Shown here: one piece after another, positions 1 to 64,000 of the stretch
Layout: every line of letters starts with the position of its first letter
Position numbering within the stretch: position 1 is the stretch's first letter
Assembly (NCBI GenBank): GCA_034005145.1
Contig: JAVEVH010000001.1
Span: 1,899 to 65,898, forward strand
DNA length: 64,000 bases
Reading direction: 5' to 3'
Source of the DNA: Candidatus Dojkabacteria bacterium
GTDB taxonomy: Bacteria > Patescibacteriota > Dojkabacteria > SC72
Made by a program: the position numbers and the translations under genes
The notes under the pieces: generated by a model
The model's database searches: none
Seen by the model: the letters and a program-made list of their open reading frames with translations, nothing else
Told to the model about the DNA's origin: nothing

Positions 1-234
1 AGAGAGGCTTGGTTAGAAGCTTTAAAAGAGAACTGTAAGGAAGATATATACAAACTTTCTAAAGATATATCAGAGAGTATTGTAGAGAGTGTAGAGAGTA
101 TAAAATGGTACAATAAAGATATTAAGAATGAAGTTAAAAGGATATTAGAATTAAATCCAGAGGTTCTATATGTATTCGAATATATGTACGGAGAAAGGTT
201 TTTAGTTAAATTCCTTAACTCTTTAAATGACTAA
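1..234 (+). CDS. 3' end of an upstream gene (partial, no start in window); product unknown
   Basis: Frame 1 is open from nt 1 to a TAA at 232-234 (77 codons). Its stop overlaps the nth start in an ATGACTAA arrangement. No recognisable motif. Confidence 0.3.
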   Translation, partial: REAWLEALKENCKEDIYKLSKDISESIVESVESIKWYNKDIKNEVKRILELNPEVLYVFEYMYGERFLVKFLNSLND

Positions 235-838
235 AAAGGAAAGGGCAATTAGATTACTTAGGATACTAGAAGATATGTATCCTAATGCTGATACTGAGCT
301 TAAAAATTGGAACACACCTTTCCAATTTCTTGTTTGTATAATGTTGAGTGCTCAAACTACTGATAAACAGGTAAATAAGATAACTGAACAGCTATTTACT
401 ATATACCCCGATACGTATACGATGGCATTGGCAGAAATAGAAGATATTGAGAAATATATATCCTCTGTTAATTACTTTCATACTAAGGCTAAACATATTA
501 AACAGACAGCTACAATATTACTAAAAAAGTACAACGGTGAGGTACCAATTACATTAGAGGAGTTACTAGAGCTTCCAGGAGTAGGGTATAAAACTGCTAA
601 TGTGTTTCTAAATGATCTTTACAAGGCTAATTTAGGTATAGCGGTAGATACTCATGTTAAAAAGACCGCTATTAAGTACCGTTTAACTAAAAATACAGAC
701 CCTAACAAAATATCTAAAGATTTAGAAAAGATATATCCCAAAGAGCAGTGGTGGAAGATTAATAGGTATTTTGTATTATATGGTAGATATGATTTTAAAA
801 TTGATTTAGACTTGGAAATAGATATAGTCAAAGAGTAA
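227..838 (+). CDS. nth: Endonuclease III-like HhH-GPD DNA glycosylase (no C-terminal 4Fe-4S Cys cluster)
   Basis: Helix-hairpin-helix motif LPGVGYKTANVFL followed by the catalytic D in DTHV. The C-terminus has no Cys residues. Confidence 0.8.
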   Translation: MTKKERAIRLLRILEDMYPNADTELKNWNTPFQFLVCIMLSAQTTDKQVNKITEQLFTIYPDTYTMALAEIEDIEKYISSVNYFHTKAKHIKQTATILLKKYNGEVPITLEELLELPGVGYKTANVFLNDLYKANLGIAVDTHVKKTAIKYRLTKNTDPNKISKDLEKIYPKEQWWKINRYFVLYGRYDFKIDLDLEIDIVKE

Positions 839-926
839 AGTAGGTGGTATAATCCTACTCGCAGTACTATTATTTTAGTGTATGTATGTAATACTGCTAA
901 TTCATACATCGCCATAGGATATATAT

Positions 927-2168
927 ATGGTAAATACAAAAGTTAAGAATACAGATGCTAAAGATAAGGCAATGTATTCAGAGTTAGATACATTTCTTTC
1001 AGATGATTCTCATAAGATTAAGCAATTAAGCAAAGGTGAGATTGTTGAGGGAGAAATCGTAAGTATTAATAACGGAGTTATCGTTGTTGATATAGGTTTC
1101 AAATCAGAGGGTATTATAGCTGGTAAAGAGCTTAAATCTGACATACTTGATTGGACAAAATTAAGTGTTGGAGACAAGATCTTGGTATATGTTGTAAAAC
1201 CTGAAGATGAGAAAGGACAGTTAGTACTTTCAATTAGAAGAACACAGCAAGCAAGTGCATGGTTAGCATTAGAGAATGCTAAAAAGAGCAATGAGGTAGT
1301 AGAGGCTACAGTTGTAGAGTCTAATAATGGAGGATTAATTGTTGAGATTGGTAAAGGTATTAGAGGCTTTATACCTACTTCTCAATTAGATGCAACTAGA
1401 GTGTATGCTAATGGAGTTAGACAGGTTGGTAAAGATATTTCATCTAGAGTACAAAAGAGATTAAATACCTTAATTGGTGAGAGTATTAAGACAAGAATTA
1501 TTGAGCTAGATAGAGAGAAGAATAGAATTATTCTTTCTGAAAAGATGGTTACCCAAGCTAGAGATTTAGAGAAGAGAGCACAAACTCTTAAGAAAGTTAA
1601 AGAGAGTGATGTACTTAAGGGTACAGTAAGTGGTATTACACCTTTTGGTATATTTGTTAATGCTCAAGGATTAGAAGGGTTAGTACATCTTTCGGAGCTC
1701 TCATGGGATAAGGTTGAAGATATTGGAGCTATATACAAAGTAGGAGATACTGTTGACGTTATGGTCATTGGTCTTTCTGATGGTGGTAAGAGAGTAGCTT
1801 ACAGTGTTAAGAGATTACAGCAAGATCCATGGTCTCAAGCTATTTCCCAATTTAAGGTTGGCGATGTAGTAGAGGGAGAGATTCAAAAGGTTGTTCCTTA
1901 CGGTGCATTTGTAAGAATAGGGGAAGGATTAAATGGGTTAATACATATCTCAGAGCTTTCTGATAAGTTGGTAAAAAATCCAGAAGATATAGTTAAGGTA
2001 GGGCAGGAAGTAAAGGTTAAAATCCTTTCTATATCATCTACTGAAAGACACTTAGGCTTAAGCCTTAAATCTGGTAGCACAACTACTGTGTCTACACCAT
2101 CTCCAAAGCTAAATGATGAGGAGTTGGCAGAGGCATTAGATGCTGCTATAGATTCAGAGATTAAGTAA
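927..2168 (+). CDS. rpsA: 30S ribosomal protein S1 (four S1 domains)
   Basis: Repeated S1 RNA-binding domains (GEIVEGEIV..., GTVSGITPFGIFV..., GDVVEGEIQKVVPYGAFV...). Length 413 aa is typical of the short S1 of low-GC/CPR lineages. Confidence 0.85.
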   Translation: MVNTKVKNTDAKDKAMYSELDTFLSDDSHKIKQLSKGEIVEGEIVSINNGVIVVDIGFKSEGIIAGKELKSDILDWTKLSVGDKILVYVVKPEDEKGQLVLSIRRTQQASAWLALENAKKSNEVVEATVVESNNGGLIVEIGKGIRGFIPTSQLDATRVYANGVRQVGKDISSRVQKRLNTLIGESIKTRIIELDREKNRIILSEKMVTQARDLEKRAQTLKKVKESDVLKGTVSGITPFGIFVNAQGLEGLVHLSELSWDKVEDIGAIYKVGDTVDVMVIGLSDGGKRVAYSVKRLQQDPWSQAISQFKVGDVVEGEIQKVVPYGAFVRIGEGLNGLIHISELSDKLVKNPEDIVKVGQEVKVKILSISSTERHLGLSLKSGSTTTVSTPSPKLNDEELAEALDAAIDSEIK

Positions 2169-2186
2169 TTTCTATTAAATAGAATA

Positions 2187-2215
2187 AAAAGAGGGTATTA
2201 ATACCCTCTTTTTTG
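2187..2215 (+). terminator. Rho-independent terminator after rpsA
   Basis: Hairpin aagagggtat-taa-taccctctt followed by tttttgg. Confidence 0.6.
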
Positions 2216-2222
2216 GTATAAT
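2214..2222 (+). promoter_or_regulatory. Extended -10 element TGGTATAAT 5 nt upstream of the clpC ATG (putative leaderless transcript)
   Basis: Exact TGnTATAAT match. The same 9-mer recurs at 845, 7841, 48368 and 51700. Confidence 0.4.
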
Positions 2223-2227
2223 GAGAT

Positions 2228-4699
2228 ATGGAGAAGGTTACTAAAAAACATATATTCACAAGACTATCTAAAAACTCTCGTATAGGGATAAGGAATGCAT
2301 CATTAATATCAGAGCATTTAAAAAGTAAAACAATAGAGCCAGAACATCTCTTAGTAGGAATACTTCTTAATGAGAATGCCCTTGCTACTAAGGTTATCAT
2401 TAGTATGGGGTTTAATGTAAAGGAGTTGATTACTAAGGTTTTAGGTAGTAAGAGTGTAGATGTAATTGTAGATGTTAATAAGCCAAAAGAGGTTAAATTT
2501 TCCTCTACTAGTAGGGAGATATTAAGAAGAGCTTTTGATTGGTCTCAAAGACTTGCTCATGTATATGTTGGTTCTGAGCATCTAATGTTGGGAATATTAG
2601 AATCTAAGGATTCCTTTATCGTTGATTTAGTTAATCAGGGTATTACCTCAAGAAGATTCCAAAAACATCTTTCAGAAATAGCGACATATCCTCTAGGTGT
2701 ATTAGCTAAGCCTGATATACAGGGTATGGGTCCTGATCAGGGTAGGATATTAGAGAGTATTGGTAAAGATTTAGTAGAGCTAGCTAGAACAGGGGATTTA
2801 GATCCTTTAGTAGGTAGGGAGGATGAGCTTTCTAACGTTATTAAAATTCTAAGTAGAAGGAAAAAGAATAACCCTATTATCGTTGGTGATGCTGGAGTAG
2901 GTAAGACTGTATTAATAGAGGGTTTAGCACAAAAGATTGCAGATGATAGAGTACCTCCATCTCTAAGAGATATGAAAATTGTAGAGTTAGATGTAGCTAG
3001 TATTATGGCAGGTAGTAGGATGAGGGGTGATGTAGAGGAGAAGGTTTTAGATATTGTAAATGAGGTAGTAGAGTCAAATAACACGATTCTTTTCATAGAT
3101 GAAATACATACCATTCTTAGCTCTGGCATCCCAGGAGGTGGTTCTGAGATTGCCTCTATACTTAAACCTGCATTACTTAAGGATGATTTTAGGTGTATTG
3201 GTGCTACTACTACAGATGAATATTCTGCATATTTTGAAAATGATAATGCTCTTGCTAGAAGGTTCCAACCAATATTTCTTAAAGAGCCTAGTATAGAGGA
3301 GAGTGTTCAAATATTAAAGAACTTAAAACCCATACTCGAAGCACATCACAATATTAGTATAGATGAGGAGGCTGTACAGTTAGCTGTTAGCTTGTCAGAT
3401 AGATATATTAGTGATAGGTATTTACCTGATAAGGCAATAGATTTGTTAGATGAAGCTAGTGCTACTAAGAGATTGAGTGTAGAGGGTGAGTATGAAAATA
3501 TCTCTTCTTTAATGGCAAAGTTAAGAAGTCTTCAAAATGCTAAAAAGGAGTATATATTACAGGGTAAGATGGAGAGAGCAGAGAAGTATAAGAAAAGTGA
3601 AGAGTCCATTATGAGAAAGATTAAGGTTTTAGAGAAAGAGAGAGAGGAGAGTAAAAAGAAAAGAGATAGTATTGTTAATACTGAGGATATTAGAAAGGTT
3701 GTTTCTAATTGGACAGGTATTCCTCTTAATACATTAGGTAGTAAAGAGAAAACAGCTTTGCTTAAATTAGATAGTAAGATTAATCTCTCCGTTATTGGTC
3801 AGAAAGAGGCTGTAGAGGGAGTAGTTTCTGCAATCAAGAGAGCAAGAACAGGTATTTCTGATGTTAGTAGGCCATGGGCATCATTTCTTTTTTTGGGTCC
3901 TACAGGAGTAGGTAAGACACAGTTAGCTAAGGTTTTAGCTCAAGAGCTTTTTGGTAAGGAAGAAAGATTAATACAAATAGATATGAGTGAGATGATGGAG
4001 ATGCATAGTGTATCTAAATTAATAGGTTCCCCTCCTGGTTATGTAGGGTATCAAGAGGGTGGTTGGTTAACAGAGAGTGTTAGAAGAAATCCACATAGTG
4101 TAATACTTTTTGATGAGATTGAAAAAGCACATCCTGATGTTTTAAATATACTTTTACAGATATTAGAGTATGGGCATCTTACTGATGGTAGGGGTAGGAG
4201 AGTTAATTTTAAAAATACCATAGTTATACTAACCTCAAATATTGGTGCAGAGGAAATTAGTAGAGATAAAGTGTTAGGGTTTTCTACCTCTAAAACTACA
4301 GGACGAAATGGTGGTAAGTCGGAACAAGCCTATAATTCTATGAAGTCTGAATTAATGAGTGAGTTAAGAAAAACATTGAGGCCAGAGCTATTAAATAGGT
4401 TAGATGATATTGTAATATTTAGAGCATTGAATACCAGAGATGCTAAAAAGATTGTAGAGTTACTTTTGGAGGAATTAAATGGTAGATTAAGTAATCAGAA
4501 TATTAAGATATCTTTAAGCAAGGAGTTACTTACTCATATTGTTAAGGAAGGGTTTAGTGAAGAGTATGGTGCTAGACCTCTTAGAAGAGTTCTTCAAGAT
4601 TTAGTAGAGAGTACTGTTGCAGATCGTATATTAAAAAATGATAGTGAGGGAGAGATATCTTTGGGAATAGAGAAGGGTAAGATTAAGATTTTAAACTAA
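2228..4699 (+). CDS. clpC: ATP-dependent Clp protease ATP-binding subunit ClpC-like (two AAA+ modules, Clp_N repeats)
   Basis: Clp N-domain repeats, Walker A GDAGVGKT and second GPTGVGKT, sensor/arginine-finger regions. 823 aa. Confidence 0.85.
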   Translation: MEKVTKKHIFTRLSKNSRIGIRNASLISEHLKSKTIEPEHLLVGILLNENALATKVIISMGFNVKELITKVLGSKSVDVIVDVNKPKEVKFSSTSREILRRAFDWSQRLAHVYVGSEHLMLGILESKDSFIVDLVNQGITSRRFQKHLSEIATYPLGVLAKPDIQGMGPDQGRILESIGKDLVELARTGDLDPLVGREDELSNVIKILSRRKKNNPIIVGDAGVGKTVLIEGLAQKIADDRVPPSLRDMKIVELDVASIMAGSRMRGDVEEKVLDIVNEVVESNNTILFIDEIHTILSSGIPGGGSEIASILKPALLKDDFRCIGATTTDEYSAYFENDNALARRFQPIFLKEPSIEESVQILKNLKPILEAHHNISIDEEAVQLAVSLSDRYISDRYLPDKAIDLLDEASATKRLSVEGEYENISSLMAKLRSLQNAKKEYILQGKMERAEKYKKSEESIMRKIKVLEKEREESKKKRDSIVNTEDIRKVVSNWTGIPLNTLGSKEKTALLKLDSKINLSVIGQKEAVEGVVSAIKRARTGISDVSRPWASFLFLGPTGVGKTQLAKVLAQELFGKEERLIQIDMSEMMEMHSVSKLIGSPPGYVGYQEGGWLTESVRRNPHSVILFDEIEKAHPDVLNILLQILEYGHLTDGRGRRVNFKNTIVILTSNIGAEEISRDKVLGFSTSKTTGRNGGKSEQAYNSMKSELMSELRKTLRPELLNRLDDIVIFRALNTRDAKKIVELLLEELNGRLSNQNIKISLSKELLTHIVKEGFSEEYGARPLRRVLQDLVESTVADRILKNDSEGEISLGIEKGKIKILN

Positions 4700-4716
4700 A
4701 TTATTTTCATATCTAG

Positions 4717-6063
4717 ATGAAATATATCTGTAGTTCATGTGGTAGTGAGTCACTTAGATGGTCTGGTAAGTGTAGTGTTTGTAATGAGTGGGGTACTTTA
4801 GAGGAACTAAGTGAGGAAATTGTAAATACCAATGGAAAAGCAGGTAGTAGTACAAAGGCTTCCTATAGGGCTATTACAGAATATAGAAGTGGTACCGATA
4901 GTAAAAAGGTCGCTAAGAATAGATTGAGTACGGGATATAAGGAGTTTGATAGGGTATTGGGTGGTGGATTAATATCTGGAGAGGTTGTATTAATGAGTGG
5001 AGAGCCAGGTGTAGGTAAATCTACCATTCTTTTACAAGTAGCTTTAAATATATCTTCTAAACTTCGTGTTTTGTATGTATGTGGAGAGGAATCTCCATCT
5101 CAGTTAGTATCTAGGTTAGATAGGTTAGCAAAAGAAAAAGACAATGTAGAGAATATATTTGTAACTAATGATGTAGTAGTCGAAAATATTTACAATCTTG
5201 TTTCAGAAGAGGAATTTGGATTAGTAATAGTAGATTCTGTACAGAGTGTAAGCTCTTTAACCTCTAAAGGATATCCTGGAAGCATCAGTCAGGTTCGAGC
5301 TTCAGGAGCTCTTTTAACACGTCTTTCTAAAGTAACTGGTGTACCATCTATACTTGTAGGACAAATAAATAAAGGGGGAGATATTGCTGGTCCAAAGATA
5401 TTAGAGCATATTGTAGACTGTGTTTTGTACATAGAGGGGGGAGAATTTAATCAGTACAGGATATTAAGGGGTATGAAAAACAGGTTTGGTTCCACGAATG
5501 AAATAGGGGTATTTGAGATGACATCCATGGGTTTGCAAGAGGTTGGTAATCCATCTCTAATATTTTTAGATTCTAAATCAGCTGTTTCAGGTAGCGCTAT
5601 TGGTGCAATACTTCAGGGTTCTCGTGTAGTTTTTGTAGAGGTACAGGCATTGGTTGTAGAAAGGGGTGCTGAGGTAGGTCCTTTGAGAAGGGTTGCTAAT
5701 GGTATTAAAAAACCAAGATTAGATATGCTTTGTGCTGTTTTATCTAGGAGAGCAGGTGTATTTTTAGGAGATAAGGATGTGTTTGTTAATATAGTTGGTG
5801 GTGTAACTGTATCAGATCCTGCTGTAGATTTAGCTGTTTGTGCTGCTATTAAGTCAGCAGTAAAGGATACTGTGTTGGAGAAAGAATCTATATATTTTGG
5901 TGAGGTAGGTTTAACTGGTGAGATTCGTGGTACATGGGGTTTAGATTCAGTTCTGTCTGAAGCTGCAAGAGTAGGGTATAAGAGTGCATATATAGGCAAT
6001 ACTTCTGTTAAAAGGAAGAGGGATTTAAAGGTTACTGTAGTAAAGAGTATAAAGACCCTCTAG
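4717..6063 (+). CDS. radA: DNA repair protein RadA/Sms
   Basis: N-terminal C4 zinc finger CSSCGSESLRWSGKCSVCNEWG, RecA-like Walker A GEPGVGKST, C-terminal Lon-protease-like domain. Confidence 0.9.
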   Translation: MKYICSSCGSESLRWSGKCSVCNEWGTLEELSEEIVNTNGKAGSSTKASYRAITEYRSGTDSKKVAKNRLSTGYKEFDRVLGGGLISGEVVLMSGEPGVGKSTILLQVALNISSKLRVLYVCGEESPSQLVSRLDRLAKEKDNVENIFVTNDVVVENIYNLVSEEEFGLVIVDSVQSVSSLTSKGYPGSISQVRASGALLTRLSKVTGVPSILVGQINKGGDIAGPKILEHIVDCVLYIEGGEFNQYRILRGMKNRFGSTNEIGVFEMTSMGLQEVGNPSLIFLDSKSAVSGSAIGAILQGSRVVFVEVQALVVERGAEVGPLRRVANGIKKPRLDMLCAVLSRRAGVFLGDKDVFVNIVGGVTVSDPAVDLAVCAAIKSAVKDTVLEKESIYFGEVGLTGEIRGTWGLDSVLSEAARVGYKSAYIGNTSVKRKRDLKVTVVKSIKTL

Positions 6064-6205
6064 TTATTGCAAATATCCGTTCACATTTTTCGTAACACTT
6101 AGTTCTATTATATATTTCCGTAACATCGATACCGTTTATAAGCCTAAAAGCCTTGGTATGTAATAACTTATATATTTATCCTCAGTGTGAATACTTCTTA
6201 TAGGG

Positions 6206-6235
6206 TTGACATATTACATACAAAGGGATTATAAT
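6206..6235 (+). promoter_or_regulatory. Sigma70-type promoter TTGACA-17-TATAAT
   Basis: ttgaca(6206-6211), 17-nt spacer, tataat(6230-6235). Lies in a 508-nt non-coding gap. Confidence 0.5.
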
Positions 6236-6241
6236 ATGTTG

Positions 6242-6482
6242 TTCATTTAATAACTGTGTGGATATCTTAATTTTCTCCCTTTGTCTGGGGTGCCACAAAC
6301 ACATCTGGGCAAAAGGAAAAGATTAAGATATTTCAAGTCTCTCTTTAGTATGAGTTTAGGGTAAACTCAAATAAAGGAAGATTTGGGAAGCACAGTGTGC
6401 TCTCCGATTTTATATTATTAGTTTCGCTAATAGTATGATACCGGGGTCGGTTGGGGCAGTACCGATCCCATCTTTCTTTTTT
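6242..6482 (+). ncRNA. Candidate ~240-nt structured small RNA of unknown class (own promoter and terminator)
   Basis: Bounded by the promoter at 6206-6235 and an intrinsic terminator at 6443-6482. No ORF above 20 codons. Internal complementary segments: atatcttaat/attaagatat, gggaagcaca...tgtgctctcc. Confidence 0.4.
6443..6482 (+). terminator. Rho-independent terminator (ggggtcggt-loop-accgatccc + U-run)
   Basis: 9-bp stem with one G-U pair, 9-nt loop, followed by atctttcttttttcat. Confidence 0.6.
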
Positions 6483-6487
6483 CATAG

Positions 6488-6516
6488 TTGACTTCTAATA
6501 TTTGATTGAATATACT
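6488..6516 (+). promoter_or_regulatory. Promoter for rho (TTGACT-17-TATACT)
   Basis: ttgact(6488-6493), 17-nt spacer, tatact(6511-6516), about 55 nt upstream of the rho ATG. Confidence 0.45.
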
Positions 6517-6571
6517 AAGAAAGATTGAAAGGCTTATTGCCCAAAATTATTAATTTCCCTGTTATATATAT

Positions 6572-7837
6572 ATGGTTAACAAAACAAAGAGTATTAAAGA
6601 GTATGAACAGATGACTCTCGCTATGCTTCGTGCTGAAGCAAAGAAATTAGGTATGGAGGACTTTATGGAACTCCAGAAAAGAGAGCTTATGATTGAAATA
6701 TTAAAGAAATCTACCTCCGATGAGGGGTATGTTTTTGTTGAAGGTATCCTAGAGGTACAAAAAGATGGCTCACATGGTGTATTAAGAACTGATGGAGTAC
6801 TTCCTGGAGATAATGATGTATATATAGGGGGGTCTCAGATTAAGAAGTTTAGTCTTAGAACAGGAGATGTAGTATCTGGTCCTGCTAGATTACCTAAAGA
6901 GAAAGAGAAGTATCTTAGTTTACTAAGAGTAGATACTGTATATGGTAAGCCTGCTGCAGAGGCAGCAAATAGACCTGTTTTTATGAAAATGACACCTATA
7001 TTTCCTAATAGACAGATTAAATTAGAAAGTAAACCAGAGGTTCTTTCTACTAGAATGATAGATTTACTCTCTCCAATTGGTTTTGGTCAAAGAGCTATGG
7101 TAGTTTCTCCTCCTAAGGCTGGTAAAACATGGTTACTCAAAGATATTGCAGATGGTATTGCAGCTAATAATCCTAAGGCTAAATTAATAGTAGTATTGGT
7201 TGGTGAGAGACCTGAAGAGGTTACTGATATGAAAAGATTTGTAAAAGGAGAGGTATATGCTTCTAACTTTGATGAGCTTCCTGAGCATAACTGTAGAGTT
7301 GCTGAGATGGCACTTCAAAAGGCTATGTGTATGGTAGAGTGGGGAGAGGATGTCATTATCTTAATGGATAGTATTACTAGATTAGCTAGAGCATACAATA
7401 TTACTATGCCTACATCAGGTAAGACTCTCTCTGGAGGTTTTGATCCTGTAGCTTTATATCCACCTAAGAGATTCTTTGGTGCTGCTAGAAACTTCGAAGA
7501 GGGTGGTAGTTTAACAATTATCGCTACTGCTTTAGTAGAAACTGGTAGTAGAATGGATGACTTAGTATATGAGGAGTTCAAAGGTACAGGTAATATGGAG
7601 CTACATTTAGATAGATCTTTGGCTAACAAGAGAATATATCCATCTATAGATGTAACTAAATCAGGTACTAGAAATGAAGAGCTACTTTTAGGTAAAGAGG
7701 TTTTGAATCAATCATGGAGAATTAGAAGGATGATAGAGATATTAGATCAAAACGAGAATCCTACTGAAGTGCTCGTAAGTCAGCTTAGAAAGACAAAATC
7801 TAACGAGGAATTCCTCGCAACACTACATGAGGCCTAA
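6572..7837 (+). CDS. rho: Transcription termination factor Rho
   Basis: Rho N-terminal domain, OB-fold/CSD-like RNA-binding region, Walker A PPKAGKT, Q- and R-loops. 421 aa. Confidence 0.9.
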   Translation: MVNKTKSIKEYEQMTLAMLRAEAKKLGMEDFMELQKRELMIEILKKSTSDEGYVFVEGILEVQKDGSHGVLRTDGVLPGDNDVYIGGSQIKKFSLRTGDVVSGPARLPKEKEKYLSLLRVDTVYGKPAAEAANRPVFMKMTPIFPNRQIKLESKPEVLSTRMIDLLSPIGFGQRAMVVSPPKAGKTWLLKDIADGIAANNPKAKLIVVLVGERPEEVTDMKRFVKGEVYASNFDELPEHNCRVAEMALQKAMCMVEWGEDVIILMDSITRLARAYNITMPTSGKTLSGGFDPVALYPPKRFFGAARNFEEGGSLTIIATALVETGSRMDDLVYEEFKGTGNMELHLDRSLANKRIYPSIDVTKSGTRNEELLLGKEVLNQSWRIRRMIEILDQNENPTEVLVSQLRKTKSNEEFLATLHEA

Positions 7838-7863
7838 TTTTGGTATAATGTGTAGTATTTCAA

Positions 7864-9219
7864 ATGGAAAGAAAAGATTCGCAACACAACATATCGGGTT
7901 TAAGCTTTAGGGACCTTTCTATAGATTCTCCGGAATCTAATCAAGAGGGTGATTTTATATTCTTAGATACTGATATTTCAAATGATTCTGATTTAAGTAG
8001 AGCAAGGAAAGTATTCCAGTTTATTGCTAAAAAGTTTAACCCTAGAAAAGGGTTTTTAGCATTTTTAATAGACTTTATTGAATACAACCTTTCTAGATTA
8101 AGAATAGTGTGGGTATTAACCTCTGTACTTTTCGATATATTCTTTAAGAGTTTTGAATCTGTAAAAAATAGTATTGTAAGAAGGATGTTCTGGGGTAGAG
8201 GAGCTTTTCTTAAGTATGTTATACAGATAGCTAGTATTGTATTAGCCTTTATATTAAGTATTTCATATATCTATAGGACACCAACTATAATAAATGCTAA
8301 TGAGGAAGAGTTAGACTATATATCTGTAGCAGAGAGTGATTTACTTGCTATGAATGCTACTCTTAATACCGCTATTCCAAAAGATAGGGAGAGAAGAGGT
8401 ACTGATACATATATAGTTATGAATGGTGATACCTTAAGTACCATAGCCAGCAAATATAATATTTCTGTTGCTACAATCAAATGGGCTAACAGTTTAGGTT
8501 CTGATTTAGTAAAGCCTGGGCAAGAGTTAGAGATTCCTCCTGCAGATGGTGTATTAATTAAGGTTAAGAGTGGTGATACACTCGCATCTTTAGCTAAGAA
8601 GTATGCTGGTAATGAACAATCTATTGCTGACTTTAACTGGTTAGATTACCCATTTACCTTAGTAGCAGGACAAGAGCTATTTATTCCTGATGGTAGAATG
8701 CCTGAGGCTCCAAAGCCTGTATATGCCGCTACACCTAAGTCATATTCCTCTGGTTCAAGTAATCCAACAAAATATACAACTTCATATGTAGATCCTAATG
8801 TAGGAAGATTTTTGGGATGGCCTGTTGCTGGAGGTAGTGCAAGGATATCACAATATTACAAAGGTACACTTCACAGAGGTGTAGATATTGCTGATAGGAG
8901 TTTACCAAATCTTAAGGCTGCTGCTGGTGGTACCATTATCTTTGCAGGTTGTGCAGGTTACTGTCCTCCTTTAGGTTCTACATATGGTGGCTCTGGATAC
9001 GCATGGTCTATACAAATTGATCACGGTAATGGATATACCACATGGTATGCTCACTTAAAGAATATCTATGTAAGGACTGGTCAGAAGGTAAGTAAGGGTC
9101 AAACTATTGGTCAGATGGGTTCTACTGGTAGATCTACTGGTCCTCACGTACACTTCGAGTTAAGAAGGGGTGCAGCATACGGTACTCAAATCAACCCCAT
9201 GCTATATACCAGTTGGTAA
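7864..9219 (+). CDS. Membrane-anchored peptidoglycan endopeptidase: 2x LysM + M23 (LytM) peptidase domain
   Basis: N-terminal TM segment. LysM repeats (GDTLSTIASKYNISVATIKWAN; GDTLASLAKKYAGNEQSIADFN). M23 motifs HRGVDIA ... HGNGYTTWYAHL ... GSTGRSTGPHVHFE. Confidence 0.85.
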   Translation: MERKDSQHNISGLSFRDLSIDSPESNQEGDFIFLDTDISNDSDLSRARKVFQFIAKKFNPRKGFLAFLIDFIEYNLSRLRIVWVLTSVLFDIFFKSFESVKNSIVRRMFWGRGAFLKYVIQIASIVLAFILSISYIYRTPTIINANEEELDYISVAESDLLAMNATLNTAIPKDRERRGTDTYIVMNGDTLSTIASKYNISVATIKWANSLGSDLVKPGQELEIPPADGVLIKVKSGDTLASLAKKYAGNEQSIADFNWLDYPFTLVAGQELFIPDGRMPEAPKPVYAATPKSYSSGSSNPTKYTTSYVDPNVGRFLGWPVAGGSARISQYYKGTLHRGVDIADRSLPNLKAAAGGTIIFAGCAGYCPPLGSTYGGSGYAWSIQIDHGNGYTTWYAHLKNIYVRTGQKVSKGQTIGQMGSTGRSTGPHVHFELRRGAAYGTQINPMLYTSW

Positions 9220-9243
9220 TATTTCAGGTATAATTCTCAGGTA

Positions 9244-9316
9244 GGGCTCATAGTTTAGTTGGGAGAACATCGCATTCGCATTGCGAAGGTCGCCGGTTCA
9301 ACTCCGGCTGAGTCCA
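9244..9316 (+). tRNA. tRNA-Ala (anticodon CGC)
   Basis: Cloverleaf folded by hand: acceptor GGGCUCA/UGAGUCC with G3:U70 (Ala identity), anticodon loop UUCGCAU, T-loop TTCAACT. 73 nt, no encoded CCA. Confidence 0.8.
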
Positions 9317-9325
9317 TATACATGT

Positions 9326-9399
9326 GGGCCTGTAGCTCAGTTGGCTAGAGCACATCGCTGGCAGCGATGGGGTCAGGGGTTCGAACCCCCTCAGGTCCA
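9326..9399 (+). tRNA. tRNA-Ala (anticodon GGC)
   Basis: Acceptor GGGCCUG/CAGGUCC with G3:U70, anticodon loop CUGGCAG, T-arm AGGGGTTCGAACCCCCT. 74 nt. Confidence 0.8.
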
Positions 9400-9536
9400 T
9401 TTTGTTTACATATGTACATCAGAAGGTTAGGGGGATTGAATACTTTTCACAGCTATGTAAAACGGCTTGTTAATGGGAACTTTTCAAATCACAATATTTA
9501 AAGTAAAATACTCACATAACTAATACACACATATAT

Positions 9537-11972
9537 ATGAGTAAGGAGTACAATCCAAAAGAGTTTGAGAAGAAGTGGCAAGACAAATGGTTTGAAGATC
9601 TTGCATATGAGGGTAAGGATTTCGATAGTAGGCCTAAGTACTACCTTTTAGTAGAATTTCCATATCCATCTGGTCCTGGTACACATATTGGTCATGCTAG
9701 AAACTACTCTATGATGGATGCTGTAGCAAGGCTTCGAAGAATGATGGGTTACAACGTTATGTACCCAATTGGTTGGGATGCTTTTGGTTTACCTACAGAA
9801 AACTACGCTATTAAAGTAAAAAGACCTCCTCAAGATATCACTACAGAAAATATTGATAACTTTAGAAGGCAGCTTAAGAGCTTAGGTCTTTCATTTGATT
9901 GGAGTAGGGAGATTAATACCTCTGATCCGTCATATTATAAATGGACACAGTGGATTTTCTTAAAGCTTTTTGAGAAAGGGCTAGCGTATAAGTCCGAATT
10001 ACCAATTAACTGGTGTCCGAAATGTAGAGTAGGATGTGCAAATGAGGAAGTAATTAACTCAGTACATGAAAGATGTGGTACTAAGGTAGAAGACAGAAAT
10101 ATTAGTCAGTGGGTACTAAAAATAACGGAGTATGCAGATAGATTAGATGATGATTTGGATATGGTAGACTTCCCAGACTCTGTAAAAGCATTACAAAAGA
10201 ATTGGATAGGGAGAAAGACTTGGTATGATATCAACTATAAAGTCGAAAATAGTGATACTGTAATTACTGTTTCTACTACTAGACCAGATACTCAATTTGG
10301 ATCTACCTTTGTAGTTATAGCACCTGACAGCGAGATTCTAGAGGGCCTAATGAGTGATATCCCTAAGGAAAATATTCAGGAGGTAAAGAGATATGTATCA
10401 GAGTGTAAAGAAAGCAGTGAAGAGGAGAGGCAAAGCTCTGATAGCGAGAAGAGTGGCGTCTTCACAGGGTTATACTGCGTCAATAGCATCACTAGTCAAA
10501 GACTGCCAATATGGGTTGCTAACTTCGTATTAACAAGCGTTGGTACAGGAGCAGTAGTGGGAGTCCCAGCTCATGATAAGAGAGATTTCGAATTCGCATC
10601 TAGGTATGGTATTCCAGTGGTTAGAGTGATTGAAGGTAATAATGGAGATAGATCGGATATATCTAAAGCAGAAGAAGTGTATGAAGACGAGGGAAGGGTT
10701 TTTAGCTCTGGCTTTTTAGATGGGATTAGCAGTGAGGAAGCTAGAGTGAAAGTAGGAGAATTCCTTAAGAAAAATAATGTGGGGGACGTTGTTACTAGAT
10801 ATCACCTACATGATTGGATATTTTCTAGGCAACATTACTGGGGTGAGCCCATTCCAATAGTTCATTGCCCTAAGTGTGGTATGGTTCCTGTACCTGAGGA
10901 TGAACTTCCAATAGAATTACCAAAAGTAGATAGCTATGAACCAACTCAAACGGGTGAATCTCCACTAGCTCAAATGACAGAGTGGGTAAATACTAAATGT
11001 CCGAAATGTGGAGGCTTAGCTAAACGAGAAACAGATACGATGCCTAACTGGGCAGGCTCTAGTTGGTACTACCTAAGATACTGTGATCCTAAAAATGAGA
11101 AAGAATTTGTTAAAAAGGAGTTAAGTGATTACTGGATGCAAGTAGACCACTATGAGGGTGGAGAGGAGCATATTACTCTTCACTTGCTTTATTCTAGGTT
11201 CTGGCACAAGGTTTTGTATGATTTAGGCTTAGTAAGAGACCCAGAGCCATACAAAGCTAGATCTATACATGGGATAGTGTTAGGAGAGGGTGGTGTTAAG
11301 ATGTCTAAGTCTCTTGGTAATGTAATTGGTCCTGATGATTTAGTAAAACAGTACGGTGTAGATGTTTCTAGAGGTTACCTAATGTTCATGGGTCCATATG
11401 ATGGCAATGTAGAGTGGAGTACTAGAACTATACAGGGAGTAAAGAGATTTGTGTCTAAATACTATACCTTCCTAAACGATTCTTATGAGAAAAAAGTACC
11501 TGAGAGTACTCATGAAGTGAAAGTAGGGGTAGAAAGATTGTTAGAGAGGGTAGAAAACAATATCTTAGACTTCAAATTTAATACCGCTATTGCTGCTTTA
11601 ATGGAATTTTATAATAGTTTTTCAAAATCTAGCTTTGATAGTAAAGACCTAGAGAAAATTATTTTAATTACAGCACCCATATTTCCTCATATTGCTGAGG
11701 AAATATGGTCAACAACTATGGGGAAGAGCTATTCCGTGCATAGCCAAAAATGGCCTAAGATTGATAAAAGTTTGTTAGTCGAAGATAATATTGAGATTCC
11801 TGTTCAAATTAATGGGAAAGTAAGGGGTACTATCACTATTCCTAAAAATAGTACTCAGGATCAAGTACAAGAATTAGTCCTTAAATCAGATACTCTAGGT
11901 CACCACTTATCTGGTGTATATATAGAGAAGTTTATCTATGTTCCCCAAAGGATAGTAAGTATCATTTTGTAG
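9537..11972 (+). CDS. leuS: Leucyl-tRNA synthetase
   Basis: HIGH motif (GTHIGHARNY) and KMSKS (VKMSKSLGN). Editing (CP1) domain and Leu-specific regions present. 811 aa. Confidence 0.9.
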   Translation: MSKEYNPKEFEKKWQDKWFEDLAYEGKDFDSRPKYYLLVEFPYPSGPGTHIGHARNYSMMDAVARLRRMMGYNVMYPIGWDAFGLPTENYAIKVKRPPQDITTENIDNFRRQLKSLGLSFDWSREINTSDPSYYKWTQWIFLKLFEKGLAYKSELPINWCPKCRVGCANEEVINSVHERCGTKVEDRNISQWVLKITEYADRLDDDLDMVDFPDSVKALQKNWIGRKTWYDINYKVENSDTVITVSTTRPDTQFGSTFVVIAPDSEILEGLMSDIPKENIQEVKRYVSECKESSEEERQSSDSEKSGVFTGLYCVNSITSQRLPIWVANFVLTSVGTGAVVGVPAHDKRDFEFASRYGIPVVRVIEGNNGDRSDISKAEEVYEDEGRVFSSGFLDGISSEEARVKVGEFLKKNNVGDVVTRYHLHDWIFSRQHYWGEPIPIVHCPKCGMVPVPEDELPIELPKVDSYEPTQTGESPLAQMTEWVNTKCPKCGGLAKRETDTMPNWAGSSWYYLRYCDPKNEKEFVKKELSDYWMQVDHYEGGEEHITLHLLYSRFWHKVLYDLGLVRDPEPYKARSIHGIVLGEGGVKMSKSLGNVIGPDDLVKQYGVDVSRGYLMFMGPYDGNVEWSTRTIQGVKRFVSKYYTFLNDSYEKKVPESTHEVKVGVERLLERVENNILDFKFNTAIAALMEFYNSFSKSSFDSKDLEKIILITAPIFPHIAEEIWSTTMGKSYSVHSQKWPKIDKSLLVEDNIEIPVQINGKVRGTITIPKNSTQDQVQELVLKSDTLGHHLSGVYIEKFIYVPQRIVSIIL

Positions 11973-11995
11973 GGTGTAAATATAGTCAAAAAGCT

Positions 11996-12024
11996 TTGAC
12001 AAACGTACACATTTCTACTATTAT
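11996..12024 (+). promoter_or_regulatory. Sigma70-type promoter upstream of the giant gene (TTGACA-17-TATTAT)
   Basis: ttgaca at 11996-12001, 17-nt spacer, tattat at 12019-12024, about 64 nt upstream of ATG 12088. AAAGG SD-like about 12 nt before the ATG. Confidence 0.5.
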
Positions 12025-12087
12025 TTTATCACAGATCATATAGCTCGAAAACACTGTCATATTAAAGAAAATAAAGGTCTGTGAAAT

Positions 12088-15000
12088 ATGATAAAAACTA
12101 ACTGCCCAAATATAGCAAAAAACTTATTCATTTTGCTGATAGTATCCTTTATTTTTGCTAGCTTAATCCTTACTCCAACATATGCTTTAACATCCGACAC
12201 TATTAACTTCCAAGGGAAGATAGTAAGAAATGATACAGGCTATGAGGGACTCAATGTCATACCAGGTACTCCAGCGTGTGTAGTAAGTGGTGCAAGTAAT
12301 GATACCTGTGACTTCCAAGTAGCATATTACACAGCATCAACAGGAGGTACCCTTCTTCTTACAGAAACATTCTTAAACAGAGAGATAGGGGAATATGAGG
12401 GTATATTTGAGCTTTCCTTAGGCAGTGGATCTGTGACTACTACTGGGCAGTGTAGGGATGGTACCTGTAATACCGTAGGTGAGGTAATTTCAGAGTATGG
12501 TGATATATATCTTGAATTAAAATTTGCTCCTGATGGTACAAACTTAACAGAGACCTTTAACAGGATGCCTTTAGAAGCAAGTGCATATTCAATTTTTTCT
12601 AAATATGCAGAGGGTGCACACGATGCTTTTAAACTAAGTACTTCCATTAGTTCTCAAACACAATCATCTCCTACAACAGGTATGGTGTATTACAATACCA
12701 CTGCAGGAGAGGTACAAGTCTACAATGGGAGTGGATGGGAGAACATTAGTGGTGAGTCCTTGTGGACAGATGCAGGAACATTTACCTACCTTACCTCGGC
12801 AAGTGATGATTTAGTACTTGGTGCTAATACTGTAGCTGGTTCTACATTTTTCTTTGATATGGATGGGAGTAGTGGAAGCTACTTTGAGATAGATAATGGT
12901 GCTAATACAGAAAGGCTTTTTACAATATTAGCTAATGGAAATGTTGGAATAGGTACAGCATCTCCCGGAGCTAAGTTGGAAGTGGCTGGGGCAAGTTCCA
13001 CGATTACAAATTCTACTGGTAACCTCACTATTTCGACTGGTGGGTTAAATGGAAATATCATATTTTCACCACATGGGACTGGTACTGTTCTAGTTGAGTC
13101 TACATTTGGGATTAAAGAGACGGGTACAACTCCAACCTACTACACATATTTTCAAGGTGGAGATCAGGGGGGTAACATTACTTATACATTACCAGTAAAT
13201 GATGGTGATGCTTCCCAAGTACTTACTTCAAATGGTAGTGGTGTTCTTAGTTGGAGTACAGTCCTAACAGGTGCTTCTAGATGGAATGAGATAGCGGCTC
13301 CTAATGGTAATACTTCAATGAGTCATGGTACATATACAACATCTTTTACATTTACAAATACAACAACATCATCATTTAGTTTAACGGGTAATAGTATATC
13401 TTCTGGTAAATTATTTTCTTTAGCTTCTTCTTCAGTAGGGTTAACAGGTTCAGTAGCGGATATTACATTGTCTGGTAGTAATGCAGCTAATACAGGGAGT
13501 TTGCTTAGTTTAAATAATACGGGGACTTTAAATACAGGTACTACAATGGTAATAAATCATTATGCTACTGGTACTAATAACTTAGCATTTAGAGTAAATG
13601 ATGTATCAGCAGATACTACACCATTTGTAATAGATGGGAATGGGAATGTGGGAATTGGGACAACTACCCCAGAAGGGTCACTGACTGTAAATGGTAGTGT
13701 TGGTATTGGTGATAATGCGAGTATAACGCAAGCCAGCCATTTTGTTGACATATATTCGACAACAGATTACGGTGGATCAAATGAATCTACTTTAAGAGTA
13801 AGAACAGCAGTAGAAGGTAATTTGACAGGTACTGAGATGGCTGCACTTGCATATAGAAATTCAAATTGGCGAGTTCTTTATGCTCAGCAGGGCAGTGCAG
13901 GTTCAGCACTCTATACAGATGGAAATGTCCATTTTATGAATGGAAGTGTTGGTCTTGGTACGACAAGTCCTCAGAGTATCTTTAACATATATCACGCAAC
14001 GGATCCTAAAATAACACTTCAGAACAGTACTACAGGAGTAACAAGTACAGATGGGTTCTATATTTCAGAAATTGGCTCCAATGCATATTTGTGGAATAGA
14101 GAAGACGGAGAGATGTATTTTGCAGTCAATAATGGCACTGCCTTGACTATTCAAGCGGATAAAGATGTAATTGTAAATTCCGGTAACGTAGGAATAGGTG
14201 ACACCACCCCCGCCTCTCTCTTCACAGTAGGTAACAATGATGTGTTCCAAGTAAGCAGTACAGGAGATTTAGTAAGTATAAAGGGAGTCTCTTATGTATG
14301 GCCAAGTGCTAATGCAACAGGAATGTTAACAAACAATGGAAGTGGAACATTATCATGGACAGATTTAAATGCAGGAGATGAATTATTACCAACAGGAACA
14401 GAAGGACAGATGTTATATAACAATGCAGGAGTATGGACAGCATATAGTGGAATGTATTGGGATGATGTAAATAGTAGATTGGGGATAGGGACTACGAGTC
14501 CAAGTACAAAGTTTGATTTGGTAGGAAATATGAAGACCTCAGGTTCAATATTTTCGGATGAGTCTGGTCCTCAACAAATAATCAAATTCCCAAATGTATA
14601 TGAGCCTGTGAATTTCGGTGCAAGTACTGGTGCAATAAAAATCAAGTTGCCAGCAAGAGCAGACAATGCAATGGTTAAAATAATAGTTGATATATATTCT
14701 TATAGCGGCAGTCAGTTAGCGGCTACATATGAGATAGGTGGGTATAATATTGGTGGGTCTTTTACTGCTAGCTATGCTTATACTCTTACTGGAAAGAGTT
14801 TCTTCCTCAATCTCCCAGTTAGATTTGGTGATGATTCTACCAATCTTATGTCATATATAATTATAGGGAATACTGATACCGCATGGGGGTCTTATTCTCC
14901 ATCTGTGGTTATTAGAGAAGTTCAGATTACAGGCTGGGGTGCTAGTACAAGTACAAATTGGCAAGATCCAAATAGTTATGAAATTACTATGACTACGGAT

Positions 15001-18000
15001 ACAACAGGTTTAACACTTTCAACGATAGCATCAACAACATCTCCAGCAGTGTTAGCGGGTAGTGTATCTGGTCTTACCGCTGGATCAATTCCGTATGCTT
15101 CTTCAGCAGGATCCCTTACTCAGAATAATGCGAATCTCTTCTGGGATGCTACCAATGCTAGAATAGGATTAGGAACAAATACTACAACAGCGAGAATTAC
15201 CTTAGGAGCCTCAACTGCTGCTACGGGAGGAATAGATTTTGGTGGAGATACTCCGTTATATAGATCCGCTGCAAGTATTCTTAAGACAAGACATTTATAT
15301 CCAGAAACGACAGGGACATATAATTTAGGTAATTCTTCCTTAGAGTGGCAATATATCTACGCTACAAGGATAATTGGTTCTGCGTATATAAATTCTGATT
15401 ATTTTGCTAGATATTCAGTAAATAATACTGCTTTTTTTGACTCGACTGCAGGAAATCCAGAATTGAGGGTTTATGGAAATGATGGTGCATTTAAATATGG
15501 ATATATGAAAGTTGATACTAACGGTGCATTTAATATTCTTTCTCAAACAGGTGAGGAGGTGAAATTGGGAGCTAATAATACTGTAGGTTTAACAATCGCG
15601 ACTTCAAATAACGTAGGAATAGGTGACACCTCCCCCGCCTCCCTCTTCACAGTAGGTAACAATGATGTGTTCCAAGTAAGCAGTACAGGAGATTTAGTAA
15701 GTATAAAGGGAGTCTCTTATGTATGGCCAAGTGCTAATGCAACAGGAATGTTAACAAACAATGGAAGTGGAACATTATCATGGACAGATTTAAATGCAGG
15801 AGATGAATTATTACCAACAGGAACAGAAGGACAGATGTTATATAACAATGCAGGGGCATGGACAGCATATAGTGGAATGTATTGGGATGATACAAATAGT
15901 AGGTTAGGGATAGGGACTACGAGTCCTGGAGCAAAATTACAAATAAATACAGGTGCAGACGCTACGAAGGGGTTAATAATAAGAGGGAATACCTCTCAAT
16001 CTGCCAATTTAACAGAATGGCAGAATAGTGGAGGGACAATTCTTGCAAGTGTAGATAGGATTGGTCATTTATCTGTTAATAATATACAGGCTTTATATGG
16101 AGGTTCTGCACAAGTAGATTCTATTGGAGGAACTTCATATTTGCCATATATGACGGATGCCTATTCAGATCAATTTATATTTAAACCTGTAACATCCTTA
16201 GAATATGACACAACAGGTTCTGGAAACTGGGTATCTCAAACAGCAAGCAATGCAAATGTTCTATTGGATAATTCTCAGAGTACATCATTAGCTATTCCAA
16301 CTGCTACTGCAAAAGGATTTAGGGTAGTTATCAATACAGGAGCTTGGTTGGCCCCTCAACTATTTGTTTTGGAGCAATCTTGGGCAAGCGGGAGCCCAAG
16401 TGGATCAGCACCACTTGAAATCACCCTTGAATCATCTCCCAATGGAACTGATACTTGGACTGTAAGAAAAGCTACTACAGCATTTGATTACCATGGTAGT
16501 AGTACAAATAAATATGTTTGGTTAACCGGTCATACAAGTGATCCTTATTGGAGAGTTACTGTTGTAAGGACAGATACTGGTACACAGGATCTTAGAGTTC
16601 AAAATATAAAGCTTTTGGCTTCATCAAATATGAGTTTTGGTTATACAAGGAGTTTACCATATGAATTTAACTATGATAAAAGTTTCAATTTCTACAATGA
16701 TAGTATGAAGATTAAATTAGCTAGTGGCCAAACAGCTAATGCGATTGAAATAAAGAATAGTTCAGGAACAGACCTTGCACTCATCTCCTCTGCTGGAGGT
16801 GCTTATTTTGCTAGCAACGTAGGAATAGGTGATACTACCCCCGCCTCTCTGTTTACAGTAGGTAATGGAGATCTATTCCAAGTAAACAGTAGTGGAGATT
16901 TAATAAAAATAAAAAATGTAACATACTCATGGCCAAGTGCTAATGCAAGTGGAGTATTAACAAACAATGGAAGTGGAACATTATCATGGACAGATTTAAA
17001 TGGAGGAGATGAATTATTACCAACAGGAACAGAAGGACAGATGTTATATAACAATGCAGGAACATGGACAGCATTTAATGGAATGTATTGGGAGGATGTA
17101 AATAGTAGGTTAGGGATAGGGACTACGAGTCCATTAAGCAGCTTAGACCTTAATAACGGAATTCTTTCTAGATATAACTCAAGTTGGACTGGTCTTAACA
17201 ATTCTGTAATAATTCCAACTCAAAACATTCTAGCTTTTGCAGATAAAAATTCTAATTATACAGTAACATTATCATCTCAGCCTGACTCAGGAAGTGTATC
17301 AAGTTTATTTGATGGTAATACGGGTACTACAGCTCTTTGGTATGATGCGAAATTGCCACTAACGATTCAGATAGATTTAGATAAACAGTACAATCTTAAT
17401 CATTTGTTTGGTGTAGGTTTTTATGGCCAATATTTTGCAAAGGATATAAAAATTGAAGTCTACAATGGAAATACTTCTACTTGGTATACAATTGTAGATA
17501 CTACTTCGAATGCTGATGATAGTTTTTCTTTCTACCAATATTATAACTACGTAACCAAGGTAAAGTTTACGTTCAATACATCAAATTCAAGTGGACGTAT
17601 AAATATCTCTACCCTCGTAGATGGTAATACCATGGATAGGAAGGGATATTATGTAAACAAGGGAGGGGATACTATGTATGGTGCTCTTACTATCAAGGGT
17701 ACAACCTCAGATAGTAGTGCTTTTGGACTTAACGTTACTGATTCAGCTAATGCTAGTAACTTTTATGTCAGAAATGATGGAAATGTTGGTATAGGGACTA
17801 CCACTCCTGGTTCAAGATTAGATGTTACAGCAAGTACCTCAAATGCTCTTGTAAATATTAATCAAACAAATACTTGGTCAGGATCGGAATGGGCATTATC
17901 GGTAACAGGGTATACAAATCTTAACGGGTTTAGAATAAATGCTGCAGATGGTATTAGGGCTCTTCATAAAGTGACTGCGGGTGGTGTAATGGGATTCTCA

Positions 18001-21000
18001 ACTCAAGGAGATGATCCTATCACATTCACGCAGTCTTCTAGCACTGAGAGAATGCGTATTGCTACTGGAGGTAATGTAGGAATCGGTGACACAACCCCCG
18101 CCTCTCTCTTTACAGTAGGTAGTGGAGACCTATTCCAAGTAAATAGTAGTGGAGATTTAATAAAGATTAAAAATGTAACATACTCCTGGCCAAGTAGTAA
18201 TAGTAGTGGAGTATTAACAAACAATGGAAGTGGAACATTAACATGGACAAACATAAGTAGTAGCTTATTACCAACAGGAACAGAAGGACAAATGTTGTAT
18301 AACAATGCAGGGACATGGACAGCATTTAATGGAATGTATTGGGATGATGTGAATAGTAGGTTAGGGATAGGGACTACGAGTCCTACTGCATATTTAGACA
18401 TAGAGTCTCCTGATGCAACTAGTTTACATCAAGAATGGAAAAGAGTAGATACAGGGAAAAGCTTTAATATTAGCCTTGCAGGTAGTGATTGGAGATTATC
18501 AGGTAGTGCAGGAGAAAACATCCTTCTAGCAGTTGATGCAAGCAGTTTAAATACAACAAACCTTGTAGGTATTGGAAGTAGTAACCCTGGTGCGAAATTA
18601 CAAATAGATACAGGAGCAGATGCTACTAAGGGTTTAATAGTCAAGGCGAATTCCGCAACTCAATCTGCAAATCTTACAGAATGGCAGAATAGTGCGGGTA
18701 CTGTATTAGGAGCAGTGACACCAACTGGAGCTTATTATATTGGTTCAAGCTCAAACTATACAACAGCTTTTACGGTTAAGGGCTCTTGGAGTGCTTCTAC
18801 TTACGGTATGATTTTAGACTTAGAACCAAGTGTAACTATTAGTGGATATGGTGGGTATGGCATATATTCAAATCCTTCAGTTACCCTTACAAACAGTAGT
18901 TGGAAAACAATTGAGAGTTCAATTAACAATCTCGTTGTTACAGGTACAAATGATTATAGAGGTTTCCATTTTAGTCAACCTGCGAATCTCACTGGAACAT
19001 TGACCAGCCAATACGGTATATATATTAACAGCTTAGACAAAGCAACCTCTAACTATGCTATTTATACAAACACAGGATTAAATAGGCTAGGTGATCAATT
19101 ATCTATTCTTGGTAGTGCAGATAGAACACAGTTAATAGTTAAGGCCAATTCTACACAAACTGTTAATCTTCAAGAATGGCAAAATAGTAGTGGAGTTGGA
19201 CTTTCTGTAATTAGTGGAAGCGGTTATTTAGGAGTAGGAGATTCAACCCCTGCCTCTCTCTTTACAGTAGGTAGTGGAGACCTATTCCAAGTAAATAGTA
19301 GTGGAGATTTAATAAAGATTAAAAATGTAACATACTCCTGGCCAAGTAGTAATAGTAGTGGAGTATTAACAAACAATGGAAGTGGAACATTAACATGGAC
19401 AAACATAAGTAGTAGCTTATTACCAACAGGAACAGAAGGACAGATGTTATACAACAATGCAGGAACCTGGACAGCATACAGTGGAATGTATTGGGATGAT
19501 GTGAATAGTAGGTTAGGGATAGGGACTACCAGTCCTCAGAGTACTGCACATGTATATGGAGCTTCCTCTATCAATACTATTTCAGGTATTTTTGGTAGGG
19601 GTTACCAAGTAGACAGTACAAACTATGGGTCCTTTGGTGCGAATTCTAGAGTAGGTCTTGTTGGAGCAACATACTATTCTAGCGTACCTAATTTACCCAT
19701 TAACCCCCTTGGTACACAGTATGCATCTGCTGGTTTGGTTGGTATAGGAGGGGGTACTAGTGGAGGTGGCTCGGGAATAGGAGTTTTTGGTTATGGACAA
19801 ACAGTTGATGCGAGAACTGGATTTACTGCAGGTGGTAGATTTATTGCTGAGACAAACGGAGATATCACAGCATATGAAGATTTGTATGGTGTTTATGCTA
19901 AAGCTAACGGTATTACTAATACTGTTGGGGCAGATAATTTATATGGTGTATATGGAGTTGCAACTGGGCAAGGTACGGATATTGCTTACGCAGGATATTT
20001 TTCAGCTACCGGGGGTGCTACTAATTATGGAATATATTCTGTAGCCGGTAACAACTATTTTAATGGTAGTGTTGGGATCGGCACAACCTCCCCAGACTAT
20101 ACCCTTCAAGTAAACGGAACCATAGCACCAGAGACAACAGATCAAGATCTAGGTACATCATCTTTAAGATGGGATGTATATGGTAATACAATAAATGCAG
20201 ACAGTACAGTAACCTTAACAGGCTTAGGAACAGGAACAGATAACTCAGTAGTAATATTAAACTCATCAAATCAATTAACAACAGATGAGATAGACAGTAG
20301 AGTATGGGGAACAAGCTTAGTAGATGGAAGTGGAACAACAGGTCAGTTATCCTACTGGGTAGATGCAAATACATTAGGCTCCCTAAGTTACTCAGGTTGG
20401 GATACAAATGCTAGTGATGATGTAACAGCATTCTTAGGTCTAACAGATACCCCAAGTGCATATACAGGCAATGGAGGATACTTAGTAAGAGTAAATTCAG
20501 GAGGAACAGCATTAGAGTTTGTAGCAGCTAGTACATATACAGATACCAATGACTATGTAGACTCAGTAGGATTTAATACAAGTAACGGAGTATTAACCCT
20601 AGGTAGAACAGGAGCATTACCAGACCTAACAACAGACTTAGATGGAAGATATTTACAATCAGAAGCAGATACCCTAGCTACAGTAACCGGTAGAGGAGCA
20701 AGTACAGCAACAGCACTCTCTCTAACCGGAGGAGCTACAGTAAGAGGTTTAACAGTAGATAATGCAACAGCAACCCATGACTTAATATCCATAACCGCAG
20801 CAGCAACAGGTGCCGCAAGATATACAGGAACCATAACTAATGCAGACCTAACAGCAGCACGTACATGGACATTCCCAAATAATACAGGTACTGTAGCACT
20901 AACTACTGATATACCAGCAGGAGCAACATATTGGACTAAGAATGCAGCAACCTTGTATCCTACAACCTCAGGAGATAGTGTAATACCTAATGGAACAGCA

Positions 21001-24000
21001 AGTATAGGAGCAAGTGGAACTAGATGGCAGTATGTATACGGTACATATGGAAACTTTAGTACAAGTACCACAACTCCATTGATAGTAGGTAGTACATCCT
21101 TAGCTTTAAGACCAAGTAGTAATGGAACAACAGCAATACAATTACAGAATGCAGCAGGCACAAGTATCTTAAACGTAGATACAACTAACAGTAGAGTAGG
21201 GATTGGTAAAAATGATCCAACAGTAGCTTTAGATGTAGTAGGTGATATTAAAGCAAGTGGCGTAATTAGAAATGTAACAGTTAGTGGTACTACTGATACC
21301 GCTGCAGCTACAGCAGCTAAAACTGCCACTATTTCTAACTATACATTAACTACTGGAGACTTACTCTCTATTACATTTACAAATGGTAACTCTGTCTCTA
21401 CACCAACCTTAAATATCAACTCTGTTGGAGCTGTTAATATTAGATTAGGAAATACTGATGTTAATACAACAAATATGACATTAGCAGCAGGCTCTACAGT
21501 ACTCATGTATTACGATGGTACATATTTCCAAATTATGGGTTCTCAAAGAACAGCAGATTCTAATACATATGATAGGACATATTGGGGTAATAATATTAGA
21601 GCAGGTGCAGCTATATATGATTACAAATTGTTAATGCAAAAAGCAGATGGTAAATGGTATCCATTAACATTAGAAGAAGGTACTGGAACTACTAAAACCG
21701 TATCTACAGAAGCATTTACAATTAATTCTCCAATTCTTTACTATGCAACAACTACGAATATAGCTGCTAATGGAACATTAAGTAATGTGTATAGTGAGAT
21801 ACCAACTACATATCTTAACTATACAGCTAACCAAGCTTCATGGACCACAGAGCTTCCTATATATCTTGTAGGTACGATAGATAGTAGTGGTAATTTTGTA
21901 TTAGACAACACCTCGTATACCAGCTTTATGACACAAACCTTACCTTCAACAGAAGATGGGAAGGTATATATACTCTTAGGACAGATGTACTCTACTACAG
22001 GGCTAAGACTATTCCAATATCACCCTATATATGAGTATAGGAATGGGGGAGTAAGACCGTATGCACCAGAAGCATCAGTAAAATGGAGTAGCCTATTTGC
22101 ACCAACTGATAACACCTCTATAGATCATTCTACATATACAACAGCATTCTCATTTGGAGCTACTAATACAACAGCATTTAGTATGACAGGTAATAGTTTA
22201 ACTACAGGGAAATTACTATCCCTCACCTCATCATATGCTGATGCAGGAAATGTCTTCTATGTAGGTGCTACAGGGGCACACACAGGTGCTGCAGCAGCAA
22301 TTGTTTCTGCTACAGCTACAGGAAATGCTTTAAATGTAACAGGAGACTCTATTACAAGTGGAGTAGTAACAAACATATCATCAACATCAACAGAGGGAAC
22401 AACAAGTGGTTCTTCAATAGTATTAAATATTGCAAGATCGGGAGTTAATACTTACGCAGATCATACTGCATACGGAGTATATTCAACAGTATCAAATACA
22501 AACGTTACTAGTGGTACTAATATTGCAGGTTACTTTAGTGCATCAGGAGCAACAACAGCCAACTACGGATTATTAGTCCCAGAAGGTTATGTAGGAATTG
22601 GAACTGGAACTCCAAGTAGGCTATTAGATATTGATGGAGATATGAGACTAAGAGGCTTTATATATGACGTCAATGATGAATCTGGTACCTCAGGACAAAT
22701 CCTTTCTAGATCTAGTTCTGGAGTAGATTGGATAGATGCAAGCGCTCTTAGTGGAGTAGATTGGGATGAAATAGGGGACCCTTCATCATCTTCTCAAATA
22801 GATCATGGAGCTACAAATACAATCTTTACCTTCAATGGATTAACAAGTGGAGCAGGATTCCAACTCTCTTCTAACTCTACTGCTGGAACAGCCAGCAGCT
22901 ATAGCAGGGTATTAGATATTACTAGGTCAGGGGTTAATGCTAATGCATCTCACACTGCCTACGGTGTATATTCTGCAGTAACAAATAGTGGGTCTTCATC
23001 AACTAATGTCGGTGGATATTTCTCTGCATCAGGTGGTACTAGTAACTTTGGATTAATTGTAGGAAATGGAAATGTAGGAATAGGAACAACCAATCCATCA
23101 ACATCTAAATTGGTAGTTAATACCTCCTCATACTCTACAATACAGTTACAGTATGGAGGAACAGCAGTAGTAGATATATATAGTAATGTATCAAGTAACA
23201 TCTTTATGGGATTAGCTTCTGGTCAAGCAGTTACTAGTGGTATTGAAAATGTAGCATATGGATTTAACGCATTAACTGCAAATACAACAGGTACAAGAAA
23301 TGTAGCAATTGGACACCAAACAATGACTACCAATGTAGCAAAGCAGGGTAGTACAGCAATTGGATACCAAGCTATGATGTATGCACATAATACTACAACA
23401 GGATCATTAACATACAATACCGCAATTGGATACCAAGCATTAGTAGGTAGTGCAACAGCAGCAAATAATACGGGAACAGGTAATACAGCAGTAGGACATC
23501 AAAGTTTAACATCAAATACCTCTGGTTCAAGTAATACAGCATTAGGTGTAAATGCATTGAATAGTAATGCTACAGGAGGTTCTAATGTAGCATTAGGATA
23601 CAATGCTGCATTTACAAATGTAGCTAAGGGAGGGATAGTAGCAATTGGTTATGAAGCTATGAGATATGCATATAGTAATAGTACAGTAGCAAGTACATAT
23701 AACATAGGTATTGGATATCAAGCATTAATGGGTAGTACAACAGCTGCAAATAACTCAGGAGTAGGTAATACTGCATTAGGATATCAAGCTGGTATGGATG
23801 TAACCTCTGGTAACTATAATACATTGATAGGATATATAGCAGGTGATGATTTAACAACTGGTATTAACAATACAATAATTGGATATAACGCTGGACAGAA
23901 TCTAACAACAGGAGGTAGTAATATCTTAATTGGTAATGGAACTTCTACTACAACTCCTGCAGCTGGTACAAGTAACTGGATGAATATTGGTAATGCAATA

Positions 24001-27000
24001 TATGCAAACCTTAGTACAGGTAATGTAGGAATAGATACAGGCTCTGCAGTTCCTGGAGCTAAATTACAAATAGGAGCAGGAACGTATGGACCAGGTGCTA
24101 ATCTGTCAGGTAATAGATTACAGATAAGCTCTAGCTCTGGTTGGGCATATATGACAATAGGTAATGCAGATGGTGCTAATACCCACAGATATATTGGTGG
24201 AGCAAGTGGAATACAGGCATTTGGTGTAGTATCTGATGCAGGATCTACTACAGAACATATGAGAATTACTTCTACAGGTAATGTAGGAATAGGGGATAGT
24301 AACCCTCTCTCACTACTTTCTGTAGGTACTGGTGGACTCTTTAGAGTAGATAGTGCAGGAGATTTAACTAGAGTAAAGGGAGTAACATACTCATGGCCAA
24401 GTGCAAATGCTACTGGTATATTAGCAAACAATGGTAGTGGTACACTCTCATGGTCATCACTAACAAGCTTAGGTGGAGCATTAGGTACAGGTGCAGCAGG
24501 TAGAGCAGCATTCTGGACAGATACCAATACCCTATCTAGTGATAGTAATTTTGCTTGGGATAATGTAAATAAGAGATTAGGTATTGGTACTAGTACACCA
24601 CAATATTCATTAGATATAGCTGGTTCTACATCAGAAATAGGTAATACAGCAGGAGATATTACTATTAATCCTACAGGTAATTTAATATTATCTGATGGTA
24701 GATTTGGTATAGGTACTACTAATCCTCAAGCCTCTATAGATATAGCAGGAGCTACATCAGAGATAAGTAATGTTAGTGGGGATATAACTATTAATCCTGC
24801 TGCTAACCTTATTATTACTGATGGAAATGTAGGGATAGGTGAGAGTACTCCTACAGGCGTTATAGATGCTATATATTCCACTTCTGCAGGTACTAGGAAA
24901 ATGGTTTTAACTAGTTCAGGACTTCGTTTTAGGAGGACTGGGGACACGGCTGCTTGGGCAATAAATGGCTATGGATTTAGTTCAAACAATGGTACGGATC
25001 TTGGTGGATTTGGGGCTTATGGTACAGAGACATCTCTTAATTATTACTATATAGGAACTACTTATTCCTCTCCTCTTATGTCTATTTCCAGTGGGGGAGC
25101 TGTTGGTATTGGAGTTGCTTCTGCTACCAAAACTCTTGAAGTAGCTGGTAATATGAAAATGTCCTACACAAACACAGGTACAGGTAGTACAGATATCTTT
25201 GATACTACATATACACAATCTGTAGCAGCTCCTGCAGGTACTATTAATGGTGGTATGTTTAAAGCTATCTTTAATACCACTGGTACTATGTATGATATGG
25301 CTGCTTTAAAAACAGATATTCAAAATACTAGTAGTGGTACAGTAAGTAGAATGTTTGGATTTAGAAATGAAATACATAATGAAAGTACAGGAACTGTTAC
25401 ATTAGCATCCTCTATATATGGTAGAGGATACCAAGCAGATGCAGCAGGTACTATCTCTGGATTACATACATTCTGGGCTGAGGGAGCATATAAAGGGGCC
25501 GCAGGTACTATCACTGGTCAAACAGGTTTAACAGTAAGTGGTTTAACTACTGCTACTAACAATACGCACATCTTATTAGGTACAGCATCTATACCTACAG
25601 GTAACTACGCTATATATAGTAGTACTTCCTCTGCTAGTTACTTCGCAGGGGATCTTACTACATCCAGAGCATTTGTAACAGGTTTATCTTCGAGCTGGGG
25701 TGTTACAAGTGGTGTAAATACAGGTGGTGTAAATGTGACTATGGGAACATCTTCAGCTGCAACATGGCTAATCTCTGGAACAAGTGGTGGGACTTTCCGT
25801 GCAGGTTTACAGGCACTTGATAGTAGTGGAATATTAAGAATATATTCTAATAGTAGTTATGTTTCTTTTGATGGAGGAGCTATCTCCGCTACAGGTGCAG
25901 TAAATGTAGGATCTTTACAAATTAATAGTACTACTCCAACATTAACATTCAATGAAACAGATCAAGTAGCTTGGACATACTCTATAGATGGAGATCAGTG
26001 GTTAGTTAAGAGAAGTGGTGTAGATAAGTTGGTAGTAAATAATGCAGGATCTTTAATTATTAAGGGAGATTTATCAAATAATGAGGATTCGACAGTATAT
26101 ATGGGTGCTACAGCTTCAAGCTCATCCTTAAGGCTTAAGAGTAATAATTCAGATACTCTTACTCTATACTCCAATGGTAATGTAGGTGTGGGTAATACTG
26201 CTCCTGCAGCTAAATTAACTGTAGGATCAAATATAACGGGAAGTGCTGCTAGTACAACCTTCCAGACTAATGCAGGATCTTTAGGGACAGCAATTTACAG
26301 CTCATTAAAATTAGCATCTATAGGGTTTACTTCCTCAAATCAATCATCTTTGACTATCTTGGGATATAGGCATACTGCTGGTACAAACTGGGACACAACC
26401 TCTATTGGTATAGGAATGAGTGTAGATTCGTCAACCTATGTAAATGATGCTGCATTATGGATTAGTCATCATGGGCACGTTGGAATAGGCGCTGGTGCTA
26501 TGTCATATAAATTTGAGGTAACTGATAACGATGCTGCATATACTACAATGTCCCAAAATACTTATACAGGAGCTAATAAGAAAAACTTATTAATAAGAAA
26601 TTATAGCTCTAATGGTAGTTTTGCTACCTCTGACTATCTCGTCGTATTCTCTAATACATATAACTGGGGTGTTAATGGAAGAATAAATGGTAATGGTACT
26701 GGAATTCAATATACGACATCATCAGATGCAAGACTTAAAACAAACGTTAGTTCCATTTCTAACGCACTTGATACTTTAATGAAGATGGATGCAGTCACCT
26801 ATAATTGGATTAATGGTGGGGCTAAAGATGCAGGTTTCTTAGCTCAAGACTTACAGCCACTCTATCCATTTGCAGTTAGTGGGAGTCCTGATGGAGATCC
26901 AATAATGGATCCAATGACTATTGATTACGGTAAATTAACACCAATAATTGTTGCTGCAATAAAGGATTTAAATAAGAAGGTGGATTCTAATGTATTAGGA

Positions 27001-28161
27001 ATCCAAAACCAGATAGAAGAAATAGAGGATTCCTTAGGCTTACTTCCAACTCCTACTTACAATATCTCTACCTCAGGTTGGTACCGTATATCTCAACTAA
27101 ACGGTCCTGATGATTACGCTAAGATAAAGGTAAATAATAGTACATTAGGATCATCACAAAACCTCATACTAAGTGTAGATACAGTAGGGGGAAATAATAA
27201 TGTAAATATAATATCTAACTTTACTACTGGAGGATATGACATTAGTAAAGCAAGAATAAATGAAGTAAGTGGTATTAAATACTTAGAAATATACTTAGAA
27301 AATGTAAATAATAATAGTATTAAGGTAGATATAGATGGAGATATAACTAACTGGATATCTACAAACATTACTAAAGTAGATGACACTCTAATAGTTGAAA
27401 AAGAGTATGAATTCAGTGGATTACTCTTTGGAGTAAGTGATACCCTAGAAGTAGAAGAAGGAAGTATGAGAGTAAAAGGAAATCTCTTAACAAACTCCGA
27501 TGAATTAAATAACATTGGAGAAGATACAAACAGATGGAATGATATATATGCTAAAGGTGCAATAAGGTTAGGAAGTGGAGTAGGAAATGAGGGAGCAATT
27601 AGATTTAATGTAGAAAATCAAGTATTAGAATTTAGTAATGACGGTACTACATGGGTACAACTAGGAGACCTAAGCTCTCAAACAGTAATATCTCCAGAAT
27701 ATCCAGGAGCCATACTCTTTGCAGACGGAAGTGATAACTTTGGAAATATGACATCTGATGCAGAAGAGAGTACAGGCTCATTCAGAAACTACTACGAATG
27801 GATATCAGACAGAGAAACACTTCAAGATTACGATATCTTAGTAAGAGTAACACTACCATCTGACTTTGTAAGTTGGAAAGATGATGCAATATATCTAGAC
27901 TTCATGACCGAAAACTCAGCCTCTATTAACAACAACAAAGTAGATATGTATTTAATGGGAAGTAACGGAATTGACGCTCAAGTAAATGATGGAATTAGTA
28001 AATTACCAGGAGCATGGGAAAGAGTAAGTATTAAAGCAATAGATATAAATGATTGTAATAACGCAGGAGATACATGTACTCTAAGAATCTCTCTAAGCTC
28101 TCTACAATCATACTTCGTAAGAGTAGGAGACATTACATTAAATTACAACAGAGGATTGTAA
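12088..28161 (+). CDS. Giant (5357 aa) secreted/membrane-anchored modular surface protein: tail-fibre-like Gly/Thr/Ser/Asn-rich repeats, Hep_Hag-like block, internal S74 intramolecular-chaperone autoprotease domain
   Basis: Single uninterrupted ORF with an N-terminal hydrophobic signal/anchor (LFILLIVSFIFASLILTPTYA). Repeated modules ...NVGIGDTTPASLFTVG...SWPSANATG.LTNNGSGTLSWT...LPTGTEGQMLYNNAG.WTA..GMYWDD.NSRLGIGTTSP. Hep_Hag-like N.A.G..AL repeats (aa ~3715-3950). S74-like motif TSSDARLKTNV...TIDYGKLTPIIVAAIKDL (aa ~4875-4985). Confidence 0.8.
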   Translation: MIKTNCPNIAKNLFILLIVSFIFASLILTPTYALTSDTINFQGKIVRNDTGYEGLNVIPGTPACVVSGASNDTCDFQVAYYTASTGGTLLLTETFLNREIGEYEGIFELSLGSGSVTTTGQCRDGTCNTVGEVISEYGDIYLELKFAPDGTNLTETFNRMPLEASAYSIFSKYAEGAHDAFKLSTSISSQTQSSPTTGMVYYNTTAGEVQVYNGSGWENISGESLWTDAGTFTYLTSASDDLVLGANTVAGSTFFFDMDGSSGSYFEIDNGANTERLFTILANGNVGIGTASPGAKLEVAGASSTITNSTGNLTISTGGLNGNIIFSPHGTGTVLVESTFGIKETGTTPTYYTYFQGGDQGGNITYTLPVNDGDASQVLTSNGSGVLSWSTVLTGASRWNEIAAPNGNTSMSHGTYTTSFTFTNTTTSSFSLTGNSISSGKLFSLASSSVGLTGSVADITLSGSNAANTGSLLSLNNTGTLNTGTTMVINHYATGTNNLAFRVNDVSADTTPFVIDGNGNVGIGTTTPEGSLTVNGSVGIGDNASITQASHFVDIYSTTDYGGSNESTLRVRTAVEGNLTGTEMAALAYRNSNWRVLYAQQGSAGSALYTDGNVHFMNGSVGLGTTSPQSIFNIYHATDPKITLQNSTTGVTSTDGFYISEIGSNAYLWNREDGEMYFAVNNGTALTIQADKDVIVNSGNVGIGDTTPASLFTVGNNDVFQVSSTGDLVSIKGVSYVWPSANATGMLTNNGSGTLSWTDLNAGDELLPTGTEGQMLYNNAGVWTAYSGMYWDDVNSRLGIGTTSPSTKFDLVGNMKTSGSIFSDESGPQQIIKFPNVYEPVNFGASTGAIKIKLPARADNAMVKIIVDIYSYSGSQLAATYEIGGYNIGGSFTASYAYTLTGKSFFLNLPVRFGDDSTNLMSYIIIGNTDTAWGSYSPSVVIREVQITGWGASTSTNWQDPNSYEITMTTDTTGLTLSTIASTTSPAVLAGSVSGLTAGSIPYASSAGSLTQNNANLFWDATNARIGLGTNTTTARITLGASTAATGGIDFGGDTPLYRSAASILKTRHLYPETTGTYNLGNSSLEWQYIYATRIIGSAYINSDYFARYSVNNTAFFDSTAGNPELRVYGNDGAFKYGYMKVDTNGAFNILSQTGEEVKLGANNTVGLTIATSNNVGIGDTSPASLFTVGNNDVFQVSSTGDLVSIKGVSYVWPSANATGMLTNNGSGTLSWTDLNAGDELLPTGTEGQMLYNNAGAWTAYSGMYWDDTNSRLGIGTTSPGAKLQINTGADATKGLIIRGNTSQSANLTEWQNSGGTILASVDRIGHLSVNNIQALYGGSAQVDSIGGTSYLPYMTDAYSDQFIFKPVTSLEYDTTGSGNWVSQTASNANVLLDNSQSTSLAIPTATAKGFRVVINTGAWLAPQLFVLEQSWASGSPSGSAPLEITLESSPNGTDTWTVRKATTAFDYHGSSTNKYVWLTGHTSDPYWRVTVVRTDTGTQDLRVQNIKLLASSNMSFGYTRSLPYEFNYDKSFNFYNDSMKIKLASGQTANAIEIKNSSGTDLALISSAGGAYFASNVGIGDTTPASLFTVGNGDLFQVNSSGDLIKIKNVTYSWPSANASGVLTNNGSGTLSWTDLNGGDELLPTGTEGQMLYNNAGTWTAFNGMYWEDVNSRLGIGTTSPLSSLDLNNGILSRYNSSWTGLNNSVIIPTQNILAFADKNSNYTVTLSSQPDSGSVSSLFDGNTGTTALWYDAKLPLTIQIDLDKQYNLNHLFGVGFYGQYFAKDIKIEVYNGNTSTWYTIVDTTSNADDSFSFYQYYNYVTKVKFTFNTSNSSGRINISTLVDGNTMDRKGYYVNKGGDTMYGALTIKGTTSDSSAFGLNVTDSANASNFYVRNDGNVGIGTTTPGSRLDVTASTSNALVNINQTNTWSGSEWALSVTGYTNLNGFRINAADGIRALHKVTAGGVMGFSTQGDDPITFTQSSSTERMRIATGGNVGIGDTTPASLFTVGSGDLFQVNSSGDLIKIKNVTYSWPSSNSSGVLTNNGSGTLTWTNISSSLLPTGTEGQMLYNNAGTWTAFNGMYWDDVNSRLGIGTTSPTAYLDIESPDATSLHQEWKRVDTGKSFNISLAGSDWRLSGSAGENILLAVDASSLNTTNLVGIGSSNPGAKLQIDTGADATKGLIVKANSATQSANLTEWQNSAGTVLGAVTPTGAYYIGSSSNYTTAFTVKGSWSASTYGMILDLEPSVTISGYGGYGIYSNPSVTLTNSSWKTIESSINNLVVTGTNDYRGFHFSQPANLTGTLTSQYGIYINSLDKATSNYAIYTNTGLNRLGDQLSILGSADRTQLIVKANSTQTVNLQEWQNSSGVGLSVISGSGYLGVGDSTPASLFTVGSGDLFQVNSSGDLIKIKNVTYSWPSSNSSGVLTNNGSGTLTWTNISSSLLPTGTEGQMLYNNAGTWTAYSGMYWDDVNSRLGIGTTSPQSTAHVYGASSINTISGIFGRGYQVDSTNYGSFGANSRVGLVGATYYSSVPNLPINPLGTQYASAGLVGIGGGTSGGGSGIGVFGYGQTVDARTGFTAGGRFIAETNGDITAYEDLYGVYAKANGITNTVGADNLYGVYGVATGQGTDIAYAGYFSATGGATNYGIYSVAGNNYFNGSVGIGTTSPDYTLQVNGTIAPETTDQDLGTSSLRWDVYGNTINADSTVTLTGLGTGTDNSVVILNSSNQLTTDEIDSRVWGTSLVDGSGTTGQLSYWVDANTLGSLSYSGWDTNASDDVTAFLGLTDTPSAYTGNGGYLVRVNSGGTALEFVAASTYTDTNDYVDSVGFNTSNGVLTLGRTGALPDLTTDLDGRYLQSEADTLATVTGRGASTATALSLTGGATVRGLTVDNATATHDLISITAAATGAARYTGTITNADLTAARTWTFPNNTGTVALTTDIPAGATYWTKNAATLYPTTSGDSVIPNGTASIGASGTRWQYVYGTYGNFSTSTTTPLIVGSTSLALRPSSNGTTAIQLQNAAGTSILNVDTTNSRVGIGKNDPTVALDVVGDIKASGVIRNVTVSGTTDTAAATAAKTATISNYTLTTGDLLSITFTNGNSVSTPTLNINSVGAVNIRLGNTDVNTTNMTLAAGSTVLMYYDGTYFQIMGSQRTADSNTYDRTYWGNNIRAGAAIYDYKLLMQKADGKWYPLTLEEGTGTTKTVSTEAFTINSPILYYATTTNIAANGTLSNVYSEIPTTYLNYTANQASWTTELPIYLVGTIDSSGNFVLDNTSYTSFMTQTLPSTEDGKVYILLGQMYSTTGLRLFQYHPIYEYRNGGVRPYAPEASVKWSSLFAPTDNTSIDHSTYTTAFSFGATNTTAFSMTGNSLTTGKLLSLTSSYADAGNVFYVGATGAHTGAAAAIVSATATGNALNVTGDSITSGVVTNISSTSTEGTTSGSSIVLNIARSGVNTYADHTAYGVYSTVSNTNVTSGTNIAGYFSASGATTANYGLLVPEGYVGIGTGTPSRLLDIDGDMRLRGFIYDVNDESGTSGQILSRSSSGVDWIDASALSGVDWDEIGDPSSSSQIDHGATNTIFTFNGLTSGAGFQLSSNSTAGTASSYSRVLDITRSGVNANASHTAYGVYSAVTNSGSSSTNVGGYFSASGGTSNFGLIVGNGNVGIGTTNPSTSKLVVNTSSYSTIQLQYGGTAVVDIYSNVSSNIFMGLASGQAVTSGIENVAYGFNALTANTTGTRNVAIGHQTMTTNVAKQGSTAIGYQAMMYAHNTTTGSLTYNTAIGYQALVGSATAANNTGTGNTAVGHQSLTSNTSGSSNTALGVNALNSNATGGSNVALGYNAAFTNVAKGGIVAIGYEAMRYAYSNSTVASTYNIGIGYQALMGSTTAANNSGVGNTALGYQAGMDVTSGNYNTLIGYIAGDDLTTGINNTIIGYNAGQNLTTGGSNILIGNGTSTTTPAAGTSNWMNIGNAIYANLSTGNVGIDTGSAVPGAKLQIGAGTYGPGANLSGNRLQISSSSGWAYMTIGNADGANTHRYIGGASGIQAFGVVSDAGSTTEHMRITSTGNVGIGDSNPLSLLSVGTGGLFRVDSAGDLTRVKGVTYSWPSANATGILANNGSGTLSWSSLTSLGGALGTGAAGRAAFWTDTNTLSSDSNFAWDNVNKRLGIGTSTPQYSLDIAGSTSEIGNTAGDITINPTGNLILSDGRFGIGTTNPQASIDIAGATSEISNVSGDITINPAANLIITDGNVGIGESTPTGVIDAIYSTSAGTRKMVLTSSGLRFRRTGDTAAWAINGYGFSSNNGTDLGGFGAYGTETSLNYYYIGTTYSSPLMSISSGGAVGIGVASATKTLEVAGNMKMSYTNTGTGSTDIFDTTYTQSVAAPAGTINGGMFKAIFNTTGTMYDMAALKTDIQNTSSGTVSRMFGFRNEIHNESTGTVTLASSIYGRGYQADAAGTISGLHTFWAEGAYKGAAGTITGQTGLTVSGLTTATNNTHILLGTASIPTGNYAIYSSTSSASYFAGDLTTSRAFVTGLSSSWGVTSGVNTGGVNVTMGTSSAATWLISGTSGGTFRAGLQALDSSGILRIYSNSSYVSFDGGAISATGAVNVGSLQINSTTPTLTFNETDQVAWTYSIDGDQWLVKRSGVDKLVVNNAGSLIIKGDLSNNEDSTVYMGATASSSSLRLKSNNSDTLTLYSNGNVGVGNTAPAAKLTVGSNITGSAASTTFQTNAGSLGTAIYSSLKLASIGFTSSNQSSLTILGYRHTAGTNWDTTSIGIGMSVDSSTYVNDAALWISHHGHVGIGAGAMSYKFEVTDNDAAYTTMSQNTYTGANKKNLLIRNYSSNGSFATSDYLVVFSNTYNWGVNGRINGNGTGIQYTTSSDARLKTNVSSISNALDTLMKMDAVTYNWINGGAKDAGFLAQDLQPLYPFAVSGSPDGDPIMDPMTIDYGKLTPIIVAAIKDLNKKVDSNVLGIQNQIEEIEDSLGLLPTPTYNISTSGWYRISQLNGPDDYAKIKVNNSTLGSSQNLILSVDTVGGNNNVNIISNFTTGGYDISKARINEVSGIKYLEIYLENVNNNSIKVDIDGDITNWISTNITKVDDTLIVEKEYEFSGLLFGVSDTLEVEEGSMRVKGNLLTNSDELNNIGEDTNRWNDIYAKGAIRLGSGVGNEGAIRFNVENQVLEFSNDGTTWVQLGDLSSQTVISPEYPGAILFADGSDNFGNMTSDAEESTGSFRNYYEWISDRETLQDYDILVRVTLPSDFVSWKDDAIYLDFMTENSASINNNKVDMYLMGSNGIDAQVNDGISKLPGAWERVSIKAIDINDCNNAGDTCTLRISLSSLQSYFVRVGDITLNYNRGL
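14185..19535 (+). repeat. Five near-identical ~311-317-bp direct repeats inside the giant gene (starts ~14185, 15610, 16816, 18073, 19236; spacing 1.16-1.43 kb)
   Basis: Copies 1/2 and 4/5 are about 97-99% identical at DNA level. They encode the conserved linker NVGIGDTTPASLFTVG...RLGIGTTSP between divergent ~300-aa modules. A sixth, diverged copy lies near 24290-24600. Confidence 0.8.
26701..27030 (+). other. Region encoding a peptidase-S74 / C-terminal intramolecular chaperone-like autoproteolytic domain (internal, about 480 aa from the C-terminus)
   Basis: Conserved S-D-x-R-L-K (SSDARLKTNVSS) followed by the ...DYGKLTPIIVAAIKDL... helix characteristic of phage endosialidase/tail-spike CIMCD domains. 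Confidence 0.6.
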
Positions 28162-31058
28162 TGAAGAAAGAAAATACCTTTAAAAAGATATTAGTATGTA
28201 CTACATACTTAGTACTAGCAATAGTATGTATCTTCGGTGTGTTCTTTTTAATATATAAAAGTAGTAATAGAGAAAATGACAATATTGTAAGAGCACAAGA
28301 TAGTGGTACATATTTAAGGAGTGTTAATCCTAAATTTCTAGTTGATTTTGTTAACGATGAATATATTAGGTTTGAAACAGTATCATCATACAGTAACCCA
28401 TTTGAAGGAACTAAGGGTAATATATGGCAAAAAATCCAATATATGCTTGGCATTAGACAACAGAGGAAAGGAATTGAGATATCACTAATAGATGTATCAT
28501 ATGACACAGAACTAAGAAATATACTAGAAGAAAGAGATATTAATATATCCGAATTTAATATTAACAGAAGCTTTGAATTAATATCTAGTGGGAGAGTAAT
28601 AGGGGAGGAAGGAGAAGAACCAGTATCTAAAGATACCGTAATATCAAGAAATATATATAGAGGGGTAGATTTAGAATATCAGATAATTGAAGGTAAGGGA
28701 TTAAAGGAAGAGATTGTACTAAGAGAAATACCCCAGTATGTAACAGAGTGTAGTAGTGGAGAGTGTACACTACCGGTAAATAGGTTTCTGTTTAAATTAG
28801 ACTTAGATGAAGGCCTAGAGATTAAAAGAAGTATAGAGGGCAATGACCAATATCCTTCTGGAGCTTTGTATATAGTGGATGGGGAGGGTAACTACTACGC
28901 ACATTTCTTACCTGAATACGCAGTTGATGCCGTTGGTAATAAAACGAGTAATGTTGTTTCAAATATATCTGTATCTGATAAAGGTGGATATATATTTGAA
29001 GTAATATTAGATTCAGAGTGGTTACTTAGTGAGGAAAGAGTCTTTCCCATTAGAATAGATCCAAGTATTGTACATGATAGTGAGATATCTTTTAACGAAG
29101 GGAAATATGACAGGGTATCTACTAATGAAGCTGTAATGCTCTCTCTAAATGAAGGGTACAAATCAGGATCATATACATCTGGTATTTTAGATTTAGGCTC
29201 TAATAGCAGGTTAAATGGAATCTCATGGGATGGTTACTCCCAAGCCACTGGAGATGGAGAAATCTCTTACTCTGTAGTAGGGTTGATACACCAAGAGGAT
29301 TTTAATGATTTAATCTCCTCTAAAACCAAATGGGGTAGTGGAGCATTACAACTAGATACCCTTACTGATACCCATACTGTACCAATTACTCCTAACGAAA
29401 CAGATTACTTTACCTTAGAGCTTTGGTCTAATAGTAGATATATACAAAATGAACAGTATATCCTTAAATCCAATCTAATTAATCTAAAGGTTAAAGAGGG
29501 TCTGTATATATTAGAAGATAGTGGGGGTATAGAGTATCCAACAGAATTACCTGCTAAGTACAACGATTGGGAATATATAGCGGTAATAATGGATATGCAA
29601 GGCTCAAGTATATCTTTGTATGTAAACGAATTAGAGTATGAAGTTGAGGTAATATATACAGATACACTGCTTAATACCTTAACCTTTACTCAAAGTATTG
29701 GATATATTGACTCTGTTAGAGTGTATGATAGGTTGGTACCTAGAAATGAGCTCTTAGGAAACTCACAATACAGTAATATATATCTACAATACTCACTTAG
29801 TGATGATGGTTTAACATGGTCAGATTGGTATACAAAAAATAAATATCTTCCAGAGAGTGTTGTAGGAGAGGGTAATATATCTCTTACCTCTGAAGTAGAA
29901 GATATGAGTATTTTTGATATCCTTACCTTTAAATATTTTACAGACACAGAACAAGAAATTACCCTTGGGATTAATAACTTTGTTAATGGTGTAGATGAAC
30001 AAGATATTACTAGGTTAGAAGAAATAGAGGGCATAATAGAGCTTACAGAAGACATTAAATATATGGATGTACTCTTTACTCCAGATGAGGTACAGAATGG
30101 CTGTATATTGGCTCTAGAGGGCTTAGAAATATATACATTAACCTCAGGTGAAGTAGGAATATATCTTAATGATGAAAACCTCTTAACAGAGGATATGTAT
30201 ATACCAAATACAACCAATATACTCTCCATTTCTCTTACCCCAACTAATACAGATATATATCTAAATGGAAATGTATTACAAAGTAGTACAATACATACAC
30301 TTACACCCCAAACATATACCGTAGGGGATGGATGTACTACGAGTTTGAGTACTCCTTTTGTAGGTGATATTAAGGGTGTAAGGCTCTCTACACAGGAAAA
30401 AAGTAGTATAGATATTCTAGAGTACAGTAATATATTAAATAGGACATATATATTAAAACCTGTGTTTAAAGCAGTATTACAATCTGATACACAGATTGTA
30501 GATATTAATGATACAACCTTCTCAATTGCTGAGATAGATTCCTCTCAATTAATATCTAATCTGTATGTAGGAGATACTGTGGTAATCTCTGAGGATGAAG
30601 AGTTCGTACAAGGTATTGTTTCTTCTTTAGACAGTGATACAGGTTTAGTTACTGTAGATGGTTGGCAAGAGGGTAGTACTGTCCCAGAGTTAGGCTTCTC
30701 TACCCTTGCCTCTATTGTAAAGTGGGAAGAGGAACATATATTTGTTAATACATTCTTAGAAAGAAATACCCCTATAAATACCCTGACTTTAGCTTCCGAT
30801 ATAGTAGGTAATATTAAAGATATTACTCTATTTAGTACGCAGGATATGGGTGATGAAGTACTCTTTGAGAATACAAATTCTAGATATCTTAAATACAAAT
30901 TCATATACATTACCTCTAGGCAGGGTATGTCTTCATACCTCTCTTCTGTTAATATTGATTTTGAGAGTGGGGGACCAGAGATGGATCAGATATTGCGACA
31001 TGGACAGTGGTTTAATGAGGGTAGTAAACAAGGTTTTTGGTGGGTAGAACAACAGTAA
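28161..31058 (+). CDS. Membrane-anchored (N-terminal TM) large protein of unknown function, translationally coupled to the giant gene
   Basis: ATG overlaps the giant gene's stop as TAATG (start taken at the internal Met of the listed ORF). TM helix KKILVCTTYLVLAIVCIFGVFFLIY. 965 aa, no recognised motif. Confidence 0.55.
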   Translation: MKKENTFKKILVCTTYLVLAIVCIFGVFFLIYKSSNRENDNIVRAQDSGTYLRSVNPKFLVDFVNDEYIRFETVSSYSNPFEGTKGNIWQKIQYMLGIRQQRKGIEISLIDVSYDTELRNILEERDINISEFNINRSFELISSGRVIGEEGEEPVSKDTVISRNIYRGVDLEYQIIEGKGLKEEIVLREIPQYVTECSSGECTLPVNRFLFKLDLDEGLEIKRSIEGNDQYPSGALYIVDGEGNYYAHFLPEYAVDAVGNKTSNVVSNISVSDKGGYIFEVILDSEWLLSEERVFPIRIDPSIVHDSEISFNEGKYDRVSTNEAVMLSLNEGYKSGSYTSGILDLGSNSRLNGISWDGYSQATGDGEISYSVVGLIHQEDFNDLISSKTKWGSGALQLDTLTDTHTVPITPNETDYFTLELWSNSRYIQNEQYILKSNLINLKVKEGLYILEDSGGIEYPTELPAKYNDWEYIAVIMDMQGSSISLYVNELEYEVEVIYTDTLLNTLTFTQSIGYIDSVRVYDRLVPRNELLGNSQYSNIYLQYSLSDDGLTWSDWYTKNKYLPESVVGEGNISLTSEVEDMSIFDILTFKYFTDTEQEITLGINNFVNGVDEQDITRLEEIEGIIELTEDIKYMDVLFTPDEVQNGCILALEGLEIYTLTSGEVGIYLNDENLLTEDMYIPNTTNILSISLTPTNTDIYLNGNVLQSSTIHTLTPQTYTVGDGCTTSLSTPFVGDIKGVRLSTQEKSSIDILEYSNILNRTYILKPVFKAVLQSDTQIVDINDTTFSIAEIDSSQLISNLYVGDTVVISEDEEFVQGIVSSLDSDTGLVTVDGWQEGSTVPELGFSTLASIVKWEEEHIFVNTFLERNTPINTLTLASDIVGNIKDITLFSTQDMGDEVLFENTNSRYLKYKFIYITSRQGMSSYLSSVNIDFESGGPEMDQILRHGQWFNEGSKQGFWWVEQQ

Positions 31059-31082
31059 TTAAATTAATAAATTTTAATATAT

Positions 31083-31709
31083 ATGGGAGTTAAAGATAGT
31101 TTAGGTAGTGATAACGGGAAGTTTCTACTACTAGCATTTGCACTACTACTGGTATCCATAGTAATTGTTTTTGTAATGAATTCTGGTATGTACGGTCTCT
31201 CTGGAGACCTTCTAAATGGTAAAAGTACATACAGTGAACCTAAAGATGTACTTGAGCAGGAGTATGATTACTCAATATTGATAAGTACCATATATGGTGA
31301 TATCCAGATAGATTTGTATGAGGAATTAGCTCCTAACAATGTAAATAGTTTGTTGTTTTTAATGGGAGAACGATACTATGAAGGTCTTACAATACATAAG
31401 GTAGTAAAGGATTTTGTAATACAAATGGGAGATGCTAAAGGAGATGGTACAGGTGATCCTGGATATACAGTAGAGCAGGAGAACTTAGTTTCTTTTGAGG
31501 ATTTTGAGGTAGGTATGGCAAACTCTTCTCAATTTTTCATAGTGTTAGAGGGAGCAGACAAGAGTACCTTAGATGGGAATTACAGTGTAGTTGGAAGAGT
31601 AACCCAAGGGTTTGCAGTATTAGAATCAATAGGGAAGGTAGAAGTCAATGGAGACTACAGGCCACTTAATGATATCGTAATTAAGAGTATTCAAATCCAA
31701 GAGAATTAA
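31083..31709 (+). CDS. ppiB: Peptidyl-prolyl cis-trans isomerase, cyclophilin type, N-terminal membrane anchor
   Basis: Cyclophilin core motifs (YEGLTIHKVVKDFVIQMGD, NSSQFFIV, GRV.QG..VL..I) after an N-terminal TM segment. Confidence 0.85.
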   Translation: MGVKDSLGSDNGKFLLLAFALLLVSIVIVFVMNSGMYGLSGDLLNGKSTYSEPKDVLEQEYDYSILISTIYGDIQIDLYEELAPNNVNSLLFLMGERYYEGLTIHKVVKDFVIQMGDAKGDGTGDPGYTVEQENLVSFEDFEVGMANSSQFFIVLEGADKSTLDGNYSVVGRVTQGFAVLESIGKVEVNGDYRPLNDIVIKSIQIQEN

Positions 31710-31747
31710 TACTACAGGATTTCTTACTTAAGATATATTTAATACCT

Positions 31748-31770
31748 CCCATTTAAAATATTTAAATGGG
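31748..31770 (+). promoter_or_regulatory. Perfect 10-bp-arm palindrome (cccatttaaa-ata-tttaaatggg) spanning the comEA start codon
   Basis: Arms at 31748-31757 and 31761-31770. The ATG (31766) lies in the 3' arm. Candidate operator or translation-occluding hairpin. Confidence 0.35.
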
Positions 31771-32467
31771 AAGTAAGGTAAAAGTAAAAAATATTTCAAT
31801 CCTTTTCCTCTTTTTTTGTTTAGGATATATCTCTAATATCCTTGTACTTAATTGGGGTGAAATAGATATATATCAATATATATCTAAATTAAGAGAGGAG
31901 AGTGTAATAACTGAGATAGAGGAAAATATTGTTGTAGAGAAAGAAATATGTGAACCAGAGGTAGTAATCGAAGAGGAGATAGATACATGCCCAATACTAG
32001 TTGATATTAGTGGGGCTGTTAAAACTCCGGGTGTTTACTGTTTTGAGAAAGGATCTAGTGTTGTAGATGCTGTTAAAAAGGCAAAAGGTTTTACATTAGA
32101 TGCTGGTTTTAAATATATATCAATGAGAATTAATCTAGCTACAGTAATGATAGATAACTCGAAGATATATATACCCTTTGAAATAGATTACGATTGTAAA
32201 CTCTTAACATTTAATCTCCCTAAAGATGTAATTGATATTACAATACCTGATATTGAGGATGATGAGGAAGATACTCAGCAACCCTCTGAGTGTATTAGTA
32301 TTAATACTGCTACACAACAAGAGTTAGAAACTCTAAGTGGTGTAGGGCCCTCTACAGCATTAAAGATAGTGGGGGGTAGGCCATATACTGTTTTAGAGGA
32401 TTTGTTGAATGTAAGCGGTATAGGGGATGCTACATTCAATGCTTTTAAGGATAGTATATGTCTTTAA
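31766..32467 (+). CDS. comEA: Competence protein ComEA-like (TM anchor, SLBB domain, tandem HhH DNA-binding motif)
   Basis: C-terminal ISINTATQQELETLSGVGPSTALKIV...LLNVSGIGDATF (HhH x2). Central SLBB-like VDISGAVKTPGVY. Confidence 0.75.
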   Translation: MGSKVKVKNISILFLFFCLGYISNILVLNWGEIDIYQYISKLREESVITEIEENIVVEKEICEPEVVIEEEIDTCPILVDISGAVKTPGVYCFEKGSSVVDAVKKAKGFTLDAGFKYISMRINLATVMIDNSKIYIPFEIDYDCKLLTFNLPKDVIDITIPDIEDDEEDTQQPSECISINTATQQELETLSGVGPSTALKIVGGRPYTVLEDLLNVSGIGDATFNAFKDSICL

Positions 32468-33975
32468 AAACATTAAAGGAGAGATATAGGGGGATATTAC
32501 TGTTTTTCATTGATTACAAAGCATTACTTTACTGTTTTACAATTTTAAGCACACTAATCTCGGGTAGTAATATCCTAGAAAGGATCATCTTTGAGGGAGA
32601 GATTTTAAGTTTAGGATTACTTTTCGATTTTTTACTACCCTCCTTAATTCTTCTTTTCTTCTTCACTGTTTCATACAAGCATTTTTGTGATGTGTATCTT
32701 TTTGGTACATTGCTAAAAGTCTTTCTAATATCATATCTTTTAACACTACCGTTACTCTCCCTTAAATTTGAGAATATTACTTCCCAGCTACAAAATGTCC
32801 AAAGTTTCACTGGCAAAAATGTGTGGATATCTGGGGTAGTGACCTCCCAAGAGAAGGAGAACACATTCCTGTTTCACTCTGATAGGGGAGGGTTGGGTAA
32901 TTCTTTAATACGTTTTAAACAGTATCCTGTTTTACATACAGGTCAAAGGTGTAAATTAGGTGTAAAAGTAGTGGAACCTAAGAGTTTTGAAGAGTTTGAT
33001 TACAAAAGATATCTCTTTAGAAAAGGAATATATTCAATATTAGAGGTAAATGAATATGAATGTAGTAATGGAGGTAATATGTTTTTAGAAATGAGATATG
33101 TATTAGAGAGAGTAGTAGAAAAGTCTCTTTCAGAACCAGAGGCTTCTCTTTTGATAGGGATAATGTTTGGTAGTAAGAGAGTATTTAGATCTGATTTTAA
33201 TACTGCATTAAATAGCTCTGGTGTATCTCATGTCATCGCAGCATCAGGATATAACGTAGCATTGGTTGGAGAGGGGGTAGAGAAGCTAACAAAGGGTATT
33301 AGGGGTAAGGGTGTAGTACTTTTTAAAATACTTTGTATATGGGGGTTCTCAGTATTCTCAGGCCTATCATCATCCTTAGTAAGAGCATCTAGTATGAGTA
33401 CTCTTTCTCTCTTTGCTCTTTTACTTGGTAGAGAGAGTAACAAGGGTGCTACATTAATCCTTTGTGCTACTGTATTAATATCTCTTAACCCATTCTTAAT
33501 ACATGATTTAGGTTTTCTTTTCTCTTTTGCATCAGTAACTGGTTTAATATTTCTTCCTAAATGTTTTGAAAATATTAAATCTAAATTCCTAAAAGAGAGT
33601 GTATTAACAACATTAACATGTATACTATTCACACTCCCAATCTCTGTAATATTCTTTGGTAAGGTTTCGGTGATATCGTTGGTGAGCAATATAATAGTGG
33701 TCCCTATAATTAACAGTACGATATTTTGGGGATTAGGGGTTACATTGATAAATATGTTGGTATCAATACCCATATTGTATCTAATACCATATATACAATT
33801 AAAAATATTTAAATATTTTGTATCAATATCCTCTAATATACAAATGGTAGAGATAGGGGTGAATAAGTATGTATTTGGAGTAGGCATATATTTACTTCTT
33901 TTCCTTTTCTGTTTATACAAATATCCTGTATCATCTAAAAACCACTATTTAAAAATATCTAAAAGGTATGAGTAA
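32458..33975 (+). CDS. comEC: ComEC/Rec2 DNA-uptake channel, membrane (competence) domain only
   Basis: Polytopic membrane protein with a DUF4131-like N-terminus and the ComEC competence domain (LLIGIMFGSKR...GVSHVIAASGYNVALV). Lacks the MBL domain, which is encoded by the next ORF. Confidence 0.75.
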   Translation: MSLKTLKERYRGILLFFIDYKALLYCFTILSTLISGSNILERIIFEGEILSLGLLFDFLLPSLILLFFFTVSYKHFCDVYLFGTLLKVFLISYLLTLPLLSLKFENITSQLQNVQSFTGKNVWISGVVTSQEKENTFLFHSDRGGLGNSLIRFKQYPVLHTGQRCKLGVKVVEPKSFEEFDYKRYLFRKGIYSILEVNEYECSNGGNMFLEMRYVLERVVEKSLSEPEASLLIGIMFGSKRVFRSDFNTALNSSGVSHVIAASGYNVALVGEGVEKLTKGIRGKGVVLFKILCIWGFSVFSGLSSSLVRASSMSTLSLFALLLGRESNKGATLILCATVLISLNPFLIHDLGFLFSFASVTGLIFLPKCFENIKSKFLKESVLTTLTCILFTLPISVIFFGKVSVISLVSNIIVVPIINSTIFWGLGVTLINMLVSIPILYLIPYIQLKIFKYFVSISSNIQMVEIGVNKYVFGVGIYLLLFLFCLYKYPVSSKNHYLKISKRYE

Positions 33976-34777
33976 CAATATATTAGAGAATTTAATATGG
34001 TTAATATTTGGATTAATATATTTAATTACGGTTAAGTATGAAGATACCGTTGTGTTTTTAGATGTAGGGCAGGGTGATTCCATATTAATACAGGAGGGTA
34101 ATATTCAAGTTTTAGTTGATGGAGGGCCAGATTCTTCAGTCCTTTACGAATTACAGAAATATATCCCTATGTATGATAGAGAGATTGAGTATGTAGTGCT
34201 TACTCATCCTCATGATGATCATCTTGTGGGTCTTTTAAAAGTGCTTGAGAGGTATGAAGTAGGTGAGATATTGTACTACCCTGTATGCTACGAGAATGAA
34301 AACTATGAGTTGCTCCTACAGCAATATCCTAACGCAAAAAAGTTAGGTCAAGGTGACACTATTAGGCTAAAAAATATTGACATCGATATACTTTGGCCTG
34401 TACTTAATAGTGGGGCAGAAGGGTGTGTAGCTCAGTATAACTCGGATGTAAACAATGACTCCTTAGTTTTAAGTTTTGAATTTTTAAAGAAAAAATTTCT
34501 TCTAATGGGAGACATTGAAAGTGACGTGGAGGAGGTGATGGTTAGGGAGGGTATCATAGGTAGTGAGTACGATGTACTCAAGGCTGGTCATCACTGTTCT
34601 AACTCCTCTAGTAGTGAAATATTTTTAGAAATTGTAAAACCAGATATCGCTGTATGTAGTGTGGGAGAAAGGAATTCCTTTGGTCATCCAGGGAGTGAAA
34701 CATTACAATCTTTTTTAAATTACAATGTTCAATATTTAATCACCTATGAGGAGGGAAATATACAGATAAAGGAGTGA
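33968..34777 (+). CDS. Metallo-beta-lactamase-fold protein = detached ComEC C-terminal nuclease-like domain
   Basis: HxHxDH motif LTHPHDDHLVGL and downstream His/Asp ligands. Start overlaps the comEC stop (ATGAGTAA). Ends with TGA, the only TGA stop noticed in the window. Confidence 0.7.
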   Translation: MSNNILENLIWLIFGLIYLITVKYEDTVVFLDVGQGDSILIQEGNIQVLVDGGPDSSVLYELQKYIPMYDREIEYVVLTHPHDDHLVGLLKVLERYEVGEILYYPVCYENENYELLLQQYPNAKKLGQGDTIRLKNIDIDILWPVLNSGAEGCVAQYNSDVNNDSLVLSFEFLKKKFLLMGDIESDVEEVMVREGIIGSEYDVLKAGHHCSNSSSSEIFLEIVKPDIAVCSVGERNSFGHPGSETLQSFLNYNVQYLITYEEGNIQIKE

Positions 34778-34802
34778 AATTGTGATAAAATCGATATATA
34801 AT

Positions 34803-34876
34803 GTACTTGTAGCTCAATTGGATAGAGCATTGGTTTGCGGAACCAAAGGTTGACAGTTCGATTCTGTCCAAGTACA
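34803..34876 (+). tRNA. tRNA-Arg (anticodon GCG)
   Basis: Acceptor GUACUUG/CAAGUAC, D-arm GCTCAATTGGATAGAGC, anticodon stem TTGGT/ACCAA with loop UUGCGGA (U33, G37), T-arm GACAGTTCGATTCTGTC. 74 nt. Confidence 0.7.
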
Positions 34877-34879
34877 TAC

Positions 34880-34953
<74 letters not shown>

Positions 34954-34977
34954 AATTTAATATATACTTAAATATAT

Positions 34978-36765
34978 ATGATAGAGGTTAAGGAAAAGAT
35001 TGCTGAGAATTTACATTCAATTGTTAAAGAAATGGGTGTAGATATACAGGATATTGTTGTTCAAGAACCTACAGATATTGCTCATGGGGACTTAACATCT
35101 AATATCGCTATGCAGCTTTCAAAAGCTCTTAAATCTAACCCTATGGATATTGCAAGTAAGATTGTAGAAGCTTTTCCTAAAGATGAGGATATTGAGAGAG
35201 TGGAGGTTGTTAAACCTGGCTTTATCAATTTCTTCCTTTCAAATGGATATCTTTTAAATATGCTTAAGAGTATTAATACTCAAAAAGAGCAATATTTTGA
35301 ATTAGATATTAAAAAGGGTAAGAGGTATGTAATAGAGTATACAGATCCAAACCCTTTTAAAACACTTCATATTGGTCATCTATATACCAACATAGTAGGT
35401 GAATCATTCGCACGTCTTGTAGAGGCTCTAGGAGCTTGCGTCACTAGAGCAAACTATCAAGGAGACGTTGGCTTACATGTTGCTAAAACTATGTGGGGAT
35501 TACTTAAGATGTTTGAAGATGAGGGTATTACTTTTGAAGATTTAAAGAGTAAAACCTTAGTAGAAAGGGTAAGATACCTAGGTGATGCATATATGTTAGG
35601 TTTTAAAATGTATGATGATCAAAAGGATGAGAGCGTAATTAAGGATGTAAAAGATATTAACTACTACATATTTTCATTGTATATACCCTCTTTAGAAAAG
35701 AAAGAATATTTTAAGGATTTAGAGAGTAAAAAGCTTAAAGATATATATTTTGAGGGTAGGGATTGGTGTTTAGAGTATTTTGAAAGGATATATGAAAGAA
35801 CAGATACTAAGTTTGATAAATACTATCTAGAGAGTGAGATGGGTGAGAAGGGAATGGAGATTGTAGATGGGAATATGAATGGAAAAGGAAAGAATATTTT
35901 TAAGGCAAGTGATGGAGCAGTAATATATGAGGGTGATGAGAGTAAGGGACTCCATACTCGTGTCTTTATTAACAGTGAGGGTCTTCCTACATATGAGGCA
36001 AAGGAGTTGGCATTGGCTTTTAAGAAATTTGAACAGCTCTCATTTGATGAGTCAGTAGTAATTACGGCAGACGAGCAAAGCTCCTACTTCAAGGTCGTTT
36101 TAGATGCTCTTTCGCACTTAAGGCCAGAGGTTGCCAGTATATACAAACACTTCTCTCATGGCTTAGTTAGACTCCCAGGTGCAGAAAAAATGTCTAGTAG
36201 GAAGGGAAAGATATTGGAGGGAGAGTGGTTACTAGATGAAACTAAAAAAAGAGTTGAGGAGATGATGAGATCTAATCAGAAGTGGAGTGAGGAACAAATT
36301 TTAGAAGTAAGTGATTTAATAGCGGTTGCATCTATTAAGTACTCTTTCTTAAAAGTAACAGTTGGTAAGGATGTAATCTTTGATTTTGATAAAGCTACAA
36401 GCTTTGATGGAGACACAGGACCATATCTTTTATATGTTTATGCTCGATGTAACTCCATATTAGAGAGTGGTAAGGATAAAATATCACCGGAGAGCAGTGC
36501 CGAGTTAAATGCTTATACTAAAGAACTTCTTAGGGCAATTAGCAGGTACGATACCATACTGCTATCATCTGCTCTAACATATTCACCTAGCACACTTTGT
36601 TCATATCTCTTTGATTTAGGTCAAACATTTAATACCTTCTATACCAATGTAAGAGTTTTGGATTCAGAGAACAAAGAGTTCCTCTTAGGAGTAGTAGATG
36701 CTACTGCACAAACAATGAAACATGGTTTAGATGTATTGGGTATTAAGGTAGTAGAGAGAATGTAA
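34978..36765 (+). CDS. argS: Arginyl-tRNA synthetase
   Basis: Class I HIGH motif (KTLHIGHLYTNIVGE), Arg_tRNA_synt_N-like N-terminus, DALR anticodon-binding C-terminus. 595 aa. Confidence 0.9.
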   Translation: MIEVKEKIAENLHSIVKEMGVDIQDIVVQEPTDIAHGDLTSNIAMQLSKALKSNPMDIASKIVEAFPKDEDIERVEVVKPGFINFFLSNGYLLNMLKSINTQKEQYFELDIKKGKRYVIEYTDPNPFKTLHIGHLYTNIVGESFARLVEALGACVTRANYQGDVGLHVAKTMWGLLKMFEDEGITFEDLKSKTLVERVRYLGDAYMLGFKMYDDQKDESVIKDVKDINYYIFSLYIPSLEKKEYFKDLESKKLKDIYFEGRDWCLEYFERIYERTDTKFDKYYLESEMGEKGMEIVDGNMNGKGKNIFKASDGAVIYEGDESKGLHTRVFINSEGLPTYEAKELALAFKKFEQLSFDESVVITADEQSSYFKVVLDALSHLRPEVASIYKHFSHGLVRLPGAEKMSSRKGKILEGEWLLDETKKRVEEMMRSNQKWSEEQILEVSDLIAVASIKYSFLKVTVGKDVIFDFDKATSFDGDTGPYLLYVYARCNSILESGKDKISPESSAELNAYTKELLRAISRYDTILLSSALTYSPSTLCSYLFDLGQTFNTFYTNVRVLDSENKEFLLGVVDATAQTMKHGLDVLGIKVVERM

Positions 36766-36788
36766 TTAATTTCTCAATATATTTATAT

Positions 36789-36968
36789 ATGTTTTTTAAA
36801 AAATATTGGATATTCTTTGTAGCCATTGTATATATTCTTCTTCCAACAGATCTAATACCAGATGTAATTCCTCTTTTTGGAGGAGTAGATGATTCCTTAC
36901 TCTTAGTATTAGGATTAATTAAGAGATATATTGATTACAAAAAAGAGAGAAAGAGTAACGGGGTGTAG
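36789..36968 (+). CDS. Small (59 aa) DUF1232/YkvA-like membrane protein (below ORF-track cutoff)
   Basis: ATG at 36789 to TAG at 36966-68. Translation MFFKKYWIFFVAIVYILLPTDLIPDVIPLFGGVDDSLLLVLGLIKRYIDYKKERKSNGV contains the DUF1232 signature DLIPD.IP..G..DD. The 3' 10 nt overlap tRNA-Pro. Confidence 0.45.
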   Translation: MFFKKYWIFFVAIVYILLPTDLIPDVIPLFGGVDDSLLLVLGLIKRYIDYKKERKSNGV

Positions 36969-37032
36969 TTCAGATGGCTAGAACGCTACGTTCGGGACGT
37001 AGAGGTCGTCCGTTCAAGTCGGATCACCCCGA
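36959..37032 (+). tRNA. tRNA-Pro (anticodon CGG)
   Basis: C1:G72 pair (CGGGGUG/CACCCCG) and A73 typical of bacterial tRNA-Pro. Anticodon loop UUCGGGA, T-arm GTCCGTTCAAGTCGGAT. 74 nt. Confidence 0.75.
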
Positions 37033-37091
37033 TATTGGACTGTAGGCCTTTTTAAATTAAGTAAGCAGACTTTAAATTAGGTTGCTAATAT

Positions 37092-37691
37092 ATGAACGAG
37101 ATGGTTAATCAGAAAGAAAAAACAACCAAAGAAGAAAAAGAGCTTTCTGATTTAGAGATTGTAGAAAGGGTAAGGGAAGATCTAAATGCGTATAGATATA
37201 TAATAGAGAGGTATGAATCTAAACTCCTTAGATATATTCAAAGGATACTATATATCTCTACAGAGGATGCAGAAGATATATTACAAGAGGTATTTTTAAA
37301 AGCATATAGGAATATTAATAGCTTTAATAGTAAATACTCATTCTCAAACTGGATATACAGGATAGCTCATAATGAGGCTATTTCTTTTCTAAGAAAGAAA
37401 AAGATTAGTATATCTAATACAGAAGATGAGGATATATTTGATAGAATACCATCAGAAGAAGATATAGAGGATGATTTTTTGGAGAGTATAAAAAGTAGTG
37501 AAGTAAGAGATATACTTTCTAAATTAGATAGGAAGTATAGGGAGGTGCTTGTACTAAGGTTTTTTGAAGAGAAAGAGTATAATGAGATAGCAGAGATATT
37601 ACATATATCTAGTGGAACAGTAGCTTCATTAATAAGTAGAGGTAAAGAAAAGTTTAAAATATTAATACAAAGATATGGGAAAAATATCTAA
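37092..37691 (+). CDS. ECF-family RNA polymerase sigma factor (sigma-70 regions 2 and 4)
   Basis: Region 2 (DILQEVFLKAYRNINSF...FSNWIYRIAHNEAISFLRKKK) and region 4 HTH (EKEYNEIAEILHISSGTVASLISRGKEKF). Confidence 0.8.
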   Translation: MNEMVNQKEKTTKEEKELSDLEIVERVREDLNAYRYIIERYESKLLRYIQRILYISTEDAEDILQEVFLKAYRNINSFNSKYSFSNWIYRIAHNEAISFLRKKKISISNTEDEDIFDRIPSEEDIEDDFLESIKSSEVRDILSKLDRKYREVLVLRFFEEKEYNEIAEILHISSGTVASLISRGKEKFKILIQRYGKNI

Positions 37692-38394
37692 AAAGGTATT
37701 AGAAAAGATAGAGAAAGAGAATATTAAACCAATAGGGAGATGGTCTTTTGTATTAAAGAACTCCGTTTTGTGGTCTCTTTTTGGATTAAATATACTGTTT
37801 GGATCAGTAGGTTTTGCAATATCAATATATCTTTTTGAATCAACAGATGTATTTGATTTAATACTTTCTGTAAATGACCTATTAGAAGCAGCTATCCTCG
37901 CTATACCAACCATTTGGATACTACTTACAATACTTTTTCTCTTAGTAGCATATCTTAACTTTAGATATACAGATAGAGGATATATACTCTCTTTTAGAAA
38001 GATATTTGTAATAAATACATTAGCAATATTAATACTTGGTGGTATATTACATCTCTCAGGAGTATCAGAGAGGCTTAATAGGGTGTTTTCTGAAAGCTTT
38101 TCTACATATGATATAACGCTAGATCCGAGATATAGGATATGGAGTAGTCCAGAGACAGGATATCTAGCAGGTACAATACTTTTGGTAAATAAGGAGAGTA
38201 TTGAGATAGAGGATTTAGATGGTGATATATGGAGTATAGACATCTTTGATGCTAAGGTAAGGAGAGCTGTAGGGTTGCTTAAAGGAGAGAAGGTAAAGAT
38301 AGTGGGGAATGTAGTAGATGAGAGTACATTTCAAGCCTTGGAGATACTTCCTTGGGAGGGTAGAGGAAGAAATATGCAAGAAAAACATTTCTAA
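37675..38394 (+). CDS. Putative anti-sigma factor / membrane protein (overlaps sigma gene 3' end)
   Basis: 17-nt overlap with the ECF sigma gene and three predicted TM helices. Position-based call only. Confidence 0.4.
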   Translation: MGKISKKVLEKIEKENIKPIGRWSFVLKNSVLWSLFGLNILFGSVGFAISIYLFESTDVFDLILSVNDLLEAAILAIPTIWILLTILFLLVAYLNFRYTDRGYILSFRKIFVINTLAILILGGILHLSGVSERLNRVFSESFSTYDITLDPRYRIWSSPETGYLAGTILLVNKESIEIEDLDGDIWSIDIFDAKVRRAVGLLKGEKVKIVGNVVDESTFQALEILPWEGRGRNMQEKHF

Positions 38395-38499
38395 TTTCGT
38401 AATACTTAGTAGAGAGGTAATTTATTCTCTTTGTAGATATATTTGTAGAGATATATATCTACTGTTCTCTACATATTTAACTTGTTAAATACTAGACAT

Positions 38500-38889
38500 A
38501 TGAAAAACACAGTATTAGCAATAGGGGTATTAGCAGTAGCACTTTTAGGAGTAATTGCTTTTACAACTAACGATGCAGATGCATACCAAGGAGAGTATAC
38601 TCAAGTAGGTCCAAATCATACAGCAGAAAGAGAAGCTGAGATGGAGCAAATCTTTGAATCAAAAGATTACGAAGCTTGGGTAGAGATAATGACTCAGGAT
38701 GGTAGAAAACCTGGTGTATTAAACAAAATAGATACACAAGCAGAGTTTGAACTATTCGTAGAGGCAAGAGAATTAGCACTAGAGGGTGATACCGATGGAG
38801 CTAATAAAATTAGAGCAGAATTAGGTCTTGGTCAAGGAAGTAGAAATGGAAATGGCCAAGGTAGAGGAATGGGTAATTGTAATAGATAA
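38500..38889 (+). CDS. Small secreted protein with Gly/Asn/Arg-rich C-terminal tail
   Basis: ATG at 38500 is preferred over the upstream TTG. Signal peptide MKNTVLAIGVLAVALLGVIAFTTNDADA. Tail GQGSRNGNGQGRGMGNCNR. Confidence 0.5.
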   Translation: MKNTVLAIGVLAVALLGVIAFTTNDADAYQGEYTQVGPNHTAEREAEMEQIFESKDYEAWVEIMTQDGRKPGVLNKIDTQAEFELFVEARELALEGDTDGANKIRAELGLGQGSRNGNGQGRGMGNCNR

Positions 38890-38912
38890 TTAGATTACAA
38901 TTTACTAAGTTA

Positions 38913-38940
38913 AACCCCCATATGGGGGTTTTTCTTTTTT
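38913..38940 (+). terminator. Rho-independent terminator (aaccccc-atat-gggggtt + T9)
   Basis: Perfect 7-bp GC-rich stem followed by tttttcttttttt. Confidence 0.7.
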
Positions 38941-38955
38941 AATGTATAATTAGGT

Positions 38956-39690
38956 ATGAGATATAACAGAGATTTTTTCAAATTGATATATAAATATTCC
39001 TTAAGGTACTCTAAGATTACAGGGGAGGGTATAGAGGATGTTTTACTTACTCAGACACCATTTTATTACGCTATTGGCAATCATACATGGGAGAGTGATA
39101 AGAAATCAAAACTGTGGTTACAGTACATAGATGGTATTAAGGGAGGTCAATCTCCAGATGACTTAGCATATGAGATGTATATTAAGCATTTAGAAAAAAC
39201 TAAACTAAAATGGTTTGGATGTTTTAGGTATAAAAATACTGTAGATAAAGAAGGAATACCCATTATTAAAATACATTTTGAAAACTATGATACCTCTCCA
39301 TACGGTCCTCTCTCTAAAGAAAGAAAAGAGGTAAGAGTAAAGGAATTAAAAGAGATGTTTACTGAGATAAAGAGTTTGTATCCTGATGTTAAGTTCGTAC
39401 AGGGAGGTAGTTGGCTTTATAACTACGAATCATATAGGCGTCTATTTCCCGAGTCATATACAAAAGATATGCAATCACAACCAGTTAAAGATACTCGTAT
39501 GTTTGTACCATGGGGTCCATTTGTAAGTAGTGAGGGAGGATTAAAAGAAGATTTAGTAGAAGAATTTTTAAAAAAGATTGAAGTAGCTAAAACAGTAGAT
39601 CAATTAAAAGAATCTTTTCCATTAAAAGGATATTTCCCTAGGGGTAGAATAGAGGAATTCTATGAATTTTATGATATTTCTAAGCTGTAA
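38956..39690 (+). CDS. Hypothetical protein (244 aa)
   Basis: Long ORF with local codon usage. TGTATAAT extended -10 ends 5 nt before the ATG (leaderless candidate). No recognised motif. Confidence 0.5.
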   Translation: MRYNRDFFKLIYKYSLRYSKITGEGIEDVLLTQTPFYYAIGNHTWESDKKSKLWLQYIDGIKGGQSPDDLAYEMYIKHLEKTKLKWFGCFRYKNTVDKEGIPIIKIHFENYDTSPYGPLSKERKEVRVKELKEMFTEIKSLYPDVKFVQGGSWLYNYESYRRLFPESYTKDMQSQPVKDTRMFVPWGPFVSSEGGLKEDLVEEFLKKIEVAKTVDQLKESFPLKGYFPRGRIEEFYEFYDISKL

Positions 39691-39740
39691 AGATACTTGA
39701 ATTCAAGATTATTTAATAATAGGTATGTACAATAGTATAT

Positions 39741-40280
39741 ATGCCTATTAGTAATAAAAACTTAAAGGATGTTGTTTACGCTTTCTTGGATAGTCAGAAT
39801 CTTAATCTTGGTACATTGAAGAATTTATATAAGGGAAGAAAGTTAATCTATAAAGGTTGGAAGCTAGATTTTAGGAAGTTTCGAATATATTTAAAAGAGA
39901 AATTGGGTGTAGATAGGGCGTTTTTATTTATTGGTTTCATTGAAGAGAATAAGTCTCTTTATAACAGATTAAGAGGATATGGATATGAGCTTGTTTTTAA
40001 AAAGATCATTAAAGGGGAGAAAGGGGAATTAAAAGGTAATATTGATGCAGATTTAGTCCTAAAGGTGCTACTTGAGATTGATAATTATGATAAAGCAATT
40101 ATTGTTTCGGGTGATGGAGACTTCTATAGCCTTTACAAATATTTGATTGAGGAGAACAAACTTAAGGGTATTGTTATTCCAAATAATAAATCAGAATCAT
40201 CACTACTTAAAGATTTTCAAAAATATAAGATATATTTGTGGAGGCATAGGGAGAGATTAGAAAAAAAATGGAGGGCGTAG
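39741..40280 (+). CDS. NYN-domain (LabA/PIN-like) putative ribonuclease
   Basis: NYN core: VVYAFLDSQNL..., DADLVLKVLLEIDNYDKAIIVSGDGDF. Confidence 0.65.
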   Translation: MPISNKNLKDVVYAFLDSQNLNLGTLKNLYKGRKLIYKGWKLDFRKFRIYLKEKLGVDRAFLFIGFIEENKSLYNRLRGYGYELVFKKIIKGEKGELKGNIDADLVLKVLLEIDNYDKAIIVSGDGDFYSLYKYLIEENKLKGIVIPNNKSESSLLKDFQKYKIYLWRHRERLEKKWRA

Positions 40281-40370
40281 CTCAGTACCACTAGGGTAAA
40301 GGGTCGTATTCCTCCTCATGATTAACCAAATTATATATCTTCCCAGCTACCAATGTAAAGAAGAAAAATA

Positions 40371-41360
40371 TTAACTAGCTAATTGCCCACAAGCACCCTT
40401 AATATCCTCTCCTAAAGATTTTCTAATAGTGCATGTAATACCTCTTTCCTGTAATATCCTTTGGAATAGGGGGGTATTTTTGGATTTCTTAAAAGGTAAA
40501 CACTCATTCTCATTGTAATTAATTAGGTTTACTAAGGCTAATCTATCCTTTAATAGGTTTGCTAACTCTTTAGCATGTTCTACACTATCATTTATATTTC
40601 TAAGTAATACATACTCATATGTTATCCTCTTGTTACTCTTTTTTGTGTATGAATCTAACGTCTCTAAAAGGTCTTTTAAAGAATTACTATTAGATACAGT
40701 AGGCATTAGCATATTTCTTAACTTTTGATTAGGTGCATGTAAACTAATCGCAATCTTAACTCCTAAGTTTTTGGCTAAAAAGGTCCTTAAATTTTGAACA
40801 TAGCCTGAAGTAGACAATGTTACACGCCTTTTAGAAAAGGCTAACATATCCTTAGCTGTTATAGCGATAATTGAGAGTGAAACATTCTCTAAATTGAGTA
40901 GGGGCTCTCCCATACCCATGTATACAATGTTTGTTACTCTCTCATTTTGAGATTTTAAAATTCTACAAAAGTACAGTATCTGATCTAATATCTGTTGAGA
41001 ATCTAGATTCTCATTTAAACCCATCTGACCAGTAGCACAGAATATACATCCTACAGGGCACCCACTCATACAGCTTACACATACAGTATTTCTACCTTTC
41101 TCTTTCATTAATACACTTTCAATATGATTCCCTTTTTCTGTTTTAAAAAGTACTTTTTGAGTATTACCATCTTTAGAGGTATTAGAGGATATATATATCA
41201 GTTTTGAGAAGGGTATTTCCTCTTTAAGTTGCTCTCTTAAATCCTTTGGTAGAGTAGACATTTCATCCCATGAAGACACAAAATCTTTGTAGTAATGGCT
41301 ATTAATTTGTGATATCCTATAGGTAGGTAAATTGTGTTTTTTAACAAAGGTTTTAAACAT
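40371..41360 (-). CDS. rlmN: 23S rRNA (adenine2503-C2)-methyltransferase RlmN (radical SAM)
   Basis: Radical-SAM CxxxCxxC in VSCMSGCPVGCIFCATGQMG plus the downstream conserved Cys. RlmN/Cfr family architecture. Confidence 0.85.
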   Translation of the reverse strand: MFKTFVKKHNLPTYRISQINSHYYKDFVSSWDEMSTLPKDLREQLKEEIPFSKLIYISSNTSKDGNTQKVLFKTEKGNHIESVLMKEKGRNTVCVSCMSGCPVGCIFCATGQMGLNENLDSQQILDQILYFCRILKSQNERVTNIVYMGMGEPLLNLENVSLSIIAITAKDMLAFSKRRVTLSTSGYVQNLRTFLAKNLGVKIAISLHAPNQKLRNMLMPTVSNSNSLKDLLETLDSYTKKSNKRITYEYVLLRNINDSVEHAKELANLLKDRLALVNLINYNENECLPFKKSKNTPLFQRILQERGITCTIRKSLGEDIKGACGQLAS

Positions 41361-41378
41361 ACTAAATTATATTTCAAT

Positions 41379-41876
41379 ATGAAAATGAAAGATAGTGGAG
41401 AGATATTAGAGAACTATGAATTTATAATAGTGGATGACTCCAGAGATAAAATAGATAATATTAGAAAAGAATTAACATCTTTAGAAGTGTTACCAAGAAT
41501 AGTAACGGGTGATGATGATTATATGGCAAGGACATTTCGGATTGTTAAAGAGGCATACAAAGAGGATAAAATACCCTTTTTGTTTTTAGATGAATATTTG
41601 GATATTCATTTCTCAGAATATGGTAGCAGTATCGCAGAAACCCTTATTGAATTCTTCGGAGAGAAGGGTGGAGTAATATTCCCGACTTCGGAATCTTTAA
41701 ACCATCAGCTTTGGAAGATTGATTTTTTAGTAAAAGATAGTAAAGATTGGTATATTGAAAGAGATTCTCATAGGGTAAAAGGAGAGAATCTCTCTAGTAA
41801 TATAAATGAGATTTGTAAAGAATATTTTTTCAAAAAAGATAAAGAAGAGAATAATTCAGAAATAAAGAATGGATAA
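41379..41876 (+). CDS. Hypothetical protein (start uncertain; the track's GTG at 41334 would overlap the divergent rlmN start)
   Basis: ORF only. First in-frame ATGs at 41379 and 41385. Confidence 0.3.
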   Translation: MKMKDSGEILENYEFIIVDDSRDKIDNIRKELTSLEVLPRIVTGDDDYMARTFRIVKEAYKEDKIPFLFLDEYLDIHFSEYGSSIAETLIEFFGEKGGVIFPTSESLNHQLWKIDFLVKDSKDWYIERDSHRVKGENLSSNINEICKEYFFKKDKEENNSEIKNG

Positions 41877-42369
41877 GAACAAGATTTCAAAATTTAGACC
41901 AATAATACCTGCTAGACTTCATACTGCTGCGTATATTGATTGGAGAAAGTATTTCTTTGCTCTTGGTACTGACTACCCTGTTTCTTACTTTGAGAGATTG
42001 GATCTTACTGCTGGGAATTTCGTAATATATTCCTGTTTAGAGAGTTGTGAAGAGAACAAAATACCCTTAATTGTAATGAATAGGGAGATTACTCTTAAGC
42101 CGTCATTGTATTTTAATACTACTTGGTTTAGAGATTTCTTTGGTACTTTAAAGCAGTTAAAAATAGCAGGAGTAATAGTCACAGATACAAGTGACGAGGG
42201 AAAGGAGCTAAATAGTGATATTAAAAGGATATTAGAGGAGGAAAAGAATAGGGATTGGATGGTAGAGAGTGTAGATAGGTTGGAAGATATAGAGGGTGTG
42301 TGTGAGAAATATATAGAAAAGATTGAATATATTAATCCAATCAGTATAGAATATAGGGAGAAGAAATAA
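41869..42369 (+). CDS. Hypothetical protein (166 aa), overlaps the previous ORF by 8 nt
   Basis: ORF only. Confidence 0.35.
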   Translation: MDKNKISKFRPIIPARLHTAAYIDWRKYFFALGTDYPVSYFERLDLTAGNFVIYSCLESCEENKIPLIVMNREITLKPSLYFNTTWFRDFFGTLKQLKIAGVIVTDTSDEGKELNSDIKRILEEEKNRDWMVESVDRLEDIEGVCEKYIEKIEYINPISIEYREKK

Positions 42370-42387
42370 ATTAAGTATTTACTGCCC

Positions 42388-43758
42388 ATGGCTGTTCAGT
42401 TTAATTACGTTGCCCCTAAGGGGTGGAGTCCTCCTAATGCAGATAAAGACTATTTAATCACATACCTAGATATTGAGTTAGCAGATGGGATATCAGATGA
42501 TAACTTTGAAGATGCTGCAGGTAGTTGTGCAGCTGAGAGTTCTACTGGTACATGGACTAAGGTAGATGAGGGAAAACACTCTGGTACTAAGTTAGCGGAT
42601 AAACTTAAGGCAGTAGCGTATGACTTAGATCCTAAGACAAAGACTTTTAAGATTGCATACAAGAAAGAGATCTTTGAAGAGGGTAATATGGCCGGATTGT
42701 TTGCTGGTATTGCGGGTAATATCGATAGTATGAAGATGTTAAAGGCATTTAGATTAATCGATGTCCGATTCCCTGAGAGTCTTGTTAAGAGCTTTCCTGG
42801 TCCTCAATTTGGTATTACTGGTGTAAGAGATTTTATGCAAATAGAAAGAGGTCCTTTAATGTGTACTGTACCTAAGCCTAAGGTAGGTAGAACTGCTAAA
42901 GAGCAGGCATATTTAGCTAAAATCCTCTTTACTGCAGCTAAGGGTGAGTTCCAGGGTATTAAGGATGATGAGAATCTAACTAGTTTGTATTTTAATAAGT
43001 TTGAAGATAGGTGTAAGTTAGTACATGAAGTACAAAGAGATATTGAGAAGAAGAGTGGTAAGAAGAAGTTGTATCTATGTAATACTACACACTCAGACTT
43101 AGACATTATGCTTGATAGGGCAGACCTAATCAAAAAGCATGGTGGTAGATGGATGATGATTGATGTTGTTACTACTGGGTTTACTGCAGTTCAAACAGTA
43201 AGAAAGCATAACCCTGGTTTAGCTATACATGCACATAGGGCTATGCACGGTCTTTTAGATAGAGAGTCAGGCCCTGGAGTACATGATAAAGGGGAGATAT
43301 TAGACTTCTCTATGTCTATGGTCGTAATTGCTAAAATCATGCGTTTACTAGGCGTAGATTCACTACATGGTGGAGCTCCTAAGACAAAGATGGAGAATTA
43401 CAATGAACCTAAATTAATACAGGAAGCCTTACAGGCAGATATTACACCAGAGAGTGATATGACACTTGGTCAAAATTGGTTTGGTATGAAAGGAGTTTGG
43501 CATACAGCTTCAGGTGGTTTACACTCTGGAACAATAGGGGACTCTATCCTTAAATTGGGTGAAGATATAATACTGCAAGCAGGTGGAGGAGTATTGGGTC
43601 ATCCATGGGGTATTGAAGCTGGTGTAGAAGCAATGGTTGAAGCTAGAGATATCGCTATGGAAAGGAAAGATTTAAAGCAATGGATATTAGATAATCCACA
43701 GAGTGCTCTTGCTAAGGCAGCCTCGCATTGGGGATTTGATCCTAGAATTGTATATTAG
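42388..43758 (+). CDS. rbcL: RuBisCO large-subunit, form II/III (archaeal/CPR) type
   Basis: Catalytic motifs: KPK.G (VPKPKVGRTAKE), carbamylated-Lys motif GIKDDENL, HAHRAMHG, and C-terminal SGGLHSGT...LQAGGGVLGHPWG. 456 aa, no small-subunit gene nearby. Confidence 0.85.
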   Translation: MAVQFNYVAPKGWSPPNADKDYLITYLDIELADGISDDNFEDAAGSCAAESSTGTWTKVDEGKHSGTKLADKLKAVAYDLDPKTKTFKIAYKKEIFEEGNMAGLFAGIAGNIDSMKMLKAFRLIDVRFPESLVKSFPGPQFGITGVRDFMQIERGPLMCTVPKPKVGRTAKEQAYLAKILFTAAKGEFQGIKDDENLTSLYFNKFEDRCKLVHEVQRDIEKKSGKKKLYLCNTTHSDLDIMLDRADLIKKHGGRWMMIDVVTTGFTAVQTVRKHNPGLAIHAHRAMHGLLDRESGPGVHDKGEILDFSMSMVVIAKIMRLLGVDSLHGGAPKTKMENYNEPKLIQEALQADITPESDMTLGQNWFGMKGVWHTASGGLHSGTIGDSILKLGEDIILQAGGGVLGHPWGIEAGVEAMVEARDIAMERKDLKQWILDNPQSALAKAASHWGFDPRIVY

Positions 43759-43783
43759 TAAAAAAGTATTGTACAATACCGCT

Positions 43784-45250
43784 ATGACAAACAAAGGTAT
43801 AACACCAAGAGAGAAAGATTACTCACAGTGGTATTTAGATATCATTGAAAGAGCAGAGTTAGCAGAAAACTCCTCAGTAAGAGGATGTATGGTGATAAAG
43901 CCATATGGTTTTGCAATATGGGAAAAGATTCAAGCTGAATTAAACAGAAGGATTAAGAGTATGGGAGTTAGTAATGCATACTTCCCCCTCTTTATCCCTA
44001 AATCATTCTTTTCTAAAGAGGCCCAACATATTAAGGGTTTTGCTAAAGAGTGTGCTGTAGTAACACATTACAGACTAAAAGAAACAGAGGATGGTAAGGG
44101 TGTAGAGGTAGATCCTGAGGCTAAATTAGAAGAAGAATTAATAGTTAGGCCTACCTCAGAAACCATTATGTATGATACCTTTTCAAGATGGGTTACCTCA
44201 TGGAGAGATTTACCTTTAAAGATTAATCAGTGGGCTAATATTGTTAGATGGGAAAAAAGAACGAGACCGTTTTTAAGAACTACTGAGTTTCTTTGGCAAG
44301 AGGGTCATACAGTTCATATGAGTCATGAGGAGTCCCAAAAGCAGGTTCTAGATGCACTAGAGATGTACAAAAGCTTTGCAAGAGAGGTCTTAGCGCTAGA
44401 TACATATACTGGTAAAAAGTCAGAGTCAGAGAAGTTTGCAGGGGCTTTAGATACCTATGGTGTAGAAGCACTCATGCAGGACGGTAAGGCTCTGCAGTTT
44501 GGAACCTCACATGACCTTGGTCAGAATTTTTCTAAATCTTTTGAAATTAAATATGCAGACAAAGATGGAGAGGTTAAATATCCTTGGCAAACAAGCTGGG
44601 GTGTAAGTACAAGAATGATGGGAGCTGTAATCATGTCTCATAGTGATGATTTAGGGTTAGTATTACCTCCAATAATAGCGCCTATAAAAGTAGTAGTGAT
44701 TCCTATATTTAAGGATGAAAATAAAGATGAGGTTATGAAATTCACTCAAAATATTACAGGTCAGATTACTAAAAAAATAGAGGATACTCACATAGATGAT
44801 AGGGAGTATCTATCTCCTGGCTTTAAATTTAATGAGTGGGAGAAGAAGGGAGTACCAATTAGAATAGAGATTGGGAAAAGAGATATAGAAAAAGATTCCG
44901 TTACTATAGTGAGAAGAGATATTAATGAGAAAAAAGAGATTAAAGTGGATGATATAGTAGGGGAGATTGAGAGAGTATTAATAGATATACAGGAATCTTT
45001 ACTAAGAAGATCTACAGAGATATTAAAGAAGGGTACACATACAGTAGAGTCATATGATGAGTTTAAAAAGATATTATTAGGAGATAAAGGTTTTATTAAA
45101 TCATACTGGTGTGGTAGTAAGGAGTGTGAAGATGGTATTAAATATGACAGTAAGGCTACGACTAGATGTTTTTCTAAGGAGGGTAGTGGCAAGTGTATAT
45201 ACTGTGGTAAAGAGAGTAAAAAGGAGTGGGTATTTGCCATTCCATATTAG
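43784..45250 (+). CDS. proS: Prolyl-tRNA synthetase, archaeal/eukaryote-like type (C-terminal Zn-binding domain)
   Basis: Class II core (motif 2/3 regions) and C-terminal Cys-rich tail CGSKECEDG...CIYCGKES...FAIPY. In-frame ATG at 43784 preferred over the track's GTG at 43703. Confidence 0.85.
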   Translation: MTNKGITPREKDYSQWYLDIIERAELAENSSVRGCMVIKPYGFAIWEKIQAELNRRIKSMGVSNAYFPLFIPKSFFSKEAQHIKGFAKECAVVTHYRLKETEDGKGVEVDPEAKLEEELIVRPTSETIMYDTFSRWVTSWRDLPLKINQWANIVRWEKRTRPFLRTTEFLWQEGHTVHMSHEESQKQVLDALEMYKSFAREVLALDTYTGKKSESEKFAGALDTYGVEALMQDGKALQFGTSHDLGQNFSKSFEIKYADKDGEVKYPWQTSWGVSTRMMGAVIMSHSDDLGLVLPPIIAPIKVVVIPIFKDENKDEVMKFTQNITGQITKKIEDTHIDDREYLSPGFKFNEWEKKGVPIRIEIGKRDIEKDSVTIVRRDINEKKEIKVDDIVGEIERVLIDIQESLLRRSTEILKKGTHTVESYDEFKKILLGDKGFIKSYWCGSKECEDGIKYDSKATTRCFSKEGSGKCIYCGKESKKEWVFAIPY

Positions 45251-45448
45251 TGAAACGTGGAGAAATTTCAAATGTTACACAATCCTAATTCTGTTCCAAT
45301 GGCATGAACATCAGTGTCAATATTTTTGAACACACCTATACAAATTAGTACCTTTAATAGGCATTTTTAAGAGGTGAGCTATTTTACACAAGGGGTTGTC
45401 ATAGAAAGTGGAAGGGGTCTCTCAATTACTGCTTACGGAATTTTCACT

Positions 45449-48307
45449 CTAAAAACCATTTCTCCTTAACCATTCTCCAGTGTAACTTTGAGTACCATTT
45501 TTTACATCATCGAGTGTACCTTGGGCTACAATCTCTCCACCCTTGTCTCCACCATCTGGTCCGAGGTCTATAATCCAATCTGAGAATTTTATAATGTCTA
45601 AGTTATGCTCAATAACCAGTACTGTGTTACCCTTGGTTACTAATTTTTTAAGTAAGTTTAATAGCTTATCAGTATCGTAGAAGTGAAGACCTGTAGTGGG
45701 TTCGTCTAATATATATATTGTATGACCTCTAGTTTGTTTAGAGAGCTCTTTAGCTAACTTAATTCTTTGAGATTCTCCTCCAGAGAGTGTTAGTGCTGAT
45801 TGACCTAGTTTAATATATCCTAAACCAACGTCTTGTAGTATGGAGAGTTTATTTTTTAATGATGGTATATCTTTAAATATATTAAGGGCCTGGTCTACAG
45901 TCATATCTAATATCTCTGCTATATTCTTACCCTTATAGTCGATACTTAATGCTTCCTCATTGTATCTTTTACCATTACATTCATCACATGTAATATACAT
46001 ATCTGGAAGAAATTGCATCTCTACTTTAATCTCTCCATCTCCCTTACACTTCTCACATCTGCCACCTTTTACATTGAAACTAAATCTTCCACTCTTATAC
46101 CCCCTTGCTCTAGCTTCCTGTGTCTGAGAAAACATATCTCTAATGTAAGTGAATATTCCTGTATATGTTGCGGGGTTAGATCTAGGTGTTCTTCCTATTG
46201 GTTTTTGGTCTATACCAATTACCTTATCAATATGTTCTAAACCAGTTATATCCTCATATTTACCCTCTATCTGTTTACCATTCATTTTTCTATTCATTAG
46301 TACAGGGTAGAGAGTATCGTTTATTAATGAAGACTTACCACTTCCTGATACACCTGTTATACATGTAAATGTATTAAGTGGTATATCGAGGTTAATATTT
46401 TTCAGATTGTTTGTAGTAATACCCTTTAGAGAGATATATTTAGGCTTTGTATTTAACTCTAGGCCCTTATTTATATCCTCTCCAATATTTAATCTCTTAG
46501 AAAGGTACTTACCAGTTAGTGAATCAGATTTTTTAATATCATCTATCTTACCTTGTGCTACAACCTCACCACCATGCTCTCCTGCCTTAGGACCTATATC
46601 TATTATCCAATCAGCTCTCTCCATCGTTTCTTGGTCATGCTCTACTATTACAACACTATTACCGGTATCTCTAAGAGACTCTATTGATGTTAGTAATTTA
46701 TCAATATCTTTAGGATGGAGACCAATGGAGGGTTCATCTAGTACATACAGTACTCCTGTTAACCCTGTTCCTATCTGTGATGCTAACCTAATTCTTTGTG
46801 ATTCACCTCCAGAGAGTGTATTTGCTTTTCTAGAGAGAGTTATATAGTTGAGTCCTACATTAACTAGAAACTGTAATCTACTACTAACTTCTTTAAGTAT
46901 TGGTTGTGCTATCTGTTTTTTGTTTCCATCTAATGAGAGTGTTTCTATATATCCTTTTAATGTATCTATTGGTAAGTTGCTCATCTCAATGATATTGTAC
47001 TTACCTATGGTTACAGCTAGTGAGTACGGTTTTAATCTATCTCCATTACAGCTATCACATACTCTTTCTGCCATATATTTCTCAATATCAACCTTCCTAT
47101 ACTCTGAATCAGTCTCTTTATACAATCTTTCTAACTCATTAGTAACTCCCTCATACTGTACATCATATATTCTCTCTTTACCGAAACGATTTGTATATTG
47201 AATTCTATATGACTCTTTAGCATTACTTCCAAAGAGTATTAGATCTAATATCTCTTTAGGATATTTGCCTAACTGAGTTTGTAAATCAAAGTTATGTTCC
47301 TTAGCTACGCTTTCTAATATTCTTCTTGTCCAGGAGTCTTTAGTAGTCCTATTACCCCAAGGAAAGATTCCTCCCTCTGATATTGTTAAGTTAGGATTAT
47401 ATATCTTAGTTATATCTATCTCATTTATAATACCCAAGCCAGAGCACTTAGGACATGCTCCTTCTGGTGCATTGAATGAGAAAGAGGCAGGTGTAATTTT
47501 AGGGTATGAGATTTGACACTTAAAACATGTATTCTTTTCAGAGAAGAAATATTCTTTTTTATCTATTAATACCTTTATCTCACCATCTGAAAGAGATGTA
47601 GCTAACTCTAAGGAGTCTATTAATCTCTTCTTAAATGACTCTTTATCATCCTCTAGCATCTTGTAAGTTAACCTATCTACTACTAAATCTATTGTATGTT
47701 TAATATTGGAATCTAGATTTAAATCCTCTATATCATCTAAATGATATGTATCTCCATCTATTATCACTCTAGAAAAACCTTTACTATGCAATTTTGAGAG
47801 TAGGGCAGTATATTCTCCTTTTCTACTTTTTACTAAGGGAGAGAGTAGTTGGATATTCTCTTTATCTTTTTTAATTAGGTTTAATATTCTCTGTGATATC
47901 TGTTGAATACTCTGAGATGATATTTCACTACCACATGTAGGACAGTGGGGTTGCCCTATATGCCCGTACAGTAATCTTAAATATCCATATATCTCTGTAA
48001 TGGTACCTACAGTGGATCTAGGGTTACTACTTGTTGTTTTTTGGTCTATTGATATTGCTGGAGAAAGACCTGTAATGGAATCTACATCAGGCTTATGCAT
48101 TAGTCCTAGAAACTGTCTAGCGTATGAAGAGAGAGACTCTACATATCTTCTCTGTCCTTCTGCATACAGTGTATCGAATGCTAGAGATGATTTACCACTT
48201 CCAGATACTCCTGTTAATACAACTAACTTATTTTTAGGTATATCTAAAGAAATATCCTTAAGATTATGCTCTTTAGCTCCCTTTATTTCTATATATTCTT
48301 TGTTCAT
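45449..48307 (-). CDS. uvrA: Excinuclease ABC subunit A
   Basis: Two ABC ATPase modules (GVSGSGKSSL x2, signature LSGGESQRI x2) and zinc-finger Cys pairs. 952 aa. Confidence 0.9.
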   Translation of the reverse strand: MNKEYIEIKGAKEHNLKDISLDIPKNKLVVLTGVSGSGKSSLAFDTLYAEGQRRYVESLSSYARQFLGLMHKPDVDSITGLSPAISIDQKTTSSNPRSTVGTITEIYGYLRLLYGHIGQPHCPTCGSEISSQSIQQISQRILNLIKKDKENIQLLSPLVKSRKGEYTALLSKLHSKGFSRVIIDGDTYHLDDIEDLNLDSNIKHTIDLVVDRLTYKMLEDDKESFKKRLIDSLELATSLSDGEIKVLIDKKEYFFSEKNTCFKCQISYPKITPASFSFNAPEGACPKCSGLGIINEIDITKIYNPNLTISEGGIFPWGNRTTKDSWTRRILESVAKEHNFDLQTQLGKYPKEILDLILFGSNAKESYRIQYTNRFGKERIYDVQYEGVTNELERLYKETDSEYRKVDIEKYMAERVCDSCNGDRLKPYSLAVTIGKYNIIEMSNLPIDTLKGYIETLSLDGNKKQIAQPILKEVSSRLQFLVNVGLNYITLSRKANTLSGGESQRIRLASQIGTGLTGVLYVLDEPSIGLHPKDIDKLLTSIESLRDTGNSVVIVEHDQETMERADWIIDIGPKAGEHGGEVVAQGKIDDIKKSDSLTGKYLSKRLNIGEDINKGLELNTKPKYISLKGITTNNLKNINLDIPLNTFTCITGVSGSGKSSLINDTLYPVLMNRKMNGKQIEGKYEDITGLEHIDKVIGIDQKPIGRTPRSNPATYTGIFTYIRDMFSQTQEARARGYKSGRFSFNVKGGRCEKCKGDGEIKVEMQFLPDMYITCDECNGKRYNEEALSIDYKGKNIAEILDMTVDQALNIFKDIPSLKNKLSILQDVGLGYIKLGQSALTLSGGESQRIKLAKELSKQTRGHTIYILDEPTTGLHFYDTDKLLNLLKKLVTKGNTVLVIEHNLDIIKFSDWIIDLGPDGGDKGGEIVAQGTLDDVKNGTQSYTGEWLRRNGF

Positions 48308-48386
48308 GACAACTTACATTATATCATGATTTTCTTAATCTATTACCTTAAATTAGAGGTATGGAGATGGTATAATAACGGGGATT

Positions 48387-48460
48387 GCACCCGTAGCTCA
48401 ATTGGATAGAGCAACGCACTCCTAACGCGTAGGTTACTGGTTCGATTCCGGTCGGGTGCA
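48387..48460 (+). tRNA. tRNA-Arg (anticodon CCU)
   Basis: Acceptor GCACCCG/CGGGUGC, D-arm identical to the other two tRNA-Arg genes, anticodon loop CUCCUAA (one A-C mismatch closing the anticodon stem), T-arm ACTGGTTCGATTCCGGT. TGGTATAAT -10 lies 10 nt upstream. Confidence 0.65.
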
Positions 48461-48491
48461 TACCGTTAATATTTCTTACATATATACATAT

Positions 48492-50102
48492 ATGAATATG
48501 ACAGTAGATGAGCTTAAACCACCAGATAGGAAGGATGGATATCCATCTCAAACACCTATATGGTTAAGAAGAGTATTAGAGATATTACCAGGTAGTTTAA
48601 TATGGTTCTTTGTTCTATCTCCACTAATCTTTGCAATTTTTGGTTGGGAAGAGGTATTCGTATTCTATATTTCATACCTTATAATATATTGGGTTTATAG
48701 GGGGATTAAGTTTGTAGTAGGTATCGCTATTGGAGTAAAAAGAATGGAAAGGGACCTTAAGACAGACTTTCTTAAGTTAATAAAAGAAACAGATCAGAAG
48801 AGATTTGATGAACTTAAATATATATATTTATGTCCTGTATACAAAGAGGGTTTAGATGTTTTAGAGCCATCCTTTGAGGCATGGAGTAAGAGTGATGTAG
48901 GAGCTAAAAAGATACACGTTATTGTTGCAATGGAAGAGAGAAGTGCTAAGGATATTCAGATTCCTAATTTTGAAGTATTAAAGAAAAAATATGGTCATCT
49001 ATTCGCTAGTATGGAGTATTTTGTACATCCTACTGGTATTGAGGGAGAGGCTGCTGGTGTTAAGGGAGCCAATATTAATTGGGCTATGAGGAAGTATGTA
49101 AAGAGGTTAGAAGAGGAGGGGGAGGATATTCATAACTATATGCTAATTACATGTGATTGTGATTTAAGACCTAATCCTAAATATCTATCGGGTATTACTT
49201 ATAAATATCTTACTGTAGAAGATCCAGATCATAGGTACTATACAAGTGCTGTATATACACTGAATAATAATATATGGAGAGTACCAATATTAATAAGGGT
49301 ACAATCTACTATGTTAACTTTAGTTACATTACATAACTGGACTACAGAAAAGTATGAGACTATACCTTTCTCAAGTAGTGTATTTAGTTCTAAAGCCACA
49401 TTTTCTTCATATGTAGTTAATCTAAAGACATTAAAAGAGGTACATTACTGGGATCCACAGTTAGGTATAGATGATACGACATTTTTCTGGAATGCAGTAG
49501 TAAGGTATAAAGGGAACTTTAGAGGTGAAGAGGTATATTTGCCTAGTAATAGTGATGCAGTAGAGAATGAAACTATGCTTAAGTCGTATAAATCATTTTA
49601 TAAGCAGCAACATAGATGGGGGTGGGGTATTATTATATTCCCAACGACATTAGCAGCATTGATATATGAGAAGAATATGTCTATTGCATGGAAATTACAT
49701 ATGGTATTTGCCATTATTAAAAATTACATACTCTTTTTTACAGTAGTGTATCTCATGACTATCGGTTTAGATTTATTGGGAGTATTTAGTAATGACTATG
49801 CTTATAGCTCTGCTGCTTACAATCTACCTACTGCTATGAGTTTCCTTTTGAGCTTACTAATTATATGTAACCTATTCCTTATCTACTTTAGAAGAAAGTT
49901 AATCCCTATACCAAAGGAGTGGCCTCTATGGAGGAATATATTAGACTTTGGAGAGGTGGCATTAATTGCGGTACAGATGCTTACATTTGGTTTTATTCCT
50001 TACCTTCAAGCACATACAGAAATGATGTTTGGTAGAGGTTTTAAAAAGAATTTCTATGCTACAGAGAAAGTAAAAATGAAGAAGAGTAGGTTATCTAAAT
50101 AG
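48492..50102 (+). CDS. Family-2 glycosyltransferase, polytopic membrane (processive synthase-like, QxxRW motif)
   Basis: DxD-like TCDCD and Q(Q)HRWGWG motif, multiple TM helices at both ends. ATG at 48492 preferred over the upstream GTG, which would overlap the tRNA. Confidence 0.6.
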   Translation: MNMTVDELKPPDRKDGYPSQTPIWLRRVLEILPGSLIWFFVLSPLIFAIFGWEEVFVFYISYLIIYWVYRGIKFVVGIAIGVKRMERDLKTDFLKLIKETDQKRFDELKYIYLCPVYKEGLDVLEPSFEAWSKSDVGAKKIHVIVAMEERSAKDIQIPNFEVLKKKYGHLFASMEYFVHPTGIEGEAAGVKGANINWAMRKYVKRLEEEGEDIHNYMLITCDCDLRPNPKYLSGITYKYLTVEDPDHRYYTSAVYTLNNNIWRVPILIRVQSTMLTLVTLHNWTTEKYETIPFSSSVFSSKATFSSYVVNLKTLKEVHYWDPQLGIDDTTFFWNAVVRYKGNFRGEEVYLPSNSDAVENETMLKSYKSFYKQQHRWGWGIIIFPTTLAALIYEKNMSIAWKLHMVFAIIKNYILFFTVVYLMTIGLDLLGVFSNDYAYSSAAYNLPTAMSFLLSLLIICNLFLIYFRRKLIPIPKEWPLWRNILDFGEVALIAVQMLTFGFIPYLQAHTEMMFGRGFKKNFYATEKVKMKKSRLSK

Positions 50103-51662
50103 GTAGGAATCTATATATATGTCATCAGAAGTATCCTTATTTTCGGAGTAGAAAGTATATACCTTATCACTAGATATTGTTATTACAAAATATTTAAGTG
50201 TATCTAACTCTTTAAGTATCTCTACTTGGTTATCTCCATCCTTATCTGCAATATACAGTACATTATCCTTCTCGTACCATATATATGAGGAGTTAGATAT
50301 CCAATTTACATTTGTACTATCAGTATCCAAACCTTTGATATTTTTTGAACCTAACTCAACAGTATGATCACCATCTTGTTTATTAAATGTAAATACGTTG
50401 TATCCCTGTGTATCTTTAAATATTAATTTATAGTTATCTGGTGAGAATTGTACAAACTGTGAAGGGTAGGGGGATATTAAATAGTATTTCTGGTTATCCA
50501 TACTATACCAGTATGCAGAGGTTTCAGTTCTTAGATATATACCTTTAGCTCCTTGGTGTATTCTAATACTTTGTAATTTGCCTACACTCTTAGTACTTTG
50601 AGGAGAGTTAGTAAATGGAGCATACTTTCCTTCCTTACTATCATCTTTATACTGATCTATATATCCTTTATCTTTTTGAAAATACAAATCATCTACTAAT
50701 ACCTTACTATTAGATCCATCCATTTGTTGTTGTATTAAGAGATATGCATATACATCCTCATTTTGATTCTCGGTATTTTCATCCACCTTATAGAAGTATC
50801 CCTGTTCATCTGTACTCCATATATAGCTTTTGTCTTCCTCTTTCTTTATTAAAAGATATCTAGTTTGTCTAGAGATATCATATGAGATTAAGTCTGTATT
50901 AGAATCAAACATAAGGTACTGATTGTTTAGAGACCAACTCATTTTGTATGAAGAGAGTGCAGAGATATTTAGTTCGTCCATACTAGCTAAATTACTACTT
51001 TGAGTAGAATCAAGGAGGTAGCTTTTTGTAGAGGTTGCGTCTGTAATCTGTAATACTGCTAATATACCATTAGGAGAGAGATCTAAACCTATTTCACTCT
51101 CTTGGGGTAAGTCTAGTGTAAGTACTATCTTAGGATTAGAGCCTAGGTCCCAGAATGTTGTATTAATATCAAACCTATACAGTTCATACCTGTATAGTAG
51201 GCCCGTAGTAAGTGGTTGCTTAGTTAAGAAATATATATAGTTTTGGGATTCATTTATCCAGCTATTAACATATGTCTTTTGTGAGAGAGAGAACATATTA
51301 GATTCCAAAATCTTCTCCTTTATCAACCAAGGATGTACTGGAGTAGATTTCTCTTCCTTAATCTCAATATTCTTTTCCCATTGTACATACCCACTTCTGT
51401 AAGCAGAGATATTGTATGTGCCTACAGGTAAACTAACACTTTTAGGAGTTCTACCTTCCTGCTTACCCTCAATATATATGTTAGCAAGAGAGGGGTCGGA
51501 TTGTACTGTGAGTACACCTGTTTTGATAAAGATTTCTCCTTGTGGGTCTAATCTCCACCCATTTGCATAGAAATATATAGCTACTGCTCCTGTATATACG
51601 AATATGGAGGCGAGTATAGAGATCAATGTAAACAATCTTTTGTTGTATCCTGTGCTTTTCAT
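50091..51662 (-). CDS. Membrane-anchored PEGA-domain protein with large beta-rich extracytoplasmic domain
   Basis: N-terminal TM, PEGA motif (VQSDPSLANIYIEGKQEGRTPKSVSLPVGTYNISAYRSGY). The rest is unassigned. Confidence 0.5.
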   Translation of the reverse strand: MKSTGYNKRLFTLISILASIFVYTGAVAIYFYANGWRLDPQGEIFIKTGVLTVQSDPSLANIYIEGKQEGRTPKSVSLPVGTYNISAYRSGYVQWEKNIEIKEEKSTPVHPWLIKEKILESNMFSLSQKTYVNSWINESQNYIYFLTKQPLTTGLLYRYELYRFDINTTFWDLGSNPKIVLTLDLPQESEIGLDLSPNGILAVLQITDATSTKSYLLDSTQSSNLASMDELNISALSSYKMSWSLNNQYLMFDSNTDLISYDISRQTRYLLIKKEEDKSYIWSTDEQGYFYKVDENTENQNEDVYAYLLIQQQMDGSNSKVLVDDLYFQKDKGYIDQYKDDSKEGKYAPFTNSPQSTKSVGKLQSIRIHQGAKGIYLRTETSAYWYSMDNQKYYLISPYPSQFVQFSPDNYKLIFKDTQGYNVFTFNKQDGDHTVELGSKNIKGLDTDSTNVNWISNSSYIWYEKDNVLYIADKDGDNQVEILKELDTLKYFVITISSDKVYTFYSENKDTSDDIYIDSYLFR

Positions 51663-51714
51663 TTCTGTCTAGTATATCATATCCCAATCACCATATAATT
51701 GGTATAATCTGGTC

Positions 51715-52731
51715 ATGTTAGGAAAGAAAATAGGTATCGATTTAGGTACTGCCAATTCAATAGTTTTTGTACAAGGAGAAGGTATTTCTTTTGTAGAACC
51801 TACTGTTGTTGCAATAGATGTAAATACATACAAAGTAATATCTGTTGGATCAGAGGCTAAGAAAATGATTGGTAAGACTCCAGACAATATAATTGCTAAA
51901 AGACCTCTTAAAAATGGTGTAATAGCGGATAGTAGAGTAACAGAGGCTTTACTCAAATATTTTTTAAATAAAGCATTAGGTAAATCTAGATTTTTAAAAC
52001 CAGATGTAGTAATTAGTGTACCTGCTGGTATAACTACGGTAGAACAAAGAGCTGTAGTAAAGGCAGCTACTAATGCTGGTGCTAGGCAAATCACTATGTT
52101 ACCAGAGCCGTTACTAGCAGCCTTAGGGGCAGGTCTCCCTATAGAAACCTCTTCAGGTAATATGATTGTTAACTTAGGTGGTGGTACTGCAGAGATAGCT
52201 GTAATGTCTTTGGATGGGATAGTGGAGTATGATTCTTTAAGGATAGCTGGTGACGCTATTAACGAAGCCATTATCAACTATATGAAAAAGAAAAAGGGTG
52301 TATTAATTGGAGAACAGACTGCAGAAAATATTAAGATTAGGATAGGGTCTGCAATAGAAACTAAAAATCCTAAGAGTATGGAAGTGAGAGGTAGAGATTT
52401 TGGAGCAGGGTTACCTAAAGCTATTACTGTAGATTCTAACGATATAGCTGCTGCGGTCAAGAGGCCTTTACTAAGTATAATTAATAGTATAAAAGGAGTA
52501 CTTGAGAGAACTCCTCCTGAGCTTTCTGCAGATATAATGGATAGGGGAATAGCTATGAGTGGTGGTACATCTAAATTAAGGAATTTAGATAAGCTTTTTG
52601 CAAAGGCAATAGGGGTACCTGCGTACGTTGCTGATGAACCTATGTATTGTGTTGTAAAGGGTACTGGTATTGCATTAGAATTAATGGCAACTGGTGAGCG
52701 TACGTTTACATTTAATAAATCAATTACATAA
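51715..52731 (+). CDS. mreB: Actin-like rod-shape protein MreB
   Basis: KIGIDLGTANS phosphate-1 motif and actin/Hsp70 fold motifs throughout. 338 aa. TGGTATAAT -10 ends 6 nt before the ATG. Confidence 0.85.
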   Translation: MLGKKIGIDLGTANSIVFVQGEGISFVEPTVVAIDVNTYKVISVGSEAKKMIGKTPDNIIAKRPLKNGVIADSRVTEALLKYFLNKALGKSRFLKPDVVISVPAGITTVEQRAVVKAATNAGARQITMLPEPLLAALGAGLPIETSSGNMIVNLGGGTAEIAVMSLDGIVEYDSLRIAGDAINEAIINYMKKKKGVLIGEQTAENIKIRIGSAIETKNPKSMEVRGRDFGAGLPKAITVDSNDIAAAVKRPLLSIINSIKGVLERTPPELSADIMDRGIAMSGGTSKLRNLDKLFAKAIGVPAYVADEPMYCVVKGTGIALELMATGERTFTFNKSIT

Positions 52732-52733
52732 AT

Positions 52734-53897
52734 ATGGGTATTTTTACTAAATCAGGAAAGTCATCTATGAAACTAAGTGAGGTTACTACCTTACTTTCTA
52801 AACTTAAGATACCTACTAGTTTAGTATTTACACCAATAAATCTTACTCAAGAGAAAGAGAAATTCTTAAACTCTGATACATATGAGCCTCAGTTTGAGTA
52901 CAAGATTGTTAAAAATAGGAATAGTGAGATATTAAAAGAGCTTTCATCAGTAAGAGAGATTACTGATGTAGATCCAAGAATCTCCTCCTTCTACCTCCAA
53001 TTAATAGAGTCTAAAAAAGATACAAACGATTTAATGCATGCTGTTGGTAATAATGAGTTAGTAACAGAGATATCCTTAAAGAAATATGGTAAACCATCTG
53101 CATTACTTTTTAGAAATGCTTCTAGAGTACTAAGGGGTGTAGTAGATGGATACAATCTTACTAAATATCCTAAGTTAGAGAAGGGGGATATTTTAGGATA
53201 TGAAGAGATAGTAGAGGTATTCAATACTGTCTTTGAGGAGCTTAATTTAGATGGATGGAGTGTAGCTAAGTCACAAAATATTGCTAAAAATGGTGTTAAG
53301 GTGGGTATTAAAAGAAAACAGATATTAGTAGACGCAGGTATAGAGAGGAGTAAATTCAAATTAAAGAAAACATTAGTACATGAGGTAGGTACACATGTAC
53401 TTAGGTCTGTTAATGGAGTTAAGAGTGGGTTCGAGGCCCTTAGTAAGGCTAACCTTCCAGAGTATTTAGATATTGAAGAGGGTTTAGCTACTTGGAATGA
53501 ATCTAATATGGATCTTTTAACATTGGGATGGTTAAAAGAGAAAGCTGCTTTAACATGGGCTATATATATTGGAGAGAAGCTTACCTTTAGGCAGCTGTAT
53601 AATAGTGTGTTAGGGGTATTGCCTCCTAAATCAGCATTTAGTGTTACATATAGGGTTAAGAGAGGACTAGGGGATACTAGTTATCCAGGTATATACTGTA
53701 AAGATATAGTGTACTTCAGGGGTTTTAGAAAGGTAAAAAAACAGTTAGAGAAAGACAAATCTATATATGAGAAACTATATGCTGGTAAAATAGATTTTAA
53801 GCAGTGTGAATGGGTAGATGAGGGATTAATTCCTAAAGCAGGATTAGTTCCTTCTAAAGAATTATGGAAGGGTATATTTAAAAAGGCTGGTATCTAA
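52734..53897 (+). CDS. DUF1704 / QEGLA-motif family putative zinc (tyrosine-type) carboxypeptidase
   Basis: HExxH (LVHEVGTHV) followed about 30 aa later by IEEGLA (QEGLA-like). Starts 2 nt after the mreB stop. Confidence 0.55.
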   Translation: MGIFTKSGKSSMKLSEVTTLLSKLKIPTSLVFTPINLTQEKEKFLNSDTYEPQFEYKIVKNRNSEILKELSSVREITDVDPRISSFYLQLIESKKDTNDLMHAVGNNELVTEISLKKYGKPSALLFRNASRVLRGVVDGYNLTKYPKLEKGDILGYEEIVEVFNTVFEELNLDGWSVAKSQNIAKNGVKVGIKRKQILVDAGIERSKFKLKKTLVHEVGTHVLRSVNGVKSGFEALSKANLPEYLDIEEGLATWNESNMDLLTLGWLKEKAALTWAIYIGEKLTFRQLYNSVLGVLPPKSAFSVTYRVKRGLGDTSYPGIYCKDIVYFRGFRKVKKQLEKDKSIYEKLYAGKIDFKQCEWVDEGLIPKAGLVPSKELWKGIFKKAGI

Positions 53898-54847
53898 TTA
53901 TCCTTAAATGCAGTAATAATTTCTTGAGCTATATTAATAGGATTTTCTGTTTTATTCTCGTATGCCTTAAATCCAGGATGTAAACTTATTTCCTGTAGTA
54001 ATGGTTTGTCTTTCATCATCATAATATCTACTGCTAAAAAGTCTGCCTCAAGGATTCGTGAAACATTTTGGGCCAAGGCTTTTAATTTTCCCTCAGGATT
54101 ATTGTAAGCATGGTATTCCCCCTTGCTCACTGTCATGAAACTATCCGTTGCTTCTCGTCTCCATCCTGCTATTACTTTGCCTAACTTAATAAATATACGT
54201 ATATCCTGGGCACTATCCGAGAACTCCTGTATAAACATCCTAGAGTGATCTAAATCTTTTAAATACTCCTGCCTATATCCATCTTCATTATCAATTTTAA
54301 ATACATTCTTTTTTACTTTCTCTTCACCATTTATATTTTCTAATCTATTAGCTCCAGAGTAATCTTTAATTATTAATGGGAATGCATTTAATATATCTCT
54401 GTGTGCAGAGTAATTACCATCTGTTCTAAAGTATGAGTCAAAGTAGGGGATATTATGTTTGGAGCAAAATAGAGCTAGCTCTATTTTATTGTAATATGGT
54501 AATTTTTTAATAGCTTGAGAATTTTGTACCAATATTTTGTTATCTGGATTGTCTGAGTTATGTTGATCAATGTAATCTACTATATATTTTTTAAATTGGT
54601 ACTGTATTGGATTATGTAAATCATGTCCTCTAAGTAGTATATGACTATATTTTCTAATATCCATACCTTTCGCTTTTATCACTGTTTCACCATTTATGAA
54701 CTCAAATTCGAGCTCATCAAAGTATGCTAAGGAGTGGGGTATATCTTTTTTGTCCAGTTCCTCAGTTAGTCGTAAATTGGTAGTGGCAATATTGTTCTCA
54801 TTTTCTGTTTTTACCCTCTGTTTTTTATCGATTATTAAGTAATTCAT
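53894..54847 (-). CDS. RimK-like ATP-grasp amino-acid ligase
   Basis: C-terminal half aligns to RimK: DIRIFIKLGKVIAGWRRE...VDIMMMKDKPLLQEISLHPGF vs DIRCLVVGDEVVAAIERR...[21 protein letters not shown]. Confidence 0.6.
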   Translation of the reverse strand: MNYLIIDKKQRVKTENENNIATTNLRLTEELDKKDIPHSLAYFDELEFEFINGETVIKAKGMDIRKYSHILLRGHDLHNPIQYQFKKYIVDYIDQHNSDNPDNKILVQNSQAIKKLPYYNKIELALFCSKHNIPYFDSYFRTDGNYSAHRDILNAFPLIIKDYSGANRLENINGEEKVKKNVFKIDNEDGYRQEYLKDLDHSRMFIQEFSDSAQDIRIFIKLGKVIAGWRREATDSFMTVSKGEYHAYNNPEGKLKALAQNVSRILEADFLAVDIMMMKDKPLLQEISLHPGFKAYENKTENPINIAQEIITAFKDN

Positions 54848-54851
54848 ATGT

Positions 54852-56540
54852 TTATATTTTCCTTATATTATCTATTAATTTCATCCTTTTATACCTCTTT
54901 AATATTTTCATATACTCTTTGTTTGTACTCATATCTTTTGTAATGAATACGGTATTAATATGATCAAAGCCCAGTCCGTACTCCTTTACATCATCCCAAT
55001 CTCTATGATGTATTACTATTACATCAAGTAGAGCATTACATTTTATAGATTCAAAGGATCTCCATCTTTGGGATTGTTCATTCATTAACATACCGTTAAT
55101 GTAATATCTTTCCTGTACGATTTCTCCTACAGTATCTTCCTTTTTAATCATCCATTTCCTTCTTAGTAGAGTAGGTAGGTCATCTTTACTTTGTCCAATT
55201 ACTACGAATTTCTTACATACATTTTCTTTAAGTAAAGCCTTTATATATGTTTCTGCTACATAGCTTCTCTGTTTACCAAGTATTGGATAGAAGTTAAGGT
55301 ATGATTCTGGCATTGTATTTACTTCTAGGATAGCGCCATTCTCTTTGGTTAATGGTTTAGAGAGATCTAGACACATTACATCTACACCTAAGGTAAAGGC
55401 GTGTAATGAGTTAGCTAGGCTCTCTACAATGGTTTTAATTTCCTTACTAACGGAATCTGTAAAGTCTTCTGTTATACCTCCCTGACTCATACTAGCGATC
55501 TTTCTTACCTGTATCTTTTCTTCCTTGCTAGGCACAGAGCTAAGTGTAAGCCCTTGTTCTTTAATGTAATCTTTAAGGGGTTCATCTATGTCTATGGGCT
55601 TTAATATATGGGCTGGGTTTGTAGTATCTCTTCTTGGATCTTTATTTTCTTTCTCTATTAATTCTTTAATAGTTAATTTACCATCACCGATTATAAAGGC
55701 AGGTATTCTTTTAGTAGCTATTTCTAACTTACCGTTAATAACTAGAAGCCTGTAATCTTCTCCCTGGACCTGTTCCTGTATCATTACTTTTGTTTGCCAT
55801 GTAGCTTTACCCTCTCCTGCCTCTTTAGCAAATTTAAATGCTTTTTTAGCCTCCTCTAATGTATTAATACCTACTACAACACCATGTCCACCTGTTAAAC
55901 CAGTAGGTTTAATTACGACTGGTTTCTCATACTCTGAAAATACTTCTTCTAAATGATTTAGGCTATCTATAACTTCCCACTTAGGAAGAGGAAGATTTAA
56001 TCTCTTAATCATTGTATTCGTAGACCATTTATCTCTTTGAAGATTTTGGGATATATATGCATCCTTAGAGGAAGCTATTGAACCTGTAATCTGAGAGCCC
56101 TTACCACATCCTAGAAGGTAGTATCTATTAAATATCCTCCTATATCCCTGTTTAAGATCTTTAATCATTAAATCGTCTAATACAGCTGGTGTAGTTTCAA
56201 TATTTTGATTATGTGCAGACTCTAGTACTGGGATTGTAGACATTGATTTAATTCTTCTTCCTATTACTTCTTCTATTACATACTGTTGTGCTTTTTCTAA
56301 TGTAATTTTACTTTTAGAAAGATTTACAAAGCTTTCTGCAGACTCTCTCCAAAGAAATGGTAATTTAGACCTTATAGTGAGGAGAGTGGGGGATATTGAG
56401 TATTCTTTAATAAAAAGAGGGTGGAAAGTAACAATTTTGTCTAGTATGGTAGTAATATCTCCAATATTATCTCCTTCTAAGGATATCTTTACTGTTGTAA
56501 ACTGTGATTCTAGATTTAGACCCTGTACTGTTTGTACCAT
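54852..56540 (-). CDS. Cyanophycin-synthetase-N-terminal-like ATP-grasp ligase (no Mur-ligase domain), with unique N- and C-terminal extensions
   Basis: YRLLVINGKLEIATKRIPAFIIGDGKLTIKELIEKENKDPRR ... SQGGI ... GVDVMCLDLSKPL...ILEVNTMP closely parallels the CphA ATP-grasp core. Confidence 0.65.
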   Translation of the reverse strand: MVQTVQGLNLESQFTTVKISLEGDNIGDITTILDKIVTFHPLFIKEYSISPTLLTIRSKLPFLWRESAESFVNLSKSKITLEKAQQYVIEEVIGRRIKSMSTIPVLESAHNQNIETTPAVLDDLMIKDLKQGYRRIFNRYYLLGCGKGSQITGSIASSKDAYISQNLQRDKWSTNTMIKRLNLPLPKWEVIDSLNHLEEVFSEYEKPVVIKPTGLTGGHGVVVGINTLEEAKKAFKFAKEAGEGKATWQTKVMIQEQVQGEDYRLLVINGKLEIATKRIPAFIIGDGKLTIKELIEKENKDPRRDTTNPAHILKPIDIDEPLKDYIKEQGLTLSSVPSKEEKIQVRKIASMSQGGITEDFTDSVSKEIKTIVESLANSLHAFTLGVDVMCLDLSKPLTKENGAILEVNTMPESYLNFYPILGKQRSYVAETYIKALLKENVCKKFVVIGQSKDDLPTLLRRKWMIKKEDTVGEIVQERYYINGMLMNEQSQRWRSFESIKCNALLDVIVIHHRDWDDVKEYGLGFDHINTVFITKDMSTNKEYMKILKRYKRMKLIDNIRKI

Positions 56541-56546
56541 GTTTTT

Positions 56547-57527
56547 TTATATTATCTTAGATATATACTCTATTATTGGAATTGCTACTTTAACTGTTTC
56601 TCCCTCATCTACTTTGTAGTGTACTCTTAATCCTGGATTGTAATTTATTTCATTTATTGCACACTTAGCAGGTTTAGTAATATCAGGAGTAATTATATCT
56701 ACGCCTCCAAACTGTGTCCCTATTGCTTTAACTGCTTTAACAGCAATATCTTTGTAGTATTGGTGTGTCTGTTTAGAACACTCCTGTGTAGTTCCTCCTG
56801 TAGAAAGATTACAGTTATATCTTAATATTACCTCTTCATTTACTTTGGGTATATAGCTAAGAGAGATATTTAAATTTTGGAGTCTCTGTTTAACCTCATT
56901 ATCTATTGTAATTGGTTTTAATATTTCTTTCTTTCTATCAATATTTTTATTCTCAATTAACTTCTTTATACTATCTTTACCATTACCTATTACATATGCT
57001 GATTTTCTTCTCACAATACCTATGACTTTATCTCCTAGAACTAAGAGCCTGTAGTTTTCTCCCTCTATGAATTCTTCTCCTATTACTTTGTAATCACTCT
57101 TAGCTTTAGATTCCTTTAATGCATATTTATATGCCTTTAGTACCTGTCCCTTATCTTTGGGTAATAGTGTTACTCCCTTTCCTCCTAACTGTTGAGAGGG
57201 TTTTATTACGATGTTTGTATACTGTTTAAAGAACTCTAATGCATCCTGTTTGTTTAATAGTGGTGTTTGCTTTGGTACAGGTATATCAAAATCAGAAAGT
57301 ACCATATTAGTAAGATTCTTTCTCTTAGCTATGGTTGTACTTGTTGTATTGGTTAATGGTGTTGCAGTATTAATTATGTACCAATGCTTACCATTACTTT
57401 CAAATTTAGCCATTAAAGATGGTACTACAATATTATATTTAATATTTAATATATCTGCTGCCTCAATGTAGTAGGCTAGATGTACATTACCAGCTATTTT
57501 TAAGTACTCTTCATATGTTTTAGACAT
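56547..57527 (-). CDS. Cyanophycin-synthetase-N-terminal-like ATP-grasp ligase (stand-alone, 326 aa)
   Basis: NYRLLVLGDKVIGIVRRKSAYVIGNGKDSIKKLIE ... NLSTGGT ... GVDIITPDITKP...INEINYNPG matches the CphA ATP-grasp signature blocks. Confidence 0.65.
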   Translation of the reverse strand: MSKTYEEYLKIAGNVHLAYYIEAADILNIKYNIVVPSLMAKFESNGKHWYIINTATPLTNTTSTTIAKRKNLTNMVLSDFDIPVPKQTPLLNKQDALEFFKQYTNIVIKPSQQLGGKGVTLLPKDKGQVLKAYKYALKESKAKSDYKVIGEEFIEGENYRLLVLGDKVIGIVRRKSAYVIGNGKDSIKKLIENKNIDRKKEILKPITIDNEVKQRLQNLNISLSYIPKVNEEVILRYNCNLSTGGTTQECSKQTHQYYKDIAVKAVKAIGTQFGGVDIITPDITKPAKCAINEINYNPGLRVHYKVDEGETVKVAIPIIEYISKII

Positions 57528-57546
57528 ATATTGATATATTTAAATA

Positions 57547-59022
57547 TTAAAAAGTATTACTTGTATCTATTAGATATCCTGTTAGATCGCTCCTACCAAT
57601 TGTAACTTGGTAAGGAGTATCAGAGTATTGAGTAGATACAAACTCAGTTATCTTTACTTTATCTAATATCTTTATTGGTATCTCAAATACTGGTCTAACG
57701 GTTATATCTCCATCTTCTACTATCTTTGCTAACCTCTTTATATCCTTACTTTCAGATATTTTTTCTTCATACTTATCTATGTACTCTTGTGCCTGTTTAA
57801 AACTTTCGAACTTCTTGGGTACCTCTAACTTAGTAAACTCTTTATGAGCATTAATATATCCAATACGGTTGGCTAGCTTAGAATCTATTCTAGATGTAAG
57901 TACACCTGTATCCATGAATGCTTTTACTAACTCTTTTTTAATTTTTTGAGACTTACCAATCTTACTTATATCTGTACTCTTGTCATACAGAGATATTTTC
58001 TCTGTAATATTGAGTACCTGTCTACCGCTAATAGCTTCTATACTTTCTTCAATTTCACCACCAAAGAGGTTTTTAGAGACTCTCATACCGTGTCTAATAC
58101 CCTTAATCTTTAGATCTTTTACTTTCTCTAATCTCCATCTTAAACCTGCTTGATTAGCTACTTGAATACCTAGTCCTGGTCTAGCATTTATTTCAAATAC
58201 AACAGGTCCTTTATCTATATCTAATGCAATATCTACACCTATATATCCTAAACCACTTACTTTCTGACACTTCAAAGCTATTTCTAATATCTTATCCCAG
58301 TTAGGAATTTGAATACCACTTAATGGTTTATTATCTTTTAAATCAACAGTAGAGTCTATTAATTCGTATGTATCACTTAAAAAGATATTCTTTTTCATTT
58401 GCATAGAGTAGGTAGTAATACCTGTACCAATATCTATACCGGTACATATGGCTCCTGAGTGTAAATTGGCAGTACCATTACTTCTTCTTGTTGGAAGTCT
58501 TAGCATAGCCATAACGGGGACTGAATTAAAACATATTATTCTAATATCAGGTACCCCTCTATATGAATACTGTTTAAGTAGAGGGTCTGTTTTAATCCTT
58601 TCTTCAATGATAGCGGTGTCTGTTTTAGATCCCATTGAGAATCTACCCTCTAGTATATTTTCTATATGCAATATTATATCCCTTTGGTTCATAGTTGTAC
58701 CGTTAGGTCTAATCCATTCTAATTCTCCCTTCTTCTTACCGTAAAAAACGATAATACCGTTACCACCTGTACCTTGGTTAGGTTTGATTACGAAACTTTT
58801 AGGAAGGCTCTCCCAATCTAGAAACTGTAACTGTTTCTTACTCCTTATTAATTTGTATACCTCTGGAGTTTGTATTAACTCCTTTCTAAGAACCCTTTTA
58901 GTTAATATCTTGTTATCAGCAATAGCTTTGGATGAGGGAGGGTTATAAGGTCTTACATACTCTTGGTTTCTCCTGTTTAGACCTAATACCTCCTTATTTA
59001 GTTTTAATATACTACTTGTCAT
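57547..59022 (-). CDS. Alpha-L-glutamate-ligase-related (RimK-related) ATP-grasp protein with ~190-aa C-terminal extension
   Basis: N-terminal signature LGLNRRNQEYVRPYNPP...DNKILTKRVL typical of this RimK-related family. ATP-grasp core follows, then a C-terminal region of unknown fold. Confidence 0.6.
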   Translation of the reverse strand: MTSSILKLNKEVLGLNRRNQEYVRPYNPPSSKAIADNKILTKRVLRKELIQTPEVYKLIRSKKQLQFLDWESLPKSFVIKPNQGTGGNGIIVFYGKKKGELEWIRPNGTTMNQRDIILHIENILEGRFSMGSKTDTAIIEERIKTDPLLKQYSYRGVPDIRIICFNSVPVMAMLRLPTRRSNGTANLHSGAICTGIDIGTGITTYSMQMKKNIFLSDTYELIDSTVDLKDNKPLSGIQIPNWDKILEIALKCQKVSGLGYIGVDIALDIDKGPVVFEINARPGLGIQVANQAGLRWRLEKVKDLKIKGIRHGMRVSKNLFGGEIEESIEAISGRQVLNITEKISLYDKSTDISKIGKSQKIKKELVKAFMDTGVLTSRIDSKLANRIGYINAHKEFTKLEVPKKFESFKQAQEYIDKYEEKISESKDIKRLAKIVEDGDITVRPVFEIPIKILDKVKITEFVSTQYSDTPYQVTIGRSDLTGYLIDTSNTF

Positions 59023-59689
59023 CGTCTCTACCAGTAAATCTAAATCTAAAGTAATCCTTTATCCTCAAACCTTTAAACATACCAATTAAGATATTTAAGA
59101 TTGCAAGTAGAGGTATTAACCATAGATTGTTTAGGAAGTAGTCAGAGATTATCTCTCTAGTTATTACAAACCATCCAAATACTGCTACTAAGATTGTAGT
59201 AAGTAGAGTCATTACAGATGATTGTAGGGACTTTTTGACATACTGCTTTGTAAAAAAGTCAGAGAGAGCCGCTATTGATATGAAAGCGAGTGGGGGGATA
59301 TTAGACATATTCTCTAAACCTAATCCTAAGGTATCTATTAATACAAAGAAAAGAACTAATACCATTGAGAGGACAATATAGTTGGTAGCAATACGAGTAA
59401 TGTAATGTATTCTTACCTTTTTAAGTACAGAGTAGGAGAGTAAAGAGGTTAATATTACAATCAATGTTACTGCTAAACCGTATTTTAATCCTGTATATGA
59501 GTATGCAATTGAAAGAAGTACTGGAGCATATATACCGTATGTCTTACCTCCTACAAGATATCTAGAGATACTTACAATGGTTGCTACAATACACATAGCT
59601 ATGAGTATTTCTAATACCATTTGTGATATACCATGATCAATTATCCACTCTGTTAACTTGGATGTTTCAAACATATATATATTGATCAA
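59012..59689 (-). CDS. Polytopic membrane protein (6-7 TM), first gene of the ATP-grasp operon
   Basis: Hydrophobic helices throughout. Stop overlaps the next gene's start by 11 nt. The start is more likely the ATG at 59674 than the TTG at 59689. Confidence 0.5.
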   Translation of the reverse strand: MINIYMFETSKLTEWIIDHGISQMVLEILIAMCIVATIVSISRYLVGGKTYGIYAPVLLSIAYSYTGLKYGLAVTLIVILTSLLSYSVLKKVRIHYITRIATNYIVLSMVLVLFFVLIDTLGLGLENMSNIPPLAFISIAALSDFFTKQYVKKSLQSSVMTLLTTILVAVFGWFVITREIISDYFLNNLWLIPLLAILNILIGMFKGLRIKDYFRFRFTGRDDDK

Positions 59690-59740
59690 AAATTAGAATA
59701 TTTAACCCTCCATTATACTTTGTATATGTATATTTTGTCG

Positions 59741-59771
59741 ATGAAAAGAAAAGAGAGCCTTTCGGCTCTCT
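59741..59771 (-). terminator. Rho-independent terminator after rplL (minus strand)
   Basis: Hairpin agagagcc-tttc-ggctctct preceded on the + strand by an A-run (U-run on the minus-strand transcript). Confidence 0.6.
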
Positions 59772-59796
59772 TTAAGATACTTTTTAAAGATTTAGA

Positions 59797-60204
59797 TTAC
59801 TCTAATTCTACTTTTGCACCAGCTTCCTCAAATTTTGCTTTGAAAGCCTCTGCATCTTCTTTCTTTACTCCCTCTTTTACTGTCTGAGGAGCTGCTTCTA
59901 CAAGATCCTTAGCCTCTTTAAGACCAAGTTCTGTAATCTCTCTTACTACCTTGATTACACCAATCTTGTTACTACCTGCCTCCTTTAAAACAATATTGAA
60001 GACTGATTTCTCTACTACTTCTTCAGCTGCTGCTGCTGGAGCTGCTGCTACTGCCATAGGGGCTGCTGCACTTACTCCAAACTTGTCTTCCATTACCTTA
60101 ACAAGATCAGCTAGTTCTAAAACGGTCATTTTCTCAACCATTTCGATAACTTTTTGAGCATTGTCAGATAACTTTGGAAGCTCTTTGTTTACTTCGTCTG
60201 CCAT
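59797..60204 (-). CDS. rplL: 50S ribosomal protein L7/L12
   Basis: N-terminal dimerisation helix, Ala/Pro-rich hinge ([17 protein letters not shown]), conserved C-terminal domain. 135 aa. Confidence 0.9.
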
Positions 60205-60238
60205 TGTATGTATATATTAAATAATTTAATTATTAATG

Positions 60239-60757
60239 TTATTTCTTTTCAGAAATTCCTTTTAATACCATTGTTAAACCTCTTACGTTCCCAGTTACTG
60301 CGTTCATAAAGCCTGTTAGAGGTGCATTCATAGTACCAACAAGTCTAGATAGTAATACTTCCTTAGATGGTATGTCTGCTAATTGCATTACTCGCTCTGC
60401 TGTTAAGAATTCTCCTTCATATACTCCACTTCTTGGTTCTAAGAGTTCTGCATCTTTTTGAATCTTTTTTACTAATTTTGCTGGTTCTGTTGGATCTTGT
60501 TCAAATGCTATTAATGCTGTTGGTCCATCAAAATCTTGTGTTTGTAATGGTTGTTTTGTATCTTGTAATGCTACTTTAAATATACTGTTTTTAAGTACAG
60601 TAAAATTAGCACCTACATCCTTTAATTGGATTTTAAGTGTAGTTACAGTAGCTGTATCTATCTTATCTGAGTTAACTAAAAGGTATCCTGATTTACTTTC
60701 TATTAAATCTTTATACTTTTTAAGCAACTCTTCTTTCTGAGTACGACTTTTAGACAT
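60239..60757 (-). CDS. rplJ: 50S ribosomal protein L10
   Basis: L10 family N-terminus MSKSRTQKEELLKKYKDLIESKSGYLLV... 172 aa, immediately upstream of rplL. Confidence 0.9.
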   Translation of the reverse strand: MSKSRTQKEELLKKYKDLIESKSGYLLVNSDKIDTATVTTLKIQLKDVGANFTVLKNSIFKVALQDTKQPLQTQDFDGPTALIAFEQDPTEPAKLVKKIQKDAELLEPRSGVYEGEFLTAERVMQLADIPSKEVLLSRLVGTMNAPLTGFMNAVTGNVRGLTMVLKGISEKK

Positions 60758-60884
60758 CTCTATGTTTATTTAATTAATATTGAATTACTATTTACCTCGT
60801 ATGGATTTATTTATATACCATACTTCTTCGGTTAAATACTAAAGGTGATTATATACAAAGTAAGAGTAGGGGTCAAGGGCTTTA

Positions 60885-60945
60885 CAGAAGGGAACTATTT
60901 ATATACTCATACGAGATATATTTTGAACTACATAGTTCCCTTCTG
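60885..60945 (-). promoter_or_regulatory. Perfect 14-bp inverted repeat (cagaagggaactat ... atagttcccttctg, 33-nt spacer) in the rplJ 5' leader: candidate L10(L12)4 autoregulatory leader structure
   Basis: Located between the inserted gene (ends 60975) and the rplJ start (60757). No U-run on the transcribed strand, so not an intrinsic terminator. Confidence 0.35.
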
Positions 60946-60974
60946 TTGTTTAAGCCTACCGAGTTTTTAAAATT

Positions 60975-61355
60975 TTACCAATTGGGGTCTGCTATAAGTT
61001 TTGGGGGGAGTTTACCAATAAAAATTTTAATACATTCCTGACAATCAGGCCTCCCTTCTTTCTGGGGCCTTGTTTTAACAATCTTTGTTAAAACAATTGT
61101 CTTATCTTTCAATTCTCTGACGTGGAAGCGAAAACCCTCTTTGGTTTCTATTATTGATTTTTGTGGCATTCCCTTACCTTCGATAACGTCTGAAATTTGA
61201 AAGGATCGACCTTTATGGTGCAAATGTTCGTCAGAAATGTAAACGCAATTGTTTTTTTGAGACCTACAATTGTAATCAGAAGCAATTACCTCTGGTGGTT
61301 CTTGCTCTTCTTTACAATCCTTGCAATATTGCTTAAACTCGCAAAAGTCACACAT
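60975..61355 (-). CDS. Cys-rich hypothetical protein (126 aa; CxxC...CxxC at both termini), inserted in the rplKAJL cluster
   Basis: Four CxxC-type pairs (CDFCEF, CKDC, CQEC...). Codon third positions visibly more G/C-rich than neighbouring genes. Confidence 0.45.
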   Translation of the reverse strand: MCDFCEFKQYCKDCKEEQEPPEVIASDYNCRSQKNNCVYISDEHLHHKGRSFQISDVIEGKGMPQKSIIETKEGFRFHVRELKDKTIVLTKIVKTRPQKEGRPDCQECIKIFIGKLPPKLIADPNW

Positions 61356-61466
61356 TTTGTTCTCCCTTTTTAACTACTGACACTTTTTTAATGAACAACG
61401 ATGGTCTCGGTAGACCTATTAACAAGCCACATTATATGCCTATAGGGTTAAAAATATCAAGTGTAA

Positions 61467-62786
61467 TTATATTCCCCAATCATCAAGATGTTTATATCTA
61501 TTAGATATCCTGTAAGTATCTTTCCCATTATGTGTAACTTTTTGTATGACCTCTGGCTTCTCTTTCCATATATTTCGCAACCTCTCTTGGTTGTATGTAA
61601 TAAGATTATTGTATATCTCTACAAGTTTTCTTAAGTTATTGGCAAAGACTGAGTCTTTTTCAGTTAATTCATACATATCCGCACGAAATTCAAAAGTATG
61701 TATGTCACTAAGATAGGGGGGCTCTCGTAGTGCTTGCGGATTCTCTTTAAGAATAGATGCAAATTTTGTAAGTTCATGTAAATCATCTAGGTAATCTTTT
61801 TTATGTTCGGCTTTTACATAAGGAGAACCGAGTAGAGTGTTTTCTAATAGTTTTGATTCTCCTAAATCACCCTTATTGGCGGTTTTTTCTGAAATAAAGG
61901 TCTCTCTCATACCCACTGCACTTATTTTTTCTTGTAGTTCTGGAACTATTGTTGGGTGATATTTAACGTCTTTTGAGGGCTCTATTGAAGCTTTTACTAC
62001 TTTCCAAAAAATATCTTGATCTTTGAAGTTACCAGGTAAAATTCTGAAATGCATATTTAAATACTCTGCGAGATCAATATTTAACATCTCTGCTCTTGCC
62101 TTTATATCTGGAAGTAAATCTCTGAGATCATATTCATTAAGGAAAATAATACCTTTCTCTAGTGGGATACTTACTCCTTCCTCATTGTATGCTGCCATAG
62201 CACTACCACTAGAAGCAATATCATTAGAGATTCTAGTACCTTCTAGGCCTGATACAGGTATTGCAAAAAATGCTCCAAATATGTAACTACCTCCACCTTC
62301 TCCATCTGTTTCTCTACCAGTTCTTGCTTCAAAACATACTCTATCTACATCAAAATAGGCTTCTCCATATCGAATCAGTTCTTGGCGAGTAAGCTCTCTT
62401 TTGCTTGGTGAGACTACTGCTCCCTGTTTAATTATTTTTCTTAGTACATCTTTATCCCAAGATATACCAAGTTCTCTTTTGTCAGAAGCTGGTAGGTTAC
62501 TATCGAAACCATGGATAAGGATGGATCCTTCTAATGGATTTCTAAGCCGTTCTGCATGTACCTTTTCTAATAGATCAGAGTAGGTGGGGTAATTATTTCT
62601 GAAATCGGAGGAATTTTCATAGTATCTTTTATATCTGTCTTTATCGGGAATATGGTAATGTTCCAGTTCTAACTCTTTAACCTTGGTAAATAGTTCTTCT
62701 CTAATCTTTTCTTCCTCTGGAGTGTATAGGTTCTCTGTTGTAATAGTTTCCATATTATTTATTCTATACATATTTAGTATAAACAA
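61467..62786 (-). CDS. Hypothetical protein (439 aa), inserted between rplA and rplJ
   Basis: Long ORF, no recognised motif, slightly elevated GC. Confidence 0.45.
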   Translation of the reverse strand: MFILNMYRINNMETITTENLYTPEEEKIREELFTKVKELELEHYHIPDKDRYKRYYENSSDFRNNYPTYSDLLEKVHAERLRNPLEGSILIHGFDSNLPASDKRELGISWDKDVLRKIIKQGAVVSPSKRELTRQELIRYGEAYFDVDRVCFEARTGRETDGEGGGSYIFGAFFAIPVSGLEGTRISNDIASSGSAMAAYNEEGVSIPLEKGIIFLNEYDLRDLLPDIKARAEMLNIDLAEYLNMHFRILPGNFKDQDIFWKVVKASIEPSKDVKYHPTIVPELQEKISAVGMRETFISEKTANKGDLGESKLLENTLLGSPYVKAEHKKDYLDDLHELTKFASILKENPQALREPPYLSDIHTFEFRADMYELTEKDSVFANNLRKLVEIYNNLITYNQERLRNIWKEKPEVIQKVTHNGKDTYRISNRYKHLDDWGI

Positions 62787-62831
62787 AAAGACCTCTTTTC
62801 AGAGGTCTTAATTATTGCTATTTATGATTAT

Positions 62832-63521
62832 TTACTCAGCTTTTTTATAATCTATCTTAAAGCTAGGACCCATTGTAGGAGCTATATGCATTCTCTCTAC
62901 AACCTGGTTATATGGTTTGCCTAATACATCTTCTACTGCTGAAATAGCTACTGAGATATTCTCTAATAGTTTTTCATCATCTAAATCTAATCTACCTGCT
63001 TTAATATGTATTACACCAGAGGTATCACAAGCAAATGTTTGTTTACCTTTCTTGTATTCCTCTATTGCAGATTTAAAATCATCAGTTACTGTTCCATTCT
63101 TAGGATTAGGCATTAATCCCTTAGGACCTAACTCTTTACCAAGTACAGCTATCTTAGCCATTACAGAAGGCATAGCTATAGCTACATCAAATGTAATTTT
63201 GTTTGCCTTAATATCTTTTATTAATGTATCTAAACCTACAAAGTCTGCACCTGCTTCCTTTGCTTCTTTCTCTTTCTCTGGTGTTGTAAATACTGCTATA
63301 GTAACACTCTTTACATCTGTAGAGTGGGGGAGTGATACTGCACCCTTAATAGATTTAGGATCTTTATCCTTAGATACTTTAATATCAAAATGTAACTCTA
63401 AACTACCTACAAAAGAGCTATATGAGGTCTTCTTAGCCTCTTTAATACCATCTTGTATAGAGTATGTCTTACTCCTATCTAAATCTTTTACTATCTTGTT
63501 ATATTTCTTTCCTCTTTTCAT
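62832..63521 (-). CDS. rplA: 50S ribosomal protein L1
   Basis: L1 family throughout (MKRGKKYNK...GAVSLPHSTDVKSVTIAVF...GLMPNPKNGTVT). 229 aa. Confidence 0.9.
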   Translation of the reverse strand: MKRGKKYNKIVKDLDRSKTYSIQDGIKEAKKTSYSSFVGSLELHFDIKVSKDKDPKSIKGAVSLPHSTDVKSVTIAVFTTPEKEKEAKEAGADFVGLDTLIKDIKANKITFDVAIAMPSVMAKIAVLGKELGPKGLMPNPKNGTVTDDFKSAIEEYKKGKQTFACDTSGVIHIKAGRLDLDDEKLLENISVAISAVEDVLGKPYNQVVERMHIAPTMGPSFKIDYKKAE

Positions 63522-63541
63522 TCTGTATTATTTTTTAAACA

Positions 63542-63967
63542 TTATATTTCAGTCTCTATACCCATCTGTCTTGCTGTACCAGCAATTATCTTTGCTGCTT
63601 GATCAGGATCTGATGTGTTTAGGTCTGGCATCTTAATTTCTACAATCTTTTTAATCTGCTCTTTAGAAAGTTTTCCTACTTTATCTAAGTTAGGTCTAGC
63701 AGAACCCTTCTTAATCTTTAACTCTCTCCTAATTAATTCTGATGTTGGAGGAGTCTTAGTTATGAAGTCAAAAGATCTATCATCATATATTGTAATGATT
63801 ACTGGTGTTAATATGCCTCCTGCTTCTCTAGTTTTTTCGTTAAACTGAGCACAGAACTCCTGTGTAGAGATACCGTATGGTGCTAATGTAGGACCAATTG
63901 GAGGTGCAGGTGTTGCTTGTCCTGCTGGTATTGTTATCTTAATTATTGCTTTTACTGGTTTTGCCAT
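63542..63967 (-). CDS. rplK: 50S ribosomal protein L11
   Basis: L11 N-terminal domain PAGQATPAPPIGPTLAPYGI and C-terminal RNA-binding domain. 141 aa. Confidence 0.9.
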   Translation of the reverse strand: MAKPVKAIIKITIPAGQATPAPPIGPTLAPYGISTQEFCAQFNEKTREAGGILTPVIITIYDDRSFDFITKTPPTSELIRRELKIKKGSARPNLDKVGKLSKEQIKKIVEIKMPDLNTSDPDQAAKIIAGTARQMGIETEI

Positions 63968-64000
63968 ATTAATATCTCAAATATTTTAAAGTTTACTTAC

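What the first reader, a model, noticed from the sequence alone, without database searches (positions are those of the whole stretch)
6064..6571. 508-nt non-coding gap between radA and rho contains a complete independent transcription unit (~240 nt) of unknown RNA class
Seen: TTGACA-17-TATAAT promoter (6206-6235), ~240 nt with several internally complementary stretches and no ORF above 20 codons, then a strong intrinsic terminator (6443-6482). Immediately after comes a second promoter (6488-6516) for rho. In a genome this compact, a half-kilobase gap with its own promoter and terminator is very likely a functional RNA. I could not match it to tRNA-like/tmRNA (no T-arm or CCA), RNase P or obvious SRP helix-8 consensus by eye. 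Candidates: 6S RNA, a large (Bacillus-type) SRP RNA, or a novel sRNA. Upstream direct repeats ttttcgtaacac/tttccgtaacat (6095-6127) could be a regulator site.
Basis: seen in the sequence. Interest (0 to 1): 0.55.

Follow-up and report, generated by a model that had tools for sequence, protein, structure and literature searches.

The report
New conserved RNA gene upstream of rho
The gap between radA and rho holds a real, separately transcribed, highly structured non-coding RNA of about 235 bases that is kept across the uncultivated bacterial group Dojkabacteria (WS6) and some of their viruses, fits no catalogued RNA family, and looks built to control how far transcription runs on.

Summary
The gap 6064-6571 contains a consensus promoter (6206-6235; the spacer is 18 nt, not 17), a strongly folding transcript of about 235 nt (z = -6.2), a hairpin with a U-run (6443-6482) and a second promoter for rho (6488-6516).

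All of these are conserved in every Candidatus Dojkabacteria locus examined. Base-pair covariation is strong: 25 of 46 pairs carry compensatory changes, and no shuffle out of 500 reached the observed values.

It is not 6S, SRP, tmRNA or RNase P RNA. Rfam and ARAGORN find nothing, and no ORF is conserved.

New findings:
- The RNA starts with a boxA-like motif that also sits in the lineage's own rRNA spacer.
- It carries 1-3 copies of a covarying hairpin type, H1, found nowhere else in 1.7 Mb.
- Its 27-nt 3' hairpin never varies.
- In divergent clades that hairpin competes with an antiterminator helix.
- Copies head phage operons.

Best reading: a new family of Nus-linked attenuator or small RNA that gates read-through into rho. 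The function is inferred, not shown.

The parts
6075..6125 (+). Upstream DNA motifs: a degenerate TCCACA-type motif (ATCCGTTCACA, 6075-6085) and two CGTAACA direct repeats (6091-6097, 6119-6125). Probable operator sites for promoter P1.
   Evidence: The repeats were found and are conserved. CGTAACA occurs 117 times in 117 distinct 200-nt upstream regions (78 of 117 loci), 169-fold over the rest of the loci. TCCACA is 11-fold enriched. Exact DnaA-box 9-mers occur in only 6 of 117. Where an extra ORF separates radA from the RNA, the motifs stay with the RNA and rho.
6186..6193 (+). TGTGAATA, where relatives have the consensus TGTGGATAA. An inverted copy of the TCCACA motif just upstream of the -35 box.
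   Evidence: Conservation profile of 76 gaps.
6206..6235 (+). Promoter P1: TTGACA, 18 nt, TATAAT. The extended ATAGGG upstream of the -35 box is also conserved.
   Evidence: 12/12 consensus match. TTGACA and TATAAT or TATACT with 17-18 nt spacing occur in 114 distinct loci. Column conservation is about 90-100%.
6241..6250 (+). BoxA-like motif GTTCATTTAA at the very 5' end of the transcript. The start site is inferred at about 6241 +/- 2.
   Evidence: One search gives the coordinates. In 74 main-clade RNAs that were not selected on the motif, 59 carry G[CTA]TC[TA]TT in the first 30 nt (1.5 expected), and 30 carry the strict GYTCTTT (0.5 expected). The same motif follows the 16S 3' end in Dojkabacteria rRNA spacers. 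The published consensus is GYTCTTTAANA (PMC5725501). The window copy differs from it at 2 positions.
6261..6332 (+). Hairpin H1, about 30 bp. It contains the family-defining 12-bp core CCCTTTGTCTGG (6277-6288) with CTGGGCAAAAGG (6305-6316). The core has a conserved C.N mismatch and a tandem U.G/G.U wobble.
   Evidence: The outer stem covaries: 13 of 24 pairs carry double changes. Across 104 distinct H1-type hairpins, 11 of 17 pairs carry compensatory changes: 329 cells against 113.7 +/- 7.9 in shuffles, covariation score 0.517 against 0.170, and at most 0.229 for slid controls. There are 212 such hairpins upstream of the 3' hairpin and 2 elsewhere in 1.72 Mb.
6334..6384 (+). Hairpin H2, variable. 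In deep-branching relatives it is a second H1-type hairpin, in this window it is degenerate, and in some relatives it is absent. Its 3' strand is the purine tract ATAAAGGAAGAT (6371-6382).
   Evidence: 24 RNAs carry two H1-type cores. The purine tract can alternatively pair with the 3' tail: 5 pairs, 4 with double changes, and cognate duplexes at -9.67 against -8.80 kcal/mol for non-cognate ones. This is weak support.
6385..6408 (+). Hairpin H3 (GGGAAGCAC...GTGCTCTCC) followed by the conserved CCGAT. The 3' strand CTCTCCGAT is the segment that can pair with the 5' arm of the 3' hairpin, forming the antiterminator strand.
   Evidence: H3 pairs covary (AU in 37 sequences, GC in 32). In a truncated transcript, 6 nt of the hairpin's 5' arm pair about 39 nt upstream. 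In deep clades the equivalent helix is 11-17 bp.
6409..6438 (+). Hairpin H4. Variable in sequence and length, conserved as a helix.
   Evidence: All 5 modelled pairs carry compensatory changes.
6443..6482 (+). Invariant 3' hairpin T (GGGGTCGGT, loop TGGGGCAGT, ACCGATCCC; 6443-6469) plus the U-rich tail (6470-6482). It acts as the intrinsic terminator of the RNA in this clade.
   Evidence: It occurs once in the window. All 9 pairs and the loop are identical in 74 species whose RadA proteins are only 54-86% identical to the window's. The same hairpin occurs in divergent Dojkabacteria and in phage contigs. In the main clade the terminator fold is favoured by a median of -9.8 kcal/mol; in the window it is favoured by -4.9.
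6488..6516 (+). Promoter P2 for rho: TTGACT, 17 nt, TATACT.
   Evidence: Conserved in 76 gaps. TTGACA-17-TATACT follows the hairpin in nearly all rho-linked divergent loci.
6523..6571 (+). rho 5' UTR, about 49 nt, with the conserved C-rich motifs TTGCCCA (6537-6543) and TTTCCC (6554-6559).
   Evidence: TGCCC lies 30-45 nt upstream of the rho start in 52 of 110 main-clade loci, against 0.35 per kb background. It is complementary to GGGCA(G) in the T loop. This is an untested lead.
6572..7837 (+). rho, the transcription termination factor. It is the gene downstream of the RNA in most lineages.
   Evidence: Pfam Rho_N, Rho_RNA_bind and ATP-synt_ab. The synteny is shown.

Best explanation
The gap encodes a genuine, independently transcribed non-coding RNA of about 235 nt (roughly 6241-6478, + strand). 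It founds a previously uncatalogued RNA family. As far as sampled, the family is confined to Candidatus Dojkabacteria (WS6) and some of their phages.

The mechanism I think most likely is a Nus-factor-linked attenuator RNA:
1. RNA polymerase starts at the consensus promoter P1, which is probably controlled through the upstream CGTAACA and TCCACA sites.
2. It first transcribes a boxA-like sequence, which would load NusB and S10 onto the elongation complex.
3. It then transcribes the H1 hairpin. H1 is a sequence-specific, wobble-rich helix that looks like a protein-binding site.
4. It then reaches a decision point. Region 2 (CTCTCCGAT) can pair either back into H3 or forward with the 5' arm of the invariant hairpin T.
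5. If T forms, transcription stops at the U-run and releases a stable, highly structured sRNA. This is the default in this window's clade.
6. If T does not form, polymerase runs on across P2 into rho.

The unit would thus tie the amount of rho transcription, and the amount of released RNA, to the state of the elongation and antitermination machinery.

Shown: the transcription signals, the conservation, the covarying structure, the boxA-like motif shared with the rRNA spacer, the mutually exclusive pairings, and the phage copies at the heads of operons.

Inferred: Nus-factor binding, a protein partner for H1 and T, and any effect on rho.
For: 1. A real RNA under selection.
- Every one of 76 non-identical radA-rho gaps has the element on the same strand.
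- 25 of 46 modelled pairs carry compensatory changes: 287 cells against 85 +/- 12 in shuffles, 0 of 500 shuffles as high, and slid controls reach at most 0.10 against 0.283 observed.
- The H1 core covaries across 104 distinct hairpins.
- No ORF is conserved.

2. Its own transcription unit.
- P1, the T hairpin with U-run, and P2 are each conserved.

3. BoxA.
- The motif lies 5-12 nt after the -10 box in 59 of 74 main-clade RNAs not selected on it (1.5 expected).
- The same motif directly follows the 16S 3' end in five Dojkabacteria rRNA operons.
- It matches the published consensus GYTCTTTAANA (PMC5725501).
- BoxA has been reported ahead of another class of non-coding transcript, CRISPR arrays, in a paper on their termination and antitermination (PMC7665894, listed; title and abstract only, protection from Rho from my own knowledge).

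4. A switch.
- In divergent clades an 11-17-bp helix sequesters the 5' arm of T.
- T is absent from the full-length minimum-energy fold in 15 of 18 divergent RNAs.
- The two states are near-isoenergetic there, whereas T is favoured by about 10 kcal/mol in the main clade.

5. Cis-type placement.
- The element is always co-oriented with the next gene.
- In phage contigs it heads operons. It lies about 350 nt upstream of the small and large terminase genes, and in another contig between a RecT operon and a replication-initiation gene.

6. Linkage to rho.
- When genes are inserted after radA, the RNA and its upstream motifs stay next to rho.
Against: - rho has its own conserved promoter P2 immediately after T, so read-through is not needed to express rho.
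- In this window's clade the antiterminator is only 5-6 bp and T is favoured by -4.9 kcal/mol, so the switch may be vestigial here.
- In one divergent group (L090, L100, L117, L188) the downstream genes differ between members. That fits an autonomous RNA gene better than a leader.
- The window's own boxA copy deviates from the consensus at two positions. The 10-mer alone is not rare in the window (6 found, 2.5 expected). Some divergent members lack the motif.
- In phage contig L204 the hairpin has no U-run, so its invariance must reflect a function other than termination.
- Nothing here identifies the partner of H1 or T, and no expression data were available.
Confidence: 0.4

Rival explanations
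1. A purely trans-acting, stable housekeeping sRNA or ribonucleoprotein RNA. The released RNA of about 235 nt is the functional product. H1 (1-3 copies) and the invariant T hairpin would bind and titrate a conserved protein. BoxA would only protect or chaperone the untranslated transcript. The position next to rho would be inherited synteny.
For: - A consensus promoter, a strong terminator and a separate rho promoter.
- T is locked in the terminator fold in all 89 main-clade RNAs.
- Sequence invariance of T and of the H1 core, including its wobble pairs, is typical of protein-binding sites.
- The variable copy number of H1 resembles sponge RNAs.
- In group B the RNA has variable downstream neighbours.
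- It is effectively single-copy: one T hairpin in the 64-kb window, and H1 nowhere else in 1.72 Mb.
Against: - The near-isoenergetic terminator/antiterminator alternatives in divergent clades are unexplained by a pure trans role.
- The phage copies sit at the heads of operons, one of them as a 5' UTR fragment only 35 nt from a start codon.
- No candidate protein partner is known.
Confidence: 0.3
2. A trans- or cis-acting base-pairing regulator of rho mRNA, analogous to SraL. The exposed T loop (GGGCAG), and possibly GGGAA(G) of H3, would pair with the conserved C-rich motifs of the rho 5' UTR (TTGCCCA 6537-6543, TTTCCC 6554-6559). This would modulate Rho-dependent attenuation or translation of rho.
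For: - In the window, loop GGGCAG can pair with UUGCCC (6 bp) and GGGAAG with UUUCCC.
- TGCCC sits at a fixed position 30-45 nt upstream of rho in 52 of 110 main-clade loci, against a background of 0.35 per kb.
- The UTR motifs are conserved.
- There is a precedent: the SraL sRNA binds the rho leader over a putative rut site (Silva 2019, cited in PMC12360218).
Against: - Only about half of the main-clade UTRs, and 1 of 26 divergent ones, carry TGCCC.
- The complementarity is only 5-6 nt.
- C-rich islands in a rho leader are equally well explained as Rho-binding (rut) sites.
- The family also occurs where rho is not adjacent, and in phages.
Confidence: 0.1
3. A highly diverged member of a universal RNA class (6S RNA, SRP RNA or similar) that the Rfam models fail to recognise in this lineage.
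For: - It is single-copy, strongly promoted, about 200 nt long and lineage-wide.
- Whether Dojkabacteria carry recognisable 6S or SRP RNA genes elsewhere was not tested here.
Against: - No hit to any 6S, SRP, RNase P or tmRNA model even at E <= 10, in the window or in a divergent member.
- No hit at gathering thresholds in 16 divergent loci.
- The consensus structure is a string of separate hairpins. It has no closing stem with a central bubble, as 6S RNA does, and no domain-IV motif in a terminal hairpin, as SRP RNA does.
- tmRNA is found separately near the element in L090 and L117.
- ARAGORN finds nothing.
Confidence: 0.04
4. A DNA-level element with no RNA function: an operator or DnaA-box cluster, or an origin-like region, whose palindromes only look like RNA hairpins.
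For: - TCCACA/TGTGGA motifs resembling the DnaA-box core, and CGTAACA repeats, are conserved around P1.
- The T hairpin lies just upstream of the -35 box of P2.
Against: - Compensatory changes include G-U wobbles that pair only on the + strand.
- Folding is stronger on the + strand (z = -6.2 against -4.8).
- The loop sequence of T is invariant, which is atypical for a palindromic operator.
- GC skew is positive on both sides of the gap, so it is not an origin.
- Exact DnaA boxes occur in only 6 of 117 loci.
Confidence: 0.03

Closest known systems
boxA antiterminator elements of rRNA operon leaders and spacers (rrn antitermination complex; NusB/S10, NusA, NusG)
   Same: The motif has the promoter-proximal G(Y)TCTTTAA form in an untranslated, strongly promoted transcript. 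The identical motif is present in this lineage's own 16S-23S spacer. BoxA recruits NusB/E to nascent RNA (PMC12360218).
   Different: The transcript is not rRNA. It is only about 235 nt long and ends at its own terminator. The motif sits at the extreme 5' end. The window copy deviates from the consensus at two positions. Binding was not tested.
Phage lambda nut sites (boxA + boxB), and cis-acting antiterminator RNAs such as HK022 put and the Bacillus EAR element (from my own knowledge)
   Same: BoxA is followed by a conserved hairpin just downstream of a strong promoter. Phage copies lie at the start of early or packaging operons.
   Different: H1 is far larger than boxB and unrelated in sequence. 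No N-like protein is known. The host copy ends in a terminator rather than preceding one at a distance. There is no Rfam similarity.
Autoregulatory rho leaders (Rho-dependent attenuation in E. coli and others; my own knowledge) and the SraL sRNA acting on the Salmonella rho leader (Silva 2019, via PMC12360218)
   Same: A regulatory RNA is placed immediately upstream of rho on the same strand. There are C-rich motifs in the rho 5' UTR, and short complementarity between the RNA and that UTR.
   Different: The element has its own promoter and an intrinsic terminator, and rho has a separate promoter. The RNA is highly structured rather than an unstructured rut region. The family also exists away from rho.
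Classical terminator/antiterminator attenuators and riboswitch expression platforms
   Same: There are mutually exclusive pairings 1:2 (H3), 2:3 (antiterminator) and 3:4 (T plus U-run). They are near-isoenergetic in divergent clades.
   Different: No leader peptide, tRNA-binding element or recognisable ligand pocket is present. The regulated gene is rho or a phage operon rather than a metabolic gene. The switch is nearly locked in the terminator state in this window's clade.
6S RNA and SRP RNA
   Same: The size range, single copy, strong promoter and high structure are similar.
   Different: There are no model hits and the architecture is incompatible.

Membership tests
boxA (Nus-factor recruitment signal) | Sequence matching the consensus GYTCTTTAANA | tested here: inconclusive
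   In the main clade, 30 of 74 RNAs carry the strict GYTCTTT (0.5 expected) and 59 of 74 carry the relaxed motif (1.5 expected). The window copy GTTCATTTAAT (6241-6251) has 2 mismatches. The consensus is from PMC5725501.
boxA (Nus-factor recruitment signal) | Same motif used in the organism's rRNA operon leader or spacer | tested here: met
   Right after the 16S 3' end: L119 GTTCTTTAAACAA, L144 GATCTTTAAATAA, L084 GTTCTTTAAATGA, L118 GTTCTTTATATTT, L157 GCTCTTTTATATA.
boxA (Nus-factor recruitment signal) | Located in the promoter-proximal part of an untranslated transcript | tested here: met
   The motif starts 5-12 nt after the -10 box in 114 distinct loci. No ORF is conserved.
boxA (Nus-factor recruitment signal) | Bound by the NusB-S10 heterodimer, with an effect on termination | not testable with these tools
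   Needs a gel-shift assay and in vitro transcription.
Intrinsic (factor-independent) terminator | G+C-rich hairpin immediately followed by a U-run | tested here: met
   A 9-bp stem (6443-6451 with 6461-6469) followed by ATCTTTCTTTTTT. U-rich tails are kept in the main clade but are lacking in some divergent or phage copies.
Terminator/antiterminator attenuator | An upstream segment able to sequester the 5' arm of the terminator in a mutually exclusive helix | tested here: inconclusive
   Divergent clades have an 11-17-bp alternative helix. T is absent from the minimum-energy fold in 15 of 18, and the two states are near-isoenergetic. In the window the helix is only 5-6 bp and T is favoured by -4.9 kcal/mol.
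6S RNA | Match to the Rfam 6S models | tested here: not met
   No hit at gathering thresholds or at E <= 10.
6S RNA | Single long rod with 5'/3' closing stem, large central bubble and terminal stem | tested here: not met
   The consensus is 4-5 separate hairpins.
SRP RNA (small or Bacillus-type large) | Match to the Rfam SRP models, and the helix-8 domain-IV motif in a terminal hairpin | tested here: not met
   No hit at E <= 10. GGAAGCA occurs only as the fully paired 5' strand of H3, in the wrong topology, and is absent from divergent members.
tmRNA / tRNA-like | tRNA-like domain detectable by ARAGORN or Rfam | tested here: not met
   ARAGORN finds 0 genes in 5900-6700. tmRNA is found as a separate gene in L090 and L117.
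RNase P RNA | Match to the Rfam RNase P models, with P4 conserved regions and a length of about 330-400 nt | tested here: not met
   No hit. The RNA is only about 235 nt.
Rho-dependent autoregulatory rho leader (E. coli type) | Part of the rho mRNA 5' UTR, C-rich and poorly structured (rut) | tested here: not met
   It has a separate promoter and terminator. It is highly structured (z = -6.2) with G exceeding C (51 G against 40 C). The true rho 5' UTR (6523-6571) does carry C-rich motifs.
SraL-like antisense regulator of rho mRNA | Conserved complementarity between the sRNA and the rho 5' UTR | tested here: inconclusive
   There are 6 bp in the window. TGCCC is present in 52 of 110 main-clade UTRs and in 1 of 26 divergent UTRs.
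Phage nut/put-type processive antitermination RNA | Promoter-proximal position at the head of phage operons | tested here: met
   L204 lies between a RecT operon and a replication-initiation gene. L126 lies upstream of the small and large terminase genes. L203 lies upstream of a RecE-like exonuclease operon.
Phage nut/put-type processive antitermination RNA | Renders RNA polymerase termination-resistant in cis | not testable with these tools
   Needs in vitro transcription or reporter assays.

The most novel reading that the evidence does not exclude
A previously unknown RNA-based transcription-elongation control module (boxA + H1 hairpin + invariant 27-nt hairpin), specific to an uncultivated CPR lineage. 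It would couple the Nus antitermination machinery to the dosage of termination factor Rho, and would have been copied by the lineage's phages to head their own operons. This implies an unidentified, highly conserved host factor that reads H1 and the invariant hairpin.
Probability: 0.3. Interest if true: 0.8.

Novelty: new variant of a known kind. Interest (0 to 1): 0.66.

Why it matters
Dojkabacteria (WS6) belong to the Candidate Phyla Radiation. These bacteria are uncultivated, have tiny genomes, and to my knowledge have almost no described regulatory RNAs. The literature searches here found nothing on this element.

This would be a lineage-wide structured RNA with the following properties:
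- rRNA-like sequence constancy in parts;
- a boxA at its 5' end;
- a terminator/antiterminator choice;
- placement directly in front of the gene for the termination factor Rho.

It offers a concrete, testable entry point into how such minimal cells balance termination against antitermination. Its presence in phage contigs suggests it is a portable control device, and it could serve as a marker for Dojkabacteria phages.

Even if the mechanism proposed here is wrong, the family is well enough defined to be added to RNA family databases. The data in hand are alignments of 74 full-length RNAs and 104 hairpins, a covarying structure and diagnostic motifs.

Tried and rejected
1. Known RNA families.
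- Rfam at gathering thresholds on the whole window gave only 5 tRNAs.
- Rfam in E-value mode on the gap gave only chance microRNA or snoRNA-like hits.
- Rfam at gathering thresholds on 16 divergent loci gave rRNA, tRNA and tmRNA elsewhere, and nothing on the element.
- Rfam in E-value mode on a divergent member gave a best hit of E = 0.011 at 25 bits against a threshold of 100. I treat this as chance.
- ARAGORN found nothing.

2. Replication origin or DnaA-box cluster.
- GC skew is positive on both sides of the gap.
- Exact DnaA boxes occur in only 6 of 117 loci.
- Rejected as an origin. The TCCACA motif is kept only as an unexplained promoter-region motif.

3. 'CPR-wide' distribution.
- I first took the divergent loci (Rho 62-68% identical) for other phyla.
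- Their closest named proteins are all Candidatus Dojkabacteria / WS6, so the claim is restricted to that class.

4. Viral scan with the H1 apical 15-mer GTCTGGTTCGCGTAC.
- More than 120 hits were returned, almost all to one repeated sequence in higher-GC contigs, with no hairpin context. I take that repeat to be a mobile-element gene, but I did not annotate it.
- Rfam gave nothing on ten of these contigs.
- This was a dead end.

5. Small-protein coding. The longest ORFs differ in strand, frame and sequence between species.

6. Resemblance of the 3' hairpin and tail to 16S helix 45 plus the anti-Shine-Dalgarno sequence. I considered this by eye. The real Dojkabacteria 16S 3' end has a different stem and loop, so I dropped it.

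7. The long-range helix between the purine tract and the 3' tail gets only weak support (-9.67 against -8.80 kcal/mol). I keep it as tentative.

8. T-loop pairing with the rho UTR is present in only about half of the clade. I keep it as a minor rival.

9. blastn against deposited phage and plasmid records found no match.

10. Four literature searches for a description of such an RNA found nothing relevant.
Full report
**1. What is in the window**

The gap 6064-6571 lies between radA (4717-6063) and rho (6572-7837); both identities are confirmed by Pfam. The neighbours are clpC upstream and a LysM/M23 peptidase downstream. Record titles of the closest genomes place the window in Candidatus Dojkabacteria (candidate division WS6), a class of the Patescibacteria/CPR.

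- Promoter P1: TTGACA 6206-6211, 18 nt (not 17), TATAAT 6230-6235, a 12/12 match.
- A hairpin at 6443-6469 followed by ATCTTTCTTTTTT.
- Promoter P2: TTGACT-17-TATACT at 6488-6516.

The inferred transcript 6242-6482 folds to -84.4 kcal/mol, against -53.9 +/- 4.9 for dinucleotide shuffles (z = -6.2). The opposite strand folds less well (z = -4.8).

Consensus promoter matches alone are at chance frequency in this AT-rich DNA. The case therefore rests on comparative evidence.

**2. Conservation**

A scan of one genome per species with the Rho protein returned 80 Dojkabacteria loci.
- radA, a gap of about 480-620 nt, and rho are syntenic in most of them.
- nhmmer with the window transcript finds the element, on the same strand, in all 76 non-identical gaps (E from 1e-11 to 1e-72).
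- The following are conserved when mapped onto window coordinates: the -35 and -10 boxes of P1, the first ~10 nt of the transcript, hairpin H1, the segment GGGAAGCA...CTCTTCGAT, the whole 3' hairpin, the -35 and -10 boxes of P2, two C-rich motifs in the rho 5' UTR, and two CGTAACA repeats plus TCCACA/TGTGGA motifs upstream of P1.
- The 27-nt 3' hairpin (T), loop included, is identical in 74 species whose RadA proteins are only 54-86% identical to the window's.

**3. Structure and covariation**

RNAalifold on 74 RNAs (alignment A1) gives the following elements:
- H1, 24 bp;
- a variable H2;
- H3;
- H4;
- T;
- a tentative long-range helix between a purine tract and the 3' tail.

Counted on that alignment, 25 of 46 pairs carry changes on both sides. 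That is 287 cells against 85 +/- 12 in column shuffles, with 0 of 500 shuffles as high. The covariation score is 0.283, against at most 0.101 when partners are slid by 1-3 columns. H4 and H3 covary at every modelled pair. T never varies.

H1 contains a 12-bp core: CCC-nnnn-YYUGG paired with CUGR-nnnn-x-GG. The core has a conserved C.N mismatch and an invariant U.G / G.U / G-C step.

I extracted all such hairpins, 161 in 137 RNAs, of which 24 RNAs carry two. I aligned 104 distinct versions ungapped (alignment A2).
- 11 of 17 pairs carry compensatory changes.
- 329 cells carry a change on both sides, against 113.7 +/- 7.9 in shuffles.
- The score is 0.517, against 0.170 in shuffles and at most 0.229 for slid controls.
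- The core was selected for at least 10 of 12 complementary positions. The six flanking pairs were not selected, and they covary strongly too.

No ORF is conserved. The longest ORFs differ in strand, frame and sequence, and element lengths are spread over all residues modulo 3. This is therefore an RNA whose structure is under selection.

**4. Not a known family**

- Rfam 15 gives nothing on the element at gathering thresholds, in the window or in 16 divergent loci.
- With E <= 10 only chance hits appear.
- ARAGORN finds no tRNA or tmRNA.
- tmRNA is a separate gene near the element in two loci.
- The multi-hairpin architecture is incompatible with 6S RNA and lacks the SRP domain-IV hairpin.
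- blastn finds nothing in deposited phage or plasmid records.
- Four literature searches found no description.

**5. Wider distribution**

I ran one metagenome scan with the hairpin pattern GGTCGGNNGGGGCAGNNCCGATC.
- Most are close Dojkabacteria.
- About 45 come from much more divergent organisms (Rho 49-68% and RadA 35-43% identical to the window's). These still carry the same hairpin and the same overall layout, usually between radA and rho.
- About 15 hits in GC-rich DNA lack the flanking GG/CC. I regard them as chance.

I first read the divergent loci as other phyla. Protein searches corrected this: their nearest named relatives are all Candidatus Dojkabacteria / WS6. The family is therefore demonstrated for that class, at considerable depth, and not for other CPR groups.

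The H1-type hairpin is specific to the element. There are 212 hits within 320 nt upstream of a T hairpin, and 2 elsewhere in 1.72 Mb, which equals the shuffle level. The window holds a single copy of T and of the H1 core.

**6. A boxA at the 5' end**

Directly after the -10 box the transcripts begin with G(T/A/C)TC(T/A)TT(T/A/C)A, for example GTTCTTTAAA, GATCTTTCAAA, GCTCTTTCAAAG. The window has GTTCATTTAA at 6241-6250.
- In A1, which was assembled without reference to this motif, 59 of 74 RNAs carry it in the first 30 nt (1.5 expected). 30 carry the strict GYTCTTT (0.5 expected).
- In divergent clades 14 of 38 carry it. Others carry one-mismatch variants, and some carry none.
- The published boxA consensus is GYTCTTTAANA (PMC5725501).
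- Five Dojkabacteria rRNA operons that happen to lie in the fetched loci carry the same motif right after the 16S 3' end, where spacer boxA elements sit.

BoxA recruits NusB/S10 to nascent RNA and can either block or promote Rho action (PMC12360218). It has been reported ahead of CRISPR arrays, another class of non-coding transcript (PMC7665894, listed; that it protects them from Rho is from my own knowledge, as I read only the title and abstract).

Membership is supported by sequence, position and the rRNA comparison. Three caveats remain: the window's own copy has two mismatches, the 10-mer alone is not rare in the window, and binding is untested.

**7. A terminator that competes with an antiterminator**

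The conserved CUUCGAU/CGACUUCGAU segment upstream of H4 is complementary to AUCGGGGUCGG, the 5' arm of T. In divergent clades this gives an 11-17-bp helix that excludes T.
- T is missing from the full-length minimum-energy structure in 15 of 18 divergent RNAs.
- With T forced or forbidden, the two states are near-isoenergetic there (median -4.5 kcal/mol, range -15.2 to +5.6).
- In the main clade T is favoured in 89 of 89 RNAs (median -9.8). In the window it is favoured by -4.9, with an alternative helix of 5-6 bp (CUCCG with CGGGG).
- In the main clade the same segment is the 3' strand of H3. This gives the classical arrangement 1:2 (H3), 2:3 (antiterminator) and 3:4 (terminator).
- Some divergent and phage copies lack a U-run after T. 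The invariance of the hairpin therefore cannot be explained by termination alone. It most likely also binds something.

**8. Genomic and phage context**

- Where an extra small ORF is inserted after radA (L040, L044, L051), the upstream motifs, P1 and the RNA stay next to rho.
- P2 (TTGACA-17-TATACT) follows T in nearly all rho-linked loci, so rho has its own promoter and a conserved 5' UTR.
- In three related loci rho is replaced by a small gene that looks, by eye, like a ribbon-helix-helix protein; I did not run a family search on it.
- In one group (L090, L100, L117, L188) the RNA lies elsewhere, near tmRNA, and its downstream genes vary between members.
- The next gene is on the same strand in every case.

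Three phage-like contigs carry the module (PHROGs annotations):
- L126 has boxA-like + H1 + T about 350 nt upstream of the small and large terminase subunit genes.
- L204 has the full element between a leftward RecT operon and a rightward replication-initiation gene.
- L203 has only the 3' part (UUCGAU, H4, T), 35 nt from the start of an operon that includes a RecE-like exonuclease.

**9. Interpretation**

Firmly established: an independent, conserved, structured non-coding transcription unit that founds a new RNA family.

Most likely mechanism (confidence about 0.4): a Nus-linked attenuator RNA.
- P1 transcripts load Nus factors at boxA and fold H1, which is a probable protein site.
- They then either stop at T, releasing a stable sRNA (the default in this clade), or run on across P2 into rho.

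This reading unites the boxA, the 1:2/2:3/3:4 pairing scheme, the constant co-orientation with the next gene, the linkage to rho, and the placement of phage copies at operon heads.

Against it: P2 makes read-through dispensable, the switch is almost locked in this window's clade, and group B looks like an autonomous gene.

The main rival (about 0.3) is a purely trans-acting RNP or sponge RNA. Minor rivals are:
- an SraL-like pairing of the T loop with the rho 5' UTR. TGCCC is found in only 52 of 110 main-clade UTRs;
- an unrecognisably diverged 6S or SRP RNA;
- a DNA-only element.

**10. Verdict**

Its interpretation is supported: the gap holds an independent RNA gene of unknown class. Of its named candidates, only 'novel sRNA' survives.

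The element is a new family of a known general kind, namely a boxA-led regulatory or attenuator RNA. Its function is unresolved.

Noticed in passing
window 6075-6125 and 6186-6193: Two CGTAACA direct repeats and TCCACA/TGTGGA motifs flank promoter P1. They are strongly conserved (CGTAACA is 169-fold enriched). They resemble the DnaA-box core, but exact DnaA boxes are rare (6 of 117 loci). The binding factor is unknown.
   Followed up: partly
window 6523-6571: The rho 5' UTR (about 49 nt) carries conserved C-rich islands: TTGCCCA at 6537-6543 and TTTCCC at 6554-6559. Equivalents (CCUCAA, AUUUCC) occur in divergent clades. They are possibly rut sites for rho autoregulation.
   Followed up: partly
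window 2228 (clpC) and 7864 (M23 peptidase): These genes have no Shine-Dalgarno sequence, and a TATAAT box lies only 5-14 nt upstream of the ATG. This suggests leaderless or near-leaderless mRNAs. radA and rho also lack a Shine-Dalgarno sequence, although the 16S 3' end of relatives keeps CCUCCUUUC.
   Followed up: no
window 46000-64000: GC skew and AT skew turn negative in 46-48 kb and from about 54 kb onward, after being positive over 1-46 kb. This reflects either a block of minus-strand genes or a replication-related skew switch.
   Followed up: no
window 227-2168: Upstream of clpC are two further ORFs, at 227-838 and 927-2168. By eye they look like an endonuclease III-like protein and a 413-aa S1-repeat protein (ribosomal protein S1). 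Neither was checked against a family library.
   Followed up: no
window 9244-9399, 34803-34953, 48387-48460: Five tRNA genes, two of them in tandem pairs. These are the only Rfam hits in the window.
   Followed up: no
L119:741-1240, L144:1096-1560, L084 and L118 (reverse strand), L157:903-1290: Dojkabacteria rRNA operons show a 16S 3' end followed by a boxA and then two tRNA-like genes, which by eye look like tRNA-Ile and tRNA-Ala, ahead of 23S-like sequence. A second boxA-like AATCTTTAAT lies before the 23S start in some loci. No tRNA or rRNA scan was run on these loci.
   Followed up: partly
L126:1900-3905; L204 (reverse-complemented) 4700-5460; L203:10730-11040: Phage-like contigs carry the RNA module or its 3' part at the heads of packaging, replication or recombination operons. 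L204's hairpin has no U-run. In L203 the sequence UUGCCCAGAGGA, which resembles the 5' strand of H1, overlaps the ribosome-binding region of the next ORF.
   Followed up: partly
L057:3506-3915: This locus has a partial tandem duplication of the element: two H1-type cores, a 410-nt span and a second nhmmer hit.
   Followed up: no
L040:2910-3404, L044:2954-3415, L051:3119-3454: A small ORF (111-164 aa) of unknown function is inserted between radA and the RNA's upstream region in some lineages.
   Followed up: no
L087:2818-3195, L132:5353-5766, L162:2287-2589 (oriented coordinates): In one lineage rho is replaced downstream of the RNA by a small ORF that looks like a ribbon-helix-helix protein (MxRKQIKLxV...). 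It is followed by convergent genes.
   Followed up: no
L205-L324 (viral contigs): The 15-mer GTCTGGTTCGCGTAC occurs, by coincidence, in a sequence repeated across many IMG/VR contigs, possibly a mobile-element gene (not annotated). It is unrelated to the RNA.
   Followed up: yes

What the first reader, a model, noticed from the sequence alone, without database searches (positions are those of the whole stretch)
12088..28161. 5357-aa giant surface protein with an internal phage-tail-spike-type S74 intramolecular-chaperone/autoprotease domain
Seen: one 16,074-nt ORF (25% of the window) with N-terminal signal/anchor and Gly/Thr/Ser/Asn-rich beta-solenoid-like repeats. At aa ~4875-4985 (nt ~26700-27030) lies a clear S-D-A-R-L-K ... 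DYGKLTPIIVAAIKDL signature. Established: this motif defines the peptidase S74 C-terminal intramolecular chaperone domain of phage endosialidases/tail spikes and T5 L-shaped fibre. It drives trimer folding and then autocleaves at the Ser. Unusual: here the domain is not terminal; ~370 further residues follow (nt ~27050-28158). Autocleavage would release a ~480-aa fragment. Inference: a host/partner-cell attachment fibre built from phage-tail-like trimeric beta-helix modules, consistent with an episymbiotic CPR lifestyle.
Basis: partly seen in the sequence, partly recalled or inferred. Interest (0 to 1): 0.7.

Follow-up and report, generated by a model that had tools for sequence, protein, structure and literature searches.

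The report
Giant phage-fibre-like surface protein, internal self-cleaving chaperone
A tiny-genome (Dojkabacteria/CPR) bacterium encodes a 5,357-residue secreted fibre built like a phage tail fibre. Its self-cleaving folding domain is not at the end but is followed by a conserved, sugar-binding-like tail module. That tail turns out to be a large, undescribed protein family.

Summary
The ORF 12088-28161 encodes 5,357 aa. Its SDARLK motif (Ser4879) lies in a Peptidase_S74 hit of 52.8 bits (E 5e-14), with 381 residues after the domain.

The context is cellular: housekeeping genes of a Dojkabacteria (CPR) genome, not a phage.

New findings:
- **Recurrent architecture.** S74 followed by Ext occurs in 17 distinct homologues, and all keep the Ser..Lys dyad. 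S74 homologues without Ext end 0-67 aa after the domain.
- **Alternative chaperone.** At the same locus in relatives, Ext is instead preceded by an unrelated phi29-gp12-type (Peptidase_G2-like) self-cleaving chaperone. A genome 90% identical downstream loses all similarity exactly at the S74/Ext linker.

Closest analogue: the Bdellovibrio MAT fibres (S74-terminated or β-sandwich-tipped).

Best reading: a MAT-like trimeric surface fibre. A variable shaft-plus-chaperone cassette sits between a constant N-terminal base and a constant C-terminal module. Autocleavage at Ser4879 would release a 52.5-kDa fragment. Cleavage, trimer state and Ext's role are inferred, not shown. This is a new variant of a known kind.

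The parts
11996..12024 (+). promoter-like site TTGACA-17-TATTAT in the 115-nt gap after the leucyl-tRNA synthetase gene (leuS)
   Evidence: 11 of 12 matches; a consensus match only
12088..28161 (+). giant ORF, 5,357 aa (558.8 kDa, pI 4.5)
12088..12189 (+). predicted Sec signal peptide, aa 1-34 (h-region aa 13-31, TYA|L; orthologues have AYA|Q)
   Evidence: read from the sequence, no predictor was run
12190..13263 (+). constant N-terminal region, aa 35-392 (INFQGK... domain). It is conserved at 40-77% in Dojkabacteria proteins and ~50% in the syntenic 1,695/1,741-aa orthologues
   Evidence: weak sub-threshold hit to NF053851 Bdello_MAT_N
14185..14520 (+). conserved ~110-aa fibre module, copy 1 (aa 700-811)
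15613..15945 (+). fibre module, copy 2 (aa 1176-1286; 93% aa identity to copy 1)
16819..17151 (+). fibre module, copy 3 (aa 1578-1688)
17263..17595 (+). F5/8 type C (discoidin)-like insert, aa 1726-1836
   Evidence: 28.0 bits against a cutoff of 28.2, E 2.7e-6 (borderline)
18076..18384 (+). fibre module, copy 4 (aa 1997-2099)
19228..19560 (+). fibre module, copy 5 (aa 2381-2491; 97% aa identity to copy 4)
24283..24618 (+). fibre module, copy 6 (aa 4066-4177; ~46% identity)
25096..26721 (+). phage-tail-fibre-like shaft directly upstream of the chaperone (aa 4337-4878)
   Evidence: phrog_5668 (E 1e-23), phrog_9942 and phrog_8215 tail-fibre/baseplate profiles. The profiles end where S74 ends
26722..27045 (+). 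Peptidase_S74 intramolecular chaperone/autoprotease, aa 4879-4986. Predicted scissile bond is Ser4878|Ser4879; Lys4884 is at nt 26737-26739; a long C-terminal helix follows
   Evidence: (pLDDT 81-90, helix at model residues 169-205)
27042..27066 (.). recombination boundary in the linker LLPTPTYNIST. Relatives L001 and L004 are 86-90% identical in DNA from here downstream and unrelated upstream
27058..27411 (+). Ext-A beta-sandwich, aa 4991-5108. It is found only in proteins with a self-cleaving chaperone directly upstream (22 of 23)
   Evidence: (pLDDT 80-91)
27544..27651 (+). Ext-B short fibre-like segment, aa 5153-5188 (RWNDIY...IRFN..LEFSNDG..W)
27670..28158 (+). Ext-C jelly-roll, CBM-like, aa 5195-5357 (EYPGA..DG..N.G.MTSD..NYYEW..DYD..LP.DF.W). 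It is the strictly C-terminal domain of a family of at least 2,074 clusters
   Evidence: (pLDDT 88-95)
28161..31058 (+). downstream 965-aa protein with an N-terminal TM helix and a Laminin_G_3 domain. Its ATG overlaps the giant's stop (TAATG). It is conserved downstream of the fibre gene in all relatives

Best explanation
The gene encodes a Sec-exported surface fibre of a Dojkabacteria (CPR/Patescibacteria) cell. The fibre is presumably homotrimeric and phage-tail-fibre-like. It is the functional counterpart of the Bdellovibrio 'mosaic adhesive trimer' (MAT) fibres.

It is built from three evolutionary parts:
- a constant N-terminal base (signal peptide plus aa 35-392);
- a hypervariable shaft, here inflated to ~4,500 aa by six conserved modules alternating with unrelated, probably lectin-like inserts, ending in its cognate S74 intramolecular chaperone;
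- a constant ~370-aa C-terminal module (Ext) made of CBM-like beta-sandwiches.

Proposed mechanism. After export, three S74 domains associate through their C-terminal helices and nucleate folding of the shaft from the C-terminal side. The Ser4879/Lys4884 dyad then cuts before Ser4879. This separates a ~500-kDa-per-chain fibre (aa 35-4878) from a 52.5-kDa S74+Ext fragment.

Ext is most likely a glycan-binding docking or assembly module. It would work with conserved envelope partners, possibly the translationally coupled LamG membrane protein and the cyclophilin encoded just downstream. It is less likely to be the variable host-recognition tip.

Shown: domain identities, architecture, conservation pattern, cassette boundary and synteny. 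Inferred: trimer state, cleavage, surface location, and the roles of the N-terminal base, the shaft and Ext.
For: - **S74 identity.** The HMM hit is well above threshold. The Ser and the Lys at +5 align to endoNF-type, GA-1 and MyRF solved domains. In MyRF, S587 and K592 are each indispensable for cleavage and are equivalent to endoNF S911/K916 (PMC8326128).
- **Dyad conservation.** The Ser..Lys dyad is kept in 17 of 17 divergent S74 copies that sit upstream of Ext.
- **Shaft.** Phage tail-fibre PHROG profiles match the ~540 aa upstream and stop at the S74 end.
- **Export.** Only one hydrophobic segment exists, at the N-terminus, with a signal-peptidase-type motif conserved in orthologues.
- **Cellular locus.** The order Rho - M23/LysM - LeuRS - fibre - LamG protein - cyclophilin - ComEA - ComEC is conserved. 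The fibre gene ranges from 857 to 1,695, 1,741 and 5,357 aa.
- **Cassette logic.** Ext-A+B+C is preceded by a self-cleaving chaperone in 22 of 23 cases: 13 S74 and 9 G2-like. The G2-like identity rests on PF11962 at 30.1 bits against a cutoff of 25 on a P0004 segment, and on a profile hit to phi29 gp12 (6QZ9/3GQH) with D-x-A-E aligned to D692-F-A-E695. 3GQH, the C-terminal domain chain, starts at that Asp.
- **Boundary.** L004 is 90% identical in DNA from nt 27066 onward and unrelated upstream.
- **Analogy.** MAT fibres have a signal peptide, an invariant N-domain thought to be cell-proximal, a trimeric beta-helix, and either a terminal S74 or beta-sandwich tips. Autocleavage was proven for Bd3182 at S782 (PMC10769870).
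Against: - No experiment or multimer model shows trimerisation or cleavage.
- The monomer AF2 model cannot show a triple beta-helix.
- In about 70 family members Ext-C is fused directly to fibre sequence with no chaperone. It therefore must function in the mature protein there. That sits awkwardly with a purely transient assembly role.
- One IMG/VR contig has a 399-aa Ext-C-terminated protein beside a weakly tail-like gene. This would fit a receptor-binding tip.
- Homology of the N-terminal domain to the MAT N-domain is not established (15.6 bits against a cutoff of 60).
- Any link between Ext and the downstream LamG and cyclophilin genes rests on synteny and start/stop overlap only.
Confidence: 0.55

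Rival explanations
1. Ext is the functional distal tip, a lectin that binds the partner or host cell, and it stays on the fibre. In this reading S74 serves only as an internal trimerisation clamp. Either it does not cut in this context, or the two cleavage products stay associated.
For: Ext is CBM-like. In most family members Ext-C is fused directly to fibre sequence without a chaperone. A predicted viral contig carries an Ext-C-terminated short protein next to a tail-like gene. MAT NS74 fibres end in beta-sandwich tips (PMC10769870).
Against: The catalytic dyad is conserved in all 17 S74 copies upstream of Ext, and the D-x-A-E cleavage motif in 18 of 25 G2-like copies. That argues for selection on cutting. 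Ext is the conserved part of the locus (86-95% between strains whose shafts are unrelated), the opposite of what is expected for a host-recognition tip. MyRF cuts with large domains downstream (PMC8326128).
Confidence: 0.2
2. MYRF-like release. Ext tethers the precursor to the cell envelope by binding wall or S-layer glycans. S74 cleavage then sheds the completed trimeric fibre into the medium as a free adhesin or bacteriocin-like agent.
For: The signal peptide looks cleavable, so the N-terminus may not be anchored. Ext is conserved and strictly C-terminal in thousands of proteins, like a sorting or anchoring domain. MYRF is a precedent for an internal ICA that releases the N-terminal trimer (PMC3742440).
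Against: No TM segment or known wall-anchor motif occurs in aa 4879-5357 (maximum KD 0.85; no Pfam or NCBIfam hit). The N-terminal region is also conserved and resembles the cell-proximal base of MAT fibres in position. No evidence of shedding exists.
Confidence: 0.12
3. It is a phage or prophage tail-fibre gene, or a remnant of one, rather than a cellular surface protein.
For: S74 plus tail-fibre PHROG hits.
Against: The flanking genes are housekeeping (leuS, rho, clpC, radA, comEA/EC, argS, RuBisCO, proS). The position is syntenic in at least five genomes. No virion genes are present. An N-terminal signal peptide is present. Ext is absent from 50,697 phage records.
Confidence: 0.03
4. The 16-kb ORF, or the S74-Ext junction, is an assembly artefact (repeat-driven chimera or mis-join).
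For: Internal DNA repeats of 300 nt at 95-96% identity exist. Related contigs L001 and L004 break inside the gene.
Against: The frame stays open for 16,074 nt in a 37% GC sequence. The same S74-Ext junction appears in independent assemblies: P0001 at 91%, P0002 at 70%, L001, L002, and the full-length P0054-P0063. Only the copy number of the internal modules could be wrong.
Confidence: 0.03

Closest known systems
Bdellovibrio bacteriovorus mosaic adhesive trimer (MAT) fibre superfamily (Caulton et al. 2024, PMC10769870)
   Same: Both are cellular, not viral. Both have a signal peptide, a conserved beta-rich N-terminal domain, a phage-like trimeric fibre and an S74 SDxxxK chaperone/autoprotease (cleavage proven for Bd3182). 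The alternative members end in beta-sandwich or lectin tips. The organisms live by contact with other bacteria.
   Different: In MAT proteins S74 is the terminus, and the non-S74 tips are the variable part. Here S74 is internal and is followed by a conserved module. This protein is about five times larger. It comes from a CPR bacterium, a group generally regarded as single-membraned (from general knowledge, not tested here). N-domain homology is not established (15.6 bits against a cutoff of 60). G2-type chaperones are not reported for MATs in the passages read.
Phage endosialidase, T5 pb1 and GA-1 gp12 C-terminal intramolecular chaperone domains (Peptidase S74, PF13884)
   Same: An HMM hit at 52.8 bits, the Ser-Lys dyad, a C-terminal helix, and a tail-fibre-like sequence upstream.
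   Different: Those domains are C-terminal and are discarded alone. This one is encoded in a cellular housekeeping locus and carries 381 further residues.
MYRF (eukaryotic membrane-tethered transcription factor with an internal ICA domain)
   Same: An internal S74/ICA with substantial sequence downstream. The profile aligns to 7DC3 at E 2e-11.
   Different: There is no NDT80 DNA-binding domain and no TM helix downstream. The protein is extracellular and the downstream part is made of CBM-like beta-sandwiches.
phi29 gp12 pre-neck appendage autochaperone (Peptidase_G2, PF11962)
   Same: This is the alternative module that occupies the S74 position in orthologues (P0004, P0011, L003, L004 and others). 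The D-x-A-E motif aligns to D692/E695.
   Different: It is not present in the window protein itself. In phi29 it is C-terminal, whereas here it is again followed by Ext.
Carbohydrate-binding modules with the beta-jelly-roll fold (CBM61, CBM4, CBM6, CBM36, CBM35)
   Different: Sequence identity is 5-14% with no sequence-family membership. Ligand binding is untested. The fold is generic.

Membership tests
Peptidase S74 / C-terminal intramolecular chaperone domain (PF13884) | Profile match above the curated threshold | tested here: met
   52.8 bits against a cutoff of 22, E 4.8e-14, aa 4879-4930
Peptidase S74 / C-terminal intramolecular chaperone domain (PF13884) | Catalytic Ser with Lys at +5 (endoNF S911/K916; MyRF S587/K592) | tested here: met
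   S4879 and K4884 align to the SDxRxK of 6F45, 8JOV, 7DC3 and 3GUD. The residue roles come from PMC8326128.
Peptidase S74 / C-terminal intramolecular chaperone domain (PF13884) | Long C-terminal helix able to form the trimeric coiled coil | tested here: met
   The AF2 monomer model has a helix at model residues 169-205 (aa 4947-4983) with pLDDT 84-89. This is a prediction only.
Peptidase S74 / C-terminal intramolecular chaperone domain (PF13884) | Domain lies at the C-terminal end of the protein (true of the phage members) | tested here: not met
   381 residues follow the domain. Homologues without Ext have 0-67 residues after it. MYRF shows this feature is not obligatory.
Peptidase S74 / C-terminal intramolecular chaperone domain (PF13884) | Trimer-dependent autocleavage | not testable with these tools
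   No multimer prediction or experiment was available.
Phage tail fibre / tailspike (virion component) | Encoded among virion and phage genes | tested here: not met
   The neighbours are leuS, rho, M23, comEA/EC, argS and similar genes. The locus is syntenic in five genomes.
Phage tail fibre / tailspike (virion component) | Sequence similarity to tail-fibre families | tested here: met
   phrog_5668 at E 1e-23, phrog_9942 at 3e-19, plus phrog_18345 and phrog_33119
Bdellovibrio MAT fibre superfamily | Signal peptide followed by the conserved MAT N-terminal domain (NF053851) | tested here: inconclusive
   A signal-peptide-like N-terminus is present. NF053851 scores only 15.6 bits against a cutoff of 60, E 0.01.
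Bdellovibrio MAT fibre superfamily | Fibre ending in S74 or in an adhesive tip domain | tested here: met
   Both are present in one chain: S74, then CBM-like domains. This is a variant arrangement.
Bdellovibrio MAT fibre superfamily | Surface localisation and glycan binding | not testable with these tools
   Requires experiment.
MYRF-type membrane-tethered ICA proteins | TM helix downstream of the ICA domain and an NDT80 DNA-binding domain upstream | tested here: not met
   The maximum KD-19 score in aa 4879-5357 is 0.85. No NDT80 hit was found.
Trimeric autotransporter adhesins (YadA-like) | Hep_Hag / HIM / YadA-anchor profile matches | tested here: not met
   None at E <= 0.1 in ten overlapping 600-aa pieces
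CBM / galactose-binding-like beta-jelly-roll (for Ext) | Fold similarity | tested here: met
CBM / galactose-binding-like beta-jelly-roll (for Ext) | Sequence membership of a described family, or carbohydrate binding | tested here: not met
   No Pfam, NCBIfam or PHROG hit on aa 4987-5357. Binding is not testable here.
Peptidase_G2 IMC (PF11962), for the orthologues that lack S74 | Profile match and D-x-x-E cleavage motif | tested here: met
   The P0004 segment scores 30.1 bits against a cutoff of 25; P0011 scores 24.7. The profile hits phi29 gp12 6QZ9 at E 6e-4 with the motif aligned to D692/E695. The module is absent from the window protein.

The most novel reading that the evidence does not exclude
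The Dojkabacteria leuS-adjacent locus is a cassette-exchange system for surface fibres. Whole 'shaft plus cognate self-cleaving chaperone' cassettes, of either S74 type or phi29-gp12/G2 type, are recombined between a constant N-terminal base and a constant C-terminal module. That constant module (Ext) is a previously undescribed, strictly C-terminal domain family of CPR surface proteins, with at least 2,074 clusters at 50% identity. It would act as a sorting, anchoring or assembly device. Autocleavage is then the step that uncouples each new variable fibre from the constant machinery.
Probability: 0.3. Interest if true: 0.75.

Novelty: new variant of a known kind. Interest (0 to 1): 0.55.

Why it matters
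CPR/Patescibacteria make up a large share of bacterial diversity, and all cultivated members are episymbionts. How they recognise and hold partner cells is known mainly for type IV pili in Saccharibacteria.

This locus offers a concrete candidate for a second system: a phage-derived, self-processing fibre with a swappable shaft, parallel to the MAT fibres of predatory Bdellovibrio.

It also yields three things that can be tested directly:
- an S74 domain that must work from an internal position in a bacterial protein;
- two unrelated autoproteolytic chaperones used interchangeably at one site;
- a large, unannotated, strictly C-terminal domain family that any CPR surface-proteome annotation currently misses.

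Tried and rejected
- **Single-sequence PDB search** of the C-terminal 579 aa gave only noise. A profile was needed.
- **Self-BLAST** of the whole protein returned only the identity hit. Tiled 200-aa queries were used instead.
- **Global MAFFT** of full-length hits (A1) aligned terminal S74 domains onto Ext. It was rebuilt from trimmed segments (A2).
The single protein was used.
- **Whole-protein Pfam scans** missed the G2-like module, whereas segment scans found it. The giant was therefore rescanned in ten pieces. Nothing new appeared beyond a borderline F5/8-type-C hit.
- **NCBIfam** gave nothing significant.
- **AF2 plus Foldseek on P0004**, meant to confirm the G2 fold, was uninformative because jelly-roll hits dominated the list. 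The PDB profile search settled the point instead.
- **Ext in phages:** no match in 50,697 phage records and none by the close-relative scan of IMG/VR. A degenerate-pattern scan gave one true hit (L008) and one false hit (L009).
- **Taxon names** for distant Ext-family members were mostly unavailable. The family's range beyond Dojkabacteria/WS6 and unclassified 'bacterium' is therefore unknown.
- **Literature:** no paper in the library links S74 or G2 chaperones to CPR.
- **Rejected readings:** prophage gene, MYRF-type membrane tether, TAA adhesin, assembly chimera. Reasons are given under rivals and membership.
Full report
**1. The observation**

The window has one ORF at 12088-28161 (+) of 5,357 codons. 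SDARLK begins at aa 4879 (nt 26722), and DYGKLTPIIVAAIKDL spans aa 4946-4961.

Pfam Peptidase_S74 (PF13884) matches aa 4879-4930 at 52.8 bits, E 4.8e-14, against a cutoff of 22. The result is the same whether the protein is scanned in three or in ten pieces. A profile built from this region and its homologues hits four solved S74/ICA domains: phage S16 long tail fibre 6F45 (E 6e-17), tail fibre 8JOV, MyRF ICA 7DC3 (E 2e-11) and GA-1 neck appendage 3GUD. The Ser and the Lys five residues later align in all of them. In MyRF these residues (S587, K592) are equivalent to endoNF S911/K916, and both are indispensable for cleavage (PMC8326128).

The domain is internal: 479 residues (52.5 kDa) run from Ser4879 to the end. 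Only the phrase 'beta-solenoid-like repeats' is unverified. What can be shown is six copies of a ~110-aa module separated by unrelated inserts.

**2. Whose gene it is**

The neighbours are housekeeping genes:
- upstream: nth, S1, clpC-like, radA, rho, an M23/LysM peptidase and leuS;
- downstream: a LamG-domain protein, cyclophilin, comEA, comEC, an MBL-fold protein, argS, a sigma factor, RuBisCO (large chain), proS, uvrA and mreB.

Close relatives of the C-terminal part lie in Dojkabacteria/Patescibacteria MAGs. The order rho - M23/LysM - leuS - fibre gene - LamG gene - cyclophilin - comEA - comEC recurs in L002, L003 and L005. The downstream part recurs in L001 and L004.

The fibre gene at that position is 857 aa (L005), 1,695 aa (L002), 1,741 aa (L003) and 5,357 aa here. 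The orthologues share the signal peptide and the first ~390 aa (~50% identity), a stretch at aa 4333-4640, and the C-terminal ~370 aa. This is therefore a cellular, lineage-conserved but hypervariable locus, not a prophage.

The gene has its own promoter-like site, TTGACA-17-TATTAT. Its stop overlaps the start of the LamG gene as TAATG.

**3. What follows the S74 domain**

In 29 S74 homologues that lack the extension, the protein ends 0-67 residues after the domain. Phage tail-fibre PHROG profiles also end at about aa 4967-4980.

The extra ~370 residues ('Ext') were modelled by AlphaFold2 with a 41-sequence alignment:
- the S74 part, pLDDT 81-90, with a long helix at aa 4947-4983;
- Ext-A, a beta-sandwich at aa 4991-5108, pLDDT 80-91;
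- a low-confidence linker;
- Ext-B, a short fibre-like segment;
- Ext-C, a jelly-roll at aa 5195-5357, pLDDT 88-95.

A profile of Ext searched against 1.84 billion representative proteins finds 2,074 clusters at E <= 1e-3, of which 470 are at <= 1e-30. In all 150 listed, the match ends within 1-7 residues of the protein end. By a local HMM it ends within 0-3 residues in 160 of 164 Ext-positive proteins. The host proteins range from 139 to 3,965 aa. Named members are candidate division WS6/Dojkabacteria proteins annotated as 'T4-like proximal tail fiber', 'hemagglutinin-like', 'outer membrane protein' or hypothetical. Ext-C is thus a large, undescribed, strictly C-terminal domain family.

**4. 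The architecture is recurrent and modular**

Local HMMs show S74 directly upstream of Ext in 17 distinct homologues besides the window protein. These include full-length proteins of 1,210-2,343 aa and independent assemblies at 91% and 70% identity. That excludes a chimeric join. All 17 keep a Ser with Lys at +5: fourteen as SDxx[LIM]K and three as SSI[RK]xK.

Orthologues without S74 (L003, L004, P0003, P0004, P0009, P0011 and many representatives) carry a different ~180-aa module in the same place. It has the motifs D[LIVF]AE[NW][YF]P, GV[IV]ST.P, GR[VI]P.K and GKALE.
- A segment of P0004 hits Pfam Peptidase_G2 ('IMC autoproteolytic cleavage domain') at 30.1 bits against a cutoff of 25. P0011 scores 24.7 bits.
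- A profile hits phi29 pre-neck appendage gp12 (6QZ9, E 6e-4). It also hits the separately deposited C-terminal chain 3GQH, which starts at DFAEYFE. The D-x-A-E motif aligns to D692-F-A-E695.
- From my own recollection of Xiang et al. 2009 (not checked here), gp12 autocleaves before D692.

Chaperone association by Ext content:

| Ext content | Chaperone directly upstream | Breakdown |
|---|---|---|
| Ext-A+B+C | 22 of 23 | 13 S74, 9 G2-like |
| Ext-B+C | 17 of 29 | 3 S74, 14 G2-like |
| Ext-C only | 1 of 71 | that one G2-like match lies 523 aa upstream, so not adjacent |

At the DNA level, L004 is 90% identical to the window from nt 27066 (aa ~4994) through at least 11 kb of downstream genes. 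It has no similarity upstream, where it encodes the G2-like module. L001 behaves the same way from nt 27042. The boundary falls in the linker LLPTPTYNIST between the S74 helix and Ext-A. Ext therefore belongs, in evolutionary terms, with the conserved downstream genes, while the chaperone travels with the variable shaft.

**5. How it most likely works**

Shown:
- the domain identities;
- an intact dyad under purifying selection;
- the constant-variable-constant layout;
- the cassette boundary;
- a single N-terminal hydrophobic segment with a signal-peptidase-type site (TYA|L here, AYA|Q in orthologues), and no TM segment near the C-terminus.

Inferred from established S74 biology (endoNF, T5 pb1, MyRF, and Bd3182, which self-cleaves at S782; PMC8326128 and PMC10769870): after Sec export, three chains associate through the S74 helices. 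The shaft folds from its C-terminal end. The dyad then cuts before Ser4879. The products are a fibre of aa 35-4878 (502.5 kDa per chain) and a 52.5-kDa S74+Ext fragment.

By analogy with the Bdellovibrio MAT fibres, whose invariant N-domain is thought to be cell-proximal, the conserved N-terminal region is the likely base, and the variable shaft is the part exposed to partners.

For Ext I favour a glycan-binding docking or assembly role tied to conserved envelope components. It is the least variable part of the locus, it is strictly C-terminal in thousands of proteins, and its gene end is coupled to a conserved membrane LamG protein and a cyclophilin. This step has the least support.

**6. Rivals**

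- **(a) Ext is the retained distal lectin tip, and S74 is only a clamp.** It is supported by the chaperone-free Ext-C proteins and by one IMG/VR contig with an Ext-C-terminated 399-aa protein beside a weakly tail-like gene. It is opposed by conservation of the dyad and of Ext itself.
- **(b) MYRF-like shedding from an Ext anchor.** This is possible because the signal peptide looks cleavable. There is, however, no known anchor motif.
- **(c) Prophage gene** and **(d) assembly artefact.** Both are rejected on context, synteny and independent assemblies. Only the module copy number could be wrong, given 300-nt repeats at 95-96% identity.

**7. Comparison with what is known**

The closest described system is the MAT superfamily of B. 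bacteriovorus. It has a signal peptide, a conserved N-domain and a trimeric phage-like fibre. Thirteen members terminate in S74 and eight in beta-sandwich, TNF-like or C-type-lectin tips. The fibres are surface-located and glycan-binding (PMC10769870).

The present protein works like a MAT fibre, but membership is not established: NF053851 scores 15.6 bits against a cutoff of 60. It differs in four ways:
- S74 and beta-sandwich domains occur in one chain;
- the terminal module is the constant part rather than the variable part;
- the G2-type chaperone alternates with S74;
- it is about five times larger and comes from a different phylum.

It is a bona fide member of the S74 family by sequence. 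It is not a virion protein, not MYRF-like (no TM, no NDT80), and not a YadA-type adhesin.

**8. Verdict**

The finding is real and well observed. Its interpretation is partly right.

The S74 call, by itself, is ordinary annotation, and NCBI already names such proteins 'tail fiber domain-containing protein'. The internal position has a eukaryotic precedent in MYRF and a functional analogue in predatory bacteria.

What is new:
- the recurrent S74-plus-Ext architecture in CPR;
- the interchangeability of two unrelated self-cleaving chaperones at one junction, with a sharp recombination boundary;
- a family of at least 2,074 clusters of strictly C-terminal CBM-like domains with no existing model.

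Rating: a new variant of a known kind, with interest 0.55.

Noticed in passing
window 28161-31058 (+): A 965-aa protein with an N-terminal TM helix and a Laminin_G_3 domain. Its ATG overlaps the giant gene's stop codon (TAATG). It is conserved directly downstream of the fibre gene in every relative (962-1,974 aa), so it may be a functional partner. The ORF list gives an earlier in-frame ATG at 28074, inside the giant gene.
   Followed up: partly
window 31083-31709 (+); L006 3548-4642, L007 3452-4546: A cyclophilin-type PPIase with an N-terminal extension follows the fibre and LamG genes in all Dojkabacteria relatives. An unrelated Ext-C protein (P0030) is also followed directly by a Pro_isomerase+SLH gene. 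This may be a recurring link between Ext-C proteins and an extracytoplasmic foldase.
   Followed up: partly
window 17263-17595 (giant aa 1726-1836): An F5/8 type C (discoidin)-like insert between fibre modules 3 and 4. It scores 28.0 bits against a cutoff of 28.2. This suggests the variable inserts are lectin-like knobs on the shaft.
   Followed up: partly
window ~23150-23950 (giant aa ~3690-3950): A run of N-x-A-[IL]-G-type short repeats, duplicated internally (aa 3716-3849 against 3811-3943, 53% identity). It resembles YadA-head/Hep_Hag repeats by eye but has no Pfam hit. The N-terminal part of L001p aligns to it at 38%.
   Followed up: partly
L008 1819-3018 (-), IMG/VR UViG_3300037339_000735: A 399-aa protein on a predicted viral contig ends in an Ext-C domain (local HMM E 5.5e-55). 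It sits next to an ORF with weak PHROG tail-protein hits. This is the only sign that Ext-C also occurs in phage-like elements.
   Followed up: partly
(P0004, P0011): Whole-protein Pfam scans of these low-complexity fibre proteins returned nothing, while a 176-aa segment of the same protein scored above threshold for Peptidase_G2. Long biased proteins should be scanned in pieces.
   Followed up: yes
window 42388-43758 (+): A RuBisCO large-chain homologue next to proS, in a genome with otherwise minimal metabolism. Lateral transfer of RuBisCO among CPR bacteria has been described (PMC6389311, listed).
   Followed up: no
window 52734-59022: A MATCAP-like carboxypeptidase homologue (52734-53897, +) lies beside four consecutive ATP-grasp / RimK-like ligase genes on the minus strand (53894-59022). 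This may be a peptide-tail or amino-acid-ligation cluster.
   Followed up: no
window 50091-51662 (-) and 48456-50102 (+): A PEGA-domain protein of 523 aa (a domain I recall, from memory and unchecked, as associated with S-layer proteins) next to a family-2 glycosyltransferase. These are possible envelope components relevant to where the fibre or Ext docks.
   Followed up: no
L001 and L004 contig ends; window 14169-19521: Related MAG contigs break inside the fibre gene. The window gene contains 300-nt repeats at 95-96% identity. Such genes are therefore systematically fragmented in short-read assemblies, and most database homologues are 'partial'.
   Followed up: partly

What the first reader, a model, noticed from the sequence alone, without database searches (positions are those of the whole stretch)
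14185..19535. Five near-identical ~315-bp direct repeats at ~1.2-1.4-kb spacing inside the giant gene: modular cassette architecture prone to recombination (and to assembly collapse)
Seen: copies starting ~14185, 15610, 16816, 18073 and 19236 are about 97-99% identical pairwise (1 vs 2; 4 vs 5) over >300 nt. Synonymous-site identity argues for recent duplication or gene conversion rather than selection on protein. Each copy encodes the conserved connector (NVGIGDTTPASLFTVG ... LPTGTEGQMLYNNAG.WTA.SGMYWDD.NSRLGIGTTSP) between unrelated ~300-aa variable modules. A diverged sixth copy is at ~24290-24600. Inference: homologous recombination between connectors could delete, duplicate or shuffle modules, varying fibre length or specificity. 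Alternatively the copy number is an assembly artefact.
Basis: seen in the sequence. Interest (0 to 1): 0.55.

Follow-up and report, generated by a model that had tools for sequence, protein, structure and literature searches.

The report
Repeated connectors in giant fibre gene
A 16-kb gene for a giant, phage-tail-fibre-like surface protein of an uncultured Dojkabacteria (CPR) bacterium carries six copies of a 106-residue connector between unrelated modules, and related strains show that modules are gained, lost or replaced at such conserved junctions, much as in phage tail-fibre genes.

Summary
The core is about 318 nt. It lies at 14185, 15610, 16816, 18073 and 19225, with a diverged copy at 24280, all in frame in one 5357-aa ORF (12088-28161). 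Only c1/c2 (97.5%) and c4/c5 (94.6%) are near-identical. c1/c2 against c4/c5 is about 80%, c3 is a significant mosaic, and c6 is about 62%.

Low dS and exact central tracts of 212 and 191 nt indicate recent duplication or gene conversion.

The organism is Candidatus Dojkabacteria. NCBI names the protein "tail fiber domain-containing protein". It has a Sec-type N-terminus and a Peptidase_S74 chaperone domain.

The syntenic gene in relatives is 1468-4030 aa with 0-1 connectors. The c1-c5 array lies in a segment of about 2450 aa that the 3091-aa orthologue lacks. Two strain pairs, 97% and 99.5% identical in the flanks, carry unrelated modules beyond a connector or GNVGIG motif.

Rapid switching is not shown: one orthologue is unchanged in six assemblies.

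This resembles known phage tail-fibre mosaicism, here in a cellular CPR gene with an unannotated domain. Interest is moderate.

The parts
12088..28161 (+). Giant gene of 5357 aa. NCBI names it 'tail fiber domain-containing protein' of Candidatus Dojkabacteria (P0335). The protein is rich in G/S/T/N, has a Sec-type N-terminal signal or anchor, and contains 27 GNVGIG-type junction motifs.
   Evidence: organism
12088..13032 (+). N-terminal region, aa 1-315. It is conserved in orthologues: 50-84% aa identity, and 93% in the same-species strain L039.
13642..13659 (+). GNVGIG junction motif at aa 519-524. Nucleotide homology to strains L065 and L068 (89%) stops here, the L039 contig (96.7%) ends here, and L065 and L068 (99.5% identical to each other) diverge from one another here.
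13033..20382 (+). Segment of about 2450 aa (roughly aa 316-2765) with no counterpart in the otherwise colinear 3091-aa orthologue. It contains the whole c1-c5 array.
14185..14502 (+). Connector c1 (aa 700-805).
14503..15609 (+). Variable module M1 (369 aa). No Pfam family; mostly orphan.
15610..15927 (+). Connector c2 (aa 1175-1280). It is 97.5% nt identical to c1, with a 212-nt exact tract.
15928..16815 (+). Variable module M2 (296 aa). No Pfam family.
16816..17133 (+). Connector c3 (aa 1577-1682), a mosaic. The 5' third resembles c4/c5 and most of the rest resembles c1/c2.
17134..18072 (+). Variable module M3 (313 aa). It has a near-threshold F5/8 type C (discoidin, sugar-binding) match at about 17263-17598.
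18073..18384 (+). Connector c4 (aa 1996-2099). It carries a 6-nt in-frame deletion relative to c1-c3.
18385..19224 (+). Variable module M4 (280 aa). No Pfam family.
19225..19536 (+). Connector c5 (aa 2380-2483). It is 94.6% nt identical to c4, with a 191-nt exact tract.
24280..24600 (+). Connector c6 (aa 4065-4171), diverged (about 53% aa, 62% nt). It is the copy that matches best the single connector of the orthologue L042 (58% aa) and is colinear with the connector of the 3091-aa orthologue, so it is probably the ancestral copy.
24574..24825 (+). Two tandem 126-nt units (42 aa, DIAG.TSEI.N..GDITINP..NLI..DG.[FV]GIG) directly after c6. The L053/L054 breakpoint lies in the equivalent unit.
26722..26877 (+). 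Peptidase_S74 (intramolecular chaperone of endosialidase) domain, with an S-D-A-R-L-K motif at aa 4879-4884.
27064..28158 (+). C-terminal region of about 365 aa downstream of S74. It is the best conserved part among orthologues (51-93% aa).
28074..31058 (+). Downstream Laminin_G_3 protein. It always follows the fibre gene in orthologous loci. Its true start is probably at about 28161, because the JGI gene call is 965 aa.

Best explanation
The repeats are six copies of a 106-aa connector domain inside a chromosomal gene for a giant secreted, tail-fibre-like surface filament of a Candidatus Dojkabacteria (CPR/Patescibacteria) cell. Each connector starts at a GNVGIGD motif and ends at an RLGIGTTSP motif, and it separates unrelated modules of about 300 aa. 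At least one module looks like a sugar-binding discoidin domain.

Shown:
- Five copies form a lineage-specific array.
- Neighbouring copies have been homogenised or duplicated recently, as seen in low dS, exact tracts of about 200 nt and the mosaic c3.
- The gene at this syntenic locus differs about four-fold in length among related genomes.
- Closely related strains carry unrelated modules starting at or just after a connector or GNVGIG motif.

Inferred:
- Homologous recombination uses the conserved junction DNA as homology. This could be RecA-type unequal exchange or gene conversion within the gene, or allelic exchange with DNA from other strains.
- Because all copies are in the same codon phase, every such exchange gives an in-frame fibre with modules added, removed or replaced.
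- That changes the fibre's length and probably its binding specificity for a host or partner cell.
- The S74 domain probably drives trimer folding and self-cleavage, as it does in phage tail spikes.
For: Repeats and their exact limits.

One intact ORF with all spacings divisible by 3.

Recent homogenisation:
- dS is 0.07 and 0.18 within the two pairs, against 0.43-0.61 between them and about 1.1 to c6.
- Exact tracts are 212 and 191 nt.
- Differences cluster at the edges (P = 0.0012 and 1e-6).
- The c3 mosaic has p = 0.0002, and there are incompatible sites.
- The connectors share rare codons (ACC, CCC, GGG, ACG).

Organism and gene name. Tail-fibre kinship:
- Peptidase_S74 scores 51-53 bits against a cutoff of 22, with an SDARLK motif.
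- PHROG tail-fibre, tail-spike and long-tail-fibre families match.
- The connector occurs in IMG/VR viral contigs, in one case next to a tail-spike-like gene.

Syntenic orthologues of 1468, 1494, 1537, 1788, 3091 and 1734-4030 aa carry 0-1 full connectors. The array lies in a segment absent from the colinear 3091-aa orthologue.

Module replacement next to junctions: L053 against L054; L065 against L068 against the window. Family-wide patchwork of modules. Other genes of the family have their own dispersed repeats of 90-96% identity.

Exchange at conserved motifs is documented for T-even tail-fibre adhesins (PMC3157838).
Against: - No recombination event was observed directly for this genome, because no second full-length allele of the same species was available.
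- The 3091-aa orthologue is identical (0-3 aa differences) in six independent assemblies, so turnover is not fast in that population.
- The L065/L068 contrast rests on short-read contigs that end inside the gene. A jump of the assembler between junctions of one gene cannot be fully excluded.
- Breakpoints at motifs could reflect selection for foldable recombinants rather than a preference of the recombination machinery.
- The function of the fibre, its trimeric state and S74 cleavage are inferred. Both structure predictions were of low confidence.
- Another 430 aa or so follow the S74 domain, unlike the classical C-terminal chaperone.
Confidence: 0.68

Rival explanations
1. By-product only. 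The connectors are an ordinary structural domain of the fibre, copied recently by segmental duplication or brought in together with modules. They have no particular role in generating variation. The length differences among orthologues arise by unrelated insertions and deletions, and only breaks at domain boundaries survive selection.
For: The domain is widespread: 3174 cluster representatives at E <= 1e-3. Its two halves occur separately, and in some proteins it forms regular tandem arrays (P0192). One orthologue is stable across six assemblies.
Against: The sharp limits of identity at the two motifs, the central exact tracts, the mosaic c3 and two independent strain pairs diverging at or next to junctions are what recombination at these sequences predicts. 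The modules between the copies share no similarity, so simple unit duplication does not explain the array.
Confidence: 0.2
2. Assembly artefact. Either the copy number or the module order is wrong, or the consensus was homogenised in the repeats.
For: Short-read contigs of related strains break inside the gene at repeats or junctions: L039, L065 (which ends 148 nt into a connector), L049, L050, L075 and L076. The exact tracts of 191-212 nt exceed usual k-mer sizes.
Against: - The 16-kb ORF is intact.
- Every copy has private substitutions (8 between c1 and c2, 17 between c4 and c5).
- Every copy has unique flanks on both sides, so each repeat pair has only one linear path that uses each module once (inference).
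- The c4/c5 6-nt indel and the c3 mosaic are not what collapse produces.
- NCBI and JGI hold the same 77,496-bp contig with one 5357-aa CDS.
Confidence: 0.06
3. A programmed diversification system. This would be either a diversity-generating retroelement target, or an antigenic-variation locus fed from silent cassettes or driven by a site-specific recombinase.
For: CPR genomes often carry DGRs (my own knowledge). The gene is clearly variable among strains.
Against: No reverse transcriptase or recombinase lies among the ORFs scanned from 227 to 43758. The substitutions between copies are not adenine-specific. No connector copy occurs outside the gene in the 64-kb window. An orthologue is invariant across six samples.
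Confidence: 0.03
4. A prophage tail-fibre gene, that is, part of a virion rather than of the cell.
For: The S74 domain and PHROG tail-fibre and tail-spike matches, and the presence of the domain in viral contigs.
Against: The neighbours are housekeeping genes: Nth, S1, ClpB, RadA, Rho, M23, LeuRS on one side, and LamG, PPIase, ComEA, ComEC, ArgRS on the other. This order is conserved in many Dojkabacteria genomes. GC content is uniform. No other phage genes were seen.
Confidence: 0.03

Closest known systems
T-even phage long-tail-fibre and adhesin genes (gp37/gp38), with conserved glycine-rich or His-box motifs separating hypervariable segments
   Same: Short conserved Gly-rich motifs (here GNVGIGTTxP) separate variable segments, and exchanges map in or near the conserved motifs and give chimeric fibres (PMC3157838, compared). 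Both are fibrous, Gly/Ser/Thr-rich proteins with mosaic relationships among relatives.
   Different: - This is a cellular chromosomal gene in conserved housekeeping synteny.
- It is 5357 aa, several times longer than gp37 (my own knowledge).
- The variable units are whole modules of about 300 aa, not loops of tens of residues.
- A full 106-aa connector of 318 nt is the repeated element.
- There is no sequence homology to gp37/gp38.
Phage tail spikes and fibres with a C-terminal intramolecular chaperone (Peptidase_S74; endosialidase type)
   Same: A Pfam S74 match above threshold with a Ser...Lys motif, and PHROG tail-spike and long-tail-fibre matches around it.
   Different: The S74 domain is not terminal: about 430 conserved residues follow it. 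There is no phage context. Cleavage and trimerisation were not tested.
Giant 'tail fiber domain-containing' or 'cell wall surface anchor' proteins of CPR/Patescibacteria
   Same: Homologues of 1000-7400 aa occur in Dojka-, Uhr-, Moran-, Woese-, Saccharibacteria and Parcubacteria. Many have S74, the same connector domain and their own dispersed repeats.
   Different: Among the relatives examined, this protein has the most full connectors (6 against 0-3) and the only array of near-identical ones. I found no published description of the family.
Gram-positive surface adhesins with near-identical tandem repeats (Rib/alpha-C, SasG, Ebh type; my own knowledge)
   Same: Nucleotide-identical in-frame repeats inside a surface-protein gene, with the repeat region differing in length among strains.
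   Different: In those adhesins the repeats are contiguous copies of one domain. Here the repeated connector alternates with unique, unrelated modules, so recombination changes content as well as length.

Membership tests
Peptidase_S74 / intramolecular-chaperone tail-fibre-like proteins | Pfam PF13884 match above the gathering score | tested here: met
   51-53 bits against a cutoff of 22, at aa 4879-4930
Peptidase_S74 / intramolecular-chaperone tail-fibre-like proteins | Conserved Ser and Lys at the start of the domain (the autocleavage dyad; my own knowledge of the endosialidase chaperone) | tested here: met
   S4879-D-A-R-L-K4884 is present. Cleavage itself cannot be tested here.
Peptidase_S74 / intramolecular-chaperone tail-fibre-like proteins | The chaperone domain forms the extreme C-terminus and is released | tested here: not met
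   About 430 further residues follow the domain, and these are the best conserved part among orthologues
Peptidase_S74 / intramolecular-chaperone tail-fibre-like proteins | Trimeric beta-helical or fibrous region upstream | not testable with these tools
   The monomer AF2 models had pLDDT 65 and 41. The composition (G, S, T and N together 45%) is compatible.
Phage virion tail fibre (prophage gene) | Located among phage structural or packaging genes | tested here: not met
   Housekeeping neighbours in conserved synteny
Motif-guided mosaic fibre/adhesin genes (T-even gp37/gp38 type) | Conserved short motifs separate variable segments | tested here: met
   27 GNVGIG-type motifs. The identity of the connectors starts and stops at them.
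Motif-guided mosaic fibre/adhesin genes (T-even gp37/gp38 type) | Exchange breakpoints between related genomes fall in or near the conserved motifs | tested here: met
   L065, L068 and the window diverge at GNVGIG aa 519-524. L053 and L054 diverge about 30 codons after their connector.
Motif-guided mosaic fibre/adhesin genes (T-even gp37/gp38 type) | Sequence homology to gp37/gp38 | tested here: not met
   No such Pfam or NCBIfam match. PHROG matches are to other tail-fibre families. The connector has no match among GenBank phages.
Diversity-generating retroelement target | Reverse transcriptase nearby, and a template/variable repeat pair with adenine-specific differences | tested here: not met
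   No RT among the ORFs scanned from 227 to 43758. The differences between copies are mixed transitions and transversions.
Cassette-based antigenic variation (pilE/pilS, MgPa/MgPar, vls type) | Silent donor copies outside the expressed gene | tested here: inconclusive
   There are none in the 64-kb window. The rest of the genome was not available.
Tandem-repeat surface adhesins | Repeated units are contiguous | tested here: not met
   The copies are 1152-1425 nt apart, with unique modules between them

The most novel reading that the evidence does not exclude
The GNVGIG-bounded connector is a built-in exchange handle. It would let these genome-reduced episymbionts swap host-recognition modules of a phage-derived, S74-folded surface fibre by homologous recombination with DNA taken up from relatives. 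The fibre gene sits three genes upstream of ComEA/ComEC. On this reading, the module set of this one hypervariable locus sets the host range of a Dojkabacteria strain, making it a cellular counterpart of host-range switching by phage tail fibres.
Probability: 0.2. Interest if true: 0.75.

Novelty: new variant of a known kind. Interest (0 to 1): 0.45.

Why it matters
CPR/Patescibacteria are thought to live attached to other cells, yet how they recognise partners is largely unknown. This locus is a conserved-position, strain-variable, tail-fibre-like surface gene, and its variation is organised around a recognisable junction motif and an unannotated connector domain. That domain is found in more than 3000 protein clusters at E <= 1e-3.

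If the modules determine partner specificity, the locus gives a concrete marker for strain-level host range. It also offers a testable case of phage-style modular receptor evolution in a cell.

On the practical side, genes of this family break short-read assemblies at their internal repeats. Their lengths and copy numbers in MAG catalogues should therefore be treated with care.

Tried and rejected
- Structure of connector c1 with flanks (AF2, 27-sequence alignment): pLDDT 65, only three beta-hairpins visible. It was too weak for a fold search.
- Structure of module 3 from a single sequence: pLDDT 41, unusable. No fold searches were run for that reason.
- PDB sequence searches with the connector profile and with the C-terminal 720 aa found nothing significant.
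- NCBIfam found nothing. Pfam found only S74 and a near-threshold discoidin match.
- Same-species full-length alleles could not be obtained. The exact-protein look-up of LeuRS found no contig. Look-ups of Rho, PPIase and relatives' LeuRS gave only fragments that end in the gene. A degenerate DNA pattern for PTGTEGQMLYNNA in JGI metagenome contigs gave six distant loci and not the window itself.
A 3100-aa query then worked.
- DGR, silent-cassette and prophage readings were considered and rejected (see rival explanations).
- The literature searches found no description of this protein family in CPR.


Full report
**1. The observation**

A direct-repeat search of 12-27 kb finds one family of six copies with start-to-start spacings of 1425, 1206, 1257, 1152 and 5055 nt. 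A MAFFT alignment with flanks shows that similarity begins at the codons for N-V-G-I-G-D and ends at those for G-I-G-T-T-S-P. Outside this core of about 318 nt, identity drops to about 30%, the random level.

Connector coordinates are:

| Copy | Window coordinates |
|---|---|
| c1 | 14185-14502 |
| c2 | 15610-15927 |
| c3 | 16816-17133 |
| c4 | 18073-18384 |
| c5 | 19225-19536 |
| c6 | 24280-24600 |

All copies lie in one ORF, 12088-28161, of 5357 codons without a stop. All spacings are multiples of three.

Nucleotide identities are:

| Pair | nt identity |
|---|---|
| c1-c2 | 97.5% |
| c4-c5 | 94.6% |
| c3 against either pair | 87-90% |
| c1/c2 against c4/c5 | 79-81% |
| c6 against the others | 61-64% |

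The intervening modules are 369, 296, 313 and 280 aa. They share only short motifs with one another.

**2. Signs of recent homogenisation**

Nei-Gojobori dS is 0.07 for c1-c2 and 0.18 for c4-c5. It is 0.43-0.61 between the two pairs and about 1.0-1.2 to c6.

The differences within each pair lie at the edges. They leave exact tracts of 212 nt (c1/c2) and 191 nt (c4/c5), while other pairs share only 27-58 nt. If the same number of differences were scattered at random, tracts this long would arise with P = 0.0012 and 1e-6.

c3 resembles c4/c5 in its 5' third and c1/c2 over most of the rest. A maximum chi-square test places the breakpoint at alignment column 169, with permutation p = 0.0002. Columns 318 and 321 group c5 with c1/c2 and c3 with c4, which conflicts with the main split.

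The copies share codons that are rare in this gene, such as ACC, CCC, GGG and ACG. The substitutions are not adenine-specific.

Together these results indicate recent duplication and/or gene conversion, not protein-level selection alone.

**3. What the gene is**

The neighbouring genes are housekeeping genes. Upstream are Nth, S1, ClpB/C, RadA, Rho, an M23/LysM peptidase and LeuRS. Downstream are a Laminin_G_3 protein, cyclophilin, ComEA, ComEC, an MBL hydrolase, ArgRS, a sigma factor and RuBisCO. GC content is an even 33-39%.

Exact look-ups identify the source as a 77,496-bp contig of a Candidatus Dojkabacteria (WS6) MAG. The giant protein is annotated there as "tail fiber domain-containing protein".

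The protein has these features:
- A Sec-type N-terminus.
- 45% G+S+T+N.
- 27 GNVGIG-type motifs.
- A Peptidase_S74 domain at aa 4879-4930, scoring 51-53 bits against a cutoff of 22, with an SDARLK motif.
- About 430 further residues after the S74 domain.
- PHROG matches to tail-fibre, tail-spike and long-tail-fibre families.
- A near-threshold F5/8 type C match in module 3 (26.9 bits against a cutoff of 28.2, E = 5.7e-6).

No other module has a Pfam or NCBIfam match.

**4. The connector as a domain**

A profile of the six copies finds 3174 cluster representatives at E <= 1e-3 among 1.84 billion proteins, and 803 at E <= 1e-10. Many are giant proteins with several copies.

In species-representative genomes the domain occurs in Dojka-, Saccharibacteria, Parcu-, Uhr- and Peregrinibacteria, and also in Planctomycetota and Bacteroidota. 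Its two halves (profile positions 1-63 and 59-106) also occur separately.

It is present in 25 IMG/VR viral contigs. In one of them the connector-bearing protein sits next to a protein matching a tail-spike PHROG family. It was not found in GenBank phage genomes.

It has no Pfam family and no relative of solved structure by sequence. A monomer AF2 model was weak (pLDDT 65) and showed three beta-hairpins.

**5. Comparison with orthologous loci**

The gene order Rho, M23, LeuRS, X, LamG_3 is conserved in related Dojkabacteria, but X varies greatly in length:

| Locus or protein | Length of X (aa) |
|---|---|
| Window | 5357 |
| L042 | 1788 |
| L051/L052 | 1494 |
| L053 | 1537 |
| L054 | 1468 |
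| Rifle WS6 population | 3091 |
| Other relatives (N-termini 58-68% identical in the best local alignment; up to 84% over the first 100 aa) | 1734-4030 |

These proteins share the first 315-400 aa and the last 360 aa or so. Their middles are a patchwork. They carry 0-1 full connectors.

The single connector of L042 matches c6 best (58% aa). The 3091-aa orthologue is colinear with the window except that roughly aa 316-2765 of the window, which holds c1-c5, has no counterpart. The array is therefore a lineage-specific expansion, and c6 is probably the older copy.

**6. Breakpoints in close strains**

L053 and L054 encode the same Rho protein and are 97% identical up to about 30 codons past their connector. 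Then come 2.1 kb and 1.9 kb with no similarity at DNA or protein level, after which similarity resumes (89% nt). Both genes are complete and lie between LeuRS and LamG.

L065 and L068 are 99.5% identical over 5946 nt and then differ completely from the codons of GNVGI onward. The window is 89% identical to both and loses homology at the same place, 13638-13656. The contig of the 96.7% related strain L039 ends there too.

After its different module, L065 reaches a connector whose first 90 nt are close to c4/c5, and the contig stops inside that connector.

Caveat: L065 and L068 are short-read contigs that end inside the gene.

**7. Counter-evidence on tempo**

The 3091-aa orthologue is the same, with 0-3 aa differences, in six independent assemblies. 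The locus therefore varies between lineages and is not demonstrably switching within a population.

**8. Assembly question**

Short-read contigs of relatives often end at intragenic repeats or junctions. Other genes of the family have their own dispersed repeats of 90-96% identity.

For this window, collapse is unlikely. Each copy has private substitutions and unique flanks, and c4/c5 carry a 6-nt indel. For each near-identical pair, only one linear path uses every module once (inference). Read-level confirmation remains the decisive test.

**9. Interpretation and comparison with known systems**

The best-supported reading is a giant, modular, tail-fibre-like surface filament whose conserved junctions serve as recombination points. 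The closest known analogue is the mosaic evolution of T-even tail-fibre and adhesin genes, where exchanges occur in or near conserved glycine-rich motifs (PMC3157838).

The differences are that this is a cellular gene in stable synteny, it is very large, its cassettes are whole modules, its repeated connector is 318 nt long, and its S74 domain is not terminal.

A preprint on giant bacterial genes does not cover this family, and my other searches found no description of it.

I rate it a new variant of a known kind, of moderate interest.

Noticed in passing
window 13642-13659 (giant aa 519-524): This GNVGIG motif lies outside the reported interval. Three related strains (L065, L068 and the window) diverge completely at it, and the L039 contig ends at it. 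L065 and L068 are 99.5% identical up to that point.
   Followed up: yes
window 26722-28158: The Peptidase_S74 domain is not at the C-terminus. About 430 residues follow it, and they are the most conserved part of the protein among orthologues (up to 93% aa). Their role is unknown, and the C-terminal 720 aa have no relative of solved structure by sequence.
   Followed up: partly
window 23200-24040 (giant aa about 3704-3984): Internal repeats of about 95 aa with motifs such as NTAIGYQAL and NVALGYNA (53% identity between units). They recall the head repeats of trimeric autotransporter adhesins, which is a lead from memory only. Pfam gave no match here, although some homologues carry PF05658.
   Followed up: no
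window 24574-24825: Two tandem 126-nt (42-aa) units directly after c6. The same unit follows the single connector in orthologues and contains the L053/L054 breakpoint.
   Followed up: partly
window 28074-31058: A Laminin_G_3 protein of about 930-990 aa always follows the fibre gene in orthologous loci, so it may be a partner. The longest ORF overlaps the fibre gene by 88 nt. The JGI gene call (965 aa) starts right after the fibre's stop codon.
   Followed up: partly
window 31766-33975: ComEA and ComEC (DNA uptake) lie three genes downstream of the fibre gene. No functional link was shown.
   Followed up: no
L045:17394-17929 and 18393-18928: The 3091-aa orthologue has its own direct repeat of about 535 nt (93-96% identity, 999-nt spacing). 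L048, from a strain more than 99% identical, differs by about 182 nt inside the first copy and has a broken reading frame. This is either an assembly error or a real rearrangement.
   Followed up: partly
L050:12888 (LeuRS): One assembly of the Rifle population has a 95-nt gap in LeuRS that splits the gene into two ORFs. It is probably an assembly error.
   Followed up: no
window 42388-43758: A RuBisCO large-subunit homologue, as known for CPR nucleotide salvage (my own knowledge). It is unrelated to the finding.
   Followed up: no
P0192 (3894 aa): A protein from another lineage carries about ten regular super-repeats of roughly 330 aa, each containing connector-like units. In that lineage the same domain forms a homogeneous tandem array rather than separating unique modules.
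   Followed up: partly
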